From NCBI GenBank assembly GCA_965198005.1, contig CBDAOI010000003.1, positions 1 through 64,000 on the forward strand: 64,000 nucleotides of DNA, written 5' to 3'. The notes under the pieces were generated by a model. The model made no database searches, was not told where the DNA came from, and saw only the letters and a program-made list of their open reading frames with translations. Shown here one piece after another: positions 1 to 64,000 of this stretch (the first letter of the stretch is position 1; every line of letters begins with the position of its first letter). Made by a program: the position numbers and the translations under genes. The stretch is from Spirochaetia bacterium (GTDB lineage Bacteria > Spirochaetota > Spirochaetia > SZUA-6 > Bin103).

Positions 1-674
1 TCCCGACCAAATCACGTTACGCACCTGTTCATGGCGCAGTCAACCACTAGCTCGAACCTCAGTCGCTCGCGGCCGACGGCGCGGCATCGAACGTCTCGAA
101 GAGGTTGTCGATGATTGTCTGCGGCACCTTGCGGGACTCCATCGCCTTCCTCAACGGGTCGAGAAACCCGTTCCGATCCCGCACCGACTCCGGCGATATC
201 TTTGTATATCGCGCTGACTGTCGGCGGCTCCACGGTGACTCCTTCGGCGATCGCATGTCTCAGGACCACCCCCGTCGCCGGTGGACGGGCGCCGGATGTG
301 GCCGGGAGACGGCCACCCTCACGCAGCCTTCGACCATGACCGGCGTATACGTGCTCAAGGAGCGCAAGGCGGCCGATACCGGCTTCCGGCATACTGCCAG
401 CCACGGGATCAAGGCCAGCGCAGGGGGGGGGCACCATCATGCGTGCTCAGGGCGACCACCGCCATCGCGTCGCGCGGGTATTGCGGCGGATCGTAGACTT
501 GCAGCGACATGCCAATGCCCCGTGATAGAACGGCAGGGGCGGTCGCCACGGACGCGCAGGTCGGCGCGCAGTACTACGTAGGCGTCACGCACCTCTACGC
601 GGCTTGACCGCGGTGGGGGCGCCGGCCAAAGAAAGCGTCGTCTCGGCTTTCAGGTCGAGCACCTGCCGCACTAA

Positions 675-1889
675 GAGGGTGTTGACATAATCAAGCGGCG
701 GCGGCGAGTCTGCGGGCGAGCATGCGTGCGCCAGTAAGCCACACCCAGGCTTCTGATACCGAGAGCAGACGATCATGATGCATAATCAAGCGGCGGCACC
801 GTTCGTACCATGCGTGGGTGCGCTCCACTACCCACCGTTTCGGCAGCACCACGAAGCCCGTGCTGTCCGCCAGCACTGGAAACAACTCGCCTTGGTCGGG
901 GTGTATCCAGCGTCCCACGTTGCGATTGGCCGGATGTCGCACCACCTCCACGTCAATCTGGTGCTCCTGCTCAAGGTGGACGGCGCAGGTGCCGGAGTAC
1001 CCACCATCGACATACAGTTTCTCCAGGCTCGGATACTTGTCGGTCGCTGCGCTGACCACTTGGTCCGCGCCATCGCGGTCCTGCACGTTGGCCGGCACCA
1101 CGCTCACCATCAGGAGTAGCCCCAGGGTGTCGACCACCAAGTTGCGCTTGCGGCCCTTGACCTTCTTTCCGGCATCATAGCCGCTCGGACCGCCCTGCGG
1201 AGAACTGCGGGTCGATTGCGCATCCAGCACCGCCGCAGTCGGCTCCGGCGCACGTTCCTCGCGGCCCCGCCACAGTTGCCGTACCCGATCATGCATCTGC
1301 TCGAACTTGCCTCCCGCAGCCCAGCGCCGGAAAGTGCGATACACATTCTCCCAGGGCGGAAACTCGCGCGGCAACATCCGCCATGAACAGCCGTTGCGTA
1401 CCACGTAGCAACACGCATTCAGCATTTCCCAGCGGCTGTACTGGGGAGGTCGCCCGCGTTGTCCCGATTGCTCGAACAGGTCGGCCACCAACTCCCATTC
1501 GGTCTGTGTCAGGCAACTCGGATAGAGCTGATCCGGCTCCTGACGGCGATGCTCATCCGTATAGCCATACCGCTGCCGGGCCTCTTCCTGTGCCCGCCGC
1601 TTGACCACCACCGCGCCTCGCTCCTGCTTCACCCCTGCCTGCCGTAGTGCTTCGCGCACCGTAGCCGCATTAACCGTCAGTTCAGTCCGTCGCACGAACT
1701 CGGCGGTCACTTCATCAAGCGTCGCGTGGGGTTGGGCGGTGACGATCTCGCGCAGGATTTCGCGCCCGGATTCGTCGATCTTGGGCGGGCGTCCTTTTCT
1801 TCTCTTCGCCAATGATTCCTCCCTGATTACCGTTTGCTCTGGTAATCGACAGAATCATCGCCCATTCAGTTTATTATGTCAACACCCTC
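675..1889 (-). mobile_element. Complete IS5-family (IS1031-like) insertion sequence, 1215 bp
   Basis: Perfect 17-bp terminal inverted repeats GAGGGTGTTGACATAAT (675-691) / ATTATGTCAACACCCTC (1873-1889), flanked by a TAA direct repeat (672-674, 1890-1892). Confidence 0.93.
691..1812 (-). CDS. IS5-family DDE transposase with extra N-terminal HTH region
   Basis: YPSCLTQTEW...NGCSWRMLPREFPPWENVYRTFRRW, AVLDAQS, GYDAGKKVKGRKRNLVVDTLG, VDGGY and RWVVERTHAW motifs. Confidence 0.92.
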   Translation of the reverse strand: MAKRRKGRPPKIDESGREILREIVTAQPHATLDEVTAEFVRRTELTVNAATVREALRQAGVKQERGAVVVKRRAQEEARQRYGYTDEHRRQEPDQLYPSCLTQTEWELVADLFEQSGQRGRPPQYSRWEMLNACCYVVRNGCSWRMLPREFPPWENVYRTFRRWAAGGKFEQMHDRVRQLWRGREERAPEPTAAVLDAQSTRSSPQGGPSGYDAGKKVKGRKRNLVVDTLGLLLMVSVVPANVQDRDGADQVVSAATDKYPSLEKLYVDGGYSGTCAVHLEQEHQIDVEVVRHPANRNVGRWIHPDQGELFPVLADSTGFVVLPKRWVVERTHAWYERCRRLIMHHDRLLSVSEAWVWLTGARMLARRLAAAA

Positions 1890-1912
1890 TAAGGCCGTCC
1901 ACGGAGATGATC

Positions 1913-3391
1913 TCAGAAGATGTCCTGAGCAAGCAAGAAGCGGAGGTCCGTCCGTTTCTCTTCCGTCGCAAGCCAGTTTGCGCCGTCGGCCGTGACGAGA
2001 AGCGGCGAGATCACAGACAGGAGACTGTCTCGCGCGAGCAATCGACGGACCCGCTCGGGTGGCATGCTCCCAAGTGTGGCGAGTATCCAGTCGTTGGGCA
2101 AAGCGCGTGCGACAGACGCCAGTGCCGTAATCGCTGTATCGGAACCGATGGCAGCAAGAGCAGCTGATGCGGCGGCACATCGACGCTCTCCGCTAGAAGC
2201 AAGGTCGGACACCAGGCTGTTGATAATGTTCAGAGGGGTGTTATGGTCAAACCCGGCTATGGCATGCAACGCGACGTCATCGTCGTTGTCGTCAATGAAG
2301 CCAAGGAGGTCCTCATACCGCCGGAGCCCGTTTTTCCCGAGCCCCCATACCGCAGCCTGTCGCAACTCATGATCTCGAAAGCGTTTGGTATTAGCAATCC
2401 ACATCAACTGTTCACGCGCGAACTGCGTGTCACCCAGTTCAGTAAAGATGAACACAGTCTCCATTCTGAGATCATCTCGATCGTGGTCACCCCAGATGAA
2501 CGACGACAACAGATCTTCACCATGGCTGGAGCCCATCAACGCTGCGACGCCAGCGGCTTCCAGCAGTACTCGATCGTCGGACTCGTCGTTCAATACGTCC
2601 TCAAGAACCGAGATTCGCTTTGCTCCCAATTCCTCACGACGAGTGAGCGCCCTTACCGCCGCGTAGCGATCCACGGCACTGCCGGATTCAAGCGCCGCAA
2701 TCGGGTCATAGTCGCAGTTCAAGGAAACGGACACATCGGCCAAAGACCGGGGAGCGCCGCAGATTATTTGACTATGGGCCTTGAATGTCTCGCCTGGAGC
2801 GACGTACGCGGTCTTTCCTTTAAGCAGGTAGGTCTGACGGCGCGCCGGACGCGTTCGGTCTGCGTGCATCTGGACGATGATCCTATCAGAGCTGACTTCG
2901 AGAACCGTCCCATCGCGAGAGGGGACGGTAGCTGGCCACGTACGATCTCGTTCCGCACCCTCAGATGCGGACTTCGGAGCACCAACTGTGGAGAAGCCAG
3001 TAGAGCTGCGAAGTGCACCGACGCTCACGAATACGGGCTCGTCCGCTGCAACGGGACGACGGTTATGAAACGAGCAAGTGATGAACGCAACGAGGTCGTC
3101 GTCACGCAACCCCGCATCCCACGCCCGATCTCGGTTAGATGGGGTATCGCTCATCCGGATTCTGAGCTCAGTCTTTGCACGCACTTCCACACGCAGTCCG
3201 GTTCTGATGCAAAGAAGATCGGGAAGCCGCAGCCGCTTAACTTTGGTCGACCAGATCTTGTTGGAACCGCAATATCGCTCCAGCTCGATTGGTTCGAAAC
3301 CGCCTCGCCGCAGAGTCTCCATGGTGCGGTGCACACCTGCGGCTCCCATGCTAAGGAAACGAAGAAAGCTCGTGTCCGCTTTGAACGCCAT
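1913..3391 (-). CDS. Putative restriction endonuclease: N-terminal PD-(D/E)xK-like domain plus C-terminal HEAT-like repeats
   Basis: LPDLLC...VEVRAK motif; helical repeats DRYAAVRAL, RVLLEAAGVAA, ELRQAAVWGLG, DVALHAIAG; lies directly downstream of the C gene (TGATG overlap) and divergent from the MTase. Confidence 0.6.
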   Translation of the reverse strand: MAFKADTSFLRFLSMGAAGVHRTMETLRRGGFEPIELERYCGSNKIWSTKVKRLRLPDLLCIRTGLRVEVRAKTELRIRMSDTPSNRDRAWDAGLRDDDLVAFITCSFHNRRPVAADEPVFVSVGALRSSTGFSTVGAPKSASEGAERDRTWPATVPSRDGTVLEVSSDRIIVQMHADRTRPARRQTYLLKGKTAYVAPGETFKAHSQIICGAPRSLADVSVSLNCDYDPIAALESGSAVDRYAAVRALTRREELGAKRISVLEDVLNDESDDRVLLEAAGVAALMGSSHGEDLLSSFIWGDHDRDDLRMETVFIFTELGDTQFAREQLMWIANTKRFRDHELRQAAVWGLGKNGLRRYEDLLGFIDDNDDDVALHAIAGFDHNTPLNIINSLVSDLASSGERRCAAASAALAAIGSDTAITALASVARALPNDWILATLGSMPPERVRRLLARDSLLSVISPLLVTADGANWLATEEKRTDLRFLLAQDIF

Positions 3392-3618
3392 CAGCGCTCG
3401 CCCTCTCGGTGGACTCGTAGTAGGTCCGGTGGCTCGACACCTAAAGCCTCTGCCAGCAAGAAAATGTTCTCAAGTGAGACGTTGCGCTGACCACGCTCTA
3501 CCGAACTGACGTACGTCCTATGGAGATTCGAACGTGAGGCGAGCTCCTCCTGGGAAAGCCCCGCCGAGGTCCGGAAACGTCGGAGATTAGCTGCAAGTAT
3601 GTGTTTTGGGTCGAGAAT
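3391..3618 (-). CDS. R-M controller (C) protein, XRE-family HTH; absent from the ORF track
   Basis: Manual translation ILDPKHILAANLRRFRTSAGLSQEELASRSNLHRTYVSSVERGQRNVSLENIFLLAEALGVEPPDLLRVHREGER* contains the C-protein HRTY..SVERG.RN.SL signature. Start is either ATT at 3618 (GGAGG 7 nt upstream) or ATG at 3650 with a 1-nt frameshift. Confidence 0.85.
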   Translation of the reverse strand: MLDPKHILAANLRRFRTSAGLSQEELASRSNLHRTYVSSVERGQRNVSLENIFLLAEALGVEPPDLLRVHREGER

Positions 3619-3669
3619 CGTTCAACCTCCGGCACCTGATGCGCTTGCATCCAGCGTACGAAGGTTGTA

Positions 3670-3695
3670 AACTATGGGTCTACAGACTATCCGTC
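3670..3695 (-). promoter_or_regulatory. C-box operator
   Basis: Minus strand GACGGATAGTC-TGTA-GACCCATAGTT matches the PvuII-type GACTnnnAGTC-TGTA-GACTnnnAGTC double operator, upstream of the C gene. Confidence 0.8.
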
Positions 3696-3718
3696 ACCAT
3701 TCTGTAACCGGAGGTGCT

Positions 3719-5494
3719 ATGTCGGAGGCATCGCTACGAGGCGTCGGTAAGCTCTCAGGCACCATGGTCGCGCCGCGAACCGACCCGATCTATAACTGCC
3801 ATCAGTACTTAACCAAGGTTCCGATCGGGGCAATCCAACCGTTCATCGAAGCTTTCACCCACCCAGGCGAGGTTGTCGCCGACTTCTTCGCGGGTTCCGG
3901 GATGACCGGTCTTGCCGCCCTAACCCTCAATCGTCGAGCTCGGCTTAGCGATATCTCGGTCCTGGGACAGCACATCGCACGTGGGTACCTCACAGATCTC
4001 GCTGAAGAGATCCTGCGGGAAGCCAGCATCGAAGTGCTTGGGCAGGCACATACCGCAATGAGCGCGCTCTACACGACAATGCGGAGCACCGATGGACACC
4101 CGATCCAGCTCATTCGCACTGTTTGGTCATTTTGCTACCGATGCCCGCAGTGTGACGTCGAGATAGTGTACTATGCGCAACTGGACGAACGAGGGAAGGC
4201 ACCACGGACCTGTGCCCGGTGCGGAACCAACTTCGAACGTCGGTTGTGGCCGCGTAGTCACGACGTACCGGTTCGTGTTGTCGTGCAGGGAGCCGATGGG
4301 CGTCAGATTGAGCAAAACGTATCGTCCCTTGACTGGCAAAATATCATGGACGCGCAGAGCGATCCGCGTCTAAGGGACATCCCGTCGCTTCAGATAGAGC
4401 CACACAGAGAGATGTACGGCCGATCCGGCCTCGCGAAATCAGGTATGACGGAGACCGCGAAGTTCTTTTCGGCCCGCAACGCTATTGCTCTGCTTGAGCT
4501 CTGGAGAGCAATTCAGAGAATAGCGGATCGTGAAATTCGTCAGAAACTGAGCTTTGCATTTACCGCTATCCTTCCTCGATCATCAAAGCGATATCAGTGG
4601 GGGCCGAAGCGCCCCCTGAATGCGCAAAACCAGACCTACTACATTGCTCCGGTATACTATGAATGGAACGTGTTCGACCTGTTCAAGAGAAAACTGAGTG
4701 CGGTGATCCGTGCGAATGATGTCCTATTCGGACGGCAACCCATGCTCAACGGTCTTTCATTGAACGATGTCACCTATGACATCACATCGGCAGAACGGCT
4801 TCGCCACATCACAACAGAGTCGATCGACTATGTGTTTACCGATCCTCCGTTTGGAAGCAATATTTTCTACAGCGATATGAACCTGTTTCAAGAAGCTTGG
4901 CTTGGGAGTGTTACGGACTATACCTCAGAAGCCGTAGTGCATACGACAGGTAAGAAAAGAAACGGCGCAATGGAACGCTACGCGCGCCTTCTTCGTTGTT
5001 CGTTTACGGAAGCTTTCAGAGTCTTGAGACCAGGGCGTTATATGTCTGTAGTATTCGGGAACAGCAGTGGACGTATTTGGGGGCTCGTTCAGAGGGCGCT
5101 ACGGGATGCTGGTTTCAAGCCAATCCCTATTCATGTAGCGATCCTTGACAAGGGCCAGCGATCCATCAAAGGACTCAATTCAGGATCAGAAGGTGTCGTA
5201 ACTCTTGACTTGGTAATGACCGTCCAGAAGCCCAATATTGGCGAGCAATCGGCCACGGACGTCTTGAGCAGCGGCGAAACCAGTGTGTTGGTACGTAATG
5301 CCATTCAGGATCTTTCCGGGCTGCAGGACCAGAGCCCGAGTCAAATCTATGCGGAGATTGTGCGCACAGCTATAAAGAGAGGTTTGGTATTGGATAACTT
5401 GCATTTGGGCGACGTTTTGGTCGCTCTACGTAACGCAGGTTTCGCCGTCAACCAGAATACAGGCCTCATCGGCGACACGCAGATCAACGTCTAG
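3719..5494 (+). CDS. Amino (N6-adenine or N4-cytosine) DNA methyltransferase with Zn ribbon
   Basis: Motif I DFFAGSGMTG, CPQC...CARC, motif IV TDPPF, AFRVLRPG; ATG 3719 is preceded by GGAGG. Confidence 0.88.
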   Translation: MSEASLRGVGKLSGTMVAPRTDPIYNCHQYLTKVPIGAIQPFIEAFTHPGEVVADFFAGSGMTGLAALTLNRRARLSDISVLGQHIARGYLTDLAEEILREASIEVLGQAHTAMSALYTTMRSTDGHPIQLIRTVWSFCYRCPQCDVEIVYYAQLDERGKAPRTCARCGTNFERRLWPRSHDVPVRVVVQGADGRQIEQNVSSLDWQNIMDAQSDPRLRDIPSLQIEPHREMYGRSGLAKSGMTETAKFFSARNAIALLELWRAIQRIADREIRQKLSFAFTAILPRSSKRYQWGPKRPLNAQNQTYYIAPVYYEWNVFDLFKRKLSAVIRANDVLFGRQPMLNGLSLNDVTYDITSAERLRHITTESIDYVFTDPPFGSNIFYSDMNLFQEAWLGSVTDYTSEAVVHTTGKKRNGAMERYARLLRCSFTEAFRVLRPGRYMSVVFGNSSGRIWGLVQRALRDAGFKPIPIHVAILDKGQRSIKGLNSGSEGVVTLDLVMTVQKPNIGEQSATDVLSSGETSVLVRNAIQDLSGLQDQSPSQIYAEIVRTAIKRGLVLDNLHLGDVLVALRNAGFAVNQNTGLIGDTQINV

Positions 5495-5801
5495 TCTAGT
5501 CTAGTCTAAACTGGCCGCACGGGCGGGCAACCGTTTGTGCGTTCAACGTAGGCTCGCCGATACCGAGAGAGAAAGAACACATCTGGCGGCCTATAGTGGG
5601 CATCGTGCACGAAGGCATTGCCGTAGTCGGCGTGCGTTGTATACATTGGTCCTGGCCGCGACCTGTGCGGTGCGCGGAAATGTCGTGGTTGTCTAACCTT
5701 GCGCATGCTGCCATGATTATCCCAACCGGGCAGAACGGCAAACGACAGATTCCACGAAGAATCGATGAAAATGTGAAACGACGAGAGGAGGTCGAATTGC
5801 C

Positions 5802-6425
5802 TTGAGAGTAGCGATGACAGAATCCGGGTTTCGTCTCTTGTACGATATGATTCACGACTTCAAGACAACCGCTATACATGTCGAATCCGCAATAACAGCA
5901 AATGGCGTGCGACACGATACCATGGCCCCTGTACCGTCCATGAAAAACCGCATGCACGTGAACACTTGGTTATCAATGAAGGCTGTATCTCACTTCAACC
6001 TCGGTACGGCTTTGGAGTTGATGCTCAAGTTGATCATGTTCATCAGCGACATCAGAGCACCCCATGAGCATACGCTGCTGGACTTGTTCGATTCTATCCC
6101 AACAGAGTGGCAGAATCGCCTTGATTCCAGGTACAAGGTAATAGAACAAGAATGCCCTGATTACGAACTAGTGGCTTTTGTCTGCAAGGATTCCCCGACC
6201 GTGGCGCCGTCTGGACCGTCGAACCGAGATCTCGATGGTCTAAGGGGGATGTTGGGGTATTTCGATACGGACGTCATGATGTCGAAGAAGCGCTACTCAT
6301 GGGAACTCTTCAATAGCGGCGTTTGGTGTCATAGTATGAGTGACATAACGGTGTTCACAGAACTGATTGATCGGACGATGTTGGATATCGGGCGGGAATT
6401 CGCCCGTAAGCAGGCGCGGGGATGA
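5802..6425 (+). CDS. HEPN-like domain protein
   Basis: ALELMLK...HEHTLLDLFDSI...KRY pattern, typical of HEPN proteins (ELxLK..HxLxxLF..RY). Confidence 0.55.
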   Translation: MRVAMTESGFRLLYDMIHDFKTTAIHVESAITANGVRHDTMAPVPSMKNRMHVNTWLSMKAVSHFNLGTALELMLKLIMFISDIRAPHEHTLLDLFDSIPTEWQNRLDSRYKVIEQECPDYELVAFVCKDSPTVAPSGPSNRDLDGLRGMLGYFDTDVMMSKKRYSWELFNSGVWCHSMSDITVFTELIDRTMLDIGREFARKQARG

Positions 6426-6539
6426 GGGGTTCCGGATGCTACGCTCCTATGTCATACTACAATGGTTCCTACGTCCCACGTCAAGCAATACGAGAAGGGG
6501 AATCTGCGGGGAATCTGCTGCTGCGTACCGAGACCTGCC

Positions 6540-7393
6540 TGAACGATGAGTTGCGCCCCGGGCGCCCGCGCACCTACGAAGACGAGAAGGTGGCCGCAGT
6601 CATTAACCGGGCACTGCAAGAGAGGCCGGCTGAGGCCACGCATTGGAGCGTGCGCCTGATGGCGGAAGCGGAGGGGGTGTCGAAGAGCACCGTGCAGCGC
6701 TGGTTTTCGCTGTTCGGGGTCAAGCCGCACCTGCGAGCGACCTTCAAGCTGTCCACGGATCCGTTCTTCATCGAGAAGGTGCGCGATATCGTGGGGCTGT
6801 ACCTGGACCCACCTGAGCATGCGTTAGTGCTGTGCGTTGACGAGAAGTCGCAGATCCAAGCACTGGAGCGCAGCCAACCGATCCTGCCGCTCGGTCTTGG
6901 CTACGTTGAGGGGTATACCCACGATTACGTCAGACACGGCACGACGACGCTGTTCCCGGCCCTGGATGTGGCTACCGGCGATGTGCTGACGAGCTGCAAG
7001 AGTCGGCATCGTCATCAGGAGTTCCTCAGCTTCCTGCGGGAGATCGACCGGAAGGTGCCGGCGCAGATCCACGTGCATTTGGTGCTGGACAACTATGCGA
7101 CGCAAGCATGCGAAAGTGAAGGCATGGTTAGCGCAGCGACCGCGGTACCAGGTGCACTACACGCCGACGTACGCATCGTGGCCAAATCAGGTGGAGATCT
7201 GGTTCGGAATCATCAGCCGGCGGGCGATCAAGCGGGGCTCGTTTCGGAACGTGAAGGAGTTGGTGCAACGGATCAAGGAGTTTACCGAACGGTACAACCA
7301 GGGAGCACGACCGTTCGTGTGGACCGTCACGGCGCAGTCGATCATCGACAAGGTGGCCCGACTATATACTCTTATTTGCGGGACGGCACACCA
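6540..7393 (+). mobile_element. IS630-family transposase, 5'-truncated and frameshifted near 7103
   Basis: RPGRP, THWSVR, FKLSTDP, CVDEKSQIQAL, HDYVRHGTTTL, LDNYAT|KHAKVKAWL, YTPTYASWPNQVEIWF across two frames. Confidence 0.9.
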
Positions 7394-7438
7394 GTCGCAG
7401 AGCGATCATTTAACGCGTGCCGGTTGTGAGGTGACGAA

Positions 7439-7999
7439 TTGTATTCTCAAGAAGCTATAGTGTTTGCACAGAAACACGTAGGAGAAAGTCTGGTAGGCGT
7501 TCCAAGGAGGTTGGTTGACGAAATATCTGCGGTCATACAAGATGCCATTCAGAATCAAGTCGGGACACGTGAATTGGCTTCCGACTTATATCACACGTTC
7601 AAGGAAATAGTGAATTATGATTGGGACATGATAGCAACAACGGAAATTGGCAATATTGTAGGGAATGGGTATCTCATAGCCGAACTAAACCGAGGGACAC
7701 GTTACTTACGAGGCACTTCCGGTAGTAACGCTTGTGTTTTTTGTAGAGAGAATGTTGACCGAAAGGTCGTAGTAATCGGCCACCGTCCAAACGAGTCCGG
7801 CTTCATATACGATGAACAACTCAAAAGGAGCCTGCCATATATTTGGCCCTCAAAGAACAACTTTAGTCGGAAACTTTGGTGGGTTGCGTCTGGCGTTCAA
7901 CATCGGTGGTGCCGTTGTTCATGGAGCGAGTACATTCCTGGATTTGACAAGTGGGACCAGAAACTAGACGATGCTATTGACCGTCTGATTGAACAATAG
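7439..7999 (+). CDS. Phage head morphogenesis (MuF/SPP1 gp7-like) domain protein, probably partial
   Basis: IATTEIG...ACVFC...HRWCRC resembles the RTE..CxxC..HPxCRC motif; AT-richer DNA. Confidence 0.55.
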   Translation: MYSQEAIVFAQKHVGESLVGVPRRLVDEISAVIQDAIQNQVGTRELASDLYHTFKEIVNYDWDMIATTEIGNIVGNGYLIAELNRGTRYLRGTSGSNACVFCRENVDRKVVVIGHRPNESGFIYDEQLKRSLPYIWPSKNNFSRKLWWVASGVQHRWCRCSWSEYIPGFDKWDQKLDDAIDRLIEQ

Positions 8000-8019
8000 A
8001 ATATGGAGATATATGTTGT

Positions 8020-8132
8020 TGTTGCAGGCCATTGCCCACGTCTCCTACCTGCTCAGTCTGCTCCCCACACTGCCGACGGCGGCGTTTCTGATCCGTGTAT
8101 TAATCATCTTCCACGAGGCTGGACACGGGTCA
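8020..8132 (+). pseudogene. Fatty acid desaturase fragment
   Basis: AAFLIRVLIIFHEAGHGS resembles the first His box (FIIFHDCGHGS). Confidence 0.55.
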
Positions 8133-8505
8133 ACTGTTAATTCCGTACCTTTGAATTATACGTATCGCATCCCACGCTGGCGGCGCTAACCGGGTCACCG
8201 ATGCTGGCATCCGTACGGCGCTGTGCTACCAGCGCGCCTATGCGCGCGTGCTGCGCCCTACCCTGTCGGCCGTGTTCAATGCCGATCCACCCCGCGGCAG
8301 CCGCCTCAAGCGTACCGTCGAGGCGTTCGATCGTGAGTTTGATCGCCTCTGGGAGGGACGTGAACTGGGCGCATAACTTGACTCATCGGGCGGCTTCGGC
8401 TACACCTACCGGCTATCCATGCCGTGCTCCAGGCCATCGAATCCTGAGCAACGAATGGGTCGCGCCGGTCCGGACGTACACCGCCGAACGACTTACGTTG
8501 ACGGA

Positions 8506-11500
8506 TCATGGCGACGCCAGGCGTTCCTCAATCGCCTTGATTGCCGCTATCGCGGCCTTGCCGAGGACAGCATCGTTGGCATACCGTCTGAGGTCGCGCA
8601 GGTCCGTACTGTTTCCGTGTCGCTCGAGAATTCCAATGGCGAACTGTTTATCCTCCGTCTTACCGTGTTCAGAATAGTGCTGAAAGTATCCGACCTGGTT
8701 GGTCGGATCGGAAAGGAAACGGCGGCATATGTCCGCAACCGCATCGGGAAACCTGCTCACGATAGATCGTGTGACCGGCGGCCCTCCTGGCATCCGCTCC
8801 ATGTAGTATGATAGAGCCCACTCCCCGCGCCGAATCACATCAAGCGCAGCATCCGTTACGTCTTCGACCAACTCACGCACACGCGGATCGTAACCGCGGC
8901 GCTTGAGGTCTTCGCCGAGATCATGACGGTTGCACCAATAAAGGATCTCGCCGCATGCGACCAACGCCTTCGCCGCCTGACCATCCGCTACACGCCCGGC
9001 AGGCAGAGGACAACCGAGTCGCGCAAGGGCGATGTGCGCGATCACGAAGACGGCGACGCTTTCCTGAGGTGAGAAACTGTCGGTCGGCGGAAGCGCCGTC
9101 CAGCGAGAGATGCTTCGACCAGCCTCCGCATCGCCGAGCGAGGCCAAGTCGATGAGCAGTATATCTACACAGAACGCCGTATCTTCAGCTCCCCTCGATG
9201 CCATCATCAGCAGGGTCTTACGCTCGTCCTCCCGAAGCTCGGCGATCGCCTCGGAGTACGCACGCCAGCAGGGATGATCGATCCGCGCTGCGTATAGTCG
9301 GTAGGCTGAGGTGCATTGTTCGTGGTCGGTGCAGTCGGCAAGACATTCTCTGATTTCCTTGCGGACCACCGCGATGTGCTCGCGTTCGGAGTGTTCGAAA
9401 GCACCGAGGCTTCCGAGCGCCTCCACGATCGCTGTCGAGAGGAAGAGGTTTTGGGTGTGCGGAAGCGCTTCGATAGTCTCAATGAGGGCCTCCCGATCCT
9501 GGTCTTCAGACTGACTGCCCGTCCGAGCGGCGTCCATCAGGTTGAGCCGTAGATGATAGGGAGCGTGCTCCCAGTGAGACTTGATCGCACGCGCGATGGC
9601 TGGCGGCGGGATGTCGCTTCCCCGAGTCAAGCTCAGGAGTAGGTGCACTTGCCCAGCGGTCAGGCGGTTTCCAGCCAACCCAAGTTTGAGCGCTCGCTTA
9701 GTCGCTTCGCACGGAGTACGATAGATTTTCCCGTGCAGTCCCATGCAAACATGTCCAATTCCCGGTCTCACAGTACTTGGAAAGACGTACGCACTTGCAA
9801 ACAGAGCGCTGCGGATAGCAACCTTGCGGTTTCCGGATTCTTGGCGTAGACGAGACTCTTCTTGGGCGATCCTCCGGTCCAGCATGCCAATAGTATCGAG
9901 CACCTCGTCCAGGTAGTTCCCCCCTTCGACTAGCTGAGGCATCGCATTGAGGAACGCCCATTCCAGTGCCGTCCACGGTATCAACGTGGTCTCATCAAAG
10001 ACGACACTGCTTCGATCCTGATTGGAAATAAGAAAGATAGCGGCACGTGCCTCCGACCGAAGACGCTCCCATAACTCCGCGGCCCGGGCTTCTGCCCATT
10101 CCTGCGCCTTGCGGCCGCACGCACCGGAGAGACAAACCGCCACGGATACGGGATCTTCCAACCGTTCCAGAACCTTATCCAGTAGCAGATCGTCGTCAAT
10201 CGCACCAAGGATGAACGCCTTTCGGGCGGCATGCTGCGGGTGCGCGAGTGCCTTTATCACCGGCGCAGGCTCGCCAGAGGCACCTCGGATGATTTCCTCC
10301 GCCGCGAAAGCATCGAAGAACAGCTCGTGCATGAAATGGACCCGGTCTGCGCGTTGAATGAGCAAACCCGCCTGACGTACCCGCTTAGCGACCGCCTCGG
10401 GGACGGCGAACTCATCGGTAGTTCGATCGAGATCGCGCCGTGACATGCTGAATGCGACGCGATGGCAGAGTCTCCCTGCAATCAGAGAAAGCAGGCGGAT
10501 GCCTTCTCTCTCGTCGTCGCCCAATCGTTTGCGCGCGAACGCGTCGAACAAGGCATGTCTGCTACTGCCGGGATTGAGCTCCCGTCCTACTTCGCCGATC
10601 AGCTTGGCCTCCAGGCCAGTCGTAACGGCTTCGAGCAGGTGTTCCAATGTACTTGGCAGGGCGCCCCTGCCCAAAACCCTGCCCGCAATCGCGGCCTTTA
10701 TCTCCCCATCAGCCGGCGGGACGTCGATCTCGCGGAGCTCCAACAGATCGGAGCCCACCAGGAGAATTTGCGAAGTCACAAGGACACTGCCCTCGTAGTC
10801 TCGGGCCAGCGCTGCGAGTCCACGCGTAAGAGACGCCCTTTCTGAGCCCCGGCACTCGTTGTAACCGTCTACGACAAACAACAGCGGTCGGTTCAACGCT
10901 CTGGCCGCGCTGAGCACGTTCGTTGCCTTCGAACGAACCAACAGGCCTACCTCGCGGTCCACCACGGCCTTGACGCTGCCCGAATAGTCCCTGGCAGGAA
11001 TTGTAATGACGACCGCACCAGACTGGGCGAACGCGAGCCCGGCCTGCGCGGCCAACAGTGTTTTCCCACATCCGGACGGTCCTCGAATCAAAATACCGGC
11101 TCTTTGTTCGGCAACCATACGAGTCACTTCCTCGGACGCCATTGTCTGGCCGTTATATCGACATGTGAACGGGACCAACGACTCCGAGCAGGTATTGGCA
11201 CGGCAAAATGCTGTCTGGTACTGCCGAAGAAGGCCCTCGGCGGCAGACAGGGCCGGATCGCAAGCCGCGCTAACTGTGGCGACTGGGGTTAGCCCGAGGT
11301 ATTCAGCAAACGCCTTCCAACGGTTGAGCGGCCAAGCATCCTTCTGCCGCTTCCGAAGTATTGCGTCCAATCCTTCAAGGCCGAGCACCGACACCTTGAA
11401 GTCGCCCGGGTGGGCCTTCGAGCCATGCGGAATAGCGGGAACGAATACAACCACTGCTGTCGGGTACGCGATTTCCCTGCGTTCAAACGAGCGTACTGCA

Positions 11501-11820
11501 TCTCTGACCTTGAAGGCCGCATCGCGAGCCTGAAGATACGGACTCCGAAAATCCTTCCATTCGCCAGAGGCTACTTGGACTTGCCAAGGCCCGTTCTCGC
11601 TTCCTCGGATCGGTCGTGTGAAGCCCTTCGCTTCGATGACGAGAACCATGTCACTCAGCGCGACGACTACATCAATCTGGCAATCCCCGAGATTCGCATT
11701 GGCCAGGATCACAGCAGGTCGCCGATCACGTGCGAGCAGCTCGACAATCCGTTGGAGCACAGCCCGCTCCGACTCATGCTCAATCCGCGACCCAATGTAC
11801 AACTCTGCCATGTGCTGCAC
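8506..11820 (-). CDS. NERD nuclease + STAND/NACHT-like NTPase + helical C-terminus (Avs-like)
   Basis: QIDVVVA...VIEAKG...SPYLQA (NERD); Walker A GPSGCGKT; Walker B LFVVDGYNE; FMHELFFDAFAA winged-helix motif. Confidence 0.8.
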   Translation of the reverse strand: MQHMAELYIGSRIEHESERAVLQRIVELLARDRRPAVILANANLGDCQIDVVVALSDMVLVIEAKGFTRPIRGSENGPWQVQVASGEWKDFRSPYLQARDAAFKVRDAVRSFERREIAYPTAVVVFVPAIPHGSKAHPGDFKVSVLGLEGLDAILRKRQKDAWPLNRWKAFAEYLGLTPVATVSAACDPALSAAEGLLRQYQTAFCRANTCSESLVPFTCRYNGQTMASEEVTRMVAEQRAGILIRGPSGCGKTLLAAQAGLAFAQSGAVVITIPARDYSGSVKAVVDREVGLLVRSKATNVLSAARALNRPLLFVVDGYNECRGSERASLTRGLAALARDYEGSVLVTSQILLVGSDLLELREIDVPPADGEIKAAIAGRVLGRGALPSTLEHLLEAVTTGLEAKLIGEVGRELNPGSSRHALFDAFARKRLGDDEREGIRLLSLIAGRLCHRVAFSMSRRDLDRTTDEFAVPEAVAKRVRQAGLLIQRADRVHFMHELFFDAFAAEEIIRGASGEPAPVIKALAHPQHAARKAFILGAIDDDLLLDKVLERLEDPVSVAVCLSGACGRKAQEWAEARAAELWERLRSEARAAIFLISNQDRSSVVFDETTLIPWTALEWAFLNAMPQLVEGGNYLDEVLDTIGMLDRRIAQEESRLRQESGNRKVAIRSALFASAYVFPSTVRPGIGHVCMGLHGKIYRTPCEATKRALKLGLAGNRLTAGQVHLLLSLTRGSDIPPPAIARAIKSHWEHAPYHLRLNLMDAARTGSQSEDQDREALIETIEALPHTQNLFLSTAIVEALGSLGAFEHSEREHIAVVRKEIRECLADCTDHEQCTSAYRLYAARIDHPCWRAYSEAIAELREDERKTLLMMASRGAEDTAFCVDILLIDLASLGDAEAGRSISRWTALPPTDSFSPQESVAVFVIAHIALARLGCPLPAGRVADGQAAKALVACGEILYWCNRHDLGEDLKRRGYDPRVRELVEDVTDAALDVIRRGEWALSYYMERMPGGPPVTRSIVSRFPDAVADICRRFLSDPTNQVGYFQHYSEHGKTEDKQFAIGILERHGNSTDLRDLRRYANDAVLGKAAIAAIKAIEERLASP

Positions 11821-11898
11821 TACTCGGATTGGTGGACCTCGGATATGAACGTGGCGCGACCGGTTACATACCGTCTCGTGTCCAAGTTGCGTTGTGAA

Positions 11899-14800
11899 TC
11901 ACGTACCGTCGTCAGCACCCGCAACTTCCTCACTGGCCGGAGTCATCGAACGCGTCGTGATGACACCGATACGCCTAGGGAGATCAAATGCCCTTACATT
12001 GGTTACCTCCTTCGAAACGGGGAGCTTGAAGCATGAACTTGCAATCCAGGTTGTGAATTTCTCAATATCATGGTCTGGATTAAGACTCCGACTCCACTGC
12101 TCAAGCTCCGCGCACTCTTCTGGGCTAAGCTGACCCTCGGGGCCCCCGGATTGCATACGAGCAAGCGCGGACTCATATCCCTTAAGCGACAGACCGGTTG
12201 CTCTTGCCGACGCAACGGCGGTCACTCTTACGAACTCAATGCGTTTGGACAACCCGGCGTGACGCAGGTCCTCAAGAAGTGTCCCACGCTTCCGTCCACC
12301 GAGAATAGCGACTGACATCAGTAGCGGTCCGGCGATCGCCGGCGAAGCTTCGCAAGCAATCCGCATAGCCTCGGCGCTGAACTCGACGGGCTTCGCCTCA
12401 GCAATCCGATCGAAGACGGCCCATGCCGCTGCCTGGGCGCGAGGGCGATACCGTGGTGCTCTCTCCAATCCTCGACTCTCAAGGGCAGCGACCACCAACT
12501 TCGAAACGCGATTGTCGTCTCTGCACGCAAGAGCGGATATTGCGGAACAAGCAACGAAAGGATCGGGCGAGCCCTCTTCCGCCACCCGAAGCAGATTCTC
12601 GACGGCACTTGGTGGAAGCGTGTCGTAAGCTCCCAAGGCTTGAGCAGCCCTACGGGCGACGCTGAATCTCGACCAAAATGGACCGGCTGTCATCCCATAG
12701 TCACTACTGAAGTTACGTCTGTCTCCCAGCAGTCTCACTAGTTGATCAATAGCCTCAGCCCATTTGTGTTCTTGCATTAGCCGGGCAAAGGCAAGACGCA
12801 CGTCCGCACTCGGGTCGGTCGCAGCCACGACCAATCGGCTTCTCCCTTTCGAATCTCCGTTTCTGACGAGTATTTCAAGCGCATCGCGACGTACTCGGTA
12901 CCGCTTATGCTTCAGCGCCTCGTACAGAATCACAGTAGCTCGCGGGCTGCCATCAATTCGCAGCGCCTGGACGACGTTGACTCCGAGATCGGCTTCACCC
13001 GTCGATAGCAACCTCCGTGCTGCCGAATTGATGTTGAGGCCGATTGCGGCGGCAGCACATAGCAATGGTGCCGCCACGTCCGCGGAAACGCTGTTCAGGA
13101 GGGCAGACAAATGGGTTCGTGCCGGATCAGAAAGCGCTTCTGCCGATGTTCTAATCTCTTTCCTGGACATTAACGCCACGAGCAAGCGCGCTAACTCAGA
13201 AGCGCTGTCGGGAAGTCCATCGATTAGATGCTCGGCGAGGGCGGCCCTCTTTTGATCAAGACCGAGTTCGTTGTCATCATCAAATGATGCGTGCATCAGA
13301 TCGTGGACGAGCTCAAGCTGCCGCTCGGGCGAGACATGTTTCGCAGCTTCGCGTAACAGGGACACCGGATCTCTGGCATCATGACCGGCTAATGCGGCGA
13401 TCTCGATGAGAGTCCGACGTAGTTCTCGGTTGAGATCGGATTGTTCCAACTCGGCCAACAAGAGATCAGCAAGTTCAACGTGCCAGTGCTGCTTGATTAC
13501 CCGCCACACCTCGATCCGCACGCATCCTTCAGCCTCATTCAGGAGAAGCCGCAGTTTGTTTGGGTTTGGCGAACTGCAGCTCCTCTTCTCGAAGAGCTGA
13601 ACCACCGCTGAGATCAGAGACTGCCGGTGCGGATGATTGGAGATCCACGCCAGCCCCTCACGTGCAAGTCGAAGCGACGCGACGGCCTGCATCCCAGTTT
13701 GCGAGTTATAGTAGCGCTCCCCAGGCTCCTCCAAGATACGATCGGCAATCATCGCATCAACCTCGTGTTCTTCCGCCTGTCGTGCTTGTTCGGCGTACTC
13801 ACTCTCCATCCAGGCTGCTGCGTCCTCTTCGGACTTCACGAAACGCGCAATTGCCCGATCAAAGTCGGGCGATTCCCCACCACAAGCACCGGCCACAATT
13901 GCCTCGATATTCTCGCATGGACCCCCGGGATCTGCAACCGTATCCAACCCGTCCCAAAACGCGGCTTCGATATCGGGCACAAGCTCCATAAGAAACGATG
14001 AAATAGACAGGCCATAGTTCGTTCCGGTAAATGGGAGGGATTCGCGAGCGAACCGCTCAATCAGCGTCGATGTCCATGGGCTATTCCTTAGTTCGTCAAT
14101 CTCGTCATCACTGAGCTGTGGAGCACGCCACTTGCTCAGAGGAAAAGATGGTTCCGACTCCGGTTCTACGTCAACGAGAACCTGAGCCAATCGACTAGGC
14201 AGATGTGTCGGCGCTCCGAAGCGAGCAAGATCGCCGAGCGCTCGCTCGAAATTCCAGTAACTAGTTTCGGTTGCGTTCGCTACAAGATGGGCATCAAGGA
14301 GTTCCTGCGTGATAGACGCCAGTTTCAGCTCAAGTTCTTCAATCCCGGTGGTCGCTCTCAGGAGTGCAAGTGACGTCTCGATGCCCCAGTCCTCGGCCTC
14401 CGAGTCCAGAGAGGCAAGCGCATCCACAACCAGTGACAGAACGTGCTCCGCCTCCCCACGATTCGTCATGAGCGCCATGCGCAAGCCGTCCTCGACCCTC
14501 GGGTGATGGAACGAGAGTGCCGCGCCGTCTTGGCGTAGGTTGCGCCCCGCCACGAGGAAGTCGATCAGCCCGTCGACATTCGGACGCACGGACGAGTCCG
14601 CTGACCGTATCTTCCGAAGCACCTTTGGAAACACATCGCTGCCGACCGACCCTCGCGCGACGAGTAGTCCCCAGATGATCGCGGCGCCTGCAACTCTATC
14701 ATCACCCCATTGCGTGATCTGACTCGCAATGACATCAGAGATTGCGCTAATCTGCGAGCTGGTGACAATGTCACGGGCACCGCGCGGCTTGTTTCCGTCC

Positions 14801-16140
14801 TCCTGGCTAAGCATCACAAGAAAGCGATCTATTTCGTACGGTCTATCGAGCGAGCTCAAGGCCGTGTCCCGGTATGCTCGTGCCAGTGATCGGGCATGGC
14901 CGGTGAGCTCACTGGCGATCCCGTCATAGATTGATCCCAGTCGCTCCGGCCCGTAATCCTCGACCTCAATCGAGACCGTATAGTGTTCGAGTTGCTTCAC
15001 AAGGTTAACGCCAGCGCTCTTGAGGACATCAGATCTGGACGTGATGACGAACTTTTTCTCTGGACCGGCGCTGTTCAGGAGCTTCGGAAGCTCGCCGCCC
15101 CAGCGATCCGCGTCCGGCGTCAATCGATTGCCTCCCCAAGGATCTCGAAGATGAAAGAGAATCGGGCCCGTTTGCAGGAGATGTTTGCGAACGTGGGCCG
15201 GCCCGTTCTCTTCGCCAACTACACGGTAGGGTGGGTCAGAACGGCGTAACTCCACCTCGAGGATGTCTGCAGTTAACGTCTTGCCCGTCCCGGAAGGACC
15301 GCTGATCAAGACCGCGTGTACTGTATCCAACCTCTCCTTTATCCGTTCAAAGCAGTGCGGACGCACATAGTGGTCCATCGTCCTGGTCGGTGCCACCGAA
15401 CCGCCATGACGAGCAACTAGGTCGACTATTTCAGCCCGTGTCCAGCGACCACCGGCGTGACCGCGAATGCGCTTACGAACCTCATCGCGCATATCCGCCA
15501 TGCACTCCCCATGTTTGACGCTCGGAACGTGGCCGTGTCTGGACAGCATTCGACCGATCCGCGCCTCAAGGACTTCCTCAGTGACACCACTATACAACAG
15601 GATTCGCCGCGCCAATGACGCCTGCTCGCAAGCATCGAAATATCGGCCCAAGTTGGATGGAAGGTGGGTCGCTTCCGGGACTTCGAGGATGTCCCCCACC
15701 TCATGCGCGCGAAGTGAGGCCGCCATAGCTTCGTTCGTGATGAACACATACCGACGACGCTGATCAGCTCGAAGCGAATCTAACGGTCTGGTTCGCCCGC
15801 GCGGGTTATTAGCGCTCTGAGCGGTCGTGCCCGCGAGAACTGTCGCCAAGTCGGCCAGACCCCAAGGAGCGCCGGACCGAGTCTTGACTTGAACCATGAG
15901 ATCAAACCGACCGCTATCAGCGGTCAGATCGAGCACTGATTCGTCGGAGTCGTGAATAACCGCCTCCAAGTCCTCATGAGACCGCGGTTCGATGGTCAAC
16001 TCGTTCGTTATTGCCTTCGCGAAGATCAGATCGAACGCGACCCATATCGTCACCTCAATCTGGTATTCATATCCCGCATAGCCCGCGTTACCGGTTCCCC
16101 CTTGGGTTCCCCGGGCCCTTTTTCTATCGTTATCCGCCAG
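11899..16140 (-). CDS. Mrr/Cap4-like nuclease + nSTAND3-like NTPase + HEAT repeats (Avs4-like architecture)
   Basis: Frame is open upstream of 16053 to CTG 16140 and adds GYAGYEYQ; ED...VQVKT nuclease motif; GPSGTGKT; LRDPWG; ITSR; FHHPRVEDGL; HEAT-like RVRRDAL and DVRLAFARL. Confidence 0.78.
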   Translation of the reverse strand: MADNDRKRARGTQGGTGNAGYAGYEYQIEVTIWVAFDLIFAKAITNELTIEPRSHEDLEAVIHDSDESVLDLTADSGRFDLMVQVKTRSGAPWGLADLATVLAGTTAQSANNPRGRTRPLDSLRADQRRRYVFITNEAMAASLRAHEVGDILEVPEATHLPSNLGRYFDACEQASLARRILLYSGVTEEVLEARIGRMLSRHGHVPSVKHGECMADMRDEVRKRIRGHAGGRWTRAEIVDLVARHGGSVAPTRTMDHYVRPHCFERIKERLDTVHAVLISGPSGTGKTLTADILEVELRRSDPPYRVVGEENGPAHVRKHLLQTGPILFHLRDPWGGNRLTPDADRWGGELPKLLNSAGPEKKFVITSRSDVLKSAGVNLVKQLEHYTVSIEVEDYGPERLGSIYDGIASELTGHARSLARAYRDTALSSLDRPYEIDRFLVMLSQEDGNKPRGARDIVTSSQISAISDVIASQITQWGDDRVAGAAIIWGLLVARGSVGSDVFPKVLRKIRSADSSVRPNVDGLIDFLVAGRNLRQDGAALSFHHPRVEDGLRMALMTNRGEAEHVLSLVVDALASLDSEAEDWGIETSLALLRATTGIEELELKLASITQELLDAHLVANATETSYWNFERALGDLARFGAPTHLPSRLAQVLVDVEPESEPSFPLSKWRAPQLSDDEIDELRNSPWTSTLIERFARESLPFTGTNYGLSISSFLMELVPDIEAAFWDGLDTVADPGGPCENIEAIVAGACGGESPDFDRAIARFVKSEEDAAAWMESEYAEQARQAEEHEVDAMIADRILEEPGERYYNSQTGMQAVASLRLAREGLAWISNHPHRQSLISAVVQLFEKRSCSSPNPNKLRLLLNEAEGCVRIEVWRVIKQHWHVELADLLLAELEQSDLNRELRRTLIEIAALAGHDARDPVSLLREAAKHVSPERQLELVHDLMHASFDDDNELGLDQKRAALAEHLIDGLPDSASELARLLVALMSRKEIRTSAEALSDPARTHLSALLNSVSADVAAPLLCAAAAIGLNINSAARRLLSTGEADLGVNVVQALRIDGSPRATVILYEALKHKRYRVRRDALEILVRNGDSKGRSRLVVAATDPSADVRLAFARLMQEHKWAEAIDQLVRLLGDRRNFSSDYGMTAGPFWSRFSVARRAAQALGAYDTLPPSAVENLLRVAEEGSPDPFVACSAISALACRDDNRVSKLVVAALESRGLERAPRYRPRAQAAAWAVFDRIAEAKPVEFSAEAMRIACEASPAIAGPLLMSVAILGGRKRGTLLEDLRHAGLSKRIEFVRVTAVASARATGLSLKGYESALARMQSGGPEGQLSPEECAELEQWSRSLNPDHDIEKFTTWIASSCFKLPVSKEVTNVRAFDLPRRIGVITTRSMTPASEEVAGADDGT

Positions 16141-16204
16141 GACGCGTCACCTTGAGGATAAGATGGATGAACGCAAACAGGCGACCAAAGACATTAGTCG
16201 ACTT

Positions 16205-16493
16205 GTCGTCGAGGAGCTGCGGGAGCTTCCGGATCTCGTCGATGACGACCGCCAGCGGGGTGGCCGAAGCATGCAGTGGCCCTCTGCCAGCATCTCGCGC
16301 AATCGGTGACCGGTTTCCCAGCAAGCGGCAGCTCACACGCTGCTGCACAGGAGATTGACGATCGCACGTCGGTCGAATTGCGCGCGTAGCAGTGTGGTCT
16401 TGCCGGTACTCCTCGGACCAAACGGAGACAGCGACTTCCGTTTGGCGAGCTCCCTGATGTCCCACGCGTACATACGACCGAGCGTATCGACAT
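16205..16493 (-). pseudogene. AAA_14 ATPase remnant
   Basis: FGPRSTGKTTLL (Walker A) and VVIDEIRKLPQLLD (Walker B) in different frames. Confidence 0.65.
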
Positions 16494-16826
16494 AAGAGCT
16501 AGAAATCAACGGCCTTTACCCTGATTCCTCTCCGAATCCCCTAAGTCAGTGGTCCGGTCGCCGGTTCCGGCCGCTTGGAATTCGGATCCCCTCGACGTTG
16601 CGGGTGCGGCTGCCCGGCGCACGGGGGGTGGGCGGGCTGCTGCTGGAGCCCCCCGGCGGCGCCTACGTGAGCGGCTTCGGCGGATTCTCGGAATACCTGC
16701 TGGCTGGCGAATCTGACTCCGACAAGACCCTTTCGTGCAACCGCACGTATACTCGACTCAAGGAACGGCAACGAGAGCCGGGTGGGGCAATCGGCTTCCC
16801 GTCAGCGCAGTGATGAGGCCGGAGTG

Positions 16827-17089
16827 CAGCAAGGTGCGGGACCGCCGGAGCGTTCCGCAACCGCGCGGCCGGGGTCGGGGTCGAAGCCACCGGTTGGAAC
16901 TGGTCGGCTCGGCGATCTGGATTACGACGGCGGCCTCGATCTGAACACGATCAACGGCATGGTCGGCGAGGCGTTCGGCCACCTACCCGGCGGGGAGCTG
17001 CCGTCGACAGACTGGACAATGCCAGGCGGACAGGTGACGTCGCCCGACTTTCCCAGAGATGCACGACCTTCGGAGCGGGTCGAGCCGCA
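16827..17089 (+). repeat. Partial, diverged copy of the 1.25-kb FG-GAP/hicB unit
   Basis: DYDGGLDLNTINGMVGEAFGHLPGGEL joined to VTSPDFP; same order as in the arrays, with an internal deletion. Confidence 0.75.
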
Positions 17090-18019
17090 CAGATTCTTCA
17101 GCAGCAGCGCCGCGATCTCTGCCAGCGACTGGCCGCCGGGAATCGGCGTCAGGTGCTGCAGGCGTACGTTCTTGCCGCGCGCCTCCACGCCGCCCTTGTC
17201 GTGCCCCTCGCCCGGACGCGCGAAGCACGGCTCGAACAGATAATGCGAGCACAACGCCAGAAACCGCGCGCTGAGTTCTCGCTCGATCCCCAGCCTCCGT
17301 TTCACCGCCGCCTTCAGGTTGTCGTAGATGCAACGCTGCGCAACCCCGCCGAGATGCTCGAAGGCGCGCACGTGGCCGTCCGGAAAGGCAACTTGGTTGC
17401 AGCGTTCGTACAGCCACGCAAAGTCCCGCCCCGAGTACATCAGGCGCAGCACGAACAGCCACGCCTTCTGCCGCTCGCCAGCGACCTCCACGGTCACCTT
17501 GAAGAAGTCCACCTGTGCGGCGTCCCCGGCGCGCCACACCAGCGGTAGGTACACCTCCTGGCGCGCGCGCCGCTTCTCGGCCAGATAGGCGCGCACCGTC
17601 GTGCTGCCTACCAGGTGGCCTTCCCCCACCAACTGCTTGTGCACCAGCGTCCCGGTGATGCGCTGCTTCGGCGTCGTCCGGCGCCCCCACTCCTGCAGTA
17701 TCTCGTCCATCCGCTCGCGTACCTCGTCCAGCACCGGCTGCGTGCGCTTGCCTGCCTCCCGCCGCCGTGGCTCGCCGTCGGCGTCCACGTACTTGCGCAC
17801 CGTGTTCCGGCTCACCCCCAGATCACGGGCGATCTGTCGGATCGACAGTCCCTCATGGTGCCACTTGTGTTTGATAACGTATGCAAGATCCATCCCCAGC
17901 ATCCTTCCCTCCGGTCAGCTTGATGTTTGAGCAACACCAAACTACCAGCCGGAGGCTGACTGCCGGGGGTGGGTCAATTTCTAACCGGCAAATGGCTCAC
18001 TTTCCGAGCGGCGCGTGCA
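17090..18019 (-). mobile_element. istA: IS21-family element: left end plus 3'-truncated istA (start ~17902)
   Basis: LSIRQIARDLGVSRNTVRKY, AQVDF, YDNLKAAV, DKGGVE; end reads TG on the minus strand at 18019, with internal repeats. Confidence 0.88.
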
Positions 18020-18508
18020 ACCCTCGATCCCGCAGGCGTCTCCCACCGGTCCGGGTATCTTCTGCCCGGTCGCAACTCCAACCTTCCCGCGCTCGCTCCG
18101 ATGCGCGCACCTCCACTGCCGTGCGCTACCCTCCCGACGGCGTGGGTGTCTCCGTCCTGCGCGTGGGTTCTCGGGCGCGTGCACGGTGTGCCACGGCCGT
18201 CCGCCGGGTCACGGGCCGATCCGGAGGACGCCGATCAAGTCGCGATGAGGGTGATGCGGGCCGTGGCAGGGGGGTGTCCGGATACCACCTCGCCGGTGGA
18301 CGGCGCTCTCAGGCCGCCTCTCGTGCGAGTTTTCTCCGGGTGCCGGCCCGCTGGGCTGCCCGGCACCCGCAGAATCGCCAAAACCGTGGATTTCACCCTC
18401 GATCCCGCAGGCGTCTCCCACCGGTCCGGGTATCTTCTGCACGGTCGCAGCTCCAACCTTGCCGCGCTCGCTCCGATGCGCGCACCTCCACTGCCGTGCG
18501 CTACCCTC
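18020..18508 (+). repeat. 114-bp direct repeat pair (18020-18133; 18395-18508)
   Basis: ACCCTCGATCCCGCAGGCGTCTCCCACC...GCGCTACCCTC occurs twice with few mismatches. Confidence 0.85.
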
Positions 18509-18711
18509 TCCGCCGCCACGCAGCGGCTCGTCCCGCGCGGATTCTCCCCGGCGTGTGCTGCACTGCTTGGATTCGATCTACACACGCACGCTACCAGACG
18601 ACAATCGCCGATCGCTGTTTATCTCCCAATGACGACAGACCGCAGTCCCCGAACGAGAGGTCAGGGTTGACTCAATACTCGCCCGGTAGTACAACCTGAA
18701 CGACCAGCCGG

Positions 18712-18765
18712 GAAGGGGGGTCCCTTTGGATGCCGACCTGGGGTCACTTTGCCTGCCGATTCACA
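18712..18765. mobile_element. Isolated IS21-type end
   Basis: GGGGTCCCTTTGGATGCCGACCT-GGGGTCACTTTGCCTGCCGATTCACA; same repeat type as 32737-32863, ending in CA. Confidence 0.65.
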
Positions 18766-18900
18766 AGCAGCTCCAGGGCGCGGATTGCCGGGAATCTCAT
18801 GGAAGGCCGACAAGTCTCCGCATCGTCACGCCTCTCCGAGCACCGAGGCAACGATGCCAGAATATCACCTCAAGACCACAGGTCGTGGACAAGGTGCGAC

Positions 18901-18956
18901 ACCCCTTGCGGTTTCGACCGCAGGGCGCGGGGCCTCTTCGGGGGCCCTTGCTTTTT
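18901..18956 (+). ncRNA. Tandem UUCG-loop hairpins immediately upstream of the NYN gene (candidate small RNA or attenuator)
   Basis: GCGGT-TTCG-ACCGC and GGGCCTC-TTCG-GGGGCCC, followed by TTGCTTTTT. Confidence 0.4.
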
Positions 18957-18969
18957 CCGGCCGGCAGCG

Positions 18970-19160
18970 ATGCGCCCTTCGTCCATGTGGACGGGTTCAA
19001 TCTCTACTACGGTGCCCTCAAGGGCACCCCCTGGAAATGGCTCGACCTGCATGCCCTGTTCGCGAAGGTCCTCCAGCCCCATCACGATACAGATCGTGCG
19101 GGCCGAGGAGAAGCGCTCGGACGTCAATCTCGCGGTGCATCTGCTCAATGACGGCTGCGA
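18970..19160 (+). pseudogene. NYN (LabA/DUF88 PIN-like) nuclease, internally deleted
   Basis: VDGFNLYYGALKGTPWKWLDL joined out of frame to EEKRSDVNLAVHLLND. Confidence 0.8.
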
Positions 19161-19273
19161 AGGCGCAGGTGAAACAGTAGAAGCCGGACGGGTCTTGGAT
19201 TGCAGTACCGCGACCGGGCGATCCTTGAAGGGAAGCGGCGGACGGGAACGTTGCGGGACTGCAGGGGAGCAAA

Positions 19274-20734
19274 ATGACGACGACACAATGGGATGATGGA
19301 GATTGGGCCGGCTGTCTCGTGCGTGTGCTTGGCCGGGTGGACGAAGTTGAAGGCGGGTACCGGGATGAGTTCGCGGAACTGCGTAGGCGGCAAGAACAGG
19401 CGGACAGGGAAAACCCGTACCGATTCGAAGGGTCGGATCCGGCCGGTTACCTTCGTTCGTTTTTACGACGAAGTCTGTTACGGCAGACGATACGTCGATA
19501 GGCGATATGAGCCGCTACGTGCCGCGTTGCGCGATGCGGAGCGTTTCCTGGGGCGGCATCCGGCGCTGGCGCCGGTGCTGAAGGTGGATGAACGCTGGAA
19601 AGAATTCGTGGTCCGAGCCTTTGACCGGGACTATGGGACCTCACGCCTGGCCGTGGTCGCAGGACTCCTGTGCCGGGCGAGACAGGTTGGCGAGAACGGT
19701 TTGGAGACCGCCTGCCGCGAGCTGCAGTCCCTGCTCGATCGGAGCCTGGAGGAGGAGTGCGGTTCAGCTTCCGATCTCCTGACCACGGGATACCATGTCC
19801 TTGCTCTTCTACGGCCTGCGTCTCAGCGGAGAGGTCGAAATCGCGGACAGTCTCAAGGCGGTTCCGCTGGAGAAGGCGGAAGGCGTTTCTGGACATGGAA
19901 GTCGTGCGGAATGTCGCGCCGCCGAGGGACGATGGAAACGGGTGGGAAGGCGTCAGCGCAATTGTAGAAGCCGTTCCGTGGAGGCCGGTACTGCTCTCTC
20001 CGGGGGACCGGACGGAGCGGGCTTATGATGTGGGTTCCTTCTACATCGACGCACAGGACTTCGTGACACTCCTCTCGGTGTTTCAGGGTGCCCCGATAGT
20101 ATCCTTGGCGGTCTTTCCGAATCGCACGCATCGAACGGTACCTCTTCTTCTCGGTGAGCCGCGTCTAGACGGCGACATGGGCGTGAACCCCTGGGCGCGG
20201 GCTTATGCCACTCTGCGGAATCCGCGGGAGCTCGACCGTGTTGCGCTCGAACAGGCGGGACGGCTGCATTCTGAGCTGGAGCGCGGTCGATATCGGGAGT
20301 ATGAGCCGGTGATCTCTCGCCTTTCCGAGGCGCTCGCGCGAACCGGCGATTATGAAGCGGATGACAAGATCCTGGACGTCGCCATCGCGCTGGAACAGAT
20401 GTACGAGCTGGATCAGGGCGAGATCGGTTTCAAGCTGAAAATCCGGGCGGCATGTTTCTTGGAGTCCGAAACGCAGGCCCGCCTGTGCGTGTTCAGGAAG
20501 GTGGGGCAGCTCTACGACGCGCGGTCGGGGATCGTTCACAGACGCAGGAAGGAGTCCTCTCGTGCATCGAAGGGGGACGCGTTCGAAGCGGGATTCGACG
20601 TGGCGCGCGCTTCGGTCATCAAGTTGCTCCGGGAGGGGCCGCCGCGCGATTGGAACGAGTTGGTGATGGCGGGCATGGGGAACGGGAACCCGCAGAGCCT
20701 CGACAACACGGGTCGCGCGGCGGGGCCGCAGTGA
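19274..20734 (+). pseudogene. ApeA-like HEPN protein split by ~3 frameshifts
   Basis: Consecutive ORF segments 19274, 19293, 19795, 19670; C-terminus DVAIALEQMY...FKLKIRAA...LYDARSGIVH (Rx4H). Confidence 0.7.
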
Positions 20735-20756
20735 GTTGCGATCTGAGAGGTCCGCC

Positions 20757-21203
20757 AGCGCGCGGTCGTTGGCGGTGGCGGTGGAGGCCAGCACGCGGAG
20801 GTCGGCAGGGAAGTTCGCGGCGATGCGCTCGATGAGGCGGTAGTGGCGGCGGAAGTCGTGGCCTCAGTCCCAGATGCAGGCGCCTCGTCGACGACCCAGC
20901 AGTGAGATGCGAGCTGCGGCGGCCATCACCTCGGTGCGGAAGCGCTCGTTGGCGAAGCGCTCTGGGGAGATGAGCAGGAGGTCGACCTGGTCGTCGCGGA
21001 CTGACTCTTCGACCTCGCGCCAGCGCTCCTCGTTGTCGGAGTTGATGGTGTGGCGCCGAGGCCCATGCGCTCGGCGGCGGCGATCTGGTTGCGCATAAGC
21101 GCCAGCAGCGGGCTGACCAGGAGGGCGGGTCCCAGGCCGGCCTCGCGCAGTAGCTGGGCGGCGATGAACTAGACGAAGCTCTTGCCCCAGCCGGTCTTCT
21201 GCA
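20757..21203 (-). pseudogene. RecQ-family helicase N-terminal remnant
   Basis: VQKTGWGKS, LVSPLLALMRNQ, LLLISPERFAN, decayed DEAHC/WGHDFR and LASTATAN. Confidence 0.75.
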
Positions 21204-21449
21204 CTAGCTAGCTAGCACGTATGGCTAAGCGAAGGCGGACGATACGTGTACCGGAGAATGATTATCAGCCGGCAAAGCCGAGCTTGACGAGCCGATCCGC
21301 GTCAGCCGGTGAGGTGTGCCGCTCGGACAAGGCCGTCAAGCTCCTATTGCGGCCCGTGGACGTACAGGAGCTCCGCTCGGATGAATACCGTAAGCACTAC
21401 CGTGAAGGAGTTGACAAATGAATGTTCCAGTTTAGTCTCGACCCAGAGA

Positions 21450-22379
21450 TCATTCATTCATGTCAACCGAATATCCTGCCCAATCGACGCTTTCCCAATA
21501 TGCCGAGTGATACTCATCCTCCGTATACGTTATGGTATCCGTGAATGTGTCCCCTAATCCGCAGGCAGAAAGTCGGGATAGCCCGGAGATTCGCAGTCCG
21601 CATGCAGTGCAAACAAACGAGGAGGGAGCCATACCTTGTTTTTCGATGACTTCGCCGTCCATAATTCTAGTTTCTACGCGGCCTAATGGATCACCCTTAA
21701 CAAGAGCCTGAGACTTACATGCTGGACACTCTACTCGATGTCCCTTATCCGAAGTGGCCCCCGCTTCCGCATCCAATGACGCCCCCTGGCGTTCCTTATC
21801 TGTTTTCTCTTCCCATAATTTCTTGTGCGAACAAATATCTCGATACACAGATCTTGCTGCAGTATCTTTTAGCGAGCTGATCATCTTCTTGACTATCTTC
21901 AGATCCGTAAACAAGTCATTCGGCTGTCGGCCCATCGACTCGACAAGTACTTTACACGCTTGGTAGAATCTTGGCCTCCAATCGGACGACTTCTCGAATG
22001 CCAAGTCCCCCGTATGTAGCTCGATATTTCGCCTCTCGGCTTGTTGCAAGCAAAAACTAAGGTCCTCATCCGTAAATCCCGCTACTAGTTCGTGAATTCG
22101 TTCATACAGTTCCTTGGAAGAGATAGAACTCGGCCTAAAGCGCTTCCGCGTCGACTGGCTGCCGAGCGCGTATGTCAGATTGCGCCAATTCCTATCTCCT
22201 GCAAGCAAGACGGGGGAGATGTGGGAGAGCGCCGCGCGAGCGAGGATCTCCAAGCTCAGAGCAGCCAACAGCCCAGCGCGGCCTACTTCTGATTGGGATT
22301 CCATTTGTTCAACATAGAGTTTGGCCTTGTCGAACAGTGATTGTTCGGACCAGGGGTGATCCGACAGTAGCCCATTCAT
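21450..22379 (-). CDS. HEPN-like RNase with C-terminal Zn ribbon
   Basis: SLEILARAAL, RNIELH (Rx4H), CPAC...CTAC. Confidence 0.65.
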   Translation of the reverse strand: MNGLLSDHPWSEQSLFDKAKLYVEQMESQSEVGRAGLLAALSLEILARAALSHISPVLLAGDRNWRNLTYALGSQSTRKRFRPSSISSKELYERIHELVAGFTDEDLSFCLQQAERRNIELHTGDLAFEKSSDWRPRFYQACKVLVESMGRQPNDLFTDLKIVKKMISSLKDTAARSVYRDICSHKKLWEEKTDKERQGASLDAEAGATSDKGHRVECPACKSQALVKGDPLGRVETRIMDGEVIEKQGMAPSSFVCTACGLRISGLSRLSACGLGDTFTDTITYTEDEYHSAYWESVDWAGYSVDMNE

Positions 22380-22556
22380 CCTGTGACCTCCGAAAGATAG
22401 ATTCGCTCGATCTCGCGACCGATGTCGTCCGTCGGCACGCTACTCCGAGAATGGAGGAACTGCCAATTATCCAAAACTAGAGTATCTCCCGGGTTAACGA
22501 AGGCTACAGATACGACTTCCGCCGTGTCCCAAGTGTGAGTTCTCATGGTGCTCGCA
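22376..22556 (-). pseudogene. TauD/TfdA-like 2OG-Fe(II) dioxygenase C-terminus, truncated by array A
   Basis: PGDTLVLDNWQFLHSR...REIERIY matches GDxxxxDNxxxxHxR; ATGA overlap with the HEPN gene. Confidence 0.7.
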
Positions 22557-22557
22557 A

Positions 22558-25500
22558 ATCGACAACGACGGCCGCTTCGAGCCGCTCGCGGCGGACATGA
22601 AGCCGTACGGTTCGGGAGCCGACATCGACGCGGCCTGCGCACCGGTGCTGCCGCCGGACGCCTACTACACGGGACGGCCCGGACATACGCCAATGCCCTC
22701 CAGGTGCGGGACGCGGCCGGCGCGTTCCGCAACCGCGTGGCCGGCGTCCGGGGTCGACGCCACCGGGTGGAACTGGTCGGCTCGGTTCGGCGGTCTGGGC
22801 TACGACGGCGACCTCGACCTGTACACGGTCAACGGCATGGTCGGCGTGGCGTTCGGGTACCTACCCGGCGCGGAGTTGCTGTTGACAGGCTGACCAATAC
22901 CAAGGCGGGCAAGCCCGCTCCCAATGCTGTCGCGGAGCGGGTCGAGGTCCTGGAAGCCTCTTCGTCGGCGTTCGCCCGGAGCGGCCGCCCGCCCGCGCAA
23001 TGTCAGGCTCCAAGCCGCGCAGGCCGAGAGGTCCCCGCCACACGCTCTGATTCGAGCGTGATAATCGCGACGGCAGAGGCCCCCAGAGCGTATCCGGTGA
23101 ATCTGATCGATGAATACGACGGCACCGTACTGGTGGCGTCGCCGGCCTTCCCCGAGCTGACGACGTTCGGAGCGGTTCGGGCCGAAGCGTCGGCGCATGC
23201 CGTAGGAGCATTCGCGGAGGCGAATCGCATGGGCATTCACGTCCGGATGGGCGTTCCGGCGCCGACGCCGACGGAGGGTGATTGTGCGTACGTCGCAACG
23301 CTGACGATCGCGAAGGTGTTGCTCTACCGGGGATCCGCGACGCGCGTGTCACGTTGTCAGCAGGTCGGAGCTGGCGCGCCGCCTCAACTGGCACTTTCCG
23401 CGGTCGATCGCGTGTTCGACCTGAACCACGGCTGGCGGCTGGACCAGATCGACGCAGCGCTCGCGGCCGACGGCCTGCGGTTGGATGTAGGCGTCGTCGC
23501 CATAGATTCGGGGTCACCTGCGGCTGCGACGAACGACGGCACCTGACTGTCACGGTGGCGACGGCCGCTGAGGTGGATGGGGCACGCGAGATACCTGAAC
23601 GTGCGCTGCCACCACGTCACCGTATTCCCAGCCTACCGGCGGCAACTCACCGAGTATTCAAGGATCCCTTCGTCCGGTGTCAGGATCGTGGGCGTGGCGC
23701 CGAGGGCGGCTGCTACCAGAAGGCGGTCGAACGGGTCGTGATGCATCGGCAATTCGGATGGGCGATACCACCTATCATGCGATGGCGTTCGCCGAAGGCG
23801 ACATCGACAACGACGGCCGCTTCGAGCCGCTCGCGGCCGACATGAAGCCGTACGGTTCGGGAGCCGACATCGACGCGGCCTGGGGACCGGTGCTGCCGCC
23901 GGACGCCGGACGCCTACTACACGGGACGGCCCGGACATACGCCAATGCCCTCCAGGTGCGGGACGCGGCAGGCGCGTTCCGCAACCGCGTGGCCGGCGTC
24001 CGGCGTCGACGCCACCGGCTGGAACTGGTCGGCTCAGTTCGGCGGTCTGGGCTACGACGGCGACCTCGACCTGTACACGGTCAACGGCATGTCGGCGAGG
24101 CGTTCGGGTACCTACCCGGCGCGGAGCTGCTGTTGACAGGCTGGCCAGTACCAAGGCGGGCAAGCCCGCTCCCAATGCTGTCGCGGAGCGGGTCGAGGTC
24201 CTGGAAGCCTCTTCGTCGGCGTTCGCCCGGAGCGGCCGCCCGCCCGCAATGTCAGGCTCCAAGCCGCGCGGGCCGAGAGGTCCCGACCACACGCTCTGAT
24301 TCGAGCGTGATAATCGCGATGGCAGAGGCCCCCAGAGCGTATCCGGTGAATCTGATCGATGAATACGACGGCACCGTACTGGTGACGTCGCCGGACCTTC
24401 CCCGAGCTGACGACGTTCGGAGCGGTTCGGGCCGAGGCGTTGGCGCATGCCGTAGGAGCATTCGCGGAGGCGAATCGCGTGGGCATTCACGCCCCGATGG
24501 ACGTTCCGCCGCCGACGCCCACGGAGGGTGACAGTGCGCACGTCGCAGCGCTGACGATCGCGAAGGTGTTGCTCTACCGGGGATGCGCGACGCGCGTGTC
24601 ACGTGTCAGCAGGTCGGAGCTGGCGCGCCGCCTCAACTGGCACCTGCCGCGGTCGATCGCGTGCTCGACCTGAACCACGGCTCGCGGCTGGACCAGATCG
24701 ACCCAGCGCTCGCGGCCGTCGGCCTGCGGTTGGATGTAGGCGTCGTCGTCGCCATACATTCGGGTTCGCCTGCGGCTGCGACGAACGACGGCACCTGACT
24801 GTCACGGTGGCGGCGGCCGCGGATGTGGATGGGGCACGCGAGATACCAGAACGTGCGCTGCCACCACGTCACCGTATCCCAGCCTACCGGCGGCAACTCA
24901 CGAGTATTCAAGGATCGCTTCGTCCGGTGTCAGGATCGTGGGCGTGGCGCCGAGGGCGGCTGCTACCAGAAGGCGGTCGAACGGGTCGTGATGCATCGGC
25001 AATTCGGATGGGCGATACCACCTACCATGCGATGGCGTTCGCCGAAGGCGACATCGACAACGACGGGCGCTTCGAGCCGCTCGCGGCCGACATGATGCCG
25101 TACGGTTCGGGAGCCGACGTCGACGCGGCCTGGGGACCGGTGCTGCCGCCGGACGCCGGACGCCTACTACACGGGACGGCCCGGACATACGCCAATGCCC
25201 TCCAGGTGCGGGACGCGGCAGGCGCGTTCCGCAACCGCGTGGCCGGCGTCCGGGGTCGACGCCACCGGCTGGAACTGGTCGGCTCAGTTCGGCGGTCTGG
25301 GCTACGACGGCGACCTCGACCTGTACACGGTCAACGGCATGGTCGGCGAGGCGTTCGGGTACCTACCCGGCGCGGAGTTGCTGTTGACAGGCTGGCCAGT
25401 GCCAAGGCGGGCAAGCCCGCTCCCAATGGTGTCGCGGAGCGGGTCGAGGTCCTGGAAGTCTCTTCGTAGACGTTCGCCCGGAGCGGCCGCCCGCCCGCGA

Positions 25501-27262
25501 ATGTCAGGCTCCAAGCCGCGCGGGCCGAGAGGTCCCCGCCACACGCTCTGATTCGAGCGTGATAATCGCGACGGCAGAGGCCACCAGAGCGTATCCGGTG
25601 AATCTGATCGATGAATGCGACGGCACCGTACCGGTGACGTGGCCGGACTTCCGCGAGCTGACGACGTTCGGAGCGGTTCGGGCCGAGGCGTTGGCGCATG
25701 CCGTAGGAGCATTCGCGGAGGCGAATCGCAGGGGCATTCACGCTCCGATGGACGTGCCGGCGCCGACGCCCACGGAGGGTGATTGTGCGCACGTCGCAAC
25801 GCTGACGATCGCGAAGGTGTTGCTCTACCGGGGATGCGCGACGCGCGTGTCACGTGTCAGCAGGTCGGAGCTGGCGCGCCGTCTCAACTGGCACCTACCG
25901 CGGTCGATCGCGGGCTCAACCTGAACCACGGCTCGCGGCTGGACCAGATCGACGTAGCGGTCGCGGCCGACGGCCGGCGGTTGGATGTAGGCGTCGTCGC
26001 CATACGTTCGGGTTCGCCTGCGGCTGCGACGAACGACGACACCTGACTGTCACGGTGGCGGCGGCCGCGGAACGTGGATGGGACACGCGAGATACCTGAA
26101 CGTGCGCTGCCACCACGTCACCGTATCCCCAGCCTACCGGCGGCAACTCACCGAGTATTCAAGGATCCCTTCGTCCCGTGTCAGGATCGTGGGCGTGGCG
26201 CCGAGGGCGGCTGCTACCAGAAGGCGGTCGAACGGGTCGTGATGCATCGGCAATTCGGATGGGCGATACCACCTACCATGCGATGGCGTTCGCCGAAGGC
26301 GACATCGACAACCACGGCCGCTTCGAGCCGCTCCCGGCCGACATGAAGCTGTACCGTTCGGGGCCCGACGTCGACGCGCCCTGGGGACCGGTGCTGCCGG
26401 CGGACGCCCATGACACCGGACGCGCCCCAGATATACCCCAACACCCTGCAGCTGCGGGACGCGGCCGGCGCGTTCCGAAACCGGGTGGCCGGCGTCCGGG
26501 GTCGACGCAACCGGCTAGAACCGGTCGGCTCAGTTCGGCGATCCGGAGAAGGACGGCGACCTCGACCTGTACACGGTCAACGGCATGGTCGGCGAGGCGT
26601 TCGGCCACCTCCCCGGCGCGGAGCTGCAGTCGACAGGCTGACCAATACCAAGGCGGACAAGCCCGCTCTGGATGCTGTTGCAGAGAGAGTCGAGGTCCTG
26701 GAAGTCTCTTCGTAGGCGTTCGCCCGCGTCGGCCGCCCGCCCGCAAATGTCAGGCTCCAAGCCGCGCGGCCCGAGGGGTTCCGGCCACACCCTCTGATTC
26801 GAGCGTGATCATCCCGACGGCAGGGGCCACCGCAAATGTTGGCGTATCCGTATCCGGTGAATCTGATCGATGAATACGACGGCACCGTACTGGTGACGTC
26901 GCCGGACTTCCCCGAGCTGACGACCTTCGGAGCGGTTCGGGCCGCACCGTTGGCGCATGCCGTGGGGACATCCGAGGAGGCGATCGCGTCTCGCATTCAC
27001 GGTCGGATGGACGTTCCGGCACCGACGGCCCCTCGGAGGGTGATTGTACCTCGCAACGCTGACGGTCGCGAGAGTGATGCTCTACCGGGGATGCGGGACG
27101 CGCACGTCAGCAAGTCCGAGCTGGCGCGCCGTCTCAACTGGCACTTTCGGCCGTCGATCGCGTGCTTTGATCTGAACCACCGCTCGCGGCTGGACCCGAT
27201 CGACGCGGCGCTCGCGGCCGTCGGGCTGCGGTCGGATGTAGGCGTCGTCGCCATACGTTCGG
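22558..27262 (+). repeat. Tandem array A: ~3.8 copies of a ~1.25-kb chimeric unit (FG-GAP/CRTAC1 fragment, palindrome, frameshifted hicB, antisense vapC fragment)
   Basis: Anchor GACAAC(G/C)ACGG recurs at 22561, 23806, 25056, 26307; peptides FAEGDIDNDGRFE, GWNWSAQFG, YPVNLIDEYDGTVLVTSPDFPELTTFG, ELARRLNWH; minus strand LPMHHDPFDRLLVA. Confidence 0.92.
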
Positions 27263-27542
27263 TCACCGGTCCAGATTCCCGGAGCGGACGTCCCCTCACT
27301 GATCGAGTCGATCAAAGAGTACCAGATCCGGCACTACTACATGCTCGGCGAACTGATCTGCGTAAGCCCTCAGCTCCTTGGCTTGTATCTCCACAAGTGA
27401 AGTGTTTAGCTGCTGCGTGGTCTCATGAAGCTCAAACATCGCTTGCAGGTTCTTCAATTGGCTACAATAGAACTCGTACAGACGTGCCCACGGACCAGTC
27501 ATTCCCGACAAAATGTCTGCAGCACGATCCCTCACGCAAACG

Positions 27543-27803
27543 CTAACGCCACTGACTCTGCCGCTGACTCAAGAATTCGCTCGACGAGCGCTCAGCGTTG
27601 GCAATACCTTCGGGGGTCAGTCTGAACGAAGCAGCCCTGAGGGCGTTCGCCGCGTTCATGTACCCAGAATGAAGCGCCACGTCGAACCACTTGTACGCTT
27701 CCTCGTAGTCTCTCTGTACTCCATCGCCCCAAAAATATCGGACACCGAGGTTGTATCGCGCCTTACCGACGCCTCCTTCAGATTGGTTATGGATGACCAT
27801 CAC
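27543..27803 (-). CDS. Small Sel1-repeat protein or fragment
   Basis: ARYNLGVRYFWGDGVQRDYEEAYKWF. Confidence 0.65.
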   Translation of the reverse strand: MMVIHNQSEGGVGKARYNLGVRYFWGDGVQRDYEEAYKWFDVALHSGYMNAANALRAASFRLTPEGIANAERSSSEFLSQRQSQWR

Positions 27804-27880
27804 TATGCTATAGAGTTCCGGCTTGGTCGTTGGGCGGGCTCACGGACGAGCCGCTAACTGTTAAACTTGAGACGTACGCG

Positions 27881-29254
27881 CTATCGATAGTACTCGGTAA
27901 CGGCAGCCGCGGAGGTGTCGAGCCCCGGAAAGAGGGTTTCCCGTGTAACATTGAGGAGTCGCAAGTCGCTCATGATTCCAATCTTTTTCTTCCCCGGTAT
28001 CGTAAGTTCATAGTGTGCGTACACCGGGACGCTCACATTCCTTTTAAGGATCTCACGCCTCTCGAATCTCTCGTGCAGTGCGGACACCAAGAAAGCTCCC
28101 GATTGAGCCCTAATACGCTCCGACGCCTGCTGCGGCTCCACTATGAGAACACGGAACAGAACCCTAGGATCAATCCGGTCTTCAAATCGAGGTATTTCCA
28201 ACTGTACTTCTTGGGATAGCCTGTTAGCGTAGCTCTTTCTACTCACATACTTTCTCAATATAGACCATCTGCGTTTTGGTGGCCACGCTGATTGATGAAG
28301 GGAAGGGTCGTCCGTACGGATGATTGAATCCTGCTCCTTGCGCGACAGCTTACCAAAGTTGGCGACAATACTGGCAGCTTCGCTGTTGAACGGGTTAACC
28401 AGGGACTGAGGTACTGCGAAAACATGCAGTCGACCGTCAACCTGATGATCTTGTTCGCAGACATGGAAAATGGCAACCAACGGATTCCTCGTGATGTCAA
28501 GAAAGCGAGTCTGAAGTCCATGATGCTGAGCTAATACCCATTGACCGAGGGCTGAGTTGACGTTGCTGAATTCTCCGGGACGTCGAGTCATCAGCTCGAC
28601 CAACATCCTACCCTCGGCTTCAACGAGTTCCCGTTGCCTTATCACTGACGGTCGCAGTTCCCAACCACACTGAGATTCACCTCGAAAGTAGAGCGAGATA
28701 CTATCTTCGTGACCAACGCGAATCTTGCTAATCTCTTCGAGGAGACGATTAACGGATTCAACCGGAGACGGGTTATGTGAGATCTGACTAACGGAGTTAG
28801 AGGCGGGGAAGAGCCTTGCTTTCAAGAACGAGGCCGGTAGATGCGTGACTTGGCTTAAGTCAGCATCAATGAGAACGGATTCCGAGAGATTTGTATGCGT
28901 AAGGTCGGCATAGGTAAATCGAGCGAAGCGAAGGTTCGCTTTAGCGAGGCTTGCGCCAAGTAGCGTCGCATCAGAAAGGTCAGCCGCCTCGAGGTTTGTG
29001 CCGTCCAGCTTCGCATAGGAAAGGTCTGCTCGTCTCAGGTCGGCTGCCTGGAGGTTGGCGCCGGACAGATCGGAGAGTTCGAAATTTACACCGGAATAGT
29101 TTCGTAGCGGTGCGAGCTTGGCGAGCCTGCCGTGCGATTGTCCAACAAGATCTTCTCCCGCGAGGTTTGGCATAAACGGATTCGCTTGCCGACGCCGGTT
29201 CCATACCTGGACGCCCTCGCGCAACCACGCTACATGTTGAGGGTTGGCCATCAT
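27881..29254 (-). CDS. Pentapeptide-repeat + FRG domain protein
   Basis: A(D/N)Lxx repeats; LYFRGE...LRPS, QHHGLQTRFLDITRNPLVA, RIRAQSGAF, ETLFPGLD. Confidence 0.88.
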   Translation of the reverse strand: MMANPQHVAWLREGVQVWNRRRQANPFMPNLAGEDLVGQSHGRLAKLAPLRNYSGVNFELSDLSGANLQAADLRRADLSYAKLDGTNLEAADLSDATLLGASLAKANLRFARFTYADLTHTNLSESVLIDADLSQVTHLPASFLKARLFPASNSVSQISHNPSPVESVNRLLEEISKIRVGHEDSISLYFRGESQCGWELRPSVIRQRELVEAEGRMLVELMTRRPGEFSNVNSALGQWVLAQHHGLQTRFLDITRNPLVAIFHVCEQDHQVDGRLHVFAVPQSLVNPFNSEAASIVANFGKLSRKEQDSIIRTDDPSLHQSAWPPKRRWSILRKYVSRKSYANRLSQEVQLEIPRFEDRIDPRVLFRVLIVEPQQASERIRAQSGAFLVSALHERFERREILKRNVSVPVYAHYELTIPGKKKIGIMSDLRLLNVTRETLFPGLDTSAAAVTEYYR

Positions 29255-29294
29255 TCCATACCGTATCTCCCACGGCGATCACAAATGGATCCGC

Positions 29295-29940
29295 GTCGCG
29301 CTAGGGACGCCGGTTGCCCGGCGCCCCCCGCACAGATCCGTACGTGCGCGTTAACGCATACGGCTCCTACCTCCGGGAGTGACCGCAGCCCACTGGACCG
29401 CCGTATTCGCTCGACCGCCTGGTACACCGTTCCCCGGCACTGTGTCCGGTCCGTGCTTTGGTCTCGCAAATTCCCGTTGGTCATGGGCCTTGGCTCCACC
29501 AACTCCGCAACGGCTCGCACCGCCTTGTTCGCCAGCTTCTCAGCTACTATGCCCATGTCAGACTCCATTCGGGCCGTGCATCATCGGCTTACGGCCTCGC
29601 GCCTTCCCGATGCGGTCCCAGCCGTAACCGGGACAACCCGAAGACCTCCCAGGTCCCGGCATATGACGTACGTACGTGCATGAGTTCTCGGACGACGTGG
29701 AGCCCGGTCAGGTCTCACCATAGCGACCCGACCGGTGTTGCCTTCGGTATGCAGCAAAGCCTCGGCGCTCCAAACCATGTCATTTTCGACGCTCAATAGT
29801 CCGCCCGCACGCACCGCTACCGACGCTTCGCCTACCCCTCGCGGGTGCCAGACGCACGGCTCGCGGAGAAACGTGGATCGGTTATTCCTTCGTTTCAAGG
29901 GACTCCCACCCTCTGTCATATGCCAGTTAGCCTGGCGCAC
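29295..29940 (-). mobile_element. Group II intron lacking its RT ORF (646 nt)
   Basis: 5' GTGCG at 29940; domain V GAGCCGTATGCGTTAACGCGCACGTACGGATC; domain VI ending CCCTAGCGCGAC at 29295; only the IEP N-terminus (ESDMGIVAEKLANK...RTQCR...AVERIR) remains. Confidence 0.85.
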
Positions 29941-30453
29941 CACTGCCGGACCGCCCCGCGGTGAGCACCGTCTTCCTGTTAGGTCTAACTGCTCCAGATG
30001 ACCGCCAGCCCGCAGGTACCGTTGAAATCGCCATTCCACTTCTACTGACCATCGTGCTCAACCATTGCGGTGTCTTGGCGGCGTTCGAACATAATGAGAC
30101 ACACCTCACTTCATCGACAGGTTTATGGCAAATGTAATCAGCCCATCCGTCCGCAGCAAGAGTGCGCACCACACAACGCAAGCGCCGGCGGAAGAACAGC
30201 AGATCACGTGGTGAGGTGGTCCCGGTTGGTTGGACAGCCCGGGGGGTAAGTTAAGGTGTATTCCGTTGTCTGTCAACCCACCCCTCCCTGTCAAAAACAG
30301 GTGGCGGTAACAGGTGGCGGTAACAGGTGGTGGGGGTCTGGGGGAGGGGGGGCTTGATCCTGTGGACATTGTGGATAACTCCCCGCACCGGATCGCACAC
30401 CCGCTCGCCCTCTGACCTCGGAACCCGCAATTGCCACCTGCTCCCCATGTCCG

Positions 30454-31287
30454 TTACGCCACCTCCCGTCCCGGCGCCGCGACGCCGCGGTAGGCCTCGG
30501 ACGGCGTCCGGCCACCGAGTGCCGAGTGCGGTCGTACGTCGTTGTAGAACTCGATCCACTCGTCGATCACCCGCTGCGCCACGAAGCCGTCCGCCAACTC
30601 GTGCAGGTAGACCGCTTCGTACTTCAGGGACCGCCACAGCCGCTCGATGAACACATTGTCCAGGCAACGACCGCGACCGTCCATCGAACAGCGTATCCCC
30701 GCCGCCACCAGCAGCTCCGTGAACGCGATGCTGGTGAACTGGCTCCCCTGATCGGTGTTGAAGATCTCCGGGTTGCCGTACATCTCCAGCGCTTCCTCCA
30801 GTGCCTCGACGCAGAACCGGGTGTCCAACGTGTTGGACAGCCGCCACGCCAGCACCCGCCGGCTGGCCCAGTCCATGATCGCGACCAAGTACAGGAACCC
30901 GCCCTGCACCGGGATGTAGGTGATATCCGCGCACCACACCTGATTCGCGCGGTCGATCGTCAGCCCCCGCAGCAGATAGGGATACACCCGATGCTCCGGG
31001 TTCGCGACGCTGGTGCGCGGCTTGCGGTAGATCGCCTCCAAGCCCAGCAGCCGCATCAGCCGCCGCACCCGGTGCCGACCGACGGTCACCCCCGCACGCG
31101 CCAGATGGCGTACCATCTGCCGAGCGCCGTAGAACGGGTACTGCAGGTACAACTCATCGATGCGCCGCATCAGCGCCAAGTTCGCCGCGCTCTCGCCGAC
31201 CGGCGTGTAGTACAACGCCGAGCGGCTCAGTCCAAGCAGGGTGCACTGCCGGCTCAAGCTCAAGTTCTCGTAGTCACGTTCAATCAT
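30454..31287 (-). CDS. IS3-family transposase OrfB (DDE)
   Basis: YGARQM, NQVWCADITY, NTDQGSQFTS, DNVFIERLWRSLKYE, RPHSAL. Confidence 0.92.
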   Translation of the reverse strand: MIERDYENLSLSRQCTLLGLSRSALYYTPVGESAANLALMRRIDELYLQYPFYGARQMVRHLARAGVTVGRHRVRRLMRLLGLEAIYRKPRTSVANPEHRVYPYLLRGLTIDRANQVWCADITYIPVQGGFLYLVAIMDWASRRVLAWRLSNTLDTRFCVEALEEALEMYGNPEIFNTDQGSQFTSIAFTELLVAAGIRCSMDGRGRCLDNVFIERLWRSLKYEAVYLHELADGFVAQRVIDEWIEFYNDVRPHSALGGRTPSEAYRGVAAPGREVA

Positions 31288-31307
31288 CTTCCGTCGTTCG
31301 TCCCGTC

Positions 31308-31610
31308 TCAGAGCTTGAGCCCGCGTGCTAAAAAATCCCGCTCCACCGTCAACTCGCCGATGTTCGCGTGCAACTCGTGGATGGTCGCCTCGTGATCCGC
31401 CTGCCGGCGGCTGACGCCGTCCGCGAACAGTTCCCGCGGACCATCCTGTGCTTGCCGTTTCCAGCCGCTCACCTGGTTCGGATGGACGTGGTGCTTGGCC
31501 CCGATCTCCTGGATCGTGCGGTCACCGCGCAACGCTTCCACCACTACCCGTGCCTTGAACTCCGCTGTGAATCGACGTCGTGTCGTCGCCATCTCCTTGG
31601 CCCTCCTCAT
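31308..31610 (-). CDS. IS3-family transposase OrfA
   Basis: RRRFTAEFKARV...VHPNQVSGWK...IGELTVERDFL. Confidence 0.88.
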   Translation of the reverse strand: MRRAKEMATTRRRFTAEFKARVVVEALRGDRTIQEIGAKHHVHPNQVSGWKRQAQDGPRELFADGVSRRQADHEATIHELHANIGELTVERDFLARGLKL

Positions 31611-31659
31611 GGCCTCGAATACACCTTAACCTCCTGTCCAATTTTCCAGGACCACCTCA

Positions 31660-32075
31660 CTGCAGTCGACAGGCTGACGCTGACGGTCGCGAAGGTGATG
31701 CTCTACCGGGGGATGCGCGACGCGCAGGTCAGCAAGTCCGAGTTGGCGCGTCGTCTCAACTGGCACTTTCCGCAGGTTGAACGCGTGCTTGATCTGAACC
31801 ACCGCTCGCGGCTGGAGCAGATCGACGCAGCGCTCGCGGCCGTAGGGCTGCGTCTGGATGTCGTGGGGGTCGCCGAGACAGTTTCACCGGCAGCCGTCGC
31901 GACCGGTGGGGCTGAAACTCCCTACGTATAGCTGCTGCACCTCCCGTGTCCGGCACCGCGATGGCGCTGGCGGTCGCCCTGCCCGACGTCGACCGCGACG
32001 GGCGCCGCGACATCGTGATCGGCAACGACTACGAGGGGTGCCCGACTCTCGTCTACCTCAACCGGCCGAGGCACT
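31660..32075 (+). repeat. Partial copy of the hicB/FG-GAP unit with an unbroken hicB C-terminal frame
   Basis: AKVMLYRGMRDAQVSKSELARRLNWHFPQVERVLDLNHRSRLEQIDAAL, then ALPDVDRDGRRDIVIGNDY. Confidence 0.75.
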
Positions 32076-32298
32076 GGAAACTGCATGCAAGAAAGTCGTC
32101 GCTGCACGGATGAAACAAAGCGGTATGATGTGGACGCTGGACGGAGCCAAGGGCATGCTGCAACTCCGCGCCTCCTTGAAGAGCCGCCGCTTCTGGGACG
32201 ACTTCAAGGGCGAGCTCCCCGCTTCGCCCCCTGAGCAAATCGACCAAATCCACTTGGAGGCAGCCTGAAGGCTACGACACTCTGGGAATGCGCGCCCC
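32075..32298 (+). mobile_element. ISKra4-like transposase C-terminal fragment and right end
   Basis: ETACKKVVAARMKQSGMMWTLDGAKGMLQLR. Confidence 0.7.
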
Positions 32299-32329
32299 AG
32301 CGAGTCCCTGCTGTGTACGATGGCGCCGT

Positions 32330-32863
32330 GAAACCCCACGGCGACGAAGCGGCGCACCGTGGTCTCCGAGTATTCCACCCCCCGCTTTTCGAGCAACTGT
32401 GGATCACCAGGAAGCTGTAGCCTTCCTCGCGCCACCCTCGATCTGCTCACGGTGCGAGTCGAGCGGATGCCGGCGGCCTTCCTCGCCGCTCCGCTGTTCG
32501 TGGTACACCTCCTGCAGTTGCTGCTCGGACGGCACCTCATGCTGCTCATCCAGCCACCCCTCCTGCTCGGCGAGCAGCAGCAGCCTGCGGATCACGCGCC
32601 GGTGCTTGCCGGTCTCACGCTTGATCGCCTTGATCGACTGCCCCATTCTCAGTCGTCGGACGATATCATGTCCTCCTGGCCATTCTGACCCTCCTCACGT
32701 AGTTCGTTGTGTGCACGCACCAACCGTGCATCATGAGGGGGGTCCTTTTCGATGCCGAGGAGGGGGGTCCTTTTCAGTGCCGACCTGGGGTCCCTTTGAA
32801 TGCCGACCCGGGGTCCCTAAAACGCCGAGGGGGGGGGGTCACTATCACTGCCGGTTTCCAACA
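32330..32863 (-). mobile_element. IS21-family left end (five ~22-bp repeats) plus istA 5' fragment
   Basis: GGGGTC...GCCG repeats 32737-32863 ending CA; GQSIKAIKRETGKHRRVIRR and SETTVRRFV. Confidence 0.75.
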
Positions 32864-33094
32864 CCGTCATCCAGGTATTGAGCGCTTGGCGCCGAGCGTT
32901 GTGGGCCGCCCCTCGAAGAATGTCGAGCACCCACTTCTTGCTGAAGTCCAGTCGCCCGCAGGGCTCGGGGGTCAACAAAACGAGACTAATCAATATAAAG
33001 CAATGAGGGGTCCGACCGAATCCTTCTAACTCACCACCGGCCCGTGTGTTATGGATCTCCGTTTACGGTCGTGAGACCAGTTCTGTAGCTATAG

Positions 33095-34252
33095 CTAGGC
33101 ATTACCCACACCGACCTCTGCCTGCGTCACGGCGTTGCCGTTCTCAAGAAAGTAGAACAATTGGTGAATGATGAGAATACTGATCACCGCAGATTTTCGA
33201 TCAAACTCCGAAGCGCTTGCAACACCATGCGCAACGCTGTGGCGGGAAATATCAATGTTCGTATCCCGCGGACTGAATCCCGCGAAGTAGACATCACGAA
33301 GATACGCTTCGAATCTATGCGGCAAGAATAACGAGTGCTCATTGTTGCGTTTCGCTGCAACGGCTGAGGCAGTCAAATTCACCGGCGAAGCTCGCCCCTT
33401 GGTTACCTGACTGGCATAGTAAGTACGCATTATTCCTTCTATTCGTGGGAATAGCAATCCTGTGCAGCTGATATAATCGCCTTTAAGAAACCGTTCTACG
33501 CCACGGTCAATGATACAAATGTGTGGCAAGAACGATAAGTGCTCTCTCCAGCTCTCTATCATCCCAGGAACTCGTTCCTTAACTTCCTTAACAATTTCTT
33601 CGAGCTTCTCATCGGGTTCCCAATCGTGTCTTACCTGTTGTATCAATTCGTTGATTAATCGATCTGAAAGGCCGATGAAAGGAAACCACTTTGAGCCGAT
33701 AATTGCGTCCCATTCTTTCTCCGATATGCTGAACCTATTCTGAAACAGCACATGACAATAGGCTCGTCCTATCGCGACACCAATATCATATCCTCGTGGC
33801 TGTTTGTACTTACCTATAACGGGACCGTAGTCATAGAATAGTCCCTTTCTCCAACCGATCGAGAACAGGAACAGAAAGCCACTATTGTCCTGTATTGTTA
33901 CACCAAGTTCAAGACGTTCTATGTCGGCAATATCATCCTTCATTACTGGCATGCCTGCCTGAACTGGTCGAGCGGCACGCACAAGTAGAGACTGCTTTAG
34001 TTCATTCATATACACTGTGGCCTTTCCGTCCGATCGTATAATTGCAAGCATGTTGTCTACTTGTGATGGAATGACACGGTTCGGAAGCTTCGCAAGGATA
34101 TCGCTCGGCACGGCTTCCAGGCGCTGGACGAATAACTGACCGTCCTCGGTTGACGTGAATTCACGGAATGCAACCTTAGCCATCTCTCCCTTCTTGGCGG
34201 CTTCGATAACGTGACCTGCAGGTGGGTGTGCTAGATCGACTTCAACTGGCAT
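33095..34252 (-). CDS. Hypothetical protein with C-terminal HEPN-like domain
   Basis: LLFPRIEGIMR...ISRHSVAHG (Rx4H); ATG 34252 preceded by GGGGGA; AT-richer DNA. Confidence 0.6.
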   Translation of the reverse strand: MPVEVDLAHPPAGHVIEAAKKGEMAKVAFREFTSTEDGQLFVQRLEAVPSDILAKLPNRVIPSQVDNMLAIIRSDGKATVYMNELKQSLLVRAARPVQAGMPVMKDDIADIERLELGVTIQDNSGFLFLFSIGWRKGLFYDYGPVIGKYKQPRGYDIGVAIGRAYCHVLFQNRFSISEKEWDAIIGSKWFPFIGLSDRLINELIQQVRHDWEPDEKLEEIVKEVKERVPGMIESWREHLSFLPHICIIDRGVERFLKGDYISCTGLLFPRIEGIMRTYYASQVTKGRASPVNLTASAVAAKRNNEHSLFLPHRFEAYLRDVYFAGFSPRDTNIDISRHSVAHGVASASEFDRKSAVISILIIHQLFYFLENGNAVTQAEVGVGNA

Positions 34253-34469
34253 TTTGATATCCCCCCAATAGGCGACCCGAGCCCGGCGCATCGAAAAGAT
34301 CCTCCTAAGTGCTTAATCGGAAACAACTAACAACCCGGTCAAGCACCAAAGAGGGATTGACGCGGTTACCAGACTACATTACTGATGATGTTTGTCAACC
34401 CCCAATTGTCGAAGCCGCGAATCGAGGTAGATGAGCAACGCGGCGCATCGCTGTTGAGTTGGCGCGCGC

Positions 34470-34700
34470 CATCCCTGGTACCCATCCCGGCTACATCTCC
34501 TGGGGCCAGTTCGAGTCCAACCAGGCCAAGCTGCGAGCTAACGCGGCCGGCTACGGCTGGGACCGGCGCAGAGGTCCTGCGCGTGAAGGGGTTGCGCTGC
34601 TGCAAGGGTTGGCTCTGTGCGGTCGCTGCGGCCGGCGCATTGGAGTTCAGTATCGGTTGCGCAAAGGGCATCTGGTGCCAAGGTACGTGTGCCATGACGC
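34470..34700 (+). pseudogene. Large serine recombinase Zn-ribbon fragment
   Basis: HPGYISWGQFESNQAKL...REGVALLQGLALCGRCGRR. Confidence 0.7.
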
Positions 34701-34729
34701 CCTGAAATCTTGTTATTTTAGCAAGATTT

Positions 34730-35148
34730 TCAGGCAGTCGCCCTCTGTAGTTGGTCCATCGTGACGGTGCGATACTGGAGGATCGCCGTGACCACCGCTC
34801 GGCCGTTCTCGGTGAGCAGATAACCGTGCGATGATTCTACTTTGCGGATTATCCCATGGGCTCGGAGCAAGCGCAGCTTGCGGGTGACCCGGGAGGCGGC
34901 GCGCGCTCGGTCCCGGGGTGACCCGAGCGCTTCAGGAAACAGCGCTGCGACCAGATCACGATTCCGCACGCCGTCAAGCGTGAACTCGCCTCCGCTGATC
35001 GTTTGCAGCAGCCGGAGATCGTCCGGTGACCAGGGCCGTAGCGCGCGCGCTCGTACAGGAAGTTCATCATGCCCGCGGTATAGGAGAGCGTCCGCAACGT
35101 GCGCCTCTCAGCACCAGCTGATCAAAGCCGCTCAGCACCCCCGTGACA
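34730..35148 (-). pseudogene. Internally deleted transposase-like gene of unclear IS family
   Basis: N-terminal GVLSGFDQLVLRG close to C-terminal RNRDL...RVTRKLRLLRAHGIIRKV...YLLTENG. Confidence 0.5.
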
Positions 35149-35820
35149 CAAGGCGTTGTAGCTCCACGTATTGTCGTACGCATAGTCCGTCCCTTCCTTC
35201 TTCTTCCCATACACCTCATGGATCGATGAGTCCATATCGATGGTCGCCATCGCGCGCCGCTCCCGTGGTAGCAGCGCGAACTCATCCTGCTGCAAGGCCT
35301 CACCCACCTCGCGTAACTCACTGAGCGCTACCTTATTCCGTTCCTCTCCGAAGCGCGCCAGGAAGTCGCCTACTGTGGTCGCATGCGGAATCCGCTCCGT
35401 GCCCAACACTCGCTGTACTCCCGGGTCCTCCCGGAGCCGGTTGATGTCGCTCAGCCGGCTCCCTCCCGTAAGCATGTTGTAGATCACGGTAAGAATGTGA
35501 TCCGACTCCGTGTACCACTTGCAACGGCGCAACACCCGGACCCCAGCATCGAGCGCACGTGCGACCCCAAGGCGTTCCATGAGCTGCTGTATGATGGCGA
35601 TCCCTGACCAGCTCAGCAGCGGAGCGCCGCGGTGCTCGGTCACTTCTATTCGTGGATTCGTGAATTGGGGTTGACCAGCATCGTCATCGGTGTGGTAGTC
35701 TGGTGACTGCATCTATTTGGATCCTCCTCGGTGCTCGACCGGATCGGTTTAGATACTTCCCATTAGAGCACTTAGGAGGATCTTTTTCAACCCATTCAGA
35801 GCGAATCGCTTATTTTGGGG
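35149..35820 (-). mobile_element. IS1380-family 5' fragment
   Basis: ESDHIL..NMLTGG..LSDINRLRED...IPHATTVGDFLARF...TIDMDSSIHEVYG; a related end sequence AAAAGATCCTCCTAAGTGCT occurs inverted at ~34295. Confidence 0.78.
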
Positions 35821-36113
35821 CCTATAGTTAGCTGTTAGTTATTCGCAGGAGGCGTAGCGGGTTCGGTCGCGGCGCCGTACCGGATCGAGTTCTAGCCGTT
35901 CCCATATACGATATCTAGCAACGACCGGCTTGGGATCACCGGTGCGCGCTGGCGGGTGCCGGAGCGGAGGCGGGAATTGCCATCCCCACCGTAACACGTT
36001 AGCTTGATCCGAGTAGCGGTTGGGCTGAGTTACTGACCCATCGGCCCATAGCACAAACTAAAGGAGCACTCTATGCAGCCTCAGCGTGCAGGCAACTGTC
36101 GGCTGCTCGCCAC

Positions 36114-36647
36114 ATGGTAGAATCGCGGTTCTGGAAAGAAGAGCTTACTCGCATCGCAATCACGCTCAAGCCTGTTCGACGACCGGCTCGATGGACAGAG
36201 CGTGCTCATTGCATGGTCGAGAGGGACCTCTGCATCGGATTCTTCATTATTCGAAGGATGCTCGAGCTTAACAGGGTGTCGTCTCGCACTCGCAACTTTG
36301 AGCTGCGCGCCTACTGCTTCCAGGCACTGAAAGACATTATTCGACCTTACTGCCACCCCTTCAGCGAAGGAGTCTATGACCTGGACAGTGAGGAGTTGAA
36401 GATACTGGAGCCGCGGTACGTCTCTAATCAGTTCATTCACTCCTGCATGAGCATCGTAGTACGAGACGAAACGCGAAACTGGTCCGATGTTTACACCGTC
36501 TCGGACTATGATCGCACAAAGCACATCTGGCGCATTCCCATAACTGACATCCGTAAACTGTTCCTTCTAGCGGCTAACGACTACCCGTCGGTGGTCGCCT
36601 TCCACCTAAGTCCTGACAATAATGACTACACCGTCGAAACAGACTAG
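36114..36647 (+). CDS. Hypothetical protein, possibly HEPN-like
   Basis: Intact 177-aa ORF; ERDLCIGFFIIRRMLE and SNQFIHS. Confidence 0.5.
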   Translation: MVESRFWKEELTRIAITLKPVRRPARWTERAHCMVERDLCIGFFIIRRMLELNRVSSRTRNFELRAYCFQALKDIIRPYCHPFSEGVYDLDSEELKILEPRYVSNQFIHSCMSIVVRDETRNWSDVYTVSDYDRTKHIWRIPITDIRKLFLLAANDYPSVVAFHLSPDNNDYTVETD

Positions 36648-36729
36648 CGCTCTCTCAACGAATCATGTTCGTATGCTACTCTTGCCAAGACACAATCACA
36701 CTGCTGGGAGGGGTGCTCGTAAAGAAACG

Positions 36730-37230
36730 GCTGATGATTCCGAACCAGATATCCACCTGATTCAGCCACGATGCGTACGTCGGCGTGTAGTGCACGTGGT
36801 ACCGCGGTGGCTGCGCTAACCATGCCTTCACTTTCGCATGCTTGTGCGTCGCATAGTTGTCCAGGTTATGCTCTACTGGGAGATGCGCGACCTGCAGGTC
36901 AGCAAGACCGACTTGGCGCGCCGTCTCAAGTGGTACTTTCCACAGGTTGATCGCGTGGTCGATCTGAACCAGCGATCGTGGCCGACCCAGATCGACGCAG
37001 CGGTCGGCCGCGACTGGACGTAGTTGGCGTCGCCGAAACAAGTCCACACACGGCCGTCGCGAGCGCTCAGGGCTGAGACGCACAACGTAGATCGGCTGCA
37101 CCTCCGGCTGTCAGGCGCCGCGTGCGCTGGCCGTCACCCTACCCGATATCGACCGCGACGCCCGCCGCGACATCGTGCTCTGCAACCACTACGAGGTGCT
37201 GGACTCCCGTCTACCTCAACCGGTCGCGGC
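36730..37230. repeat. IS630 fragment (minus, 36730-36865) fused to another partial hicB/FG-GAP copy (plus, 36866-37230)
   Basis: LDNYATHKHAKVKAWL on minus; MLYWEMRDLQVSKTDLARRLKWYFPQVDRVVDLN and DIDRD...DIVLCNHY on plus. Confidence 0.75.
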
Positions 37231-37503
37231 ACTGAGTGAAGGCGGCGCCGTTCGCGCAGGCCACATAGAACACCGAAGAACAACGACCGCCGCTTCGAAC
37301 TGCTCGCGACCAGAAGTCCTGCGTGGCAGACCGGATCTGATCGTGGTCGAAGCTGGTCACCTTCGCGCTGCCCCTGCTCGGCGTGCCGCGCGACGACGTG
37401 CGCAGGCCGTAGTTGGCCGATGGAGCTGCGCAGCGAGAAGAAGTAGCAGATGACCGGAACGCCCATAACGGCATGTCGGGGGCCGCCACGGTTGTAGTAT
37501 ACT

Positions 37504-40500
37504 CTATGGATCTTGGACACCGATCTTTTGCAGTACGCTGAGCGTTGCGGCTGGAAGATTGCCGCGAACGACCAGCTCATTTTCCACGATCACTGGGATG
37601 TTTCCACCGCCAGCACGGTAATCTGCGATGGCCGGATCGGCTGGATGATCGGGCGTTAGCGGTCCTGAGAGCGAGATAATGTACTTCCCTCCTGCGCTGG
37701 TTCTGACCAAAATAGGTGCCACAATGGTGCCGGTCGTGTTTGTGCTCGCTGAGACGCCAAGCTCAAACTTGGGTTCCTGAGCGGTCTGCCGCTGGAGATC
37801 GTGAAACAACAGTTCTGTGGATGTTCGTAGACGCTCAGGCGCAAAACGTGGCGGTTCTCCCTCGAGTAGATACTCCAGTAATTCTACCCCGACGTGGCGG
37901 TCCAGCAGGCTGTGTTCGAATTTGTTCTTGAAACTACGCAGGCACCGGTAGCATGATGTGTCGCACTTCTCCCTACATCCATTCATAAGCGTGAGCGCGC
38001 GCTGAAACAGCTCTACACCATAATCGGCGAGTTCGCTGGAAAACCCGGCTCCTCCCGGCAAAGTGTCATAGAGAAAGATTTCCGCCTCAAGACCGCTCTT
38101 TCCAGCCGGTGTTAGCGCGGGCCGATATTCCGCCATCATCTCACCCGGCTCGATCTCAAGCAAGTCACATGCGGCCTTGGCCAGCGCCTCGCTCACGGTT
38201 CTCAAAGCAACGGAAGTTGAAGTGTGTCCGGGCTTCAAAGTAAGTGGTGGAGCAACACACATCGAAAACAGGGCAATGTCCGTGATGAAATCAGCGCCGA
38301 GAACGAGGTGCCTAGTGGTGCCATCTCCGTCGCAGATCAGTTTGTCGTCATCGTCCGGGTAGGGTTTGCGGTGTGCGCCGATGAGTTTCGAATCGTGAGA
38401 TGTACTGGATTCTATGCGCCCGCATTTCACACAGTAGTTATAACCAGCTCTGTTTGGTCCGGTATTCGATACGAGCAGATGCTGCCGCGCCCTCAAAACT
38501 CGGATGCGGTCGTTGATCGTCGTCCAGCCCGCCTCGTCATCGGGAGTACCCATGGTAAGCTTAGCGCGAGTAGCGTAACTCGTTTCCGGCATGTCCTCCG
38601 GTGATGTAACTTCTTCCATATCGATGGGATGGGCGAAGCCCGGGGGACGCAGCCAGTAGCGTCCTGGACCAAAAGCCTCCTCTCCCCCGCAGGCTTCGCA
38701 GTCACGCGTTTCCTTACGATTCGCTTCGCTGATCGAAAACGTTCGCGCAAAACCGCAGTTGCTGCACTCCATGTAGATGCGCCTTGAGTCCCAGGCAGCG
38801 AATCGATCGTCGGACATAACGGAGTAAATTGCCCCCGACGTGTAACACTTTCCCGAGATCCAGACCTGTTTACCGGGTGCGTACTGTGTCAGGGCGATCG
38901 GGAGTCCCTGGGAGGGTGCGAAGCGCATAATCGGCCGAAAACGAGACGACCGATCCCGGTCGAAAACGTGAAACGTGGCGACATCTGTTGGAAAAGCATA
39001 ACGAGGTAATATGCCGCAATAGAGAAGACGGTCGAGAAGCTTGCCGGGGTCTGAAGCCTGTTGCGGGCGCTCCTCGTCCTGTTCGGACGGAACCTCTGTC
39101 CCAGTACCGTCTCCGGTCTCCTCCTTCAACCAGACCCCTTCCGAATCGGATTGGATGGCATCGTCAATCGCCTTCAGGCATTCGTCTTTCATATTCTCAA
39201 GCAGATGCTCGCGGTCATCCTTTGAAAGCTCCTCGGGTATCCATGAGAGGACGCGCTCCTGCAAGTGCCCTTCATGCTCGGTAAGCCAAACCCCAAAGTC
39301 ATCTCGATTCAGTATCGACGTGCCGTTACGGAATTCAGAGACCGTACCGAGGACGGAGAATAGATCGTGTCGTTGGTCCGGGTCGATCTCTGGGAGCCGA
39401 TGCTGATGGTAATTCTGCAACAAAAAGGCCCGGATGTGACGGCGCACGATCTCGCAGTTGTCGAGTGTAAGTTTCGGATCGACGACGTCACCACGGATCA
39501 TGCCTTCGGGCTCCGAGAAGTAGTGCTCATCATGGCTGTCAGCGCTGCCGAATGCAACGACTGTGGCGACAGCGTTGCCACGGCGTCCTGCCCGTCCGGA
39601 GCGCTGCTGATAATTGGCTCGGCTTGGGGGCATGTTGCGCAAAGCTACTCCCGACAACGTGCCGATGTCGATACCGACTTCCATGGTAGTCGTGCTCGAG
39701 AGTACATCGATGGCGTTCGATTTGCTTCCCTCTCGGTCAAGCGCTATATCCTGAAAAAGCAGTTCATTTTCCTCCGCTTTGGAGAAAACATCTTCATTCT
39801 GAGGGGCATTCAATTGCGCTGTATGTTCGGCAGCGATGAGTGCCATGGGCTGCCGCGGTGGGTTGTCGAGTGCCTCCATGACCGGTCTGCGGTAGAACCC
39901 TTTCCGAGCGAGGAAGACGGCATCCAAATCCGGATCAATAGATGTGACCTTCTGGCTGCCGCAGTCGAGGCAGTACCACAGTCCTGGTACCGGCCGATGA
40001 ACGGACGTGCAGCTTGCACAATGAACCCACGTGCCATCAAACAGGAGAGTAAGCTCACTGCCCTTGAGGCGCTTGAAGCCGCCATCGGAATCCTGCGTAA
40101 ACAGCGATAGCAATGCTGGGGACCATCGACTCCAGAACATCCCATGGGCCGCCTTGTCCGCAAGGACGATGCCCATGGCCTTGAACTTCCCCTTCTGACC
40201 GCGGATGCTGGTACCCTCCGACCGTGGGCGTCTCCACCAGACAGGAGGCATTGCGCTCAGCCAGAAGCCGTGACTCTGCCAGCAGCGCAGCCAAGCCCGT
40301 GCAAGTGCAACCTTGGCTTCGACACTCTCAACAACCCCCGGAATCGTCGGAAGTCGCTCGAGCTGGGCAGTATGCTTGGATCGCTCCGCAATTGAAGCCA
40401 ACGCCAGCGCCTCAAATCCGAGGAACCGATCCTGAACCGTCGTGACAATGTTATCGAGCAAAGCCTCCGGAGGACGCTCGTTGCGAAGCTCCAAGCACAG

Positions 40501-43059
40501 GCTCAGCAAGCCCATATCGCTCTCGGGCACACCGTCGCGAATTGCCTTTTCGACAATGGACTCCGCGCCAAAGCTCTCGCCAGATTTCATTTCCGGCCGG
40601 AGGCGTACCAGTAGTTGCTTCGACGCCAACAAGACGGCAAGATACAGGTCCTCAAGATTCAGATGCTCTGCGAGCTCCGGTACGCGCTGAAGCCGACGAT
40701 AGCCCCACGCAATAAGCGGACGAAGGGAATCGCGAACAGAATACAATTGCAAGTTCGGCGCGAGCCGCGCAGCGACCTGACGCGAATCGGAGAAGGTCAG
40801 GACCTTGCGCCCCTGTAACGGAGCGAAGCTGCTCGCCTCCACCGGAGCCGGCGGTTGAATCTGAATCTGACGAGCGACGAGCGCCTGGAATGGTTGATCG
40901 CCCCTCGTCTGATGATCCTGAACATAAGAACGGCCGAATCGGGCTGTCTTTCCGCAGACCGCACAGGGCGCGAACTGCCCACGTGTCGCGATTCCTGCGG
41001 GTGTTTGGTCGTCTTCGTCTACAGCGTCGGACACTCGGTCACTGCGAACATAGACCGTTCGTGTACGCGGACCCAGTGTCTCAGGGTTGAGGCGACCCGT
41101 CTCGAGGTCGTAGTCGGCAGGTTCAGCGACATCGTCGAGAACCGGCGGTTCGAGAAGCAAGTCGAGGGGTAAGAGCGGACTCGTCTCCCCACCGGTTGAG
41201 CGAAGGCGCTGTCCCGCTTCGGACCATAAGGCTGCCGGAACATCGACGTCGTCTGTATACGCCCTGGCATAGGCTGTGCCGCAATTACGGCACGTGTACA
41301 GTTCCAGCACCCGGGCGCCACACCCGCACAGCTCACGCGGCTGGCTATACATCGTCCCGCATATATCATTCTTCTCACCGTCGTCGATCTCACGGCAATC
41401 GCGATCCATGCAGACCCACAGGCCCGGAAGCCCGCGGAAAAAATTATGGATCCTGCACGGCAGAAGGCCAGGGGTGTTGGGCTCAAGGCGCGCCGAGCTT
41501 CCGAGGGCCATTAGAGCGGTCACCGCAGCACTAGCCCTCTCAGGAGTTGCGCTCGGGAAAATGATGGGGCCGACCTCCGCAACTTGCAGAGCTTGCTCCA
41601 TGGTTAGATTCACGAGCATACCCAGCGGATCGAAATCTGCCAACGCATAATAGAGTGCCGCCTCCGATGTGAAGTTGCCCCTCACACCACGGTAATCGAG
41701 AAGCGGTTGTAGTGCCGAAATGCGTTCCGAATCGGTGCTGGCCCCATAGTATTTCTGGATATCGACAGAAGCGAGGACGTCGGCGGCATGATCCGATCCC
41801 GGAGCGGAGTGAGGATTCTTATCGAGAGAGCTGGTAATGGAAACAAAACTCTCGGCTGGTAAACCCGAGAGCTGAGCGCCGAACTGCGGGGCATAGTTGG
41901 CATCCTTGAAACTCGCTGTGGCGCATATAACCTGGAACCGCTCTGCCGCGATTCCCAACCGGTCCCGCAGTCGCCGCAGAAGAAGCCCGACCTCGGCACC
42001 GGCGGCACCCCTGTAAAGGTGGGCCTCATCCAAAACGACGAGGAACTTCTCCCCCTTGTTGCTCTCAAGCCACTTGCGCGTCTTGTCGAAGATGGGACGT
42101 TCGATCGGGCGCATTAGCATGTATTCAAGCATCGAGTAGTTTGTCAATAGGAGATCCGGCGGGGAGACCTGGACCTCCTGGCGCGTTAGTAGCTCAGAGT
42201 CGTCCGGAAGTGTAACAGCTCTGAGGAAGTCGCCGGACTTCGAGTCTTGCCACCTGCTGCCCTTTACACCGAGCCAAGCCGCGAGATCGGGCTTGGCAGG
42301 CCACTTTCCCCGCTCCTTTAGAGCCTTCAGTAGCTCCTGCGCTTCTTCCTTGTCGTCGGGATCGCCCGTCCGGGCGCGACGCTGGAGGTCCGCATAGAAG
42401 TCGCCGAACGCTTTGAGCTTTACCGAATCCTTTTTCGTAGTGCGGACACCTGCGTATGGTGTCCTGCTTGTGTAGCGGGCAAAACGCGGAGGGCGCCCGC
42501 CCCATCCCTTGAACAGCTCCACGATCCGCGGATCACCGAACATGGCCCTCAACCTCCCAAGCTGGTCGTTCACGAGCGCATTCATGGGATACAGAATGAG
42601 CGCACGCATGGCCGGTTGTTGGCGAAACGTGTCGGATCTGGTATTGGCTTCCATACTCAGTTTTCCGAGGATCGTCAGTAGGAAGCATTCGGTTTTTCCG
42701 GAGCCAGTTCCCGTCATGATGACGAGATTCTTGCCATTGATGAGGCTGCCATGGATGGCATCCCACTGATGTTGGTAGGGAGGATCGTAGACAAGGCGCG
42801 GCAGGTCCCCGACGGGTTCTGAAATCGCCAAGTATGTCTCACGAGCTGCCGGAGGCAGTCCTATCATGGCGGCGAATCCAGCACTCGTCTGATACCGCGG
42901 AGTCGATTCCAAGTAGGGCACTTGGTAGACAACGCCCGGACGATTAAGCAGTTCCTTTCGTTGCGCTATAAGTGTCGCATCGCTGATATGATAGGTGGCC
43001 TCAATATAGTCACAGAGTGCGCGATGAAGCTGCTCGATCGACTCCTGTATTGTCTGCAT
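37504..43059 (-). CDS. druE: Druantia DruE-like DEAD/DEAH helicase with DUF1998 (1851 aa from MQTIQ)
   Basis: TGTGSGKTECF, YPMNALVNDQ, TNYSMLEY, DEAH, TTTMEVGID, QRSGRAGRR, YDTLPGGAGF, CDTSCYRCL; AGGAG RBS before ATG 43059. Confidence 0.9.
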   Translation of the reverse strand: MQTIQESIEQLHRALCDYIEATYHISDATLIAQRKELLNRPGVVYQVPYLESTPRYQTSAGFAAMIGLPPAARETYLAISEPVGDLPRLVYDPPYQHQWDAIHGSLINGKNLVIMTGTGSGKTECFLLTILGKLSMEANTRSDTFRQQPAMRALILYPMNALVNDQLGRLRAMFGDPRIVELFKGWGGRPPRFARYTSRTPYAGVRTTKKDSVKLKAFGDFYADLQRRARTGDPDDKEEAQELLKALKERGKWPAKPDLAAWLGVKGSRWQDSKSGDFLRAVTLPDDSELLTRQEVQVSPPDLLLTNYSMLEYMLMRPIERPIFDKTRKWLESNKGEKFLVVLDEAHLYRGAAGAEVGLLLRRLRDRLGIAAERFQVICATASFKDANYAPQFGAQLSGLPAESFVSITSSLDKNPHSAPGSDHAADVLASVDIQKYYGASTDSERISALQPLLDYRGVRGNFTSEAALYYALADFDPLGMLVNLTMEQALQVAEVGPIIFPSATPERASAAVTALMALGSSARLEPNTPGLLPCRIHNFFRGLPGLWVCMDRDCREIDDGEKNDICGTMYSQPRELCGCGARVLELYTCRNCGTAYARAYTDDVDVPAALWSEAGQRLRSTGGETSPLLPLDLLLEPPVLDDVAEPADYDLETGRLNPETLGPRTRTVYVRSDRVSDAVDEDDQTPAGIATRGQFAPCAVCGKTARFGRSYVQDHQTRGDQPFQALVARQIQIQPPAPVEASSFAPLQGRKVLTFSDSRQVAARLAPNLQLYSVRDSLRPLIAWGYRRLQRVPELAEHLNLEDLYLAVLLASKQLLVRLRPEMKSGESFGAESIVEKAIRDGVPESDMGLLSLCLELRNERPPEALLDNIVTTVQDRFLGFEALALASIAERSKHTAQLERLPTIPGVVESVEAKVALARAWLRCWQSHGFWLSAMPPVWWRRPRSEGTSIRGQKGKFKAMGIVLADKAAHGMFWSRWSPALLSLFTQDSDGGFKRLKGSELTLLFDGTWVHCASCTSVHRPVPGLWYCLDCGSQKVTSIDPDLDAVFLARKGFYRRPVMEALDNPPRQPMALIAAEHTAQLNAPQNEDVFSKAEENELLFQDIALDREGSKSNAIDVLSSTTTMEVGIDIGTLSGVALRNMPPSRANYQQRSGRAGRRGNAVATVVAFGSADSHDEHYFSEPEGMIRGDVVDPKLTLDNCEIVRRHIRAFLLQNYHQHRLPEIDPDQRHDLFSVLGTVSEFRNGTSILNRDDFGVWLTEHEGHLQERVLSWIPEELSKDDREHLLENMKDECLKAIDDAIQSDSEGVWLKEETGDGTGTEVPSEQDEERPQQASDPGKLLDRLLYCGILPRYAFPTDVATFHVFDRDRSSRFRPIMRFAPSQGLPIALTQYAPGKQVWISGKCYTSGAIYSVMSDDRFAAWDSRRIYMECSNCGFARTFSISEANRKETRDCEACGGEEAFGPGRYWLRPPGFAHPIDMEEVTSPEDMPETSYATRAKLTMGTPDDEAGWTTINDRIRVLRARQHLLVSNTGPNRAGYNYCVKCGRIESSTSHDSKLIGAHRKPYPDDDDKLICDGDGTTRHLVLGADFITDIALFSMCVAPPLTLKPGHTSTSVALRTVSEALAKAACDLLEIEPGEMMAEYRPALTPAGKSGLEAEIFLYDTLPGGAGFSSELADYGVELFQRALTLMNGCREKCDTSCYRCLRSFKNKFEHSLLDRHVGVELLEYLLEGEPPRFAPERLRTSTELLFHDLQRQTAQEPKFELGVSASTNTTGTIVAPILVRTSAGGKYIISLSGPLTPDHPADPAIADYRAGGGNIPVIVENELVVRGNLPAATLSVLQKIGVQDP

Positions 43060-43073
43060 TATTGCTCCTAATC

Positions 43074-44159
43074 CTAATCCGCCAAACGCGAGAGCCAAAC
43101 CCTCTCCTGAAGAAACCGCTCCTCCGTTTCGGACTCCATCACAGGTAGGCAGTACGACAGGAGGCTGTTCTCCCGCGGTACGACACGTCCGAAGACCATG
43201 AGACGCCGCTGCGACCACTTCGGTAGAGGAGAAAAGAAATCCAAGTGTATGCCGTCTGCGGCATCCCGCCGACGATAGAGCTGTGGCTTATTGAGGCAAC
43301 AGTCTATCGCCATTTGCAGATGCCAAGCCACATCGCAACCCCGCCATCGCGTCGTCTCGAAAGGCAAATCCAGCAGCCGGACAACTGATCCCTCCTCAAT
43401 AGCGGCGAAACACCAAATGGGCGGGCCGAATTCCTGTGGCCGTCTTGCGACGAAGACACCAGTCTGCCGTTTGAGTGTCGTCCATCGTCCAGGGTAGTAC
43501 GTGACAGGCTGCATCGGATCGAGAATTCGAAGCTCGCTTACAGCACCGCTTCGCGGCTGGGCTGCGAGCTGCGCTCTAACGCGTTCAAGCATGTTCTCGG
43601 CCGATTCGGATTTCGGACTTCTCATCCAGGCCCTGTCGGACATCTGCTGCAAGCCATGCTCGCGCAGTTCGGTGGGCAGCTCTTCATCCTGCGACGATGC
43701 GATGACGCGTGTGCAACCTTCGTAAGTGATGCGCGATGCCACGGAATGCGGCAGAAAGGAGTCCTGATCGGGAACGATTCCAAGAAGGAAAATGCTGCCG
43801 CTCGGGCGGACAACGAAGCTCGGAGGGGCCGCGAAGATCCAGGTTCCCTTGACCGACGGATCGTCCGTAGCGACATCGTTTAGTTCGAGGAGATCTCCGC
43901 CCACAATAAGGCCCTCGATAACCTCGTCCACGCGCTCAGGCAGTAGCGTCTCGTCGTTCGACAAGTATTGGAGGGACTCGAGTAGCGAGACGCGCAGCGT
44001 AGTGCGAGAACACGGGCAGTAGATGCCTGCACTCCGTCGAAGCATACCCGCTAGAAACACATCGTCGACAGGATCATGAGAATTCCCCGACAGACCAATC
44101 GTCTGCCTACTTTCCGAAAGCACATCATGCGGATCTATCTTGGTGATCACCACTTCCAC
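43074..44159 (-). CDS. druD: Druantia DruD-like protein (361 aa)
   Basis: Size and position immediately upstream of druE in a coupled operon; assigned by synteny only. Confidence 0.6.
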   Translation of the reverse strand: MEVVITKIDPHDVLSESRQTIGLSGNSHDPVDDVFLAGMLRRSAGIYCPCSRTTLRVSLLESLQYLSNDETLLPERVDEVIEGLIVGGDLLELNDVATDDPSVKGTWIFAAPPSFVVRPSGSIFLLGIVPDQDSFLPHSVASRITYEGCTRVIASSQDEELPTELREHGLQQMSDRAWMRSPKSESAENMLERVRAQLAAQPRSGAVSELRILDPMQPVTYYPGRWTTLKRQTGVFVARRPQEFGPPIWCFAAIEEGSVVRLLDLPFETTRWRGCDVAWHLQMAIDCCLNKPQLYRRRDAADGIHLDFFSPLPKWSQRRLMVFGRVVPRENSLLSYCLPVMESETEERFLQERVWLSRLAD

Positions 44160-47116
44160 CTCGGCAGTATACTGAATGATCCATTGGGCACGTTGTTGGC
44201 GCTCAAGAGCGCCAGCAGCCGGGCACCCCGCAGAATGGCCGGGGTCTCTCCGACCTTACGGAGAAGGGCGTCCAGCCTCGATCCGTACACACTCGACACG
44301 CGATGTGGCTGACTGGCCAGCCGGAGGGAAAAGTCGCACAGCTCCCTGTTCGTGCAGATACGGTACTGGCTCGCCAAGTCTGCATACCACTGCGAAGCCC
44401 GGGTCATGTCGCCATCCATCTTCACGTGATCGCGGCGCAACGCAGCAGCATAGTTTGGTCTTATTGCGACGGCTCGCTCCACAGATTGCTGCAGCTCTTC
44501 AACAGCCTTTCGCGAGACTCGGTTACTTCTGAAAGCATCCTCCACTCTTGCCCAGCGTTCGCCACATAACCTCAGATAGACTGCACGAACGTAGCCGTTC
44601 ATCAACTGCTCATGCCTGGCGTTGGCTACGAACCCGAACCGACGAGCGTCCTGCCACAGCGCAAGTAGATGCAACGCATCTGCCACCGTGACGGAACCAT
44701 CCTGAAGCTCAGAGAAGGTAGGTCGGATACCTAGGCCTTCTAGTCCCCGCGTGCTCACATTGCTGACCATCAACGTGTCGGAATGATGTTTGATCAGTAT
44801 CGCACTATCGTGTCCGGAACGCCCTCGGTCCGGACCATGGATTCCCGGATCACCCATCCGTACAGTGTGCTTAGCAATAAAGAGTCCCCCAGGAGGTTCG
44901 TCAACCGACATTCCTGTTAGCGCTTCTTGGACGGTCAGTCGCTTGCCGCGAAGAGGCCGATCCATGCTAAAGAACCGAACGTTCGGCTCAGACTCTTCGT
45001 GTCCCGTGTCGTCGATCAGCCGGACGACGATCCTATCACGATCGCCGTGCACTACCCAGCGTACGGGAGGAGACCGACGTTCAAATCGAAAGAGACATTC
45101 CCCGAGTTCCTCTCCTGCGATCAGCAGCTGCCCACTAGTTGCCTCGAGATATGCAGCGGTACACTTCTCGTCATTCAAGAATCGATTGAACCTCGAACGC
45201 CAAGCATCGGGCTTGATCGGTAGTCTCATGCGTCCGCCGATCTGCTCTGAGAAAAGCTCTTGACGGTCGTTCCCTTGGAGTGAGACGGAAAGAGATACGG
45301 AGTGACTCTCTGGACCGAATACTGATAAGGTTACTTCGTTCCTCCAAAAAGTATCGAGATCAGCGTGTTCCGGGTCGAGACTCACAATCAAGGCTCGATG
45401 AGAGACGAATCCGGGGGTCCAAGCCTCGGGCTCTCGCACGTTAACCTCAATGAACCCTTCTGCCGCAGGCGTTTGTACGATCGAATCCAAAGAAGCACTT
45501 CTGCGAGCCTTTATCGTAAGCAGGTGCTTCCCTACGGTGAGTGGCAAAATACGTACAAAAACCGGCTGGCCTACCTCTCCTGCTGCAATAACTGTCTCTA
45601 CGCCGTCATCTATTCTGAGTGCATACGTGTCTACGGGGTGATCGTGCACTATTCCGAAGCAGGGTGCCTCTGTGGTCAGCCACTCACTGTTACCTTCCCC
45701 ATCCCAGTTGCGGGCGGGAAGTCCTGCCGCCCAGACCCGAATCGTACGCGCCACTTGCAAGCCAAGTTGGTTCAGCCACCGAGTATCATCTACGGATACC
45801 TCCGAAGGTATCAGAAGACGAAAGGACCTTATCCCGGCACAATCGATCCTGCATGTGCTGATGCCGACGTGAGGTTCTGGAGACTCTCCTGTTGTGAGAA
45901 CGATGTAGCTAAAGCCAGGGCGAACGACACGACCAATGATCTCACGGGCGGTGCCGTCTCCCGCGACCCGGAACAACCAGATCGGACCAGGACTGAGACG
46001 GCATTCGGTCTCCAGAAGATTATCGATTACACCTTGGGACCGATCAAACTGTATAAGCGGCTTTGTCAAATCAGGCCAGGATCTCAGAATGCCCTTTCTA
46101 TTGCCCGAGAGAATCCACCCCGCCGGCTTAATGTCATCGGCACCGTTGAGACAGCATCGAGTGGACTTCAGGAAGGTATGAATATCAGGGCTCAATGTCG
46201 CGACGTCTCTAAATGACGGAATCTCCATGCGGACAGACCAAGTACCAGCGCCCCTATGGCCCAACACGACACTCGGTCGAATACGAAACGGCGCCGCTTC
46301 CAGCGCCTCCTGGAGCGCTCGCTGAGGAAACCACAGTCTTCCGCGTGGCCCGGCACCACGACCAATTCCGACAAAGCGATCAGTGACAACTTGTCGCGTC
46401 TCTTTCAGCCACGTGCGTGCACTTCTAACCTCCTCCATATTATGGACAATACGCTTAAGCGTGGGCTGATAAATTCCTGATGGTGCGTCCGTTTCAGCCG
46501 GTGTCGAATCGAGGAGCGATAGTACAATTCGCCCTATTAGATCCTCTTGCTGAAGAAACTCCTGGAAGCGTAACGACGTGTGGCGCTCGTTACTGGCTAG
46601 TAATCGCCCAATCGCTGTTGGAGCTCGCGTCTCTAAACCCGCAAGACGAAATCGTAGATGGTAGAGGGCTCGGGCAAGCTGCTCCTGGAGATAACGAGGC
46701 ACAATCGCATGCGTAATTGGCCACGCAATTATTCTGAAATGATCGGCCCACGGACCGGACGGTACTACTGCTTCATAGGCCTTCTGAAACTTTCTGAACC
46801 ACGGCACGAGTCGGTAGCGGTCCCTATACTCCCACTCCGGCGTCTGCTTCTCAAACGACGCCCAGTACTCGTCTCCACTATAGGAGTATCCGCGCTCTGT
46901 CGCATAGATCACCCAGAGAAGCCAGTGCCGTGAAGATACCTCGAATCTAAGCTCTGACCGAATCAGCGACGAGAGTTCATTCAATTCTACGCTATTCAGA
47001 CCATGCTCTAAGGCAAATATAGGCTGCCCGATTCCTGCACGAATACGTGCAAGCGACTCAAAGTGCCGCTCAAGCCGTTCCTGCCATGCGTCAGGAGTCC
47101 TCGCCGTCGCTAACAT
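44147..47116 (-). CDS. Druantia-associated 989-aa protein occupying the druB/druC position
   Basis: Overlaps both neighbours; lies between druA and the druD-like gene. Confidence 0.55.
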   Translation of the reverse strand: MLATARTPDAWQERLERHFESLARIRAGIGQPIFALEHGLNSVELNELSSLIRSELRFEVSSRHWLLWVIYATERGYSYSGDEYWASFEKQTPEWEYRDRYRLVPWFRKFQKAYEAVVPSGPWADHFRIIAWPITHAIVPRYLQEQLARALYHLRFRLAGLETRAPTAIGRLLASNERHTSLRFQEFLQQEDLIGRIVLSLLDSTPAETDAPSGIYQPTLKRIVHNMEEVRSARTWLKETRQVVTDRFVGIGRGAGPRGRLWFPQRALQEALEAAPFRIRPSVVLGHRGAGTWSVRMEIPSFRDVATLSPDIHTFLKSTRCCLNGADDIKPAGWILSGNRKGILRSWPDLTKPLIQFDRSQGVIDNLLETECRLSPGPIWLFRVAGDGTAREIIGRVVRPGFSYIVLTTGESPEPHVGISTCRIDCAGIRSFRLLIPSEVSVDDTRWLNQLGLQVARTIRVWAAGLPARNWDGEGNSEWLTTEAPCFGIVHDHPVDTYALRIDDGVETVIAAGEVGQPVFVRILPLTVGKHLLTIKARRSASLDSIVQTPAAEGFIEVNVREPEAWTPGFVSHRALIVSLDPEHADLDTFWRNEVTLSVFGPESHSVSLSVSLQGNDRQELFSEQIGGRMRLPIKPDAWRSRFNRFLNDEKCTAAYLEATSGQLLIAGEELGECLFRFERRSPPVRWVVHGDRDRIVVRLIDDTGHEESEPNVRFFSMDRPLRGKRLTVQEALTGMSVDEPPGGLFIAKHTVRMGDPGIHGPDRGRSGHDSAILIKHHSDTLMVSNVSTRGLEGLGIRPTFSELQDGSVTVADALHLLALWQDARRFGFVANARHEQLMNGYVRAVYLRLCGERWARVEDAFRSNRVSRKAVEELQQSVERAVAIRPNYAAALRRDHVKMDGDMTRASQWYADLASQYRICTNRELCDFSLRLASQPHRVSSVYGSRLDALLRKVGETPAILRGARLLALLSANNVPNGSFSILPRWKW

Positions 47117-48363
47117 GCTCCAGTCTCGTATCCTCCTGCTTCGCTCGCGTTCATCGCATCAGTTTGTATGGTCCGACCATGCTTCTCAATAACGTCCATT
47201 AGGTCATCACGCGTCCATTGCTGATATTCAAGTCTCCGTCGAGAACGTGGAAGTATCCAACGCTCAAGCGCCAGATCAGCGACCTCACTGACATCCAGAA
47301 GTGATGAAAGATCCGGACTGCCTGTGCCCGTAAGAAGCATCTTCGTCGCGTTGGATGCAAGCAAGGAGATAAAGACTTCTCTTTGAATACCGTGACGAAG
47401 CAAGTCGTCATTGAAGCCCAGCTCCTCCAAAGCCGCACGGGTTGTGCGGAGCCGCCAGTTCGGCCCTTGTCCAAATTGGTGGAGATCTGCGTACGGATGT
47501 CCAATTCGACGAAGGTAGTCACGCAGCTCTGCAAACAGCTCGTCAGGGATGTGAAAGTGTCCCCATCCGTTTGTGTAACCGATAGAACGAAAGTAATAGG
47601 CGCCGTCCAATCTTAGTCGGTTGTAAACCGAAGATCGGCCCAGTGCAGATGTCGTAGTCACAGCAAGAAGCCGTGCATTCTTCTGTTTCCGGGAAATAAT
47701 ACCCGTCGTCTTGCCGTATGTATGCTCAAAGTCTTCATATACGTTACGAGTGCGGATAAGGCACGCCACCATTTTCCCGCCAAGCAAAAAGCTATATGGT
47801 GGTAGAGATCCTAAGACATAGGCGTCCATAATGTTAACAAGACGCGCTCGTCTACCGTGCACGTCCCAACCGATCATGCTATCGCGCACCGAGAGATTGA
47901 AGACCGGATCCCCGATCGCAATTAGTCCGATTATTTTGCCATTATTCTTGTCCCATACAAGATATCGCAGGCGTCTACCAAATCCGCTTGATACTGGAAC
48001 TGACCAGGTGAGGGACGCCATTCTAAAGAGATCTGACTGCCATGTCCCTGCGAGAATCCTCTCAAGGACAGGCGATATTTTGGTCGGCTCGACCTCGCTC
48101 CCTGTTGCAAAATACTTGATTAGTCTTGGGACACGGTGTGATAGAAAATCACAGTTTCTGTTCTGACGGTCAAGCCGTTGTGAGCTATGAAGCGCGCGAA
48201 TATTGTCTTTCGTACAACTATTGACTCTAAGGGAACCATCTGCTGATCTCTCAAATCCAAGCGTATGGAGATGACCACGTATCTTTCTCTTAAGGGTGGC
48301 CTCGCGGAACGTGACGTGAATCACTGGGTGACTGATCTGCGTCATACTATGGCTCTCAGTCAC
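47110..48363 (-). CDS. druA: Druantia DruA (DUF4338)
   Basis: GRRLRYLVWD, GDPVFNLSVRDSMIGW, MDAYVLGSLPPYSFLLGGKMVA, TTTSALGRSSVYNRL. Confidence 0.88.
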   Translation of the reverse strand: MTESHSMTQISHPVIHVTFREATLKRKIRGHLHTLGFERSADGSLRVNSCTKDNIRALHSSQRLDRQNRNCDFLSHRVPRLIKYFATGSEVEPTKISPVLERILAGTWQSDLFRMASLTWSVPVSSGFGRRLRYLVWDKNNGKIIGLIAIGDPVFNLSVRDSMIGWDVHGRRARLVNIMDAYVLGSLPPYSFLLGGKMVACLIRTRNVYEDFEHTYGKTTGIISRKQKNARLLAVTTTSALGRSSVYNRLRLDGAYYFRSIGYTNGWGHFHIPDELFAELRDYLRRIGHPYADLHQFGQGPNWRLRTTRAALEELGFNDDLLRHGIQREVFISLLASNATKMLLTGTGSPDLSSLLDVSEVADLALERWILPRSRRRLEYQQWTRDDLMDVIEKHGRTIQTDAMNASEAGGYETGAC

Positions 48364-48853
48364 CCGACAACCCCAGTTGTCTCTCGCCCCGTCGGCAAGC
48401 CTTGAGCAACTCCAGATCGGGGCGCGTTGTCTCGCCCTCCGTGGTCAGCATCGTCTTCAAGAGCCCTTCTTGTCCTATAGGAAGCGGCACGGGCTGGCGT
48501 AGTCAAGTGTTCCTCCCTTTCCTCCCTTACAAATCGTGGCCTAGCACCCCTAGCACCATATTACAGATCCCCTCCCGGTAGCCGGGCGACTCTCTTGGCG
48601 GGGCGGCTCGCCGCCCGCATTAGGCACGCTTTTGCGCGGGGGGTGGCGCCGTCCTTCTTCGGCGCTATGATTTCGTCCACGGATTCCGCCATCGTCGTCG
48701 CGTCAGCCAGGTCTGAACGGCCGCACCGCGGTGCGCGGTGCAAGGGGGCTGCTTCGCTGAGTTTGCGAGTGAACAAGGTCTCGCCGTCCAGAATTCCAAG
48801 TATACCATATCAGCGTGCTGACGCGGCAGTCACCGGTCAGTCGCCCTCGGTTG

Positions 48854-51800
48854 CCAGGTGCGGGACGCGGCAGGCGCGTTCCGTAACTGCGTGGCCGGCG
48901 TCCGGGGTCGACGCCACCGGCTGGAACTGGTCGGCTCAGTTCGGCGGTCTGGGCTACGACGGCGACCTCGACCTGTACGCGGTCAACGGCATGGTCGGCG
49001 AGGCGTTCGCGTACCTACCCGGCGCGGAGCTGCTGTTGACAGGCTGGCCAATGCCAAGGCGGACAAGCCCGCTCCCAATGCTGTCGCGGAGCGGGTCGAG
49101 GTCCTGGAAGCCTCTTCGTCGGCGTTCGCCCGGAGCGGCCGCCCGCCGGCAATGTCAGGCTCCAAGCCGCGCGGGCCGAGAGGTCCCCGCCACACGCTCT
49201 GATTCGAGCGTGATAATCGCGATGGCAGAGGCCCCCATAGCGTATCCGGTGAATCTGATCGATCAATACGACGGCACCGTACTGGTGACGTCGCCGGACT
49301 TCCCCGAGCTGACGACGTTCGGAGCGGTTCGGGCCGAGGCGTTGGCGCATGCCGTAGGAGCATTCGCGGAGGCGAATCGCAGGGGCATTCACGCCCGGAT
49401 GGATGTTCCGGCGCCGACGCCCACGGAGGGTGATTGTGCACACGTCGCAACGCTGACGATCGTGAAGGTGTTGCTCTACCGGGGCTCCGCGACGCGCGTG
49501 TCACGTGTCAGCAGGTCGGAGCTGGCGCGCCGCCTCAACTGGCACCTGCCGCGGTCGATCGCGGGCTCGACCTGAACCATGGCTCGCGGCTGGACCAGAT
49601 CGACGTAGCGCTCGCGGCCGACGGCCTGCGGTTGGATGTAGGCGTCGTCGCCATACGTTCGGGTTCACCTGCGGCTGCGACGAGCGATGGCACCTGACTG
49701 TCACGGTGGCGGCGGCCGCGGATGTGGATGGGGCACGCGAGATACCTGAACGTGCGCTGCCACCACGTCACCGTATCCAGCCTACCGGCGGCAACTCACC
49801 GGATATTCAAGGATCCCTTCGTCCGGTGTCAGGATCGTGGCCGTGGCGCCGAGGGCGGCTGCTACCAGAAGGCGGTCGAACGGGTCGTGATGCATCGGCA
49901 ATTCGGATGGGCGATACCACCTGCCATGCGATGGCGTTCGCCGAAGGCGACATCGACAACGACGGGCGCTTCGAGCCGCTCCCGGCGGACGTGAAGCCGT
50001 ACGGTTCGGGAGCCGACGTCGACGCGGCCTGGGGACCGGTGCTGCCGCCGGACGCCGGACGCCTACTACACGGGACGGCCCGGACATACGCCAATGCCCT
50101 CCAGGTGCGGGACGCGGGCCGGCGCGTTCCGCAACCGCGTGGCCGGCGTCCGGCGGCGACGCCACCGGCTGGAACTGGTCGGCTCAGTTCGGCGGTCTGG
50201 GCTACGATGGCGACCTCGACCCGTACACGGTCAACGGCATGGTCGGCGAGGCGTTCGGGTACCTACCCGGCGCGGAGCTGCTGTTGACAGGCTGGCCAGT
50301 GCCAAGGCGGGCAAGCCCGCTCCCGATGCTGTCGCGGAGCGGGTCGAGATCCTGGAAGCCTCTTCGTCGGCGTTCCCCCGGAGCGGCCGCACGCCCGCAA
50401 TGTCAGGCTCCAAGCCGCGCGGGCCGAGAGGTCCCCGCCACACGCTCTGATTCGAGCGTGATAATCGCGATGGCAGAGGCCCCCAGAGCGTATCCGGTGA
50501 ATCTGATCGATGAATACGACGGCACCGTACTGGTGGCGTGGCCGGACTTCCCGGAGCAGACGACGTTCGGAGCGCAGCGGGCCGAGGCGCTGGCGCATGC
50601 CGTAGGAGCATTGGCGGAGGCGAATCGCGTGGGTATTCACGCTCCGATGGACGTGCCGGCGCCGACGCCCATGGACGGTGATTGCGCGGACGTTGCAACG
50701 CTGACGATCGCGAAGGTGTTGCTCTACCGGGGAGGCGCGACGCGCGTGTCACGTGTTAGCAGGTCGGAGCTGGCGCGCCGTCTCAACTGGCACTTTCCGC
50801 GGTCGATCGCGGGCTCGACCTGAACCACGGCTCGCGGCTGGACCAGATCGACGCAGCGCTCGCGGCCGACGGCCTGCGGTTGGATGTAGGCGTCGTCGCC
50901 ATCCGTTCGGGTTCACCTGCGACTGCGACGAGCGATGGTGCCTGACTGTCACGGTGGCGGCGGCCGCGGATGTGGATGGGGCACGCGAGATACCTGAACG
51001 TGCGCTGCCACCACGTCACCGTATCCCAGCCTACCGGCGGCAACTCACCGAGTATTCAAGGATCCCTTCGTCCGGTGTCAGGATCGTGGGCGTGGCGCCG
51101 AGGGCGGCTGCTACCAGAAGGCGGTCGAACGGGTCGTGATGCATCGGCAATTCGGATGGGCGATACCACCTATCATGCGATGGCGTTCGCCGAAGGCGAC
51201 ATCGACAACGACGGCCGCTTCGAGCCGCTCGCGGCGGACATGAAGCCGTACGGTTCGGGAGCCGACATCGACGCGGCCTGCGCACCGGTGCTGCCGCCGG
51301 ACGCCTACTACACGGGACGGCCCGGACATACGCCAATGCCCTCCAGGTGCGGGACGCGGCCGGCGCGTTCCGCAACCGCGTGGCCGGCGTCCGGCGTCGA
51401 CGCCACCGGCTGGAACTGGTCGGCTCAGTTCGGCGGTCTGGGCTACGACGGCGACCTCGACCTGTACGCGGTCAACGGCATGGTCGGCGAGGCGTTCGGG
51501 TACCTACCCGGCGCGGAGCTGCTGTCGACAGGCTGGCCAGTGCCAAGGCGGGCAAGCCCGCTCCCAATGCTGTCGCGGAGCCGGTCGAGGTCCTGGAAGC
51601 CTGTTCGTCGGCGTTCGCCCGGAGCGGCCGCCCGTCAGGCTCCAAGCCGCGCGGGCCGAGAGGTCCCCGCCACACGCTCTGATTCGAGCGTGATAATCCC
51701 GATGGCAGAGGCCCCCAGAGCGTATCCGGTGAATCTGATCGATGAATACGACGGCACAGTACTGGTGGCGTGGCCGGACTTCCCCGAGCTGACGACGTTC

Positions 51801-52793
51801 GGAGCGGATCGGGCCGAGGCGTTGGCGCATGTCGTAGGAGCATTCGCGGAGGCGAATCGCATGGGCATTCACGCTCCGATGGACGTGGCGGCGCCGACGC
51901 CCACGGTGATTGTGCGCACGTCGCAACGCTGACGGTCACGAAGGTGTTGCTCTACCGGGGCTCCGCGACGCGCGTGTCACGTGTCAGCAGGTCGGAGCTG
52001 GCGCGCCGCCTCAACTGGCAGTTTCGGCCGTCGATCGCGTGCTTGACCTGAACCGCGGCTCGCGCCTGGACCAGATCGACGCAGCGCTCGTGGCCGACGG
52101 CCTGCGGTTGGATGTAGGCGTCGCCGCCATACATTCGGGTTCACCTGCGGCTGCGACGAACGACGGCACCTGACTGTCACGGTGGCGGCGGCCGCTGATG
52201 TGGATGGGGCACGCGAGATACCTGAACGTGCGCTGCCACCACGTCACCGTATCCAGCCTACCGGCGGCAACTCACCGAGTATTCAAGGATCCCTTCGTCC
52301 GGTGTCAGGATCGTGGGCGTGGCGCCGAGGGCGGCTGCTACCAGAAGGCGGTCGAACGGGTCGTGATGCATCGGCAATTCGGATGGGCGATACCACCTAC
52401 CATGCGATGGCGTTCGCCGAAGGCGACATCGACAACCACGGCCGCTTCGAGCCGCTCCCCGGCGGACATGAAGCCGTACGGTTCGGGAGCCGACGTCGAC
52501 GCGCCCTCGGGACCGGTGCTGCCGCCGGACGCCTACTACACGGGACGGCCCGGAGATACGCCAATGCCCTCCAGGTGCGGGACGCGGCCGGCGCGTTCCG
52601 CAACCGCGTGGCCGGCGTCCGGCGTCGACGCCACCGGCTGAAACTGGTCGGTTCAGTTCGGCGGTCTGGGCTACGACGGCGACCTCGACCTGTACACGGT
52701 CAACGGCATGGTCGGCGAGGCGTTGGGTACCTACCCGGCGCGGAGCTGCTGTTGACAGGCTGGCCAGTGCCAAGGCGGGCAAGCCCGCTCCCA
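48854..52793 (+). repeat. Tandem array B: ~3.2 copies of the same 1.25-kb unit
   Basis: Anchor recurs at 49955, 51204, 52431; same peptides and frameshifts as array A. Confidence 0.92.
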
Positions 52794-52799
52794 TAGCTC

Positions 52800-54400
52800 A
52801 AGCGGCTCAACACGGCGATCAGGCGCTGCTGGAGTAACACAGCGCGGGCCCCTTTCGGCGGCTGCCTACTCACGGCGCGAGCTGTTCGGGCAGATCGAGC
52901 AGCAGCTCCCGGCGCCGTTGCCGGCGCACCAGTTCCTGCTGCACCGGATCCGCGAAGTGACTAAGCGGGCCCCGCCTAACGACGGCTCCGTACGCATGAG
53001 TTGCCGCGCCGGTACTCGGCACGGCGGTTGTCATGGTGGGGGGACGAACCCCAGGGGCTCCGGCTGGTGAGGGGGGCCGGCTTCCATCAATCCGGCGGCT
53101 TCCTGCGCAGCCTGTAAGCTGTCATGGTCGTCGTATTTCGCCTTCAGTACGGTCCGGCCACCCTCATCGACGTCATACAATCGGAGCGGATAGAGCGCTT
53201 TCGTGCCGTCGTGGTACTCCTTCGCGATACGCCACCGGAAGCGCGGAGCACCATTCCGTGCTTCGCGTCGGTCCCGTTCCCAATCCTCGGACGCTTGGCC
53301 CGGTAGCGGCGCCCGCTCGATTGTCGCGCTCCGGTGCGTCCATCCGCACCCGTCGACGCCCATTTGCGTATCCACGTCAGGCAATGGTAGCGATTGTCTA
53401 TTGCTCATCCACGTCTCCGCGCGTCTCCGACCTCTCCGGGTGCGACTCCAGATTGCGGATAGATTGTGCTGCCACCCATTCGATGGAGCACTGAGGCGGT
53501 GGCGGCAGGGTCCGCACGAAGTCGGATTCGAAACGCCCGTTCATGATGCGTGCGGGCGACTGCAGCCATGTGCCGTGCCCCGGCCGGTGTCCAGGTCATG
53601 CAGGTCTGCTTCATGCGCGCTGCCACTACGTGTTTGCGACCGCTCTCCACCGTGCCCGGCCGAGGGCTCCAGCGCCGCCTACACGGTGCACCTGCCCAGC
53701 GACCCCACGGCTCCAGCGACGGTTACGCTGACGCAGCCGACGAACACCGACGTAACCGTGGACACGGACCAAGCACCGGAAGCACCGGCGGGAACACGTT
53801 GACCTTCACCCCTCGAATTCGAGCACGCTGTAGCGGGTGGCGCTTTCGGTGGCTGGAGACGACGACGCGGTCAACGAGAAAGCCACGGTTGTAGGCCAAC
53901 ACGCTGCAGCTGCGGGACCGGCCGGGGCGTTCCGCAAACGCGCGGCCGGCGCCGGGGTCGACGCCAGCGGCTGGAACTGGTTGGCCCTGTTGGGCGACCT
54001 CGACAACAACGGCGACCTCGACGTCGTGATCAACACCTTCCGCATCCCGGCGGCGCCAGCCTCCAGGAGCGCTGACCGTCGCGAAGGTGATGCTACCCGG
54101 GGATTCGCGGCGCGCGCGTCAGCCGAGTTGCTGACGTTGGACCCCGACGACACCGGCCGCGCCCGGTCTACGCCAACAGCCTGCCTATCGCGACATGGAG
54201 TGGGCCGACGACATGGTCAGCCGGACCGGCAACCTGCCCGCCGACACGGTGACCCCACGACGGCTAACGCCCCATGACGTTGCGCCGCCGACGCTCGTAG
54301 CGGCGCGAAGCTGTTATCTGGACAGGCAACCTGATGGCGATGGCTTCGACGGTCAAAGGGGGCGGGCCGCCACCCGAGGCGGCCCGCTTCTCGGACGATA
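52800..54400. pseudogene. Mosaic of fragments: istA-like piece, small hypothetical ORF (53031-53408 minus), ISKra4 C-terminus (~53500-53650 minus), Ig/Calx-like repeat (~53655-53890), partial FG-GAP/hicB copy (~53895-54130)
   Basis: SRRELFGQIE; ESGRKHVVAARMKQTCMTWTPAGA; YTVHLPSDPTAPATVT...NTLTFTP...GDDDAVNE; GWNWLALLGDLDNNGDLD. Confidence 0.6.
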
Positions 54401-54407
54401 CCAGCTA

Positions 54408-55268
54408 CTATGAAGTCGTGTACGGCTTCACTTTGAAGTGAATGATCTCCGTTACGTCGTCGGCCGTGCCGGTCTTATGTTCCGCTGTGAGCTCAAGCAC
54501 CACGGTGACGCTTGCCGGAGTCGGGATACGGCTAGCCGCAGCCGCGGGTAGAGTGATCACAATGCAGTCGTTGTCATTGCTATCGTTGTTATCTCCGTCG
54601 TAGTCCTCGGTATCATCGCAGTCTCCCAGACGTGGTACGGTCCCGTCAAGGTAGTGTTCACCCCCAAGGAGAACTGGCGCGGTGAAATTGGGGGGGTTCG
54701 CCGAGTCGTACTCCCTGTACGTCGAGAACTTGGGGTGGTCGGACAACTTGAACAAGATTGGGTCGATGGCCTCGGTACTCGCCCTGCTGGGAAGCACGTG
54801 GGGCTTATGGTAGCTTCCTAATGTACACGCGATCGGTACAATCGCAGTACCACCCGGTATCATTATCATACAATCGAGAAGCGGCGCCGTGACGGTTACC
54901 TTGACCGACACGGTGATCGTTTCGGTTCCATCGGACACCTGGAACGAGACCGTTGCCCTCTGCTGTCGGGTGGCCGGCGGGGCCGGAACGAGCGTCCCCG
55001 CGGTGATTATGATTTCCGTCGGGTTGGAGGCTTTATCGACGCCGATCGTCGCTACCGCGGCGTCGGTCGACGAGAAGTTGGAGAGCGTGAGCGAGTCGCT
55101 GTCCTTGTCCTTGATTACGGTCGTGATCTTGCCCTTCCATTCATCGCCCGAGTCAAGCGACACCGTTTTCGGCAGGTCCGCCATGGGCTTGGTGTTCTGG
55201 CCGCAGCTCACCAGCGCGAACACCAGAGCCCCGACCACAAGGCCCGCTTTCAAAATCTTGGGAGTCAT
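54408..55268 (-). CDS. Lipoprotein with Ig/cadherin-like beta-rich domains
   Basis: Signal peptide MTPKILKAGLVVGALVFALVS|C; DKDSDSLT and FQVSDG motifs; AGGAGG RBS. Confidence 0.75.
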   Translation of the reverse strand: MTPKILKAGLVVGALVFALVSCGQNTKPMADLPKTVSLDSGDEWKGKITTVIKDKDSDSLTLSNFSSTDAAVATIGVDKASNPTEIIITAGTLVPAPPATRQQRATVSFQVSDGTETITVSVKVTVTAPLLDCMIMIPGGTAIVPIACTLGSYHKPHVLPSRASTEAIDPILFKLSDHPKFSTYREYDSANPPNFTAPVLLGGEHYLDGTVPRLGDCDDTEDYDGDNNDSNDNDCIVITLPAAAASRIPTPASVTVVLELTAEHKTGTADDVTEIIHFKVKPYTTS

Positions 55269-55689
55269 GTTCCCCTCCTAAAGGTAGATTCAAGGTGATA
55301 CTACCCACTATCGCCGGCTTGGGCAAGTGCCTGCGGGGAAAAATCCGGGGCACCCCGCGGGGAGCGGCTACAGACGGACCAGCCAGCCGATCACGGTCGC
55401 GGCGTCGCGCTTGGTGAGCTCGTGCATCGGCACCGCGCGACCGAGCGCTGCCTTGGTGGCGATGGTGAGGTTAATTCTATTGCTGGCAAGCAATACCGTG
55501 ATGTAGGACCGCTGCCAGTCGCTGACGTGCCGGCGGCGCCTGCGCCACCATCCGGCCGGCGTGTGTTGCATCTCTACTATATATAAGGTATCGGCCGGTG
55601 GGCGGGAATATTTCAGGCTTGTCTCTGTCCGGAACGGGCCGCGGCGCGCCCGGGGGCGCGTCCGGGGCATGGGGGCGCGCGCTCATGGT

Positions 55690-56363
55690 GCCACGGCGCC
55701 GGTTCCGGCAGCATCGCCAGCGGCGGCGACAGCTCCCGGTAGCGCCCCTCGCGGCTGAGCACGGTGCCTTTGGAGTGTTCGGGAGGGTCTGGGAGATGAG
55801 CGGGAGGGAGCCGGCGCGGCAGGACGTGCCGGCCGCGGTAGGGGCTGCGGGAGCAGTCGCGCCGCGAGGGGGCGCGGCTACGCCGGGACGTGGGCAGGCT
55901 GCAGCGGGAGCTGGAGACGCCACCTCGCCACGTTGGCCGGAGCGGATGATCTGATAGTCGAGCTCGCCGCCGGCGGCGGGCCCGCGATTCCGGGGCGGCT
56001 GGAACGCTCGCGCCGCCTATACGGGGAGGCTGCCGGCGTCGGCCCGGCGCGCGTGACCCCGGCCGCGGCGTCGATCCGCAGCCGCCGCGCTCAACAACTG
56101 CGGCAGGCCGGCATCTCGGTGTGTTCTGAATGCGCCTGCCGGCAGCCCTGCTCCATTTACCAGGTTCGGTTCGGCGGCGGTATGCCAAGCGAACCGCACG
56201 GCCGCGTGGCAAGGTAGAGCTTTCGTAGGGTAGGAGGGGGCAAATCGGAAATTACTTCCTTGGAGTTACGGCCCCACCGTCGTATCGATCCCCCTACGGC
56301 ACGACGCCGACCAGGGGGACCGCGCGGCCCATTTTACTCTCGCGCAATAAGGTTGCTCTTTGT
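55690..56363 (+). repeat. Long direct repeat, copy 1 (copy 2 at 63414-64000)
   Basis: GCCACGGCGCCGG...GGTTGCTCTTTGT shared; copy 2 lacks ~90 bp. Confidence 0.88.
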
Positions 56364-56615
56364 CAGTGGCACGCCGCACTGCAACCACCGGGAGCCCTTG
56401 CGAGTAATCCTGTATATCCCTCTCGAAGGGCGCTCCACCAAATCAGCGCCCCGTAGATCCTGCAGGATATAACCGTGTCTCGCTAGTGTGTCGTATGGCA
56501 CCCCTGCAGATTTCGCCACTTGTTCGTAGATCGCCTTTCTCCTGCATGACTTGCCCTCTTTGAGCGCTTCTAGAGCGAACCGGCGCTTGTCCGTGCCGCT
56601 AAGGGTGGTCGTCAC
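56334..56615 (-). CDS. Stand-alone Mrr N-terminal-like winged-helix protein
   Basis: ALEALKEG...IYEQVA...LRGADLVERPSRGIYRITRKG. Confidence 0.6.
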   Translation of the reverse strand: MTTTLSGTDKRRFALEALKEGKSCRRKAIYEQVAKSAGVPYDTLARHGYILQDLRGADLVERPSRGIYRITRKGSRWLQCGVPLTKSNLIARE

Positions 56616-56774
56616 GGTGCCCCGTCACCACCACGGCCATCAAACACGGACATTCCACCGTTGCTGCTACCCCCAGCCAGCCAACACCGCTCTCCATCGG
56701 AGCCCTCCGGGCCGTCGGCTGTTTCGGTGTGCGCCGATACGGTAATTGTCAACATAGGTCGGTTTTCGAGCCGC

Positions 56775-57885
56775 CACGGTCTCCAGGTTGGCGGCGCGGT
56801 AGCTGGTACCGGCGAAGCGGCCGGACTGCACGAAGGTCTCCAGCGGCACCGGCCGGTAGCCGTAGCGGGCCTGCCAGTCGTCGGGCAGCCGCGGCCTGAT
56901 GCGCGTCAGCATCGTGGAAGCGAGATTGCGCACCTGCACGCAGGGCAGGATCAGAAGCGGGCGTTGGTCACCACCAGGTGCAGGCGCGCTTGGCGTTGGG
57001 TCGCGCGCGTCATCGAGCCGTCCGCATGGTCGAACCTGAGCACGACCGCACCGTCCCGCTTTGCCATCGACCGATATGAGGGGCCGGAGTACACCAGGTC
57101 CGGTTGGCCATACGCCTTGGCCAGTGCCCACAGCGACAGTCTCCGGCCGACCTCCTGCTTGTTCGTCGGGTGGACGTCGCCGACGTTGCCGACGTCGCGG
57201 TCACGGTGCCGGTATTCCGGATCAGGGCTGCCGTTTGGGCTTCCCGGATCTCGAGCGGATGGATCATCCCGTTGTACCGGGCGGTCGGCTGTGTCTCCTG
57301 CGCCGGCGGATGGGCGCTCGCCGGAATCGGCATGATGGGTCCGCCGCTCTCCAGCCGCCGCGCGCGTGCTGGCCACTCAGGCTGCTACCGACGCCAGCGT
57401 CGCGGGCGGCTGCCAAACAGAGCATGCGGCCTGGCCTGGACGCGGCAGAGCGACCGCGTCAGGGTGGGTCGGACCAACCTGGAGGAGACCCTTCGATGAC
57501 TCGTGCGGTTGCTGGTGGCGTACGGCACCGGCGAGCTGGTCGACCCGACCACCACCCTGGAGCTGGTCAAGGAGTACTGGGAGGCGATCGGCCTCAAGGT
57601 GCGCTCAAGCCGCTGGAGCGCACCCTGATGATTCAGCGCCAGCCGTCGGCGGAGCACGGCATCATCGTCAGCCCGCTGTCCGACACCTCCGAGATCGCCG
57701 GCATGATGCAGCGGGCCGTGCACTTCCCGCCGCCCGGCAACACCGCGAGCGGGCCTACGACTGGGGCACCTGGCTGCGCGCCGACCGCGAGATCCGCCTC
57801 GGCAGCAACACGCCACCGCGTCGATCCACAGCCGCCGCGCCCAAGATGACCCGTGGCCCGTGGTGGTTCACCTGCCACCCGGCGT
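56775..57885. pseudogene. Fused fragments: DUF4338-family (minus), sialate O-acetylesterase (minus), ABC substrate-binding protein (plus)
   Basis: LILPCVQVRNLAS...DDWQARYGYRPVPLETFV; DVHPTNKQEVGRRL...YSGP; DPTTTLELVKEYWEAIGLKV. Confidence 0.65.
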
Positions 57886-58057
57886 GATACCCCCGCCCTG
57901 AGTGTCGGTCAGGAACGGGTTGCGGTAGATAGCCTGGGGACAATCGAAGTCCTTACTACTTCCATCAAAGTCAGCTCTTGTCCATGTATTGCTAACATGA
58001 GGCGCCAGGCTCCGTGGCACGACCGAACCGCAGGGACCTCCCCATGAGGGAAGCGGA

Positions 58058-61000
58058 TTACATGTGCTGCACGTCCACTACAACGACCGAGATCTTGCGC
58101 CGTTCGTCTTCCGAGAGGGTCGCCTCGAGGCGCATCTGCAATTCCTCCGATCCAGAGGGAGGCGCACCGGTTGGCGGCGGCGGCATGTGGTCTTTCCCGA
58201 ACCAGAACACCAAGTAGATGCCGTAGCCGCCCGTGGCCGGGGCACTTGCGTACTTTGCGACCAGCTGATTCCTTGCAGCGCTCCATAGATAACGGTGCCG
58301 GTTTTTCTTGATCTCCACCGGAACTTCGAAATCCTGGAATGCAACACGAATGTCGGCCCGCTTGTCATTGGCGTACTGTCCTTCCGGCTGTGCATCAACG
58401 CCTGCGGGAAGACGTTGACGCAGATCGGACAACAAAGCGTCACGACAGTGGTCCTCGTGCTTGGGAGTGGGGTCCCGTTCTGGTGGTTCGCTCCAGAACT
58501 GGCGCCAGTCATCCGTATTGCCGGTGCGGATCCGTCTCGCCAGCTCGACAAGCCGGTCGGTAAGCAGCGCTGCCAAGTCGCCGGCATTGGCAGGAGTTCC
58601 TGCCTTCAGCGTGCGGCACACCTGCTCGACTGAGGGATGCTGGTAGGTGGCGTCGCGGTGGATCACCCGCTGACGGTCCACGGCGTCTTGCAGCGAACGG
58701 CGCCATTCGTCCAACGCCGGCTCCGCAGCGAGCCGTCCGAGAGCGTCGCTGGTGTCTTGATCGGGGCGGTCGGCAAGCGTACGTATCATCCGACGAACGC
58801 AGTCGGCAGCACCCTCGCGTGCAGACTCATTTTGATTGGCGACAAACCCCTCGGTCTCCAACGCGTTCCACGGCGCGACCCGGCGTGCGAGCAAGTCGAC
58901 AAACGTCTCCAGCGTCGCCGTGGGCAGGTCGTCGAGTTGGGGGCCGGTCCGCAACAGAAATGCCGCAAGTTGCGAAACACGCAGTTCCTGCTCTGCAACG
59001 AACTCGCGCAAGCGGTTGAGGCAGGTATTCGGAGCCGCGACAACCTCGGCGGCCAGCCAGCGTACACGCTGTGCCGCACTCATGCTCACGCGTGACAGCT
59101 TGCCAGCTATCAATGCCAGGAGCGCTGTGCGGTCCGCACGGAGCAGTGCCGCAATGAGAAGTTCGTCGAGCATTGCGATTGCCTGCCGCTGGGCGGTGCG
59201 CAACGGAAAAGCACTCAGAAGAGGAAGTACGGCCTGACCGGCTATAGGGGTATAGTCCCCGACGCCGAGTTCGTAGGCAATCGTGGAGTCGTATGTGCCG
59301 TTGCGCATCTTGGCGGAGACGCACTGCACGAGGATCTCGCCCGCGACTGTGGCGTTTGCGTCGAGTAGCCGTCGCGCGCGAATCCGGGCATTCTCCTCGA
59401 ACGTACAGAAATGGAACGCGAATGCCTTACGCAACTGCTCGTCGCTCAGTTTCCGCAGATCGTCCAGTTCATCGATACCTACGAGGACAGGCAGGGCGAT
59501 GAGATAGTCTTCATTTGACCCTAATAGGCCGATGATCTCTTCGACTTCGGGGACATCTTCCCGGAACGGCGCACCACGCATGCCGGCGAGAGCAGCGTCG
59601 ACCAGAGGTGTTTCGTCGTCGAAGAGCTCCTTCATGCGCTTCTCGGCATCGGCTCCGTTTACGTCGGAAAAGAGTCCCAAGTATGCCTTGCTGAGCTCAT
59701 GGAGCAACCTGGGATGACACCGATCGTCATGCAATGCGTTCGCCTCAGATCGAACGAGAGCAACGAAACTCCGCCGCCTGCTTTCACGCTCCTGCGTATA
59801 GCTTTGCCGGCGGCCGTAACTACTCCAGTGATCCTCTGACAAGCGATGGACGCGCCACTTTTCCCAAATACCTCGCAACAACTCACTGGTCCGGGCACCC
59901 ATCACCAGATCTTCAATGGACACACCTTGATCGCCATCCTGCATCGCCGCCGAGTGGCACGACTGCGTGAAGTAGAAATCGGCTGTCCTGAAGTCCGTCG
60001 CGTCTGCGGCCTGTTTGAGACACCAGTGTCCGAAGTCAGCCGGGGGACTGGAGTGATACAACAACTCACGGATGTTCAATTCCATCGGCATCTCTGGAGA
60101 CCCGTTGACGTACTCCGTGACGATCTCCTTCTGGATCTCGGGGCGCTGTTCAAGCCAAATGCGAATGCGTCGATACGCTTCTCCGGAAGGGTGCATACTT
60201 CGAAACGGATCTACGTGCAGCCAATCGAAGAGCCGCCTCGTCGTGAGTGAGTCACCCCACACTTCGATGCCGCGTGCCAGGAGAGCCACCGGTACATCCT
60301 TCAGGTGACGGTTTTCCAGGACGGATTTCAGACTCTCACTTCTGGTCACCAACTCGTCAAGAAGTTGCGCGACGTGCGCGTCCGAGGAGTTCGCGGCCAG
60401 ATCGGATCTCCAGAAGTGACGATACTCGGCCGCATATTGATTCGCCGACTCCGTCAGATGGTCCCAGATCTTCGACGGCGGGATCTGGTGAGGGTACAGA
60501 TGGCTCAATGCCACGGCGGTGAGCTGATCCTGCCAGTCCGTAACGTTGTCCGCGGCGATATCTACGAGAAGTTGCTCCAGCTTCCGTTGTGCAACGTCGC
60601 GATCTCGGCAGTTGTGGATGTACGCCTTCAAGGCCATCTTCGGGTATTGTGCCCAGCGATTTTCCCCATATACGATGCAAATCAGACTATCGGCGAGACT
60701 TGGGAGCGGCTCACCGTGCGCAAGGGCGACCAAGACCAACGCGACAAGCGTCGGTGGCTGCTCGTTGCGAGAATCCAGGATCGCCTGGAGTTGGCGCTCC
60801 ATGCCGGGAGTAGCGACGGCCCCGAGAGTCGAGGCCGTCCAACTTACCGAGTTGAGCCGGGATGCCTCCCGTCCAAGTGCCTCAAGCAGGTTCTGCTTTT
60901 CCCCCGGCGAGAATCCCTGCACATCACCGTAGGATACGACGCCGATCGGATCCCGCCTAATAAGCTCGAGTCGAGCGTCTTCACATAACGCCGCCAGCCA

Positions 61001-62071
61001 AGCGGACAAGCCGCGCAGCGTGGTAACCACGACGCCATCTTCGCCGGTCAGCAAAGAGATGACACGCCTTGCCGGAAGACCATCGCCGATGACGCGGGCG
61101 AGATGCTTCGCGCCGATGAACTCGGCGATATGGCGATGAACAGGGACAAACCGGGAGGGAGGCTCGGCCGTAAACAGCCCCGTCGCGAGCGCCGGACGCA
61201 GGAGGTGAGGGTCGTACTGACAATCGCCCAGTTCAACGTAGTCGCCATTTGCGCGAGCCTGGCTCAATGCGAAGCCCGCCGCCCCGGACGTGAGAGAAAT
61301 CGCGCACAAGCGCCCGGCGGCATCCACAAGATCGGATGGGTGCGGCTGAGGTTCAGCTAGGTTCCGATCTTCGTTGTGCTCCGTGGCCAGAAGCAAGCCG
61401 GCCCGTTCAAATAGCTCACGGCGGCTCGCCGGCCAATTCTCCTCCTGCCCCTCCTCGCCGATGCCAACTACGTCCGCAAGCAGGAGCAGGCTCTGAGGGT
61501 TTTCAAGCAACCCTTCGACTCCGCGTTCCCCCGCTTGGCCGATGAATGCGCGAGCTCCCTCGGCATCCGTCCGGTGATCCAGGATTCGTTCAACGTCGGC
61601 GGGCGTCAGAGGATCAAGACGGAGCATCGCCACCTGAGTGTTCTGAGGCGCCACCGATGCCAGATTCTTGCGATCGTTCTCACCGAGCCAGTCCGCTGCC
61701 CGGCACGATAAGCGGAAGCGTGGCTTGCCCAGCTTGTCGAGGCGGCGGCGGATCTCATCGAACGGGGTCCTTGCGTCGGACGACCCGGCTCGCACCTCAT
61801 CGAGCCCATCGATGAAGAGGGTCTTGTCGCGCCATTCGGGATGGTCGTCCGGGTCAAACGTTGTGAAGTCGCGGGCGGTAATACGCAGCACTTGATCGCC
61901 GTGCGCCTTGCATTCGGTAGCGAACGCGGTAGTCTTGCCGGCGCCGGGGTCTCCAAGGAGCACGTACGCCGCACCGTCCCGATACTCCTTCAACGGCCGC
62001 GAATCCGGCGGGCGCCGCCGATCGTCAGCGGCAGGACGAATCTCGGTGCACGTGCGATCGACCAGACTCAT
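58058..62071 (-). CDS. NACHT/STAND NTPase with long helical region and C-terminal PD-(D/E)xK nuclease
   Basis: LLGDPGAGKT, FIDGLDE, RLSCR, NPQSL, HRHIAEF; C-terminus HEDHCRD...KRADI...PVEIKK...NQLVAKY...GIYLVFWFG. Confidence 0.82.
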   Translation of the reverse strand: MSLVDRTCTEIRPAADDRRRPPDSRPLKEYRDGAAYVLLGDPGAGKTTAFATECKAHGDQVLRITARDFTTFDPDDHPEWRDKTLFIDGLDEVRAGSSDARTPFDEIRRRLDKLGKPRFRLSCRAADWLGENDRKNLASVAPQNTQVAMLRLDPLTPADVERILDHRTDAEGARAFIGQAGERGVEGLLENPQSLLLLADVVGIGEEGQEENWPASRRELFERAGLLLATEHNEDRNLAEPQPHPSDLVDAAGRLCAISLTSGAAGFALSQARANGDYVELGDCQYDPHLLRPALATGLFTAEPPSRFVPVHRHIAEFIGAKHLARVIGDGLPARRVISLLTGEDGVVVTTLRGLSAWLAALCEDARLELIRRDPIGVVSYGDVQGFSPGEKQNLLEALGREASRLNSVSWTASTLGAVATPGMERQLQAILDSRNEQPPTLVALVLVALAHGEPLPSLADSLICIVYGENRWAQYPKMALKAYIHNCRDRDVAQRKLEQLLVDIAADNVTDWQDQLTAVALSHLYPHQIPPSKIWDHLTESANQYAAEYRHFWRSDLAANSSDAHVAQLLDELVTRSESLKSVLENRHLKDVPVALLARGIEVWGDSLTTRRLFDWLHVDPFRSMHPSGEAYRRIRIWLEQRPEIQKEIVTEYVNGSPEMPMELNIRELLYHSSPPADFGHWCLKQAADATDFRTADFYFTQSCHSAAMQDGDQGVSIEDLVMGARTSELLRGIWEKWRVHRLSEDHWSSYGRRQSYTQERESRRRSFVALVRSEANALHDDRCHPRLLHELSKAYLGLFSDVNGADAEKRMKELFDDETPLVDAALAGMRGAPFREDVPEVEEIIGLLGSNEDYLIALPVLVGIDELDDLRKLSDEQLRKAFAFHFCTFEENARIRARRLLDANATVAGEILVQCVSAKMRNGTYDSTIAYELGVGDYTPIAGQAVLPLLSAFPLRTAQRQAIAMLDELLIAALLRADRTALLALIAGKLSRVSMSAAQRVRWLAAEVVAAPNTCLNRLREFVAEQELRVSQLAAFLLRTGPQLDDLPTATLETFVDLLARRVAPWNALETEGFVANQNESAREGAADCVRRMIRTLADRPDQDTSDALGRLAAEPALDEWRRSLQDAVDRQRVIHRDATYQHPSVEQVCRTLKAGTPANAGDLAALLTDRLVELARRIRTGNTDDWRQFWSEPPERDPTPKHEDHCRDALLSDLRQRLPAGVDAQPEGQYANDKRADIRVAFQDFEVPVEIKKNRHRYLWSAARNQLVAKYASAPATGGYGIYLVFWFGKDHMPPPPTGAPPSGSEELQMRLEATLSEDERRKISVVVVDVQHM

Positions 62072-63342
62072 GCTTCCTCGAACCACGTGGCCGCCGGCGC
62101 CGTGAGGAACTCGTTGAGCGGGACACCACCAGCCCCCACGAGCAACGAACGCAGGCCTGCAGACCCGCCGAACCGTTTCGCAAACGCATCCAGCCCCCGC
62201 GTATCGGAGCGGCGCGCGGGCCCGCTCTTGACTTCGATGGCGACCAGCTGGTGACCGCGTTGCAGGACGAAATCGACCTCAGTTTGACTGTCCCGCCAGT
62301 AGCGCACGCGAATGTTGCGAGCCGCGGTGTTGTGGAGGTGGGCGCCCACGGCGCTTTCCACGATGCGCCCCCAGAACGTACGGTCCGCCTGTGCGGCCGC
62401 GAAGGAATAGCCCGAGTCGGCGGTCATCAGCGCCGTGTTGAGGACGTTTAGCTTCGGGCTCGATGCCCGAAGTCTGACGGCGCTGCCCGCGTAGTTCTGC
62501 AGCCCGGCGATCAGACCGGCGCTCCCCAGGAGCTCGAGGTAGCGTGCCAACGTAGTCGTGTTGCCGGCGTCCCAGAGCTGGCCGAGCATCTTGGTGTAGG
62601 AGAGCACCTGTCCCGAGTGGGCCGCGGCCAATTCAACCAGCCGTTTCAGAAGTACCGGCTTGTCGACCCGGGTCAGCGCGAGAAGGTCGCGCTCGACGGT
62701 CGGCTCGACGATCCCGCCAAGCACGTAGTTGCGCCACCGCTCCTCGTTCCGTACGAGGCTCGCGGCGCCCGGATAGCCGCCGAAGTAGAGATAGGTCGGT
62801 AGGTCGAAGCCGAATGCCGCGGCCATTTCGGCGAACGACCAATGTGCCACGCGGATCGGCTCGAACCGCCCGGTCAGGCTCTCACTCAGCCCCTGCTGCA
62901 TCAACAAAGGCGCAGAACCAAGGATCACCACGCGCAACGGGCAGCCCCTGGCGCGGTCGGCATCCCACAAGCCCTTGACCGTTTCGGACCATCCCGGAAT
63001 CTTCTGCACTTCGTCGATCACCAGGATACCGCCATCGGGCGCCCGCTCCGCGGCAAGTCGTGCCGATTCCCAGTTCCGCACCAACCATCGGGGGTCGCGG
63101 CGGTCGGGCGGCACTTGCGGCCCTACCGAAATGTCGCCGGCCGCCAGGTCCTCATCTCCGAGTCCGCCGGGATCGGGTTTATCGACTGCCAAATAACGGC
63201 TTGCTGCCTCGGTGCGGCGTAGCGCCTCACGCGCGATGGTCGACTTCCCCGTCTGGCGCGGCCCGAACAGTGCGATGATCCTCTCCGGCGTCTCGCGCAG
63301 GCGGGCGCTCAGCGTGTCCAGTTGAGCGCGATGGTAAGCCAC
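62068..63342 (-). CDS. AAA_14 ATPase + DUF4143 protein
   Basis: GPRQTGKST, IDEVQK, GSAPLL, ESLTGR, GGYPG, GRIVES, YWRD..EVDF..AIEVKSG; likely GTG start 63342; ATGA overlap with the next gene. Confidence 0.88.
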   Translation of the reverse strand: MAYHRAQLDTLSARLRETPERIIALFGPRQTGKSTIAREALRRTEAASRYLAVDKPDPGGLGDEDLAAGDISVGPQVPPDRRDPRWLVRNWESARLAAERAPDGGILVIDEVQKIPGWSETVKGLWDADRARGCPLRVVILGSAPLLMQQGLSESLTGRFEPIRVAHWSFAEMAAAFGFDLPTYLYFGGYPGAASLVRNEERWRNYVLGGIVEPTVERDLLALTRVDKPVLLKRLVELAAAHSGQVLSYTKMLGQLWDAGNTTTLARYLELLGSAGLIAGLQNYAGSAVRLRASSPKLNVLNTALMTADSGYSFAAAQADRTFWGRIVESAVGAHLHNTAARNIRVRYWRDSQTEVDFVLQRGHQLVAIEVKSGPARRSDTRGLDAFAKRFGGSAGLRSLLVGAGGVPLNEFLTAPAATWFEEA

Positions 63343-63413
63343 AATCGTCAATGTCTGATATTGAGTAAACACAGTCAAGGTAGGCACATTGGCAGCAATG
63401 CTCAATATGGAGC

Positions 63414-64000
63414 GCCACGGCGCCGGTCCCGGCAGCATCGCCAGCGGCGGCGACAGCTCCCGGTAGCGCCCCGCGCGGCTGAGCACGGAGTGGCGCCGCG
63501 AGGGGGCGCGGCTGCGCCGGGACGTGGGCAGGCTGCAGCGGGAGCCGGAGACGCCACCTCGCCACGTTGGCCGGAGCGGATGATCTGATGGTCGATCCCG
63601 CCGGCGTCGGGCCTGCCATTCCGGGGCGGCTGGAACGTCGCGCCGCCTGTACGAGGAGGCTGCCGGCGTCGTCCCGGCGGGCGTGACCCCGGCCGCCGCG
63701 TCGATCCGCAGCCGCCGCGCTCAACAACTGCGGCAGGCCGGCATCTGGGTGTGTTCTGAATGCGCCTGCCGGCAGCCCGGCTCCATTTACCAGGTTCGGT
63801 TCGGCGGCCGTATGCCAGGCGAACCGCACGGCCGCGTGGCAAGGTAGAGCTTTCGTAGCGTATACGAGGGCGAATGGGAAATACTTCCTTGGAGTTACGG
63901 CCCCCCCGTCGTATCGATCCCCCTACGGCACGACGCCGACCAGGGGGACCGCGTGGCCCATTTTACTCTCGCCCAATCGCCCAATAAGGTTGCTCTTTGT
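63414..64000 (+). repeat. Long direct repeat, copy 2 (runs off the window; includes the 3' end of a second Mrr_N-like gene)
   Basis: Near-identity to 55690-56363. Confidence 0.85.

What the first reader, a model, noticed from the sequence alone, without database searches (positions are those of the whole stretch)
16827..54130. Same-orientation repeat copies bracket each defence block: possible recombinational accordion or cassette platform
Seen: unit copies at 16.8, 22.6-27.3, 31.7, 36.9, 48.9-52.8 and 53.9 kb are all on the plus strand and partition the cargo into NYN/HEPN/TauD, Sel1/FRG, HEPN and Druantia blocks. Most intact cargo genes are on the minus strand. No integron integrase is visible. 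Inference: homologous recombination between units could excise, amplify or swap defence modules, giving an integrase-free cassette system.
Basis: inference. Interest (0 to 1): 0.72.

Follow-up and report, generated by a model that had tools for sequence, protein, structure and literature searches.

The report
Broken-gene repeats inside a defence island
The repeats are real but are copied scraps of broken genes, not purpose-built docking sites; the two large clusters likely still swap DNA and would be able to delete or duplicate the 22-kb stretch of anti-virus genes between them as one piece, while a system that swaps each gene block separately is not supported.

Summary
The same-strand repeats are real. 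Two tandem arrays of a ~1,248-bp unit (22,558-27,267; 48,854-52,793; six near-full copies 91-97% identical) and four short, diverged fragments lie among defence genes. The unit is pseudogene debris: hicB antitoxin, antisense end of a PIN toxin gene, an FG-GAP/ASPIC-UnbV fragment and two unassigned pieces. The hicB::FG-GAP join occurs once, behind intact hicAB, in 1 of 23 family genomes, so amplification is likely lineage-specific. No integron integrase, attC-like site or tRNA was found; recA is intact. Copies are mosaic across both arrays (permutation p=0.003), which points to recombination. Only the A-B pair (3,973 bp, 94%) is a good substrate; single blocks are flanked by 109-386 bp at 75-87%. 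One more copy lies beside defence genes, but five other defence-gene loci lack the unit, and an unrelated repeat family punctuates the island's next 40 kb, where Septu is duplicated. Short-read contigs show no excision joint (an insensitive test), but consensus-unit depth is about 25 times cargo depth, hinting at strains with the unit and without this cargo. The scan had no note on this sequence; it noted repeat-partitioned islands elsewhere. Verdict: a passive recombination substrate, not a demonstrated cassette platform.

The parts
16832..17087 (+). Diverged fragment: FG-GAP piece joined by an internal deletion to the start of hicB; ends at an IS21 remnant
   Evidence: 83-85% to array copies over about 200 bp
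17092..18019 (-). IS21-family transposase remnant (second copy on C2, 98.9%)
18690..20734 (+). Cargo block 1, decayed part: frameshifted NYN-like remnant and frameshifted HEPN-like gene (labels from recalled motifs only)
   Evidence: no family hit
20748..21204 (-). Fragment of a DEAD/Helicase_C (RecQ-like) gene; not TauD
21450..22379 (-). Intact 309-aa ORF with an RxxxxH motif and zinc ribbon; function unassigned
22558..27267 (+). Tandem array A, about 3.75 units; the last 1 kb is an older, less decayed version (85-88% to the others) with a hicB frame open from 26,836
27543..29254 (-). Cargo block 2: Sel1 ORF and pentapeptide-FRG gene (PADLOC PDC-S15)
29295..29938 (-). Internally deleted group II intron remnant (about 20 relatives in the genome)
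30210..31660 (-). IS3-family element, ends 17 bp before the next fragment
31677..32077 (+). Older-type fragment: hicB 3' half joined directly to an FG-GAP piece; junction 94-95% identical to relative G006
33095..34291 (-). Cargo block 3: intact 398-aa conserved protein with C-terminal RxxxxH motif (HEPN-like by recalled motif)
35148..35826 (-). IS1380-family remnant
36114..36647 (+). Intact 177-aa ORF, unassigned; the one plus-strand intact cargo gene
36863..37311 (+). Older-type fragment (hicB 3' part plus FG-GAP piece), begins at an IS630-type end; 79% to the 31.7-kb fragment
37504..48363 (-). Druantia type I-like operon: DruA1, a 989-aa unassigned conserved protein, DruD1, DruE1
48854..52793 (+). 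Tandem array B, about 3.2 units; 93.9% to array A over 3,973 bp
48873..49035 (+). Unit anatomy: FG-GAP/ASPIC-UnbV gene fragment, later part
49036..49247 (+). Unit anatomy: segment X, origin unknown, not found in 91 other genomes of the order
49248..49652 (+). Unit anatomy: frameshifted hicB antitoxin gene, no hicA in front
49783..49916 (-). Unit anatomy: 3' end of a PIN-domain (VapC-type) toxin gene, antisense to the unit
49916..50116 (+). Unit anatomy: FG-GAP/ASPIC-UnbV gene fragment, earlier part
53892..54177 (+). Scrambled mosaic of three short pieces (FG-GAP, hicB, FG-GAP), 79-85% to other copies

Best explanation
The repeats are copies of a 1.25-kb patchwork of broken genes that was likely amplified head-to-tail in this lineage and then likely broken up by insertion sequences and incoming defence genes, and its two large arrays likely still exchange DNA by ordinary RecA-type recombination, so they would delete or duplicate the whole 21.6-kb middle stretch (FRG, HEPN-like and Druantia genes) as one piece rather than swap single blocks. 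Shown: the make-up of the unit, the single ancestral-type hicB::FG-GAP join behind intact hicAB in a relative, IS ends at three of four small fragments, mosaic copies, intact recA, no integron integrase. Inferred: (1) a hicAB module came to lie against an FG-GAP gene fragment; (2) this dead DNA was amplified, with a later unit type that gained the PIN piece; (3) being dispensable, it tolerated insertions, which by itself explains why all pieces face one way and lie between cargo; (4) unequal exchange and gene conversion continue between arrays A and B. No selected role for the unit's sequence is needed.
For: Unit parts match separate intact genes in relatives. The join is in 1 of 23 family genomes, single-copy, after intact hicA-hicB. 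Copies carry frameshifts and stops. The Druantia block sits inside one FG-GAP remnant: the left piece ends at position 444 and the right piece starts at position 555 of the intact-order C2 copy, as expected of insertion with deletion. 317 of 528 pairs of informative sites are four-gamete incompatible, fewer among near pairs (18 of 46) than far pairs (299 of 482), permutation p=0.0028, and only 1 of 33 sites separates array A from B. A-B homology is 3,973 bp at 93.9%, single-block flanks 109-386 bp at 75-87%. An unrelated debris family does the same in C3:55-94 kb (15 of 15 matches on the plus strand), where ptuA and a methyltransferase are duplicated at 99%, so the behaviour does not depend on this sequence. 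In Burkholderia, RecA amplification between direct repeats was independent of sequence and fell steeply with shorter homology (PMC9946442, section 13 read).
Against: The only other copy in the assembly (C2:591,138-591,903) also lies beside defence genes with cargo on the minus strand, which a selected role would also predict (n=1). About 9 kb of junk has persisted and been homogenised despite the usual loss of such DNA (recalled). Consensus-unit contigs are about 25 times deeper than cargo against about 7 assembled copies. Mosaicism could partly come from polishing of repeats, and transitions did not exceed transversions (110 vs 116). No deletion or duplication product between A and B was observed.
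Confidence: 0.6

Rival explanations
1. Additive-integration scars: each repeat marks an event in which DNA from a sister strain, carrying its own cargo and a homologous flank, was added beside the resident version by single crossover or unequal exchange, which duplicates the flank. The island would grow by stacking strain versions of one slot.
For: Blocks 2 and 3 are bounded by overlapping direct homology (199 bp at 87%; 386 bp at 79%). A second debris family and 99%-identical Septu and methyltransferase duplicates follow in C3:55-94 kb. An earlier AI note reads a slot 36 kb beyond the window this way (e1-7327689, not checked). Hotspots lacking integrases are proposed to turn over by homologous recombination (PMC5635113, passages read). 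The hicB::FG-GAP join is 94-95% identical to G006 while other genes on that contig are 82-89%, which suggests exchange between relatives.
Against: Block 1 and the Druantia block look like insertions with deletion of unit DNA, not flank duplications. Pure head-to-tail arrays without cargo need a separate amplification step. No second strain genome was available.
Confidence: 0.19
2. One reading: a dedicated, integrase-free cassette platform in which the unit is kept as a recombination handle and each defence block is excised, amplified or swapped separately.
For: All copies face one way and lie between different cargo; the C2 copy is also beside defence genes; copies are mosaic; unit depth far exceeds cargo depth in the sample; one unexplained joint 53,770 to 49,396 at single-copy depth.
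Against: The unit is frameshifted gene debris with no conserved site across relatives; flanks of single blocks are short and diverged; fragments end at IS ends, not at a fixed unit position; five other defence-gene loci and the island's next 40 kb lack the unit; no cargo gene between the units is duplicated.
Confidence: 0.13
3. Assembly artefact: the arrays' length or their copy-to-copy differences were made by mis-assembly or mis-polishing of a repeat in a metagenome assembly.
For: Short-read contigs mostly show the consensus base where the assembly has a private variant; transition:transversion ratio near 1; only the right edge of array A is bridged by 31 or more letters on both sides.
Against: Unique DNA is exact (7,858 bp with 0 and 1 differences); most copies of the commonest repeat family are 98-99.8% alike with few gaps; the private allele of copy B2 at 50,349 has its own cover at single-copy depth (about 6 and 3.3); contigs drop rare variants; the unit is deeper, not shallower, than the assembly implies.
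Confidence: 0.08

Closest known systems
RecA-dependent duplication and deletion between direct repeats, e.g. IS2-like pair flanking 208.6 kb in Burkholderia thailandensis (PMC9946442; abstract and section 13 read)
   Same: Long direct homology on both sides of an accessory region, intact recA, no site-specific enzyme needed, sequence content of the repeat irrelevant.
   Different: Here the homology is a tandem array of pseudogene debris, 94% rather than near-identical, and no duplication junction, copy-number change or benefit has been shown.
Integrase-less HGT hotspots and core defence hotspots (PMC5635113 and PMC10250203; passages read)
   Same: A cluster of unrelated defence genes and IS remnants with no single mobilising enzyme; homologous recombination is the proposed route of turnover.
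   Different: There the homology is in flanking core genes or tRNA sites; here it is internal, repeated, non-functional and seen amplified in one genome. No tRNA was found and the left end of the island lies beyond the contig start.
Sedentary chromosomal integrons and CALINs carrying defence and toxin-antitoxin cassettes (10.1101/2024.07.02.601686; passages read)
   Same: Repeats alternate with defence cargo; toxin-antitoxin sequence is present.
   Different: No IntI, no attC-like site, spacers are 0.25-4.7 kb gene remnants, and blocks are 4-11.5 kb multi-gene stretches with IS elements.
HicAB type II toxin-antitoxin module (Pfam PF07927, PF15970)
   Same: A third of the unit is a hicB gene; the relative G006 has the intact pair with the same downstream scar.
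   Different: No hicA precedes any copy here and the near-full copies are frameshifted; only the last copy of array A keeps an open, partly scrambled frame.

Membership tests
Integron / CALIN | IntI integron integrase | tested here: not met
   Best TIGR02249 score 109 bits against a cut-off of 265; none of 57 weaker matches lies in C3:1-500,000; assembly is 90% complete
Integron / CALIN | attC sites ending each cassette | tested here: not met
   A crude core-site pattern (recalled consensus) gave 2 and 0 matches in the window, none in 16.8-54.2 kb, against 4.2 and 3.6 expected by chance; no covariance-model search was run
Integron / CALIN | Small, mostly single-gene cassettes | tested here: not met
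   Blocks are 4.4-11.5 kb with several genes and IS remnants
Insertion sequence / composite transposon end | Transposase and terminal inverted repeats in the repeated unit | tested here: not met
   Unit parts match hicB, PIN and FG-GAP genes only; no terminal inverted repeat pair among the longest found
RecA-dependent amplification/deletion unit | Long, similar direct repeats on both sides | tested here: met
   Arrays A and B: 3,973 bp at 93.9%; not met for single blocks (109-386 bp, 75-87%)
RecA-dependent amplification/deletion unit | Intact recA | tested here: met
   PF00154 full length, 452 bits, no stop
RecA-dependent amplification/deletion unit | Sign of exchange between the repeats | tested here: met
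   Four-gamete and permutation test on six copies, p=0.0028; polishing mosaics not excluded
RecA-dependent amplification/deletion unit | Deletion, duplication or circle products in the population | tested here: inconclusive
   Two contig sets of one sample show no such joint, but a homologous junction would look like an ordinary unit in short contigs
Defence island / hotspot | Cluster of defence genes with mobile-element remnants | tested here: met
   Methyltransferase, NERD-NACHT, nSTAND3, PDC-S15, Druantia, EruA-like (below cut-off), PDC-S01, Septu; IS5, IS630, IS21, IS3, IS1380
Defence island / hotspot | Cargo varies between strains at a fixed site | not testable with these tools
   One genome per species is held; 5 congeners tested share only IS, hicB and FG-GAP DNA with the region
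HicAB toxin-antitoxin system | hicA toxin gene upstream of an intact hicB | tested here: not met
   Segment X, not hicA, precedes hicB in the unit; met in G006
Druantia type I | DruA, DruD and DruE in one operon | tested here: met
   PADLOC DruA1 651 bits, DruD1 434 bits, DruE1 2,017 bits
Druantia type I | DruB and DruC (five-gene layout recalled, paper not retrieved) | tested here: not met
   One 989-aa protein stands in their place with no PADLOC hit at E 0.1; it has 1,443 homologues, the best listed ones full length

The most novel reading that the evidence does not exclude
Amplified pseudogene junk has been co-opted as recombination handles: strains of this species keep the same 1.25-kb arrays but stack, drop or trade different defence cargo between them, so that Druantia and its neighbours are a reversible, population-level module run by RecA alone, with a second junk family doing the same for Septu next door.
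Probability: 0.17. Interest if true: 0.7.

Novelty: new variant of a known kind. Interest (0 to 1): 0.36.

Why it matters
Many defence hotspots have no integrase, and how they turn over is open. This locus gives a concrete, testable case: kilobase arrays of dead toxin-antitoxin and surface-protein DNA supply internal homology inside a defence island and show signs of exchange. If strains differ by the A-B interval, it would show that junk DNA alone can make a defence block reversible. As the evidence stands it is a lineage-specific oddity of a repeat-rich genome built on a known mechanism.

Tried and rejected
Unit as a widespread element: an exact 21-base probe from segment X hit 10 metagenome and 8 genome stretches, but none extended beyond 29 bases, so these are chance; those collections may leave out this genome's nearest records. 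Unit as IS, MITE, CRISPR-like or RNA element: no transposase, no Rfam match in the arrays, no sigma-70 or terminator site in 48.3-50.3 kb. Joints as proof of recombination: the 37,257 to 51,202 and 52,405 joints carry letters that match the C2 copy; the 4 joints and most of the 15 shown of 24 have sides of 20-32 bases. Loose ends at 37,463 as an alternative Druantia junction: that piece belongs to a sequence found at 84-92% in 9 of 23 family genomes, so relatives explain it. Druantia in relatives as a test of flanks: PF14236 matched 9 of 23 other genomes, but only as partial, often multi-copy matches; no full-length DruA like this one. The 398-aa cargo protein was found in 1 of 23. Low G+C as a proxy for defence islands: 93 low-GC stretches were found, 2 near the unit, but many have the ORF sizes of transporter operons, so that count is not used. 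A block-wise copy of array A into B: no A-B pairing is closer than the rest. The Atlas look-ups gave no answer, so the HEPN labels stay motif-only. The script machine was lost, so the repeat map of C3:55-125 kb rests. Paper searches listed no report of pseudogene-derived arrays acting as handles in a defence island; the library lacks most subscription papers.
Full report
Setting. The window is the first 64 kb of contig C3 of a 4.89-Mb, four-contig, 66% G+C assembly, 90% complete. Earlier AI notes call the organism a sponge-associated spirochaete; I did not check this. The region is part of an island that runs from the contig start to about 94 kb, where an acyltransferase and CTP synthase begin. 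It holds a methyltransferase, NERD-NACHT and nSTAND3 proteins, a pentapeptide-FRG gene, DruA1/DruD1/DruE1, an EruA-like NACHT protein (below cut-off), PDC-S01 and Septu, mixed with IS5, IS630, IS21, IS3 and IS1380 remnants and a group II intron remnant.

The observation. The repeats are real and all on the plus strand. Two head-to-tail arrays of a unit of about 1,248 bp lie at 22,558-27,267 and 48,854-52,793. Five of the six near-full copies are 95-97% identical to each other and the sixth 91-92%; the tail of array A is an older version at 85-88%. The other four places are fragments of 250-450 bp, 75-87% identical, covering different parts of the unit. Three of the four abut an IS end. Among the cargo labels, Sel1, FRG and Druantia hold; NYN and HEPN rest on motifs that I recall, without a family hit; TauD was not found, and the fragment at 20,748-21,204 comes from a DEAD/Helicase_C gene. 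Eight of nine intact cargo ORFs are on the minus strand, but so are five large ORFs outside the bracketed stretch, and cumulative GC skew falls across the window; a strand bias of the whole region is the simpler reading (inference).

What the unit is. Searched against 40 relatives, the unit falls apart into pieces that match separate genes: hicB (unit positions 380-784; homologues carry PF15970), the antisense 3' end of a PIN-domain gene (915-1,048), and an internal piece of an FG-GAP/ASPIC-UnbV gene (1,048-1,248 and 1-167). Two linkers are unassigned; segment X was not found in 91 other genomes of the order beyond 35-base hits in 5. The copies carry frameshifts and stops. An older unit type, without the PIN piece, survives at 31.7 kb, 36.9 kb and on C2 at 591,138-591,903. 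In relative G006 an intact hicA-hicB pair is followed directly by the same FG-GAP scar; this join was found in 1 of 23 family genomes, once, at 94%. Six congeners match the FG-GAP side alone at 84-85%, and in the two I read (G001, G010) the gene is whole. So the join predates or was exchanged between these two lineages, and the amplification was seen only here.

How cargo sits in it. The Druantia block lies inside one FG-GAP remnant: the left fragment ends at position 444 of the C2 copy and array B starts at position 555. Block 1 likewise replaces part of a unit. Blocks 2 and 3 have overlapping direct flanks of 199 bp at 87% and 386 bp at 79%; block 1 has about 200 bp at 83-85%; the Druantia block has 109-151 bp at 75-77%. 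By contrast arrays A and B align over 3,973 bp at 93.9%. In Burkholderia, RecA-dependent duplication was independent of repeat sequence and fell from 1e-4 to 1e-7 as perfect homology went from 500 to 50 bp (PMC9946442, section 13 read); that divergence lowers recombination further is recalled knowledge. The A-B pair is therefore the one good substrate, and its product would remove or double the 21.6 kb at 27,268-48,853 together.

Is there exchange? Among six near-full copies there are 33 informative sites; 317 of 528 pairs fail the four-gamete test, 18 of 46 within 50 columns and 299 of 482 beyond; 5,000 permutations give p=0.0028; 1 of 33 sites separates A from B. A 7-base duplication is shared by A1, A2 and B1 only. 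This points to gene conversion or unequal exchange within and between arrays. Caveats: six sequences, possible polishing mosaics, and 110 transitions to 116 transversions. recA is intact. No integron integrase reaches the cut-off and no tyrosine-recombinase match lies in the island; a crude attC pattern and a tRNA scan found nothing in the stretch.

(a) Reads. Two contig sets of one sample hold the region; they may be the source sample. Unique DNA matches exactly at depth 2-8. No joint links an array to a distant cargo edge. The joints from 37,257 match the C2 copy; one, 53,770 to 49,396 (side 41, depth 6.7 and 9.7), is unexplained; 9 of 24 joints were not shown. The test is weak, because a homologous junction looks like a normal unit. 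Consensus-unit contigs have depth 131-146 in X1 and 104-113 in X2 across all four parts, about 25 times the cargo, against about 7 assembled copies, while the private allele of copy B2 at 50,349 has about 6 and 3.3. IS remnants show a like excess (IS1380, two copies: 71-73 and 50-53; the 32.4-kb repeat: 143-153 and 113), and a diverged allele of the neighbouring lipoprotein gene has depth 12. Depth here is no copy number and includes other organisms; since segment X was found in no other species held, the likeliest source is further strains of this species that carry the unit without this cargo, or unassembled arrays (inference). (b) Strains: none held; five congeners share only IS, hicB and FG-GAP DNA with the region. 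(c) Other copies: the single other copy lies upstream of an AlbA_2 protein, ParA, an HsdS piece and a GmrSD-domain gene, all on the minus strand. Conversely, of 127 low-GC ORFs from 21 fetched regions I scanned 39, leaving out those sized like transporter operons; PADLOC hits marked five loci outside this island and the island's next 40 kb, none with the unit (an intact hicB paralogue lies 10 kb from one).

A control from next door. From 55 to 94 kb an unrelated debris family recurs, 15 of 15 matches on the plus strand, one pair bracketing the EruA-like and PDC-S01 genes. There ptuA is present twice at 99%, the second copy split, and a methyltransferase twice at 99.5%. The genome has many other local direct repeats and several tandem arrays (output cut, not counted). 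Same-strand debris between cargo is thus a property of this island and genome and not of the unit's sequence. It also shows that duplication of defence genes does happen here.

Mechanism. Best reading (0.60): dead hicB::FG-GAP DNA was amplified, tolerated insertions, and now serves passively as homology; A and B can recombine, single blocks hardly. Rivals: scars of additive integration of strain versions (0.19); a dedicated per-block cassette platform (0.13); assembly artefact (0.08).

Comparison with what is known. It works like repeat-flanked RecA amplification units and like integrase-less hotspots: 27% of hotspots lacked integrases and transposases, and recombination at flanking core genes was proposed (PMC5635113, passages); 29-47% of Pseudomonas core defence hotspots had no detectable mobile gene (PMC10250203, passages). 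It fails membership of integrons and CALINs as defined in 10.1101/2024.07.02.601686 (passages). Accordion-like amplification of counter-defence genes is reported on the phage side (PMC9391042, PMC13096335; search listing only). PMC12458937 (passages) did not settle the 989-aa gene. No supplements were read. Eight paper searches listed nothing on pseudogene arrays as handles in defence islands. The scan had no note on this sequence but several on other repeat-partitioned defence islands.

Verdict. Observation partly confirmed, interpretation partly supported. A new variant of a known kind; interest 0.36. The bold reading, junk arrays co-opted as population-level handles for defence cargo, has probability about 0.17 and would deserve 0.7; long reads and core-gene depth would decide it.

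Noticed in passing
G000:C3:55,690-93,400 (window 55,690-57,900 and 63,414-64,000; L004, L069): A second, unrelated family of same-strand debris repeats punctuates the rest of the island; one pair (about 640 bp, 92%) brackets the EruA-like NACHT and PDC-S01 genes.
   Followed up: partly
G000:C3:70,244-72,692 and 89,125-91,383; 82,339-83,126 and 87,935-88,722: Recent duplications of defence genes: Septu ptuA twice at 99% (second copy split, 190 bp shorter) and a methyltransferase twice at 99.5%.
   Followed up: partly
window 44,147-47,116: A conserved 989-aa protein (1,443 homologues, no Pfam or PADLOC hit) stands between DruA and DruD in place of DruB and DruC: a four-gene Druantia type I variant.
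   Followed up: partly
window 33,095-34,291: Intact 398-aa protein of a widespread unnamed family (490 homologues, many 55-60% identical) with a C-terminal RxxxxH motif; a candidate defence nuclease.
   Followed up: partly
window 58,058-62,086: NACHT protein scoring 866 bits against antiphage EruA (cut-off 1,000), with a paralogue at C3:301-306 kb.
   Followed up: no
window 29,295-29,938: Internally deleted group II intron; about 20 near-identical relatives are spread over the genome.
   Followed up: partly
L053:4,962-5,790 (G006): Intact hicA-hicB carrying a short FG-GAP scar, 94-95% identical at the join to this genome while neighbouring genes are 82-89%: possible recent exchange between species.
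   Followed up: partly
window 53,770 and 49,396: A short-read contig in both runs joins these two places at single-copy depth; no such arrangement is in the assembly.
   Followed up: no
window 16,832 and 48,854: The 16.8-kb fragment and array B begin at almost the same unit position (884 and 882) with unrelated DNA upstream; chance or a shared breakpoint.
   Followed up: no
G000:C2:598,123-602,746 (L101): Another tandem array of period about 1,198 bp (86%), encoding beta-barrel/autotransporter-like ORFs, 6 kb from the C2 copy of the unit.
   Followed up: no
G000:C4:1,856-2,455 and other places; L089-L095: The DruA Pfam model also matches a partial, often multi-copy family of about 300-340 aa in this genome and relatives, probably mobile-element genes, which can mislead Druantia calls.
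   Followed up: no

What the first reader, a model, noticed from the sequence alone, without database searches (positions are those of the whole stretch)
22558..52793. Amplified 1.25-kb chimeric pseudogene satellite in two arrays
Seen: ~7 tandem units, each joining an FG-GAP/CRTAC1 fragment, hicB and an antisense vapC C-terminus. Six units share the frame-breaking insertion GCGCGTGTCACGT(G/T)..., absent from the copies at ~27100 and ~31720. Inference: amplification happened after inactivation, so the DNA or RNA rather than a protein is what is being multiplied. Kilobase non-coding tandem arrays are uncommon in bacteria.
Basis: partly seen in the sequence, partly recalled or inferred. Interest (0 to 1): 0.75.

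Follow-up and report, generated by a model that had tools for sequence, protein, structure and literature searches.

The report
Decaying tandem array of dead genes
Two rows of a 1.25-kb repeat built from pieces of three dead genes flank an anti-phage gene cluster in an uncultured bacterium, and they look like the slowly decaying remains of one old burst of DNA copying rather than a working element.

Summary
Six full 1.25-kb units, one older divergent unit and two partial units form two direct arrays (22545-27265 and 48854-52804). They flank 21.6 kb of IS elements and defence genes, including type I Druantia.

Each unit joins:
- codons 412-531 of a CRTAC1-like (FG-GAP/ASPIC-UnbV) gene
- about 215 nt of unknown origin
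- a nearly whole hicB
- the last 45 codons of a vapC gene, antisense

The chimera was found only in this genome; relatives carry the three genes separately.

The six units are 93-96% alike and form an unresolved star tree. Their differences fall evenly on the codon positions of hicB. A frameshift and a loss of the original start are shared. So one burst of copying followed inactivation, and each unit then decayed alone.

My best reading (0.6) is a fossil of tandem amplification with no present function.

Two things do not fit:
- A 135-nt stretch across the vapC/CRTAC1 joint is almost invariant (3 variable columns; 0 of 5000 permutations as low).
- In public-run contigs the unit is 20-40 times deeper than its flanks, against 6-7 expected.

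Interest is moderate to low.

The parts
22545..27265 (+). Array 1: 155-nt partial unit (22545-22699), full units 22700-23951, 23952-25201 and 25202-26448, then the older divergent unit 26449-27265 (about 84% identical, no vapC piece). The last ~100 nt of the third unit already follow the divergent type.
48854..52804 (+). Array 2: full units 48854-50100, 50101-51342 and 51343-52570, then a 234-nt partial unit 52571-52804. It starts 490 nt upstream of druA.
51165..51527 (+). Example of the CRTAC1-like (FG-GAP) fragment, residues 412-532 of a relative's 692-aa protein. It runs across the unit boundary as I phased it. A 1-nt insertion shared by all units shifts the frame inside it.
   Evidence: and direct reading
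50280..50493 (+). Example of segment 'X', about 215 nt of unknown origin. Its first ~75 nt are shared with the C2 relic, where IS-like sequence follows. The IS reading rests on a motif I recalled and is weak.
50470..50942 (+). Example of the hicB pseudogene. A new ATG lies 7 codons upstream, the N-domain is intact, there is a net +6 insertion, then a shared 1-nt deletion and a stop. In this unit a 117-codon frame remains.
51040..51165 (-). Example of the vapC (PIN) 3' fragment, residues 88-130, antisense to hicB. It abuts the CRTAC1 fragment with no spacer. The other five copies are 23639-23767, 24904-25017, 26140-26268, 49788-49916 and 52258-52392.
49826..49960 (.). Nearly invariant 135-nt core across the vapC/CRTAC1 joint, with 3 variable columns among six units. 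The same core lies at 23677-23811, 24927-25061, 26178-26312, 51075-51209 and 52302-52436. Within it is an 81-nt run with no change.
16832..17090 (+). Old relic: CRTAC1 piece, start of X and hicB N-terminus, cut off by an IS copy at 17092-18019 (98.9% identical to C2:186920-187847).
31677..32077 (+). Old relic: hicB 3' half (95% amino-acid identity to the relative's HicB, frame intact) followed by CRTAC1 residues 361-403. An IS3-family element lies directly upstream.
36844..37386 (+). Old relic: hicB 3' part followed by CRTAC1 residues 367-460, next to an IS630-like fragment and directly before druE.
53861..54123 (+). Old relic: CRTAC1 residues 457-511 joined directly to a middle piece of hicB.
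37504..48363 (-). Context, not part of the repeat: type I Druantia between the arrays. DruE is 37504-43218, DruD 43074-44159, an unmatched 989-aa ORF 44147-47116, and DruA 47110-48363.

Best explanation
The arrays are a fossil of tandem segmental amplification and have no function of their own today.

In an IS-ridden defence island, a patch of dead DNA had been built by successive illegitimate joins. It held a CRTAC1-like gene fragment, an unidentified ~215-nt piece, a hicB antitoxin gene already frameshifted, and the tail of a convergent vapC. A first duplication joined the vapC tail to the start of the CRTAC1 fragment. Homologous unequal exchange between the copies then raised the number to at least six in a short time (inferred).

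After that the copies stopped exchanging sequence. Each collected its own 1.3-3.1% of substitutions and small indels. The row was broken into two arrays, or part of it was copied, and IS elements, a group II intron and defence genes accumulated between and around them (the order of events is inferred).

The only likely present consequence is that the two direct arrays offer kilobases of 95% homology. Recombination between them would delete or duplicate the 21.6-kb Druantia-bearing segment (inferred, not shown).
For: 1. Shared lesions come before copying. The 1-nt frameshift, the loss of the original ATG and the net +6 insertion are in 6 of 6 units.

2. Decay since copying is neutral. Variable sites fall 17/24/22 on hicB codon positions (9/14/13 in the N-domain). 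Consensus against an intact relative gives 17/18/41. Four of 6 units carry further private frameshifts or lack the ATG. No frame is kept in all six units outside the invariant stretch.

3. There was one burst and no later homogenisation. I counted 120 singleton against 34 informative sites with no consistent partition. In the ML tree 0 of 4 inner branches are supported, end branches are 0.013-0.031, and the two arrays are monophyletic in 0% of 200 bootstrap trees. At 58 of 78 variable hicB columns the majority letter equals the outgroup state.

4. The three parts are ordinary separate genes in relatives. In the listed rows of the search of 41 genomes, no place outside this genome joins two parts. 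The vapC/CRTAC1 joint pattern and the insertion pattern had 0 exact matches in the metagenome and genome collections. BLASTN found nothing in plasmids or phages.

5. Older relics of the same chimera lie at 16.8, 31.7, 36.9 and 53.9 kb and on C2. They are cut by IS copies, which shows a long local history of joining, copying and decay. The hicB/CRTAC1(358) joint is shared with a congeneric genome.

6. No signs of function were found. There is no Rfam hit in the arrays. There are 0 promoter-like and 0 terminator-like sites in 48400-53000. Fold z-scores of the invariant core are +0.47 and +0.57. Change is not adenine-specific. None of the genome's 46 tyrosine-recombinase matches and neither of its 2 IS91-type transposase matches lies in the window.

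7. The DNA is real. Contigs of public runs bridge both outer borders of array 1 and cover the vapC/CRTAC1 joint. Of the 31 alternative letters in those contigs that fall in the six units, 24 are letters that another unit carries at the same column.
Against: 1. Variation is uneven. Diversity among units is 1.5-4% in the vapC/CRTAC1/X part and 5.4-8% in hicB. The older copy differs from the consensus at a more even 8-13%, with one peak of 20%.

2. A 135-column window across the vapC/CRTAC1 joint has 3 variable columns, and 0 of 5000 permutations were as low. The 81-nt invariant run exceeds the 99.9th percentile (70) of 5000 permutations. A pure neutral star does not predict this.

3. In contigs of three runs from two studies, unit-internal pieces have depth 104-113 (X1), 131-143 (X2) and 81-178 (X3). 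Single-copy pieces next to the array have depth 2-7. The ratio is roughly 20-40 where 6-7 is expected. Seven of 31 alternative letters are in no assembled unit. Either more copies exist than were assembled, or the flanks belong to a minority strain.

4. Tandem amplifications in bacteria are described as transient and reversible (abstract starts of 10.64898/2026.03.19.712897 and PMC11721125 in the listing). Survival of six copies long enough to diverge by 5% needs weak selection or low recombination, and I did not show either.
Confidence: 0.6

Rival explanations
1. The repeat is a selected non-coding element. The nearly invariant 135-nt core at the unit joint would be a protein-binding or recombination site, or part of an RNA, and copy number would be kept up by selection or by a selfish copying mechanism. 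True copy number in nature would then be 20 or more.
For: The cold core has 3 variable columns in 135, and 0 of 5000 permutations were as low. There is an 81-nt invariant run. Diversity differs five-fold along the unit, and the older copy mirrors this only partly. Depth is 3-5 times what the assembly predicts in three runs of two studies, and 7 of 31 variant letters are not in the assembly. Unit pieces are present in runs of three studies.
Against: The tree is a star with no concerted evolution. The core does not fold better than shuffles. There is no Rfam family, promoter-like or terminator-like site. The same part of vapC shows no extra synonymous constraint in 8 intact orthologues: 0.262 against 0.238 and 0.250. 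The unit was not found in 40 relatives or in two public collections. The depth excess can be a strain mixture, because island flanks vary between strains.
Confidence: 0.13
2. The burst was selected for dosage of a truncated HicB: the HicA-binding N-domain without a working DNA-binding domain. It would have acted as an orphan antitoxin, and the copies decayed once the need passed.
For: The 7-nt insertion restores the frame lost by a 1-nt deletion that the older copy still shows uncorrected. A 117-codon frame with a new ATG and a complete N-domain survives in 2 of 6 units, and the ATG is in 4 of 6. The genome has 10 HicA_toxin matches at E up to 0.01, 9 of them over the Pfam cut-off. Dosage selection is the usual cause of tandem amplification (abstract starts).
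Against: There is no sign of constraint since the burst (9/14/13 on N-domain codon positions). The outgroup copy and 2 units have ACG at the would-be start (and direct reading). No promoter-like site was found. A 7-nt insertion restores a frame by chance one time in three. No hicA lies in the window.
Confidence: 0.1
3. The two arrays are kept because they act as long direct repeats that let cells lose or multiply the Druantia-bearing 21.6-kb segment, like the repeats flanking amplifiable units in Streptomyces.
For: Two arrays in direct orientation bracket the segment, with up to 3.7 kb of about 95% identity.
Against: I saw no junction or depth evidence for deletion or duplication of the segment, because only array 1 was laid on reads. 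A single repeat pair would do, so this does not explain six copies. It is more likely a side effect than a cause.
Confidence: 0.07
4. The units are silent donor cassettes for gene conversion into an expressed CRTAC1-like surface protein gene, like the vls silent cassettes of Lyme disease Borrelia.
For: The structure is a tandem, promoterless array of fragments of a large secreted-protein family. Earlier notes of this scan call the organism a spirochaete (not tested by me).
Against: There is no near-identical expression site. The best matches to the fragment are 81-83% over at most 140 nt in the one intact paralogue that BLASTN reached (C4:2230450-2232228) and 87-90% in another pseudogene; a second intact paralogue (C1:26178-27977) was reached only by the nhmmer profile. 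The vls cassettes are described as about 90% identical to vlsE (abstract start of PMC11499132). The CRTAC1 piece is the less variable part of the unit and carries a shared frameshift.
Confidence: 0.02
5. The arrays are an assembly artefact.
For: I could not see raw long reads. No listed contig spans a whole array.
Against: Public-run contigs bridge both outer borders of array 1 and cover the unit joint. Of 31 alternative letters, 24 match other units. Units differ mainly by substitutions (154 substitution columns against 41 gap columns, transitions 60 to transversions 57), which is unlike read error. The two arrays have different unique flanks.
Confidence: 0.03

Closest known systems
Gene duplication-amplification (tandem amplification by unequal homologous exchange) in bacteria
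   Same: Head-to-tail copies of one segment share a single novel joint, here vapC residue 88 to CRTAC1 residue 412. The pattern fits one rapid rise in copy number.
   Different: Such arrays are described as transient, reversible and driven by dosage of a working gene (abstract starts of PMC11721125 and 10.64898/2026.03.19.712897, seen in the listing). Here the unit holds no working gene, and the copies have survived long enough to differ by 3.5-6.6%.
Eukaryotic satellite DNA
   Same: It is a long non-coding tandem repeat derived from other sequences, with older decayed copies around younger arrays.
   Different: Copy number is tiny. There is no concerted evolution: the tree is a star and private changes dominate. 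No chromosomal role is evident. What I say of satellites is recalled, apart from titles and abstract starts.
Prokaryotic 'satellites' surveyed by Subirana and Messeguer (PMC6749651; passages read)
   Same: Tandem repeats in a prokaryote genome, partly non-coding.
   Different: In the passages I read, most prokaryote satellites are short and many lie in genes for amino-acid repeats. The 'long' repeats there are over 30 nt, and the families named have units of up to about 250 nt. This unit is 1.25 kb. I did not read that paper's supplementary lists.
vls silent-cassette arrays of Lyme disease Borrelia (abstract start of PMC11499132)
   Same: A contiguous array of promoterless gene fragments about 90-96% alike.
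   Different: There is no cognate expression site, the variation is not in the surface-protein piece, and the frames are broken.
Amplifiable units of DNA flanked by direct repeats in Streptomyces (recalled, no paper seen)
   Same: Direct repeats bracket a segment that could be amplified or deleted by recombination.
   Different: No amplification or deletion of the bracketed segment was observed here, and the repeats are themselves arrays.
Earlier finding of this scan e1-3137387 (another genome): amplified hairpin-repeat and pseudogene relic
   Same: It was read as the decayed, tandemly copied remains of a locus with no coding capacity.
   Different: The content differs (REP-type hairpins and a transposase). 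I did not check that finding.

Membership tests
Tandem segmental amplification (duplication-amplification) | Head-to-tail copies of one segment sharing one novel joint | tested here: met
   Six copies share the same vapC(88)/CRTAC1(412) joint at 23767, 25017, 26268, 49916, 51165 and 52392. Spacing is 1228-1252 nt.
Tandem segmental amplification (duplication-amplification) | Copies (near-)identical and copy number unstable | tested here: not met
   Pairwise identity is 93.4-96.5% and the tree is a star. Instability could not be measured. The depth excess is ambiguous.
HicB antitoxin (E. coli HicB type) | Full-length similarity to a solved HicB, and a hicA neighbour in the intact relative | tested here: met
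   The relative's protein matches 6hpb/6u0i HicB at E 9e-10 over residues 3-135. HicA_toxin PF07927 (E 2e-8) lies directly upstream. Pfam and NCBIfam models did not recognise the HicB itself.
HicB antitoxin (E. coli HicB type) | Intact reading frame in the units | tested here: not met
   A shared 1-nt deletion truncates the HTH domain in 6 of 6 units. Four of 6 have further breaks or no ATG.
VapC / PIN-domain toxin | Complete PIN domain with its N-terminal acidic residues | tested here: not met
   Only residues 88-131 of 132 are present. The intact orthologue has PF01850 at E 5e-10.
CRTAC1-like FG-GAP / ASPIC-UnbV protein | FG-GAP repeats plus the C-terminal UnbV_ASPIC domain | tested here: not met
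   The unit holds residues 412-531 only, with FG-GAP_3 at E 0.0019, below the cut-off. The intact relative has FG-GAP_3 x5 and UnbV_ASPIC.
Silent-cassette antigenic variation (vls-like) | An expression site about 90% or more identical to the cassettes | tested here: not met
   Identity to the intact paralogue that BLASTN reached is 81-83% over at most 140 nt.
Silent-cassette antigenic variation (vls-like) | Variation concentrated in the antigen-coding part, in frame | tested here: not met
   The CRTAC1 part has the lower diversity (2.8-4.1%) and a shared frameshift.
Integron cassette array | An integron integrase next to the array, and attC sites between cassettes | tested here: not met
   None of the genome's 46 tyrosine-recombinase matches lies in the window. 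No strong inverted repeat lies at the unit joints. attC models were not available.
Diversity-generating retroelement template/variable repeats | Differences confined to adenines of one copy | tested here: not met
   Among 117 singleton changes, those from A, C, G and T are 20/200, 40/409, 39/443 and 18/196 of consensus bases.
Satellite DNA in the eukaryotic sense | Concerted evolution (homogenisation) of units | tested here: not met
   There are 120 singleton against 34 informative sites, and 0 of 4 inner branches are supported. Only the 135-nt core is uniform.
Known RNA family | A match to an Rfam model | tested here: not met
   The only matches at E up to 1 in 16000-56000 are two group II intron models at 29237-29906.

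The most novel reading that the evidence does not exclude
This would be a bacterial counterpart of satellite DNA: a 1.25-kb non-coding chimeric repeat present in natural populations at some 20-40 copies per genome, several times what the assembly holds. Its 135-nt core at the unit joint would be held invariant because it is the site at which a host or mobile protein binds or recombines, so that the repeat copies itself or is kept as a structural part of a defence island.
Probability: 0.1. Interest if true: 0.75.

Novelty: new member of a known kind. Interest (0 to 1): 0.35.

Why it matters
If the main reading is right, this is a well-preserved natural example of what becomes of a tandem amplification that is not lost. 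It has a dated order of events: joins, then inactivation, then a burst, then independent decay. It sits in a genome that tolerates junk DNA, and it warns annotators that the ORFs called across these units are not genes.

It also places kilobases of direct homology on both sides of a Druantia system, which is a plausible route to losing or multiplying that system.

If the minority reading is right (excess copies and a selected core), it would be a rare case of a selected or selfish long non-coding tandem repeat in bacteria.

Tried and rejected
- **RNA evidence.** No RNA holder was listed among the 11 runs found, so expression could not be examined.
- **Joints.** Contig joints inside array 1 (skips of 972-3723 nt) have sides of only 20-21 letters (a further 62-nt skip has a side of 30). 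I did not use them.
- **Parts without cover.** Parts of the stretch with no contig cover in some runs mean nothing.
- **Pattern scans.** Exact-pattern scans of metagenome contigs with the joint and the insertion, and of genome contigs with the joint, gave 0 hits.
- **Plasmids and phages.** BLASTN in distant mode gave no match.
- **Rfam, promoters, terminators.** Nothing in the arrays.
- **RNA folding.** The invariant core has z +0.47 and +0.57. Segment X has z -1.69 and -1.99, which is weak, and I did not pursue it.
- **Frames kept in all units.** My first script merged frames and was useless. The second found none outside the invariant stretch.
- **Origin of segment X.** No relative matched it, tblastn with HicA found nothing in the window, and ORFs of the C2 copy suggest an IS end only through a motif I recalled. 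It stays unknown.
- **Flanking ORFs.** ORFs at 17881-22379, 33095-34291, 36114-36647 and 52258-55268 had no hits that passed a curated cut-off or named a function in Pfam, PADLOC, NCBIfam or PHROGs.
- **Recombinases.** No tyrosine recombinase or IS91-type transposase lies in the window.
- **Gene conversion from older copies.** I tested this as the source of the higher hicB diversity and rejected it: the majority letter equals the outgroup at 58 of 78 variable columns, the minority letter at 13, and neither at 7.
- **Transcription-linked mutation in hicB.** C>T 13 against G>A 7 and C>G 10 against G>C 6. This is suggestive only.
- **An element inherited from vapC.** Rejected as the cause of the cold core. 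Synonymous change is 0.262 in codons 88-132 against 0.238 and 0.250 elsewhere in 8 orthologues.
- **A common left breakpoint.** The left ends at 48854, 16830 and 53905 share no upstream sequence, and at the protein level they start at residues 475, 478 and 457.
- **Druantia inserted into a young unit.** This does not fit, because the relic on its other side is of the old type.
- **Earlier findings.** Searching by sequence gave nothing.

Full report
**1. What is there**

The window is the first 64 kb of contig C3 of a 4.89-Mb, 66% G+C genome in four contigs. Earlier notes of this scan call the organism a sponge-associated spirochaete. I did not test that.

Direct-repeat families with 6-9 copies at spacings of 1228-1252 nt sit exactly where the finding says. 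TRF missed them only because its longest period is 500.

BLASTN of one unit against the genome and an nhmmer profile of six units define two arrays in the same orientation:
- Array 1 (22545-27265): a 155-nt partial unit, three full units, then a fourth copy that is only about 84% identical.
- Array 2 (48854-52804): three full units and a 234-nt partial unit.

**2. What a unit is made of**

I ran tblastn with intact genes from related genomes. In order, each unit holds:
- residues 412-531 of a 692-aa CRTAC1-like protein, whose intact form has FG-GAP_3 x5, FG-GAP and UnbV_ASPIC
- about 215 nt that I could not place
- residues 4-150 of a 156-aa HicB
- on the other strand, residues 88-131 of a 132-aa VapC

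The vapC piece abuts the next CRTAC1 piece without a spacer.

The HicB assignment rests on two things. There is a full-length match to solved E. coli HicB (E 9e-10). A HicA_toxin gene lies directly upstream in the relative. Pfam and NCBIfam do not recognise this HicB. The VapC orthologue has a PIN domain. There is no hicA or vapB piece.

**3. Where else it occurs**

In 41 related genomes, 22 (this one included) match some part of the unit. In the rows listed, no place outside this genome joins two parts: CRTAC1 paralogues, one hicAB and one vapBC locus match separately. Another 25 matches were not listed.

Exact patterns from the joint and from the insertion had no match in the metagenome and species-genome collections. 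BLASTN found nothing in plasmids or phages.

Inside the genome the full chimera exists only in these arrays. Older partial copies lie at 16832-17090, 31677-32077, 36844-37386 and 53861-54123, and on C2 at 591139-591906. Several are cut by IS copies. The joint between the end of hicB and CRTAC1 residue ~358 is shared with a congeneric genome, so it is old. The vapC/CRTAC1 joint is confined to the six young units.

**4. Order of events**

Against intact hicB, all six young units share three changes:
- a 13-nt deletion that removed the ATG
- a 1-nt deletion after the NWHFP codons

The insertion is not frame-breaking. With a 1-nt loss in the preceding G run it adds a net 6 nt, and the frame resumes. 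The older copy has the 1-nt loss without the insertion. The 1-nt deletion further on is shared by the six units and the older copy, and it gives a stop seven codons later.

A new ATG seven codons upstream is present in 4 of 6 units. A 117-codon frame (complete N-domain, broken HTH) survives in 2 of 6.

Differences among units fall 17/24/22 on codon positions (p 0.54). Consensus against an intact relative gives 17/18/41 (p 0.0007). So coding constraint ended before the copies began to diverge.

**5. History of the copies**

- Pairwise identity is 93.4-96.5%. There are 120 singleton and 34 informative sites with no consistent grouping.
- The ML tree with the older copy as outgroup is a star. None of 4 inner branches is supported, end branches are 0.013-0.031, and the two arrays were monophyletic in 0% of 200 bootstrap trees.
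- At 58 of 78 variable hicB columns the majority letter is the outgroup state.

This is one burst, followed by independent decay without homogenisation. The two arrays come from the same burst.

Among 117 singleton changes, transitions and transversions are about equal (60:57), and 36 are G/C interchanges. That is what a strongly G+C-maintaining genome would fix in unconstrained DNA (my inference).

**6. Signs of function sought and not found**

- Rfam gives only a group II intron elsewhere.
- There are no promoter-like or terminator-like sites.
- No frame is kept in all units outside the invariant stretch.
- Change is not adenine-specific.
- No tyrosine recombinase or IS91-type transposase lies in the window.
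- No CRTAC1 gene is near-identical enough to be an expression site. The two intact paralogues examined (C4:2230450-2232228, C1:26178-27977) match at 81-83% where BLASTN reached them.

The genome's six other multi-copy kilobase-period tandem arrays are coding: five lie in giant repeat-protein ORFs and one is a row of outer-membrane-protein paralogues. Two further repeats are a three-copy tandem gene family and an 8.6-kb two-copy duplication whose ORFs I did not identify. So this genome duplicates readily, and this is the only multi-copy array I found with no coding capacity.

**7. What does not fit**

*Uneven diversity.* It is 1.5-4% in the vapC/CRTAC1/X part and 5.4-8% in hicB. A 135-column window across the vapC/CRTAC1 joint has three variable columns (0 of 5000 permutations as low). 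It contains an 81-nt run with none.
- The older copy differs from the consensus more evenly.
- The core does not fold unusually.
- The same part of vapC shows no extra synonymous constraint in eight intact orthologues.

I have no explanation beyond local constraint, local homogenisation or a cold spot.

*Depth in public-run contigs.* Only contigs were available, for four runs from three studies. The best holder may be the source sample.
- Contigs bridge the left border (21800-22587, depth 3.3) and the right border (27119-28200, depth 5.0).
- The divergent copy has depth 4.6-7.4.
- Unit-internal contigs, including one across the joint, have depth 104-113 (X1), 131-143 (X2) and 81-178 (X3).

That is 20-40 times single copy where 6-7 is expected. 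Of the 31 alternative letters that fall in the six units, 24 are carried by another assembled unit. This shows the inter-unit differences are real. Seven are in no assembled unit. Either more copies exist than were assembled, or these island flanks belong to a minority strain of a more abundant species. I could not tell which.

**8. Context**

Between the arrays lie:
- a PDC-S15-type FRG/pentapeptide gene
- a group II intron RNA
- IS3, IS21-like and IS630-like pieces
- two old relics
- a type I Druantia operon: DruA E 2e-196, DruD E 1e-130, DruE E 0

STAND/NACHT genes, a methylase and more IS lie outside. The arrays therefore bracket a defence segment with kilobases of 95% homology. Recombination between them would delete or duplicate it. 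This is inference only.

**9. Comparison with what is known**

The structure has the form of a bacterial duplication-amplification. Those are described as transient and dosage-driven (abstract starts), whereas this one is old and holds no working gene.

It resembles satellite DNA in form but lacks concerted evolution. The passages I read of a survey of prokaryote satellites describe short arrays and much shorter units (PMC6749651).

It fails the tests for silent-cassette arrays, integron cassettes and retroelement templates.

A similar 'amplified pseudogene relic' was noted earlier in this scan on other DNA (e1-3137387; not checked by me).

**10. Verdict**

Its suggestion of a selected DNA or RNA is not supported, but the invariant core and the depth excess keep it from being excluded.

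My best reading is a fossil of one neutral or once-selected burst of tandem copying (0.6).

Noticed in passing
window 29237-29906 (-): Group II intron RNA: domains 1-4 (RF02005, 155 bits, E 7e-45) and the domain 5/6 model (34 bits, below its gathering score), only about 670 nt apart end to end, so there is no room for a reverse-transcriptase ORF. Its 3' end overlaps the predicted start of the FRG/pentapeptide (PDC-S15) gene at 27881-29254.
   Followed up: no
window 37504-48363 (-): Type I Druantia operon with DruA, DruD and DruE recognised by PADLOC. The 989-aa ORF at 44147-47116, in the DruB/DruC position, matched no model in Pfam, PADLOC or NCBIfam.
   Followed up: partly
window 58058-63486 (-): A 1342-aa NACHT protein close to the antiphage EruA model (866 bits, under the 1000-bit cut-off) lies next to a PDC-S01 AAA/DUF4143 gene. 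About 0.66 kb of direct repeat (93-97%) at 55690-56348 and 63414-63977 brackets the pair.
   Followed up: no
window 22700-52570 (public-run contigs laid on 21800-28200): Unit-internal contigs are 20-40 times deeper than single-copy pieces beside the array in three runs of two studies. Seven of 31 alternative letters are in no assembled unit.
   Followed up: partly
L008 1363-1638 (+) (relative G015): In one relative the vapBC locus is a 91-codon fusion of the vapB N-terminus with the same C-terminal ~45 codons of vapC that the units keep. This is a second, independent survival of just that end of the gene.
   Followed up: partly
G000 C3:453636-461100; C4:995374-1001698; C4:2286335-2293421; C4:1457862-1465192; C4:25192-29403: Five further tandem arrays with periods of about 640-1284 nt and 5-11 copies at 86-97% identity lie inside very long ORFs (up to 3148 codons), presumably repeat-domain surface proteins.
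   Followed up: partly
L011 10100-15200 (G000 C2:598124-602746): There are four tandem copies (period ~1198, 86% identical) of a gene for a probable outer-membrane beta-barrel protein. Some are truncated. They lie 6 kb from the C2 relic of the chimeric unit.
   Followed up: no
window 32348-32860: An IS21-like fragment is repeated at five or more other places in the genome (89-96% identical). One copy lies about 2.3 kb from the C2 relic, so the 31.7-kb relic and the C2 relic look like parts of one duplicated segment.
   Followed up: no
window 18020-18133 and 18395-18508: A 114-nt direct repeat (97%) 375 nt apart, also found on C2 and elsewhere on C3, lies beside an IS copy.
   Followed up: no
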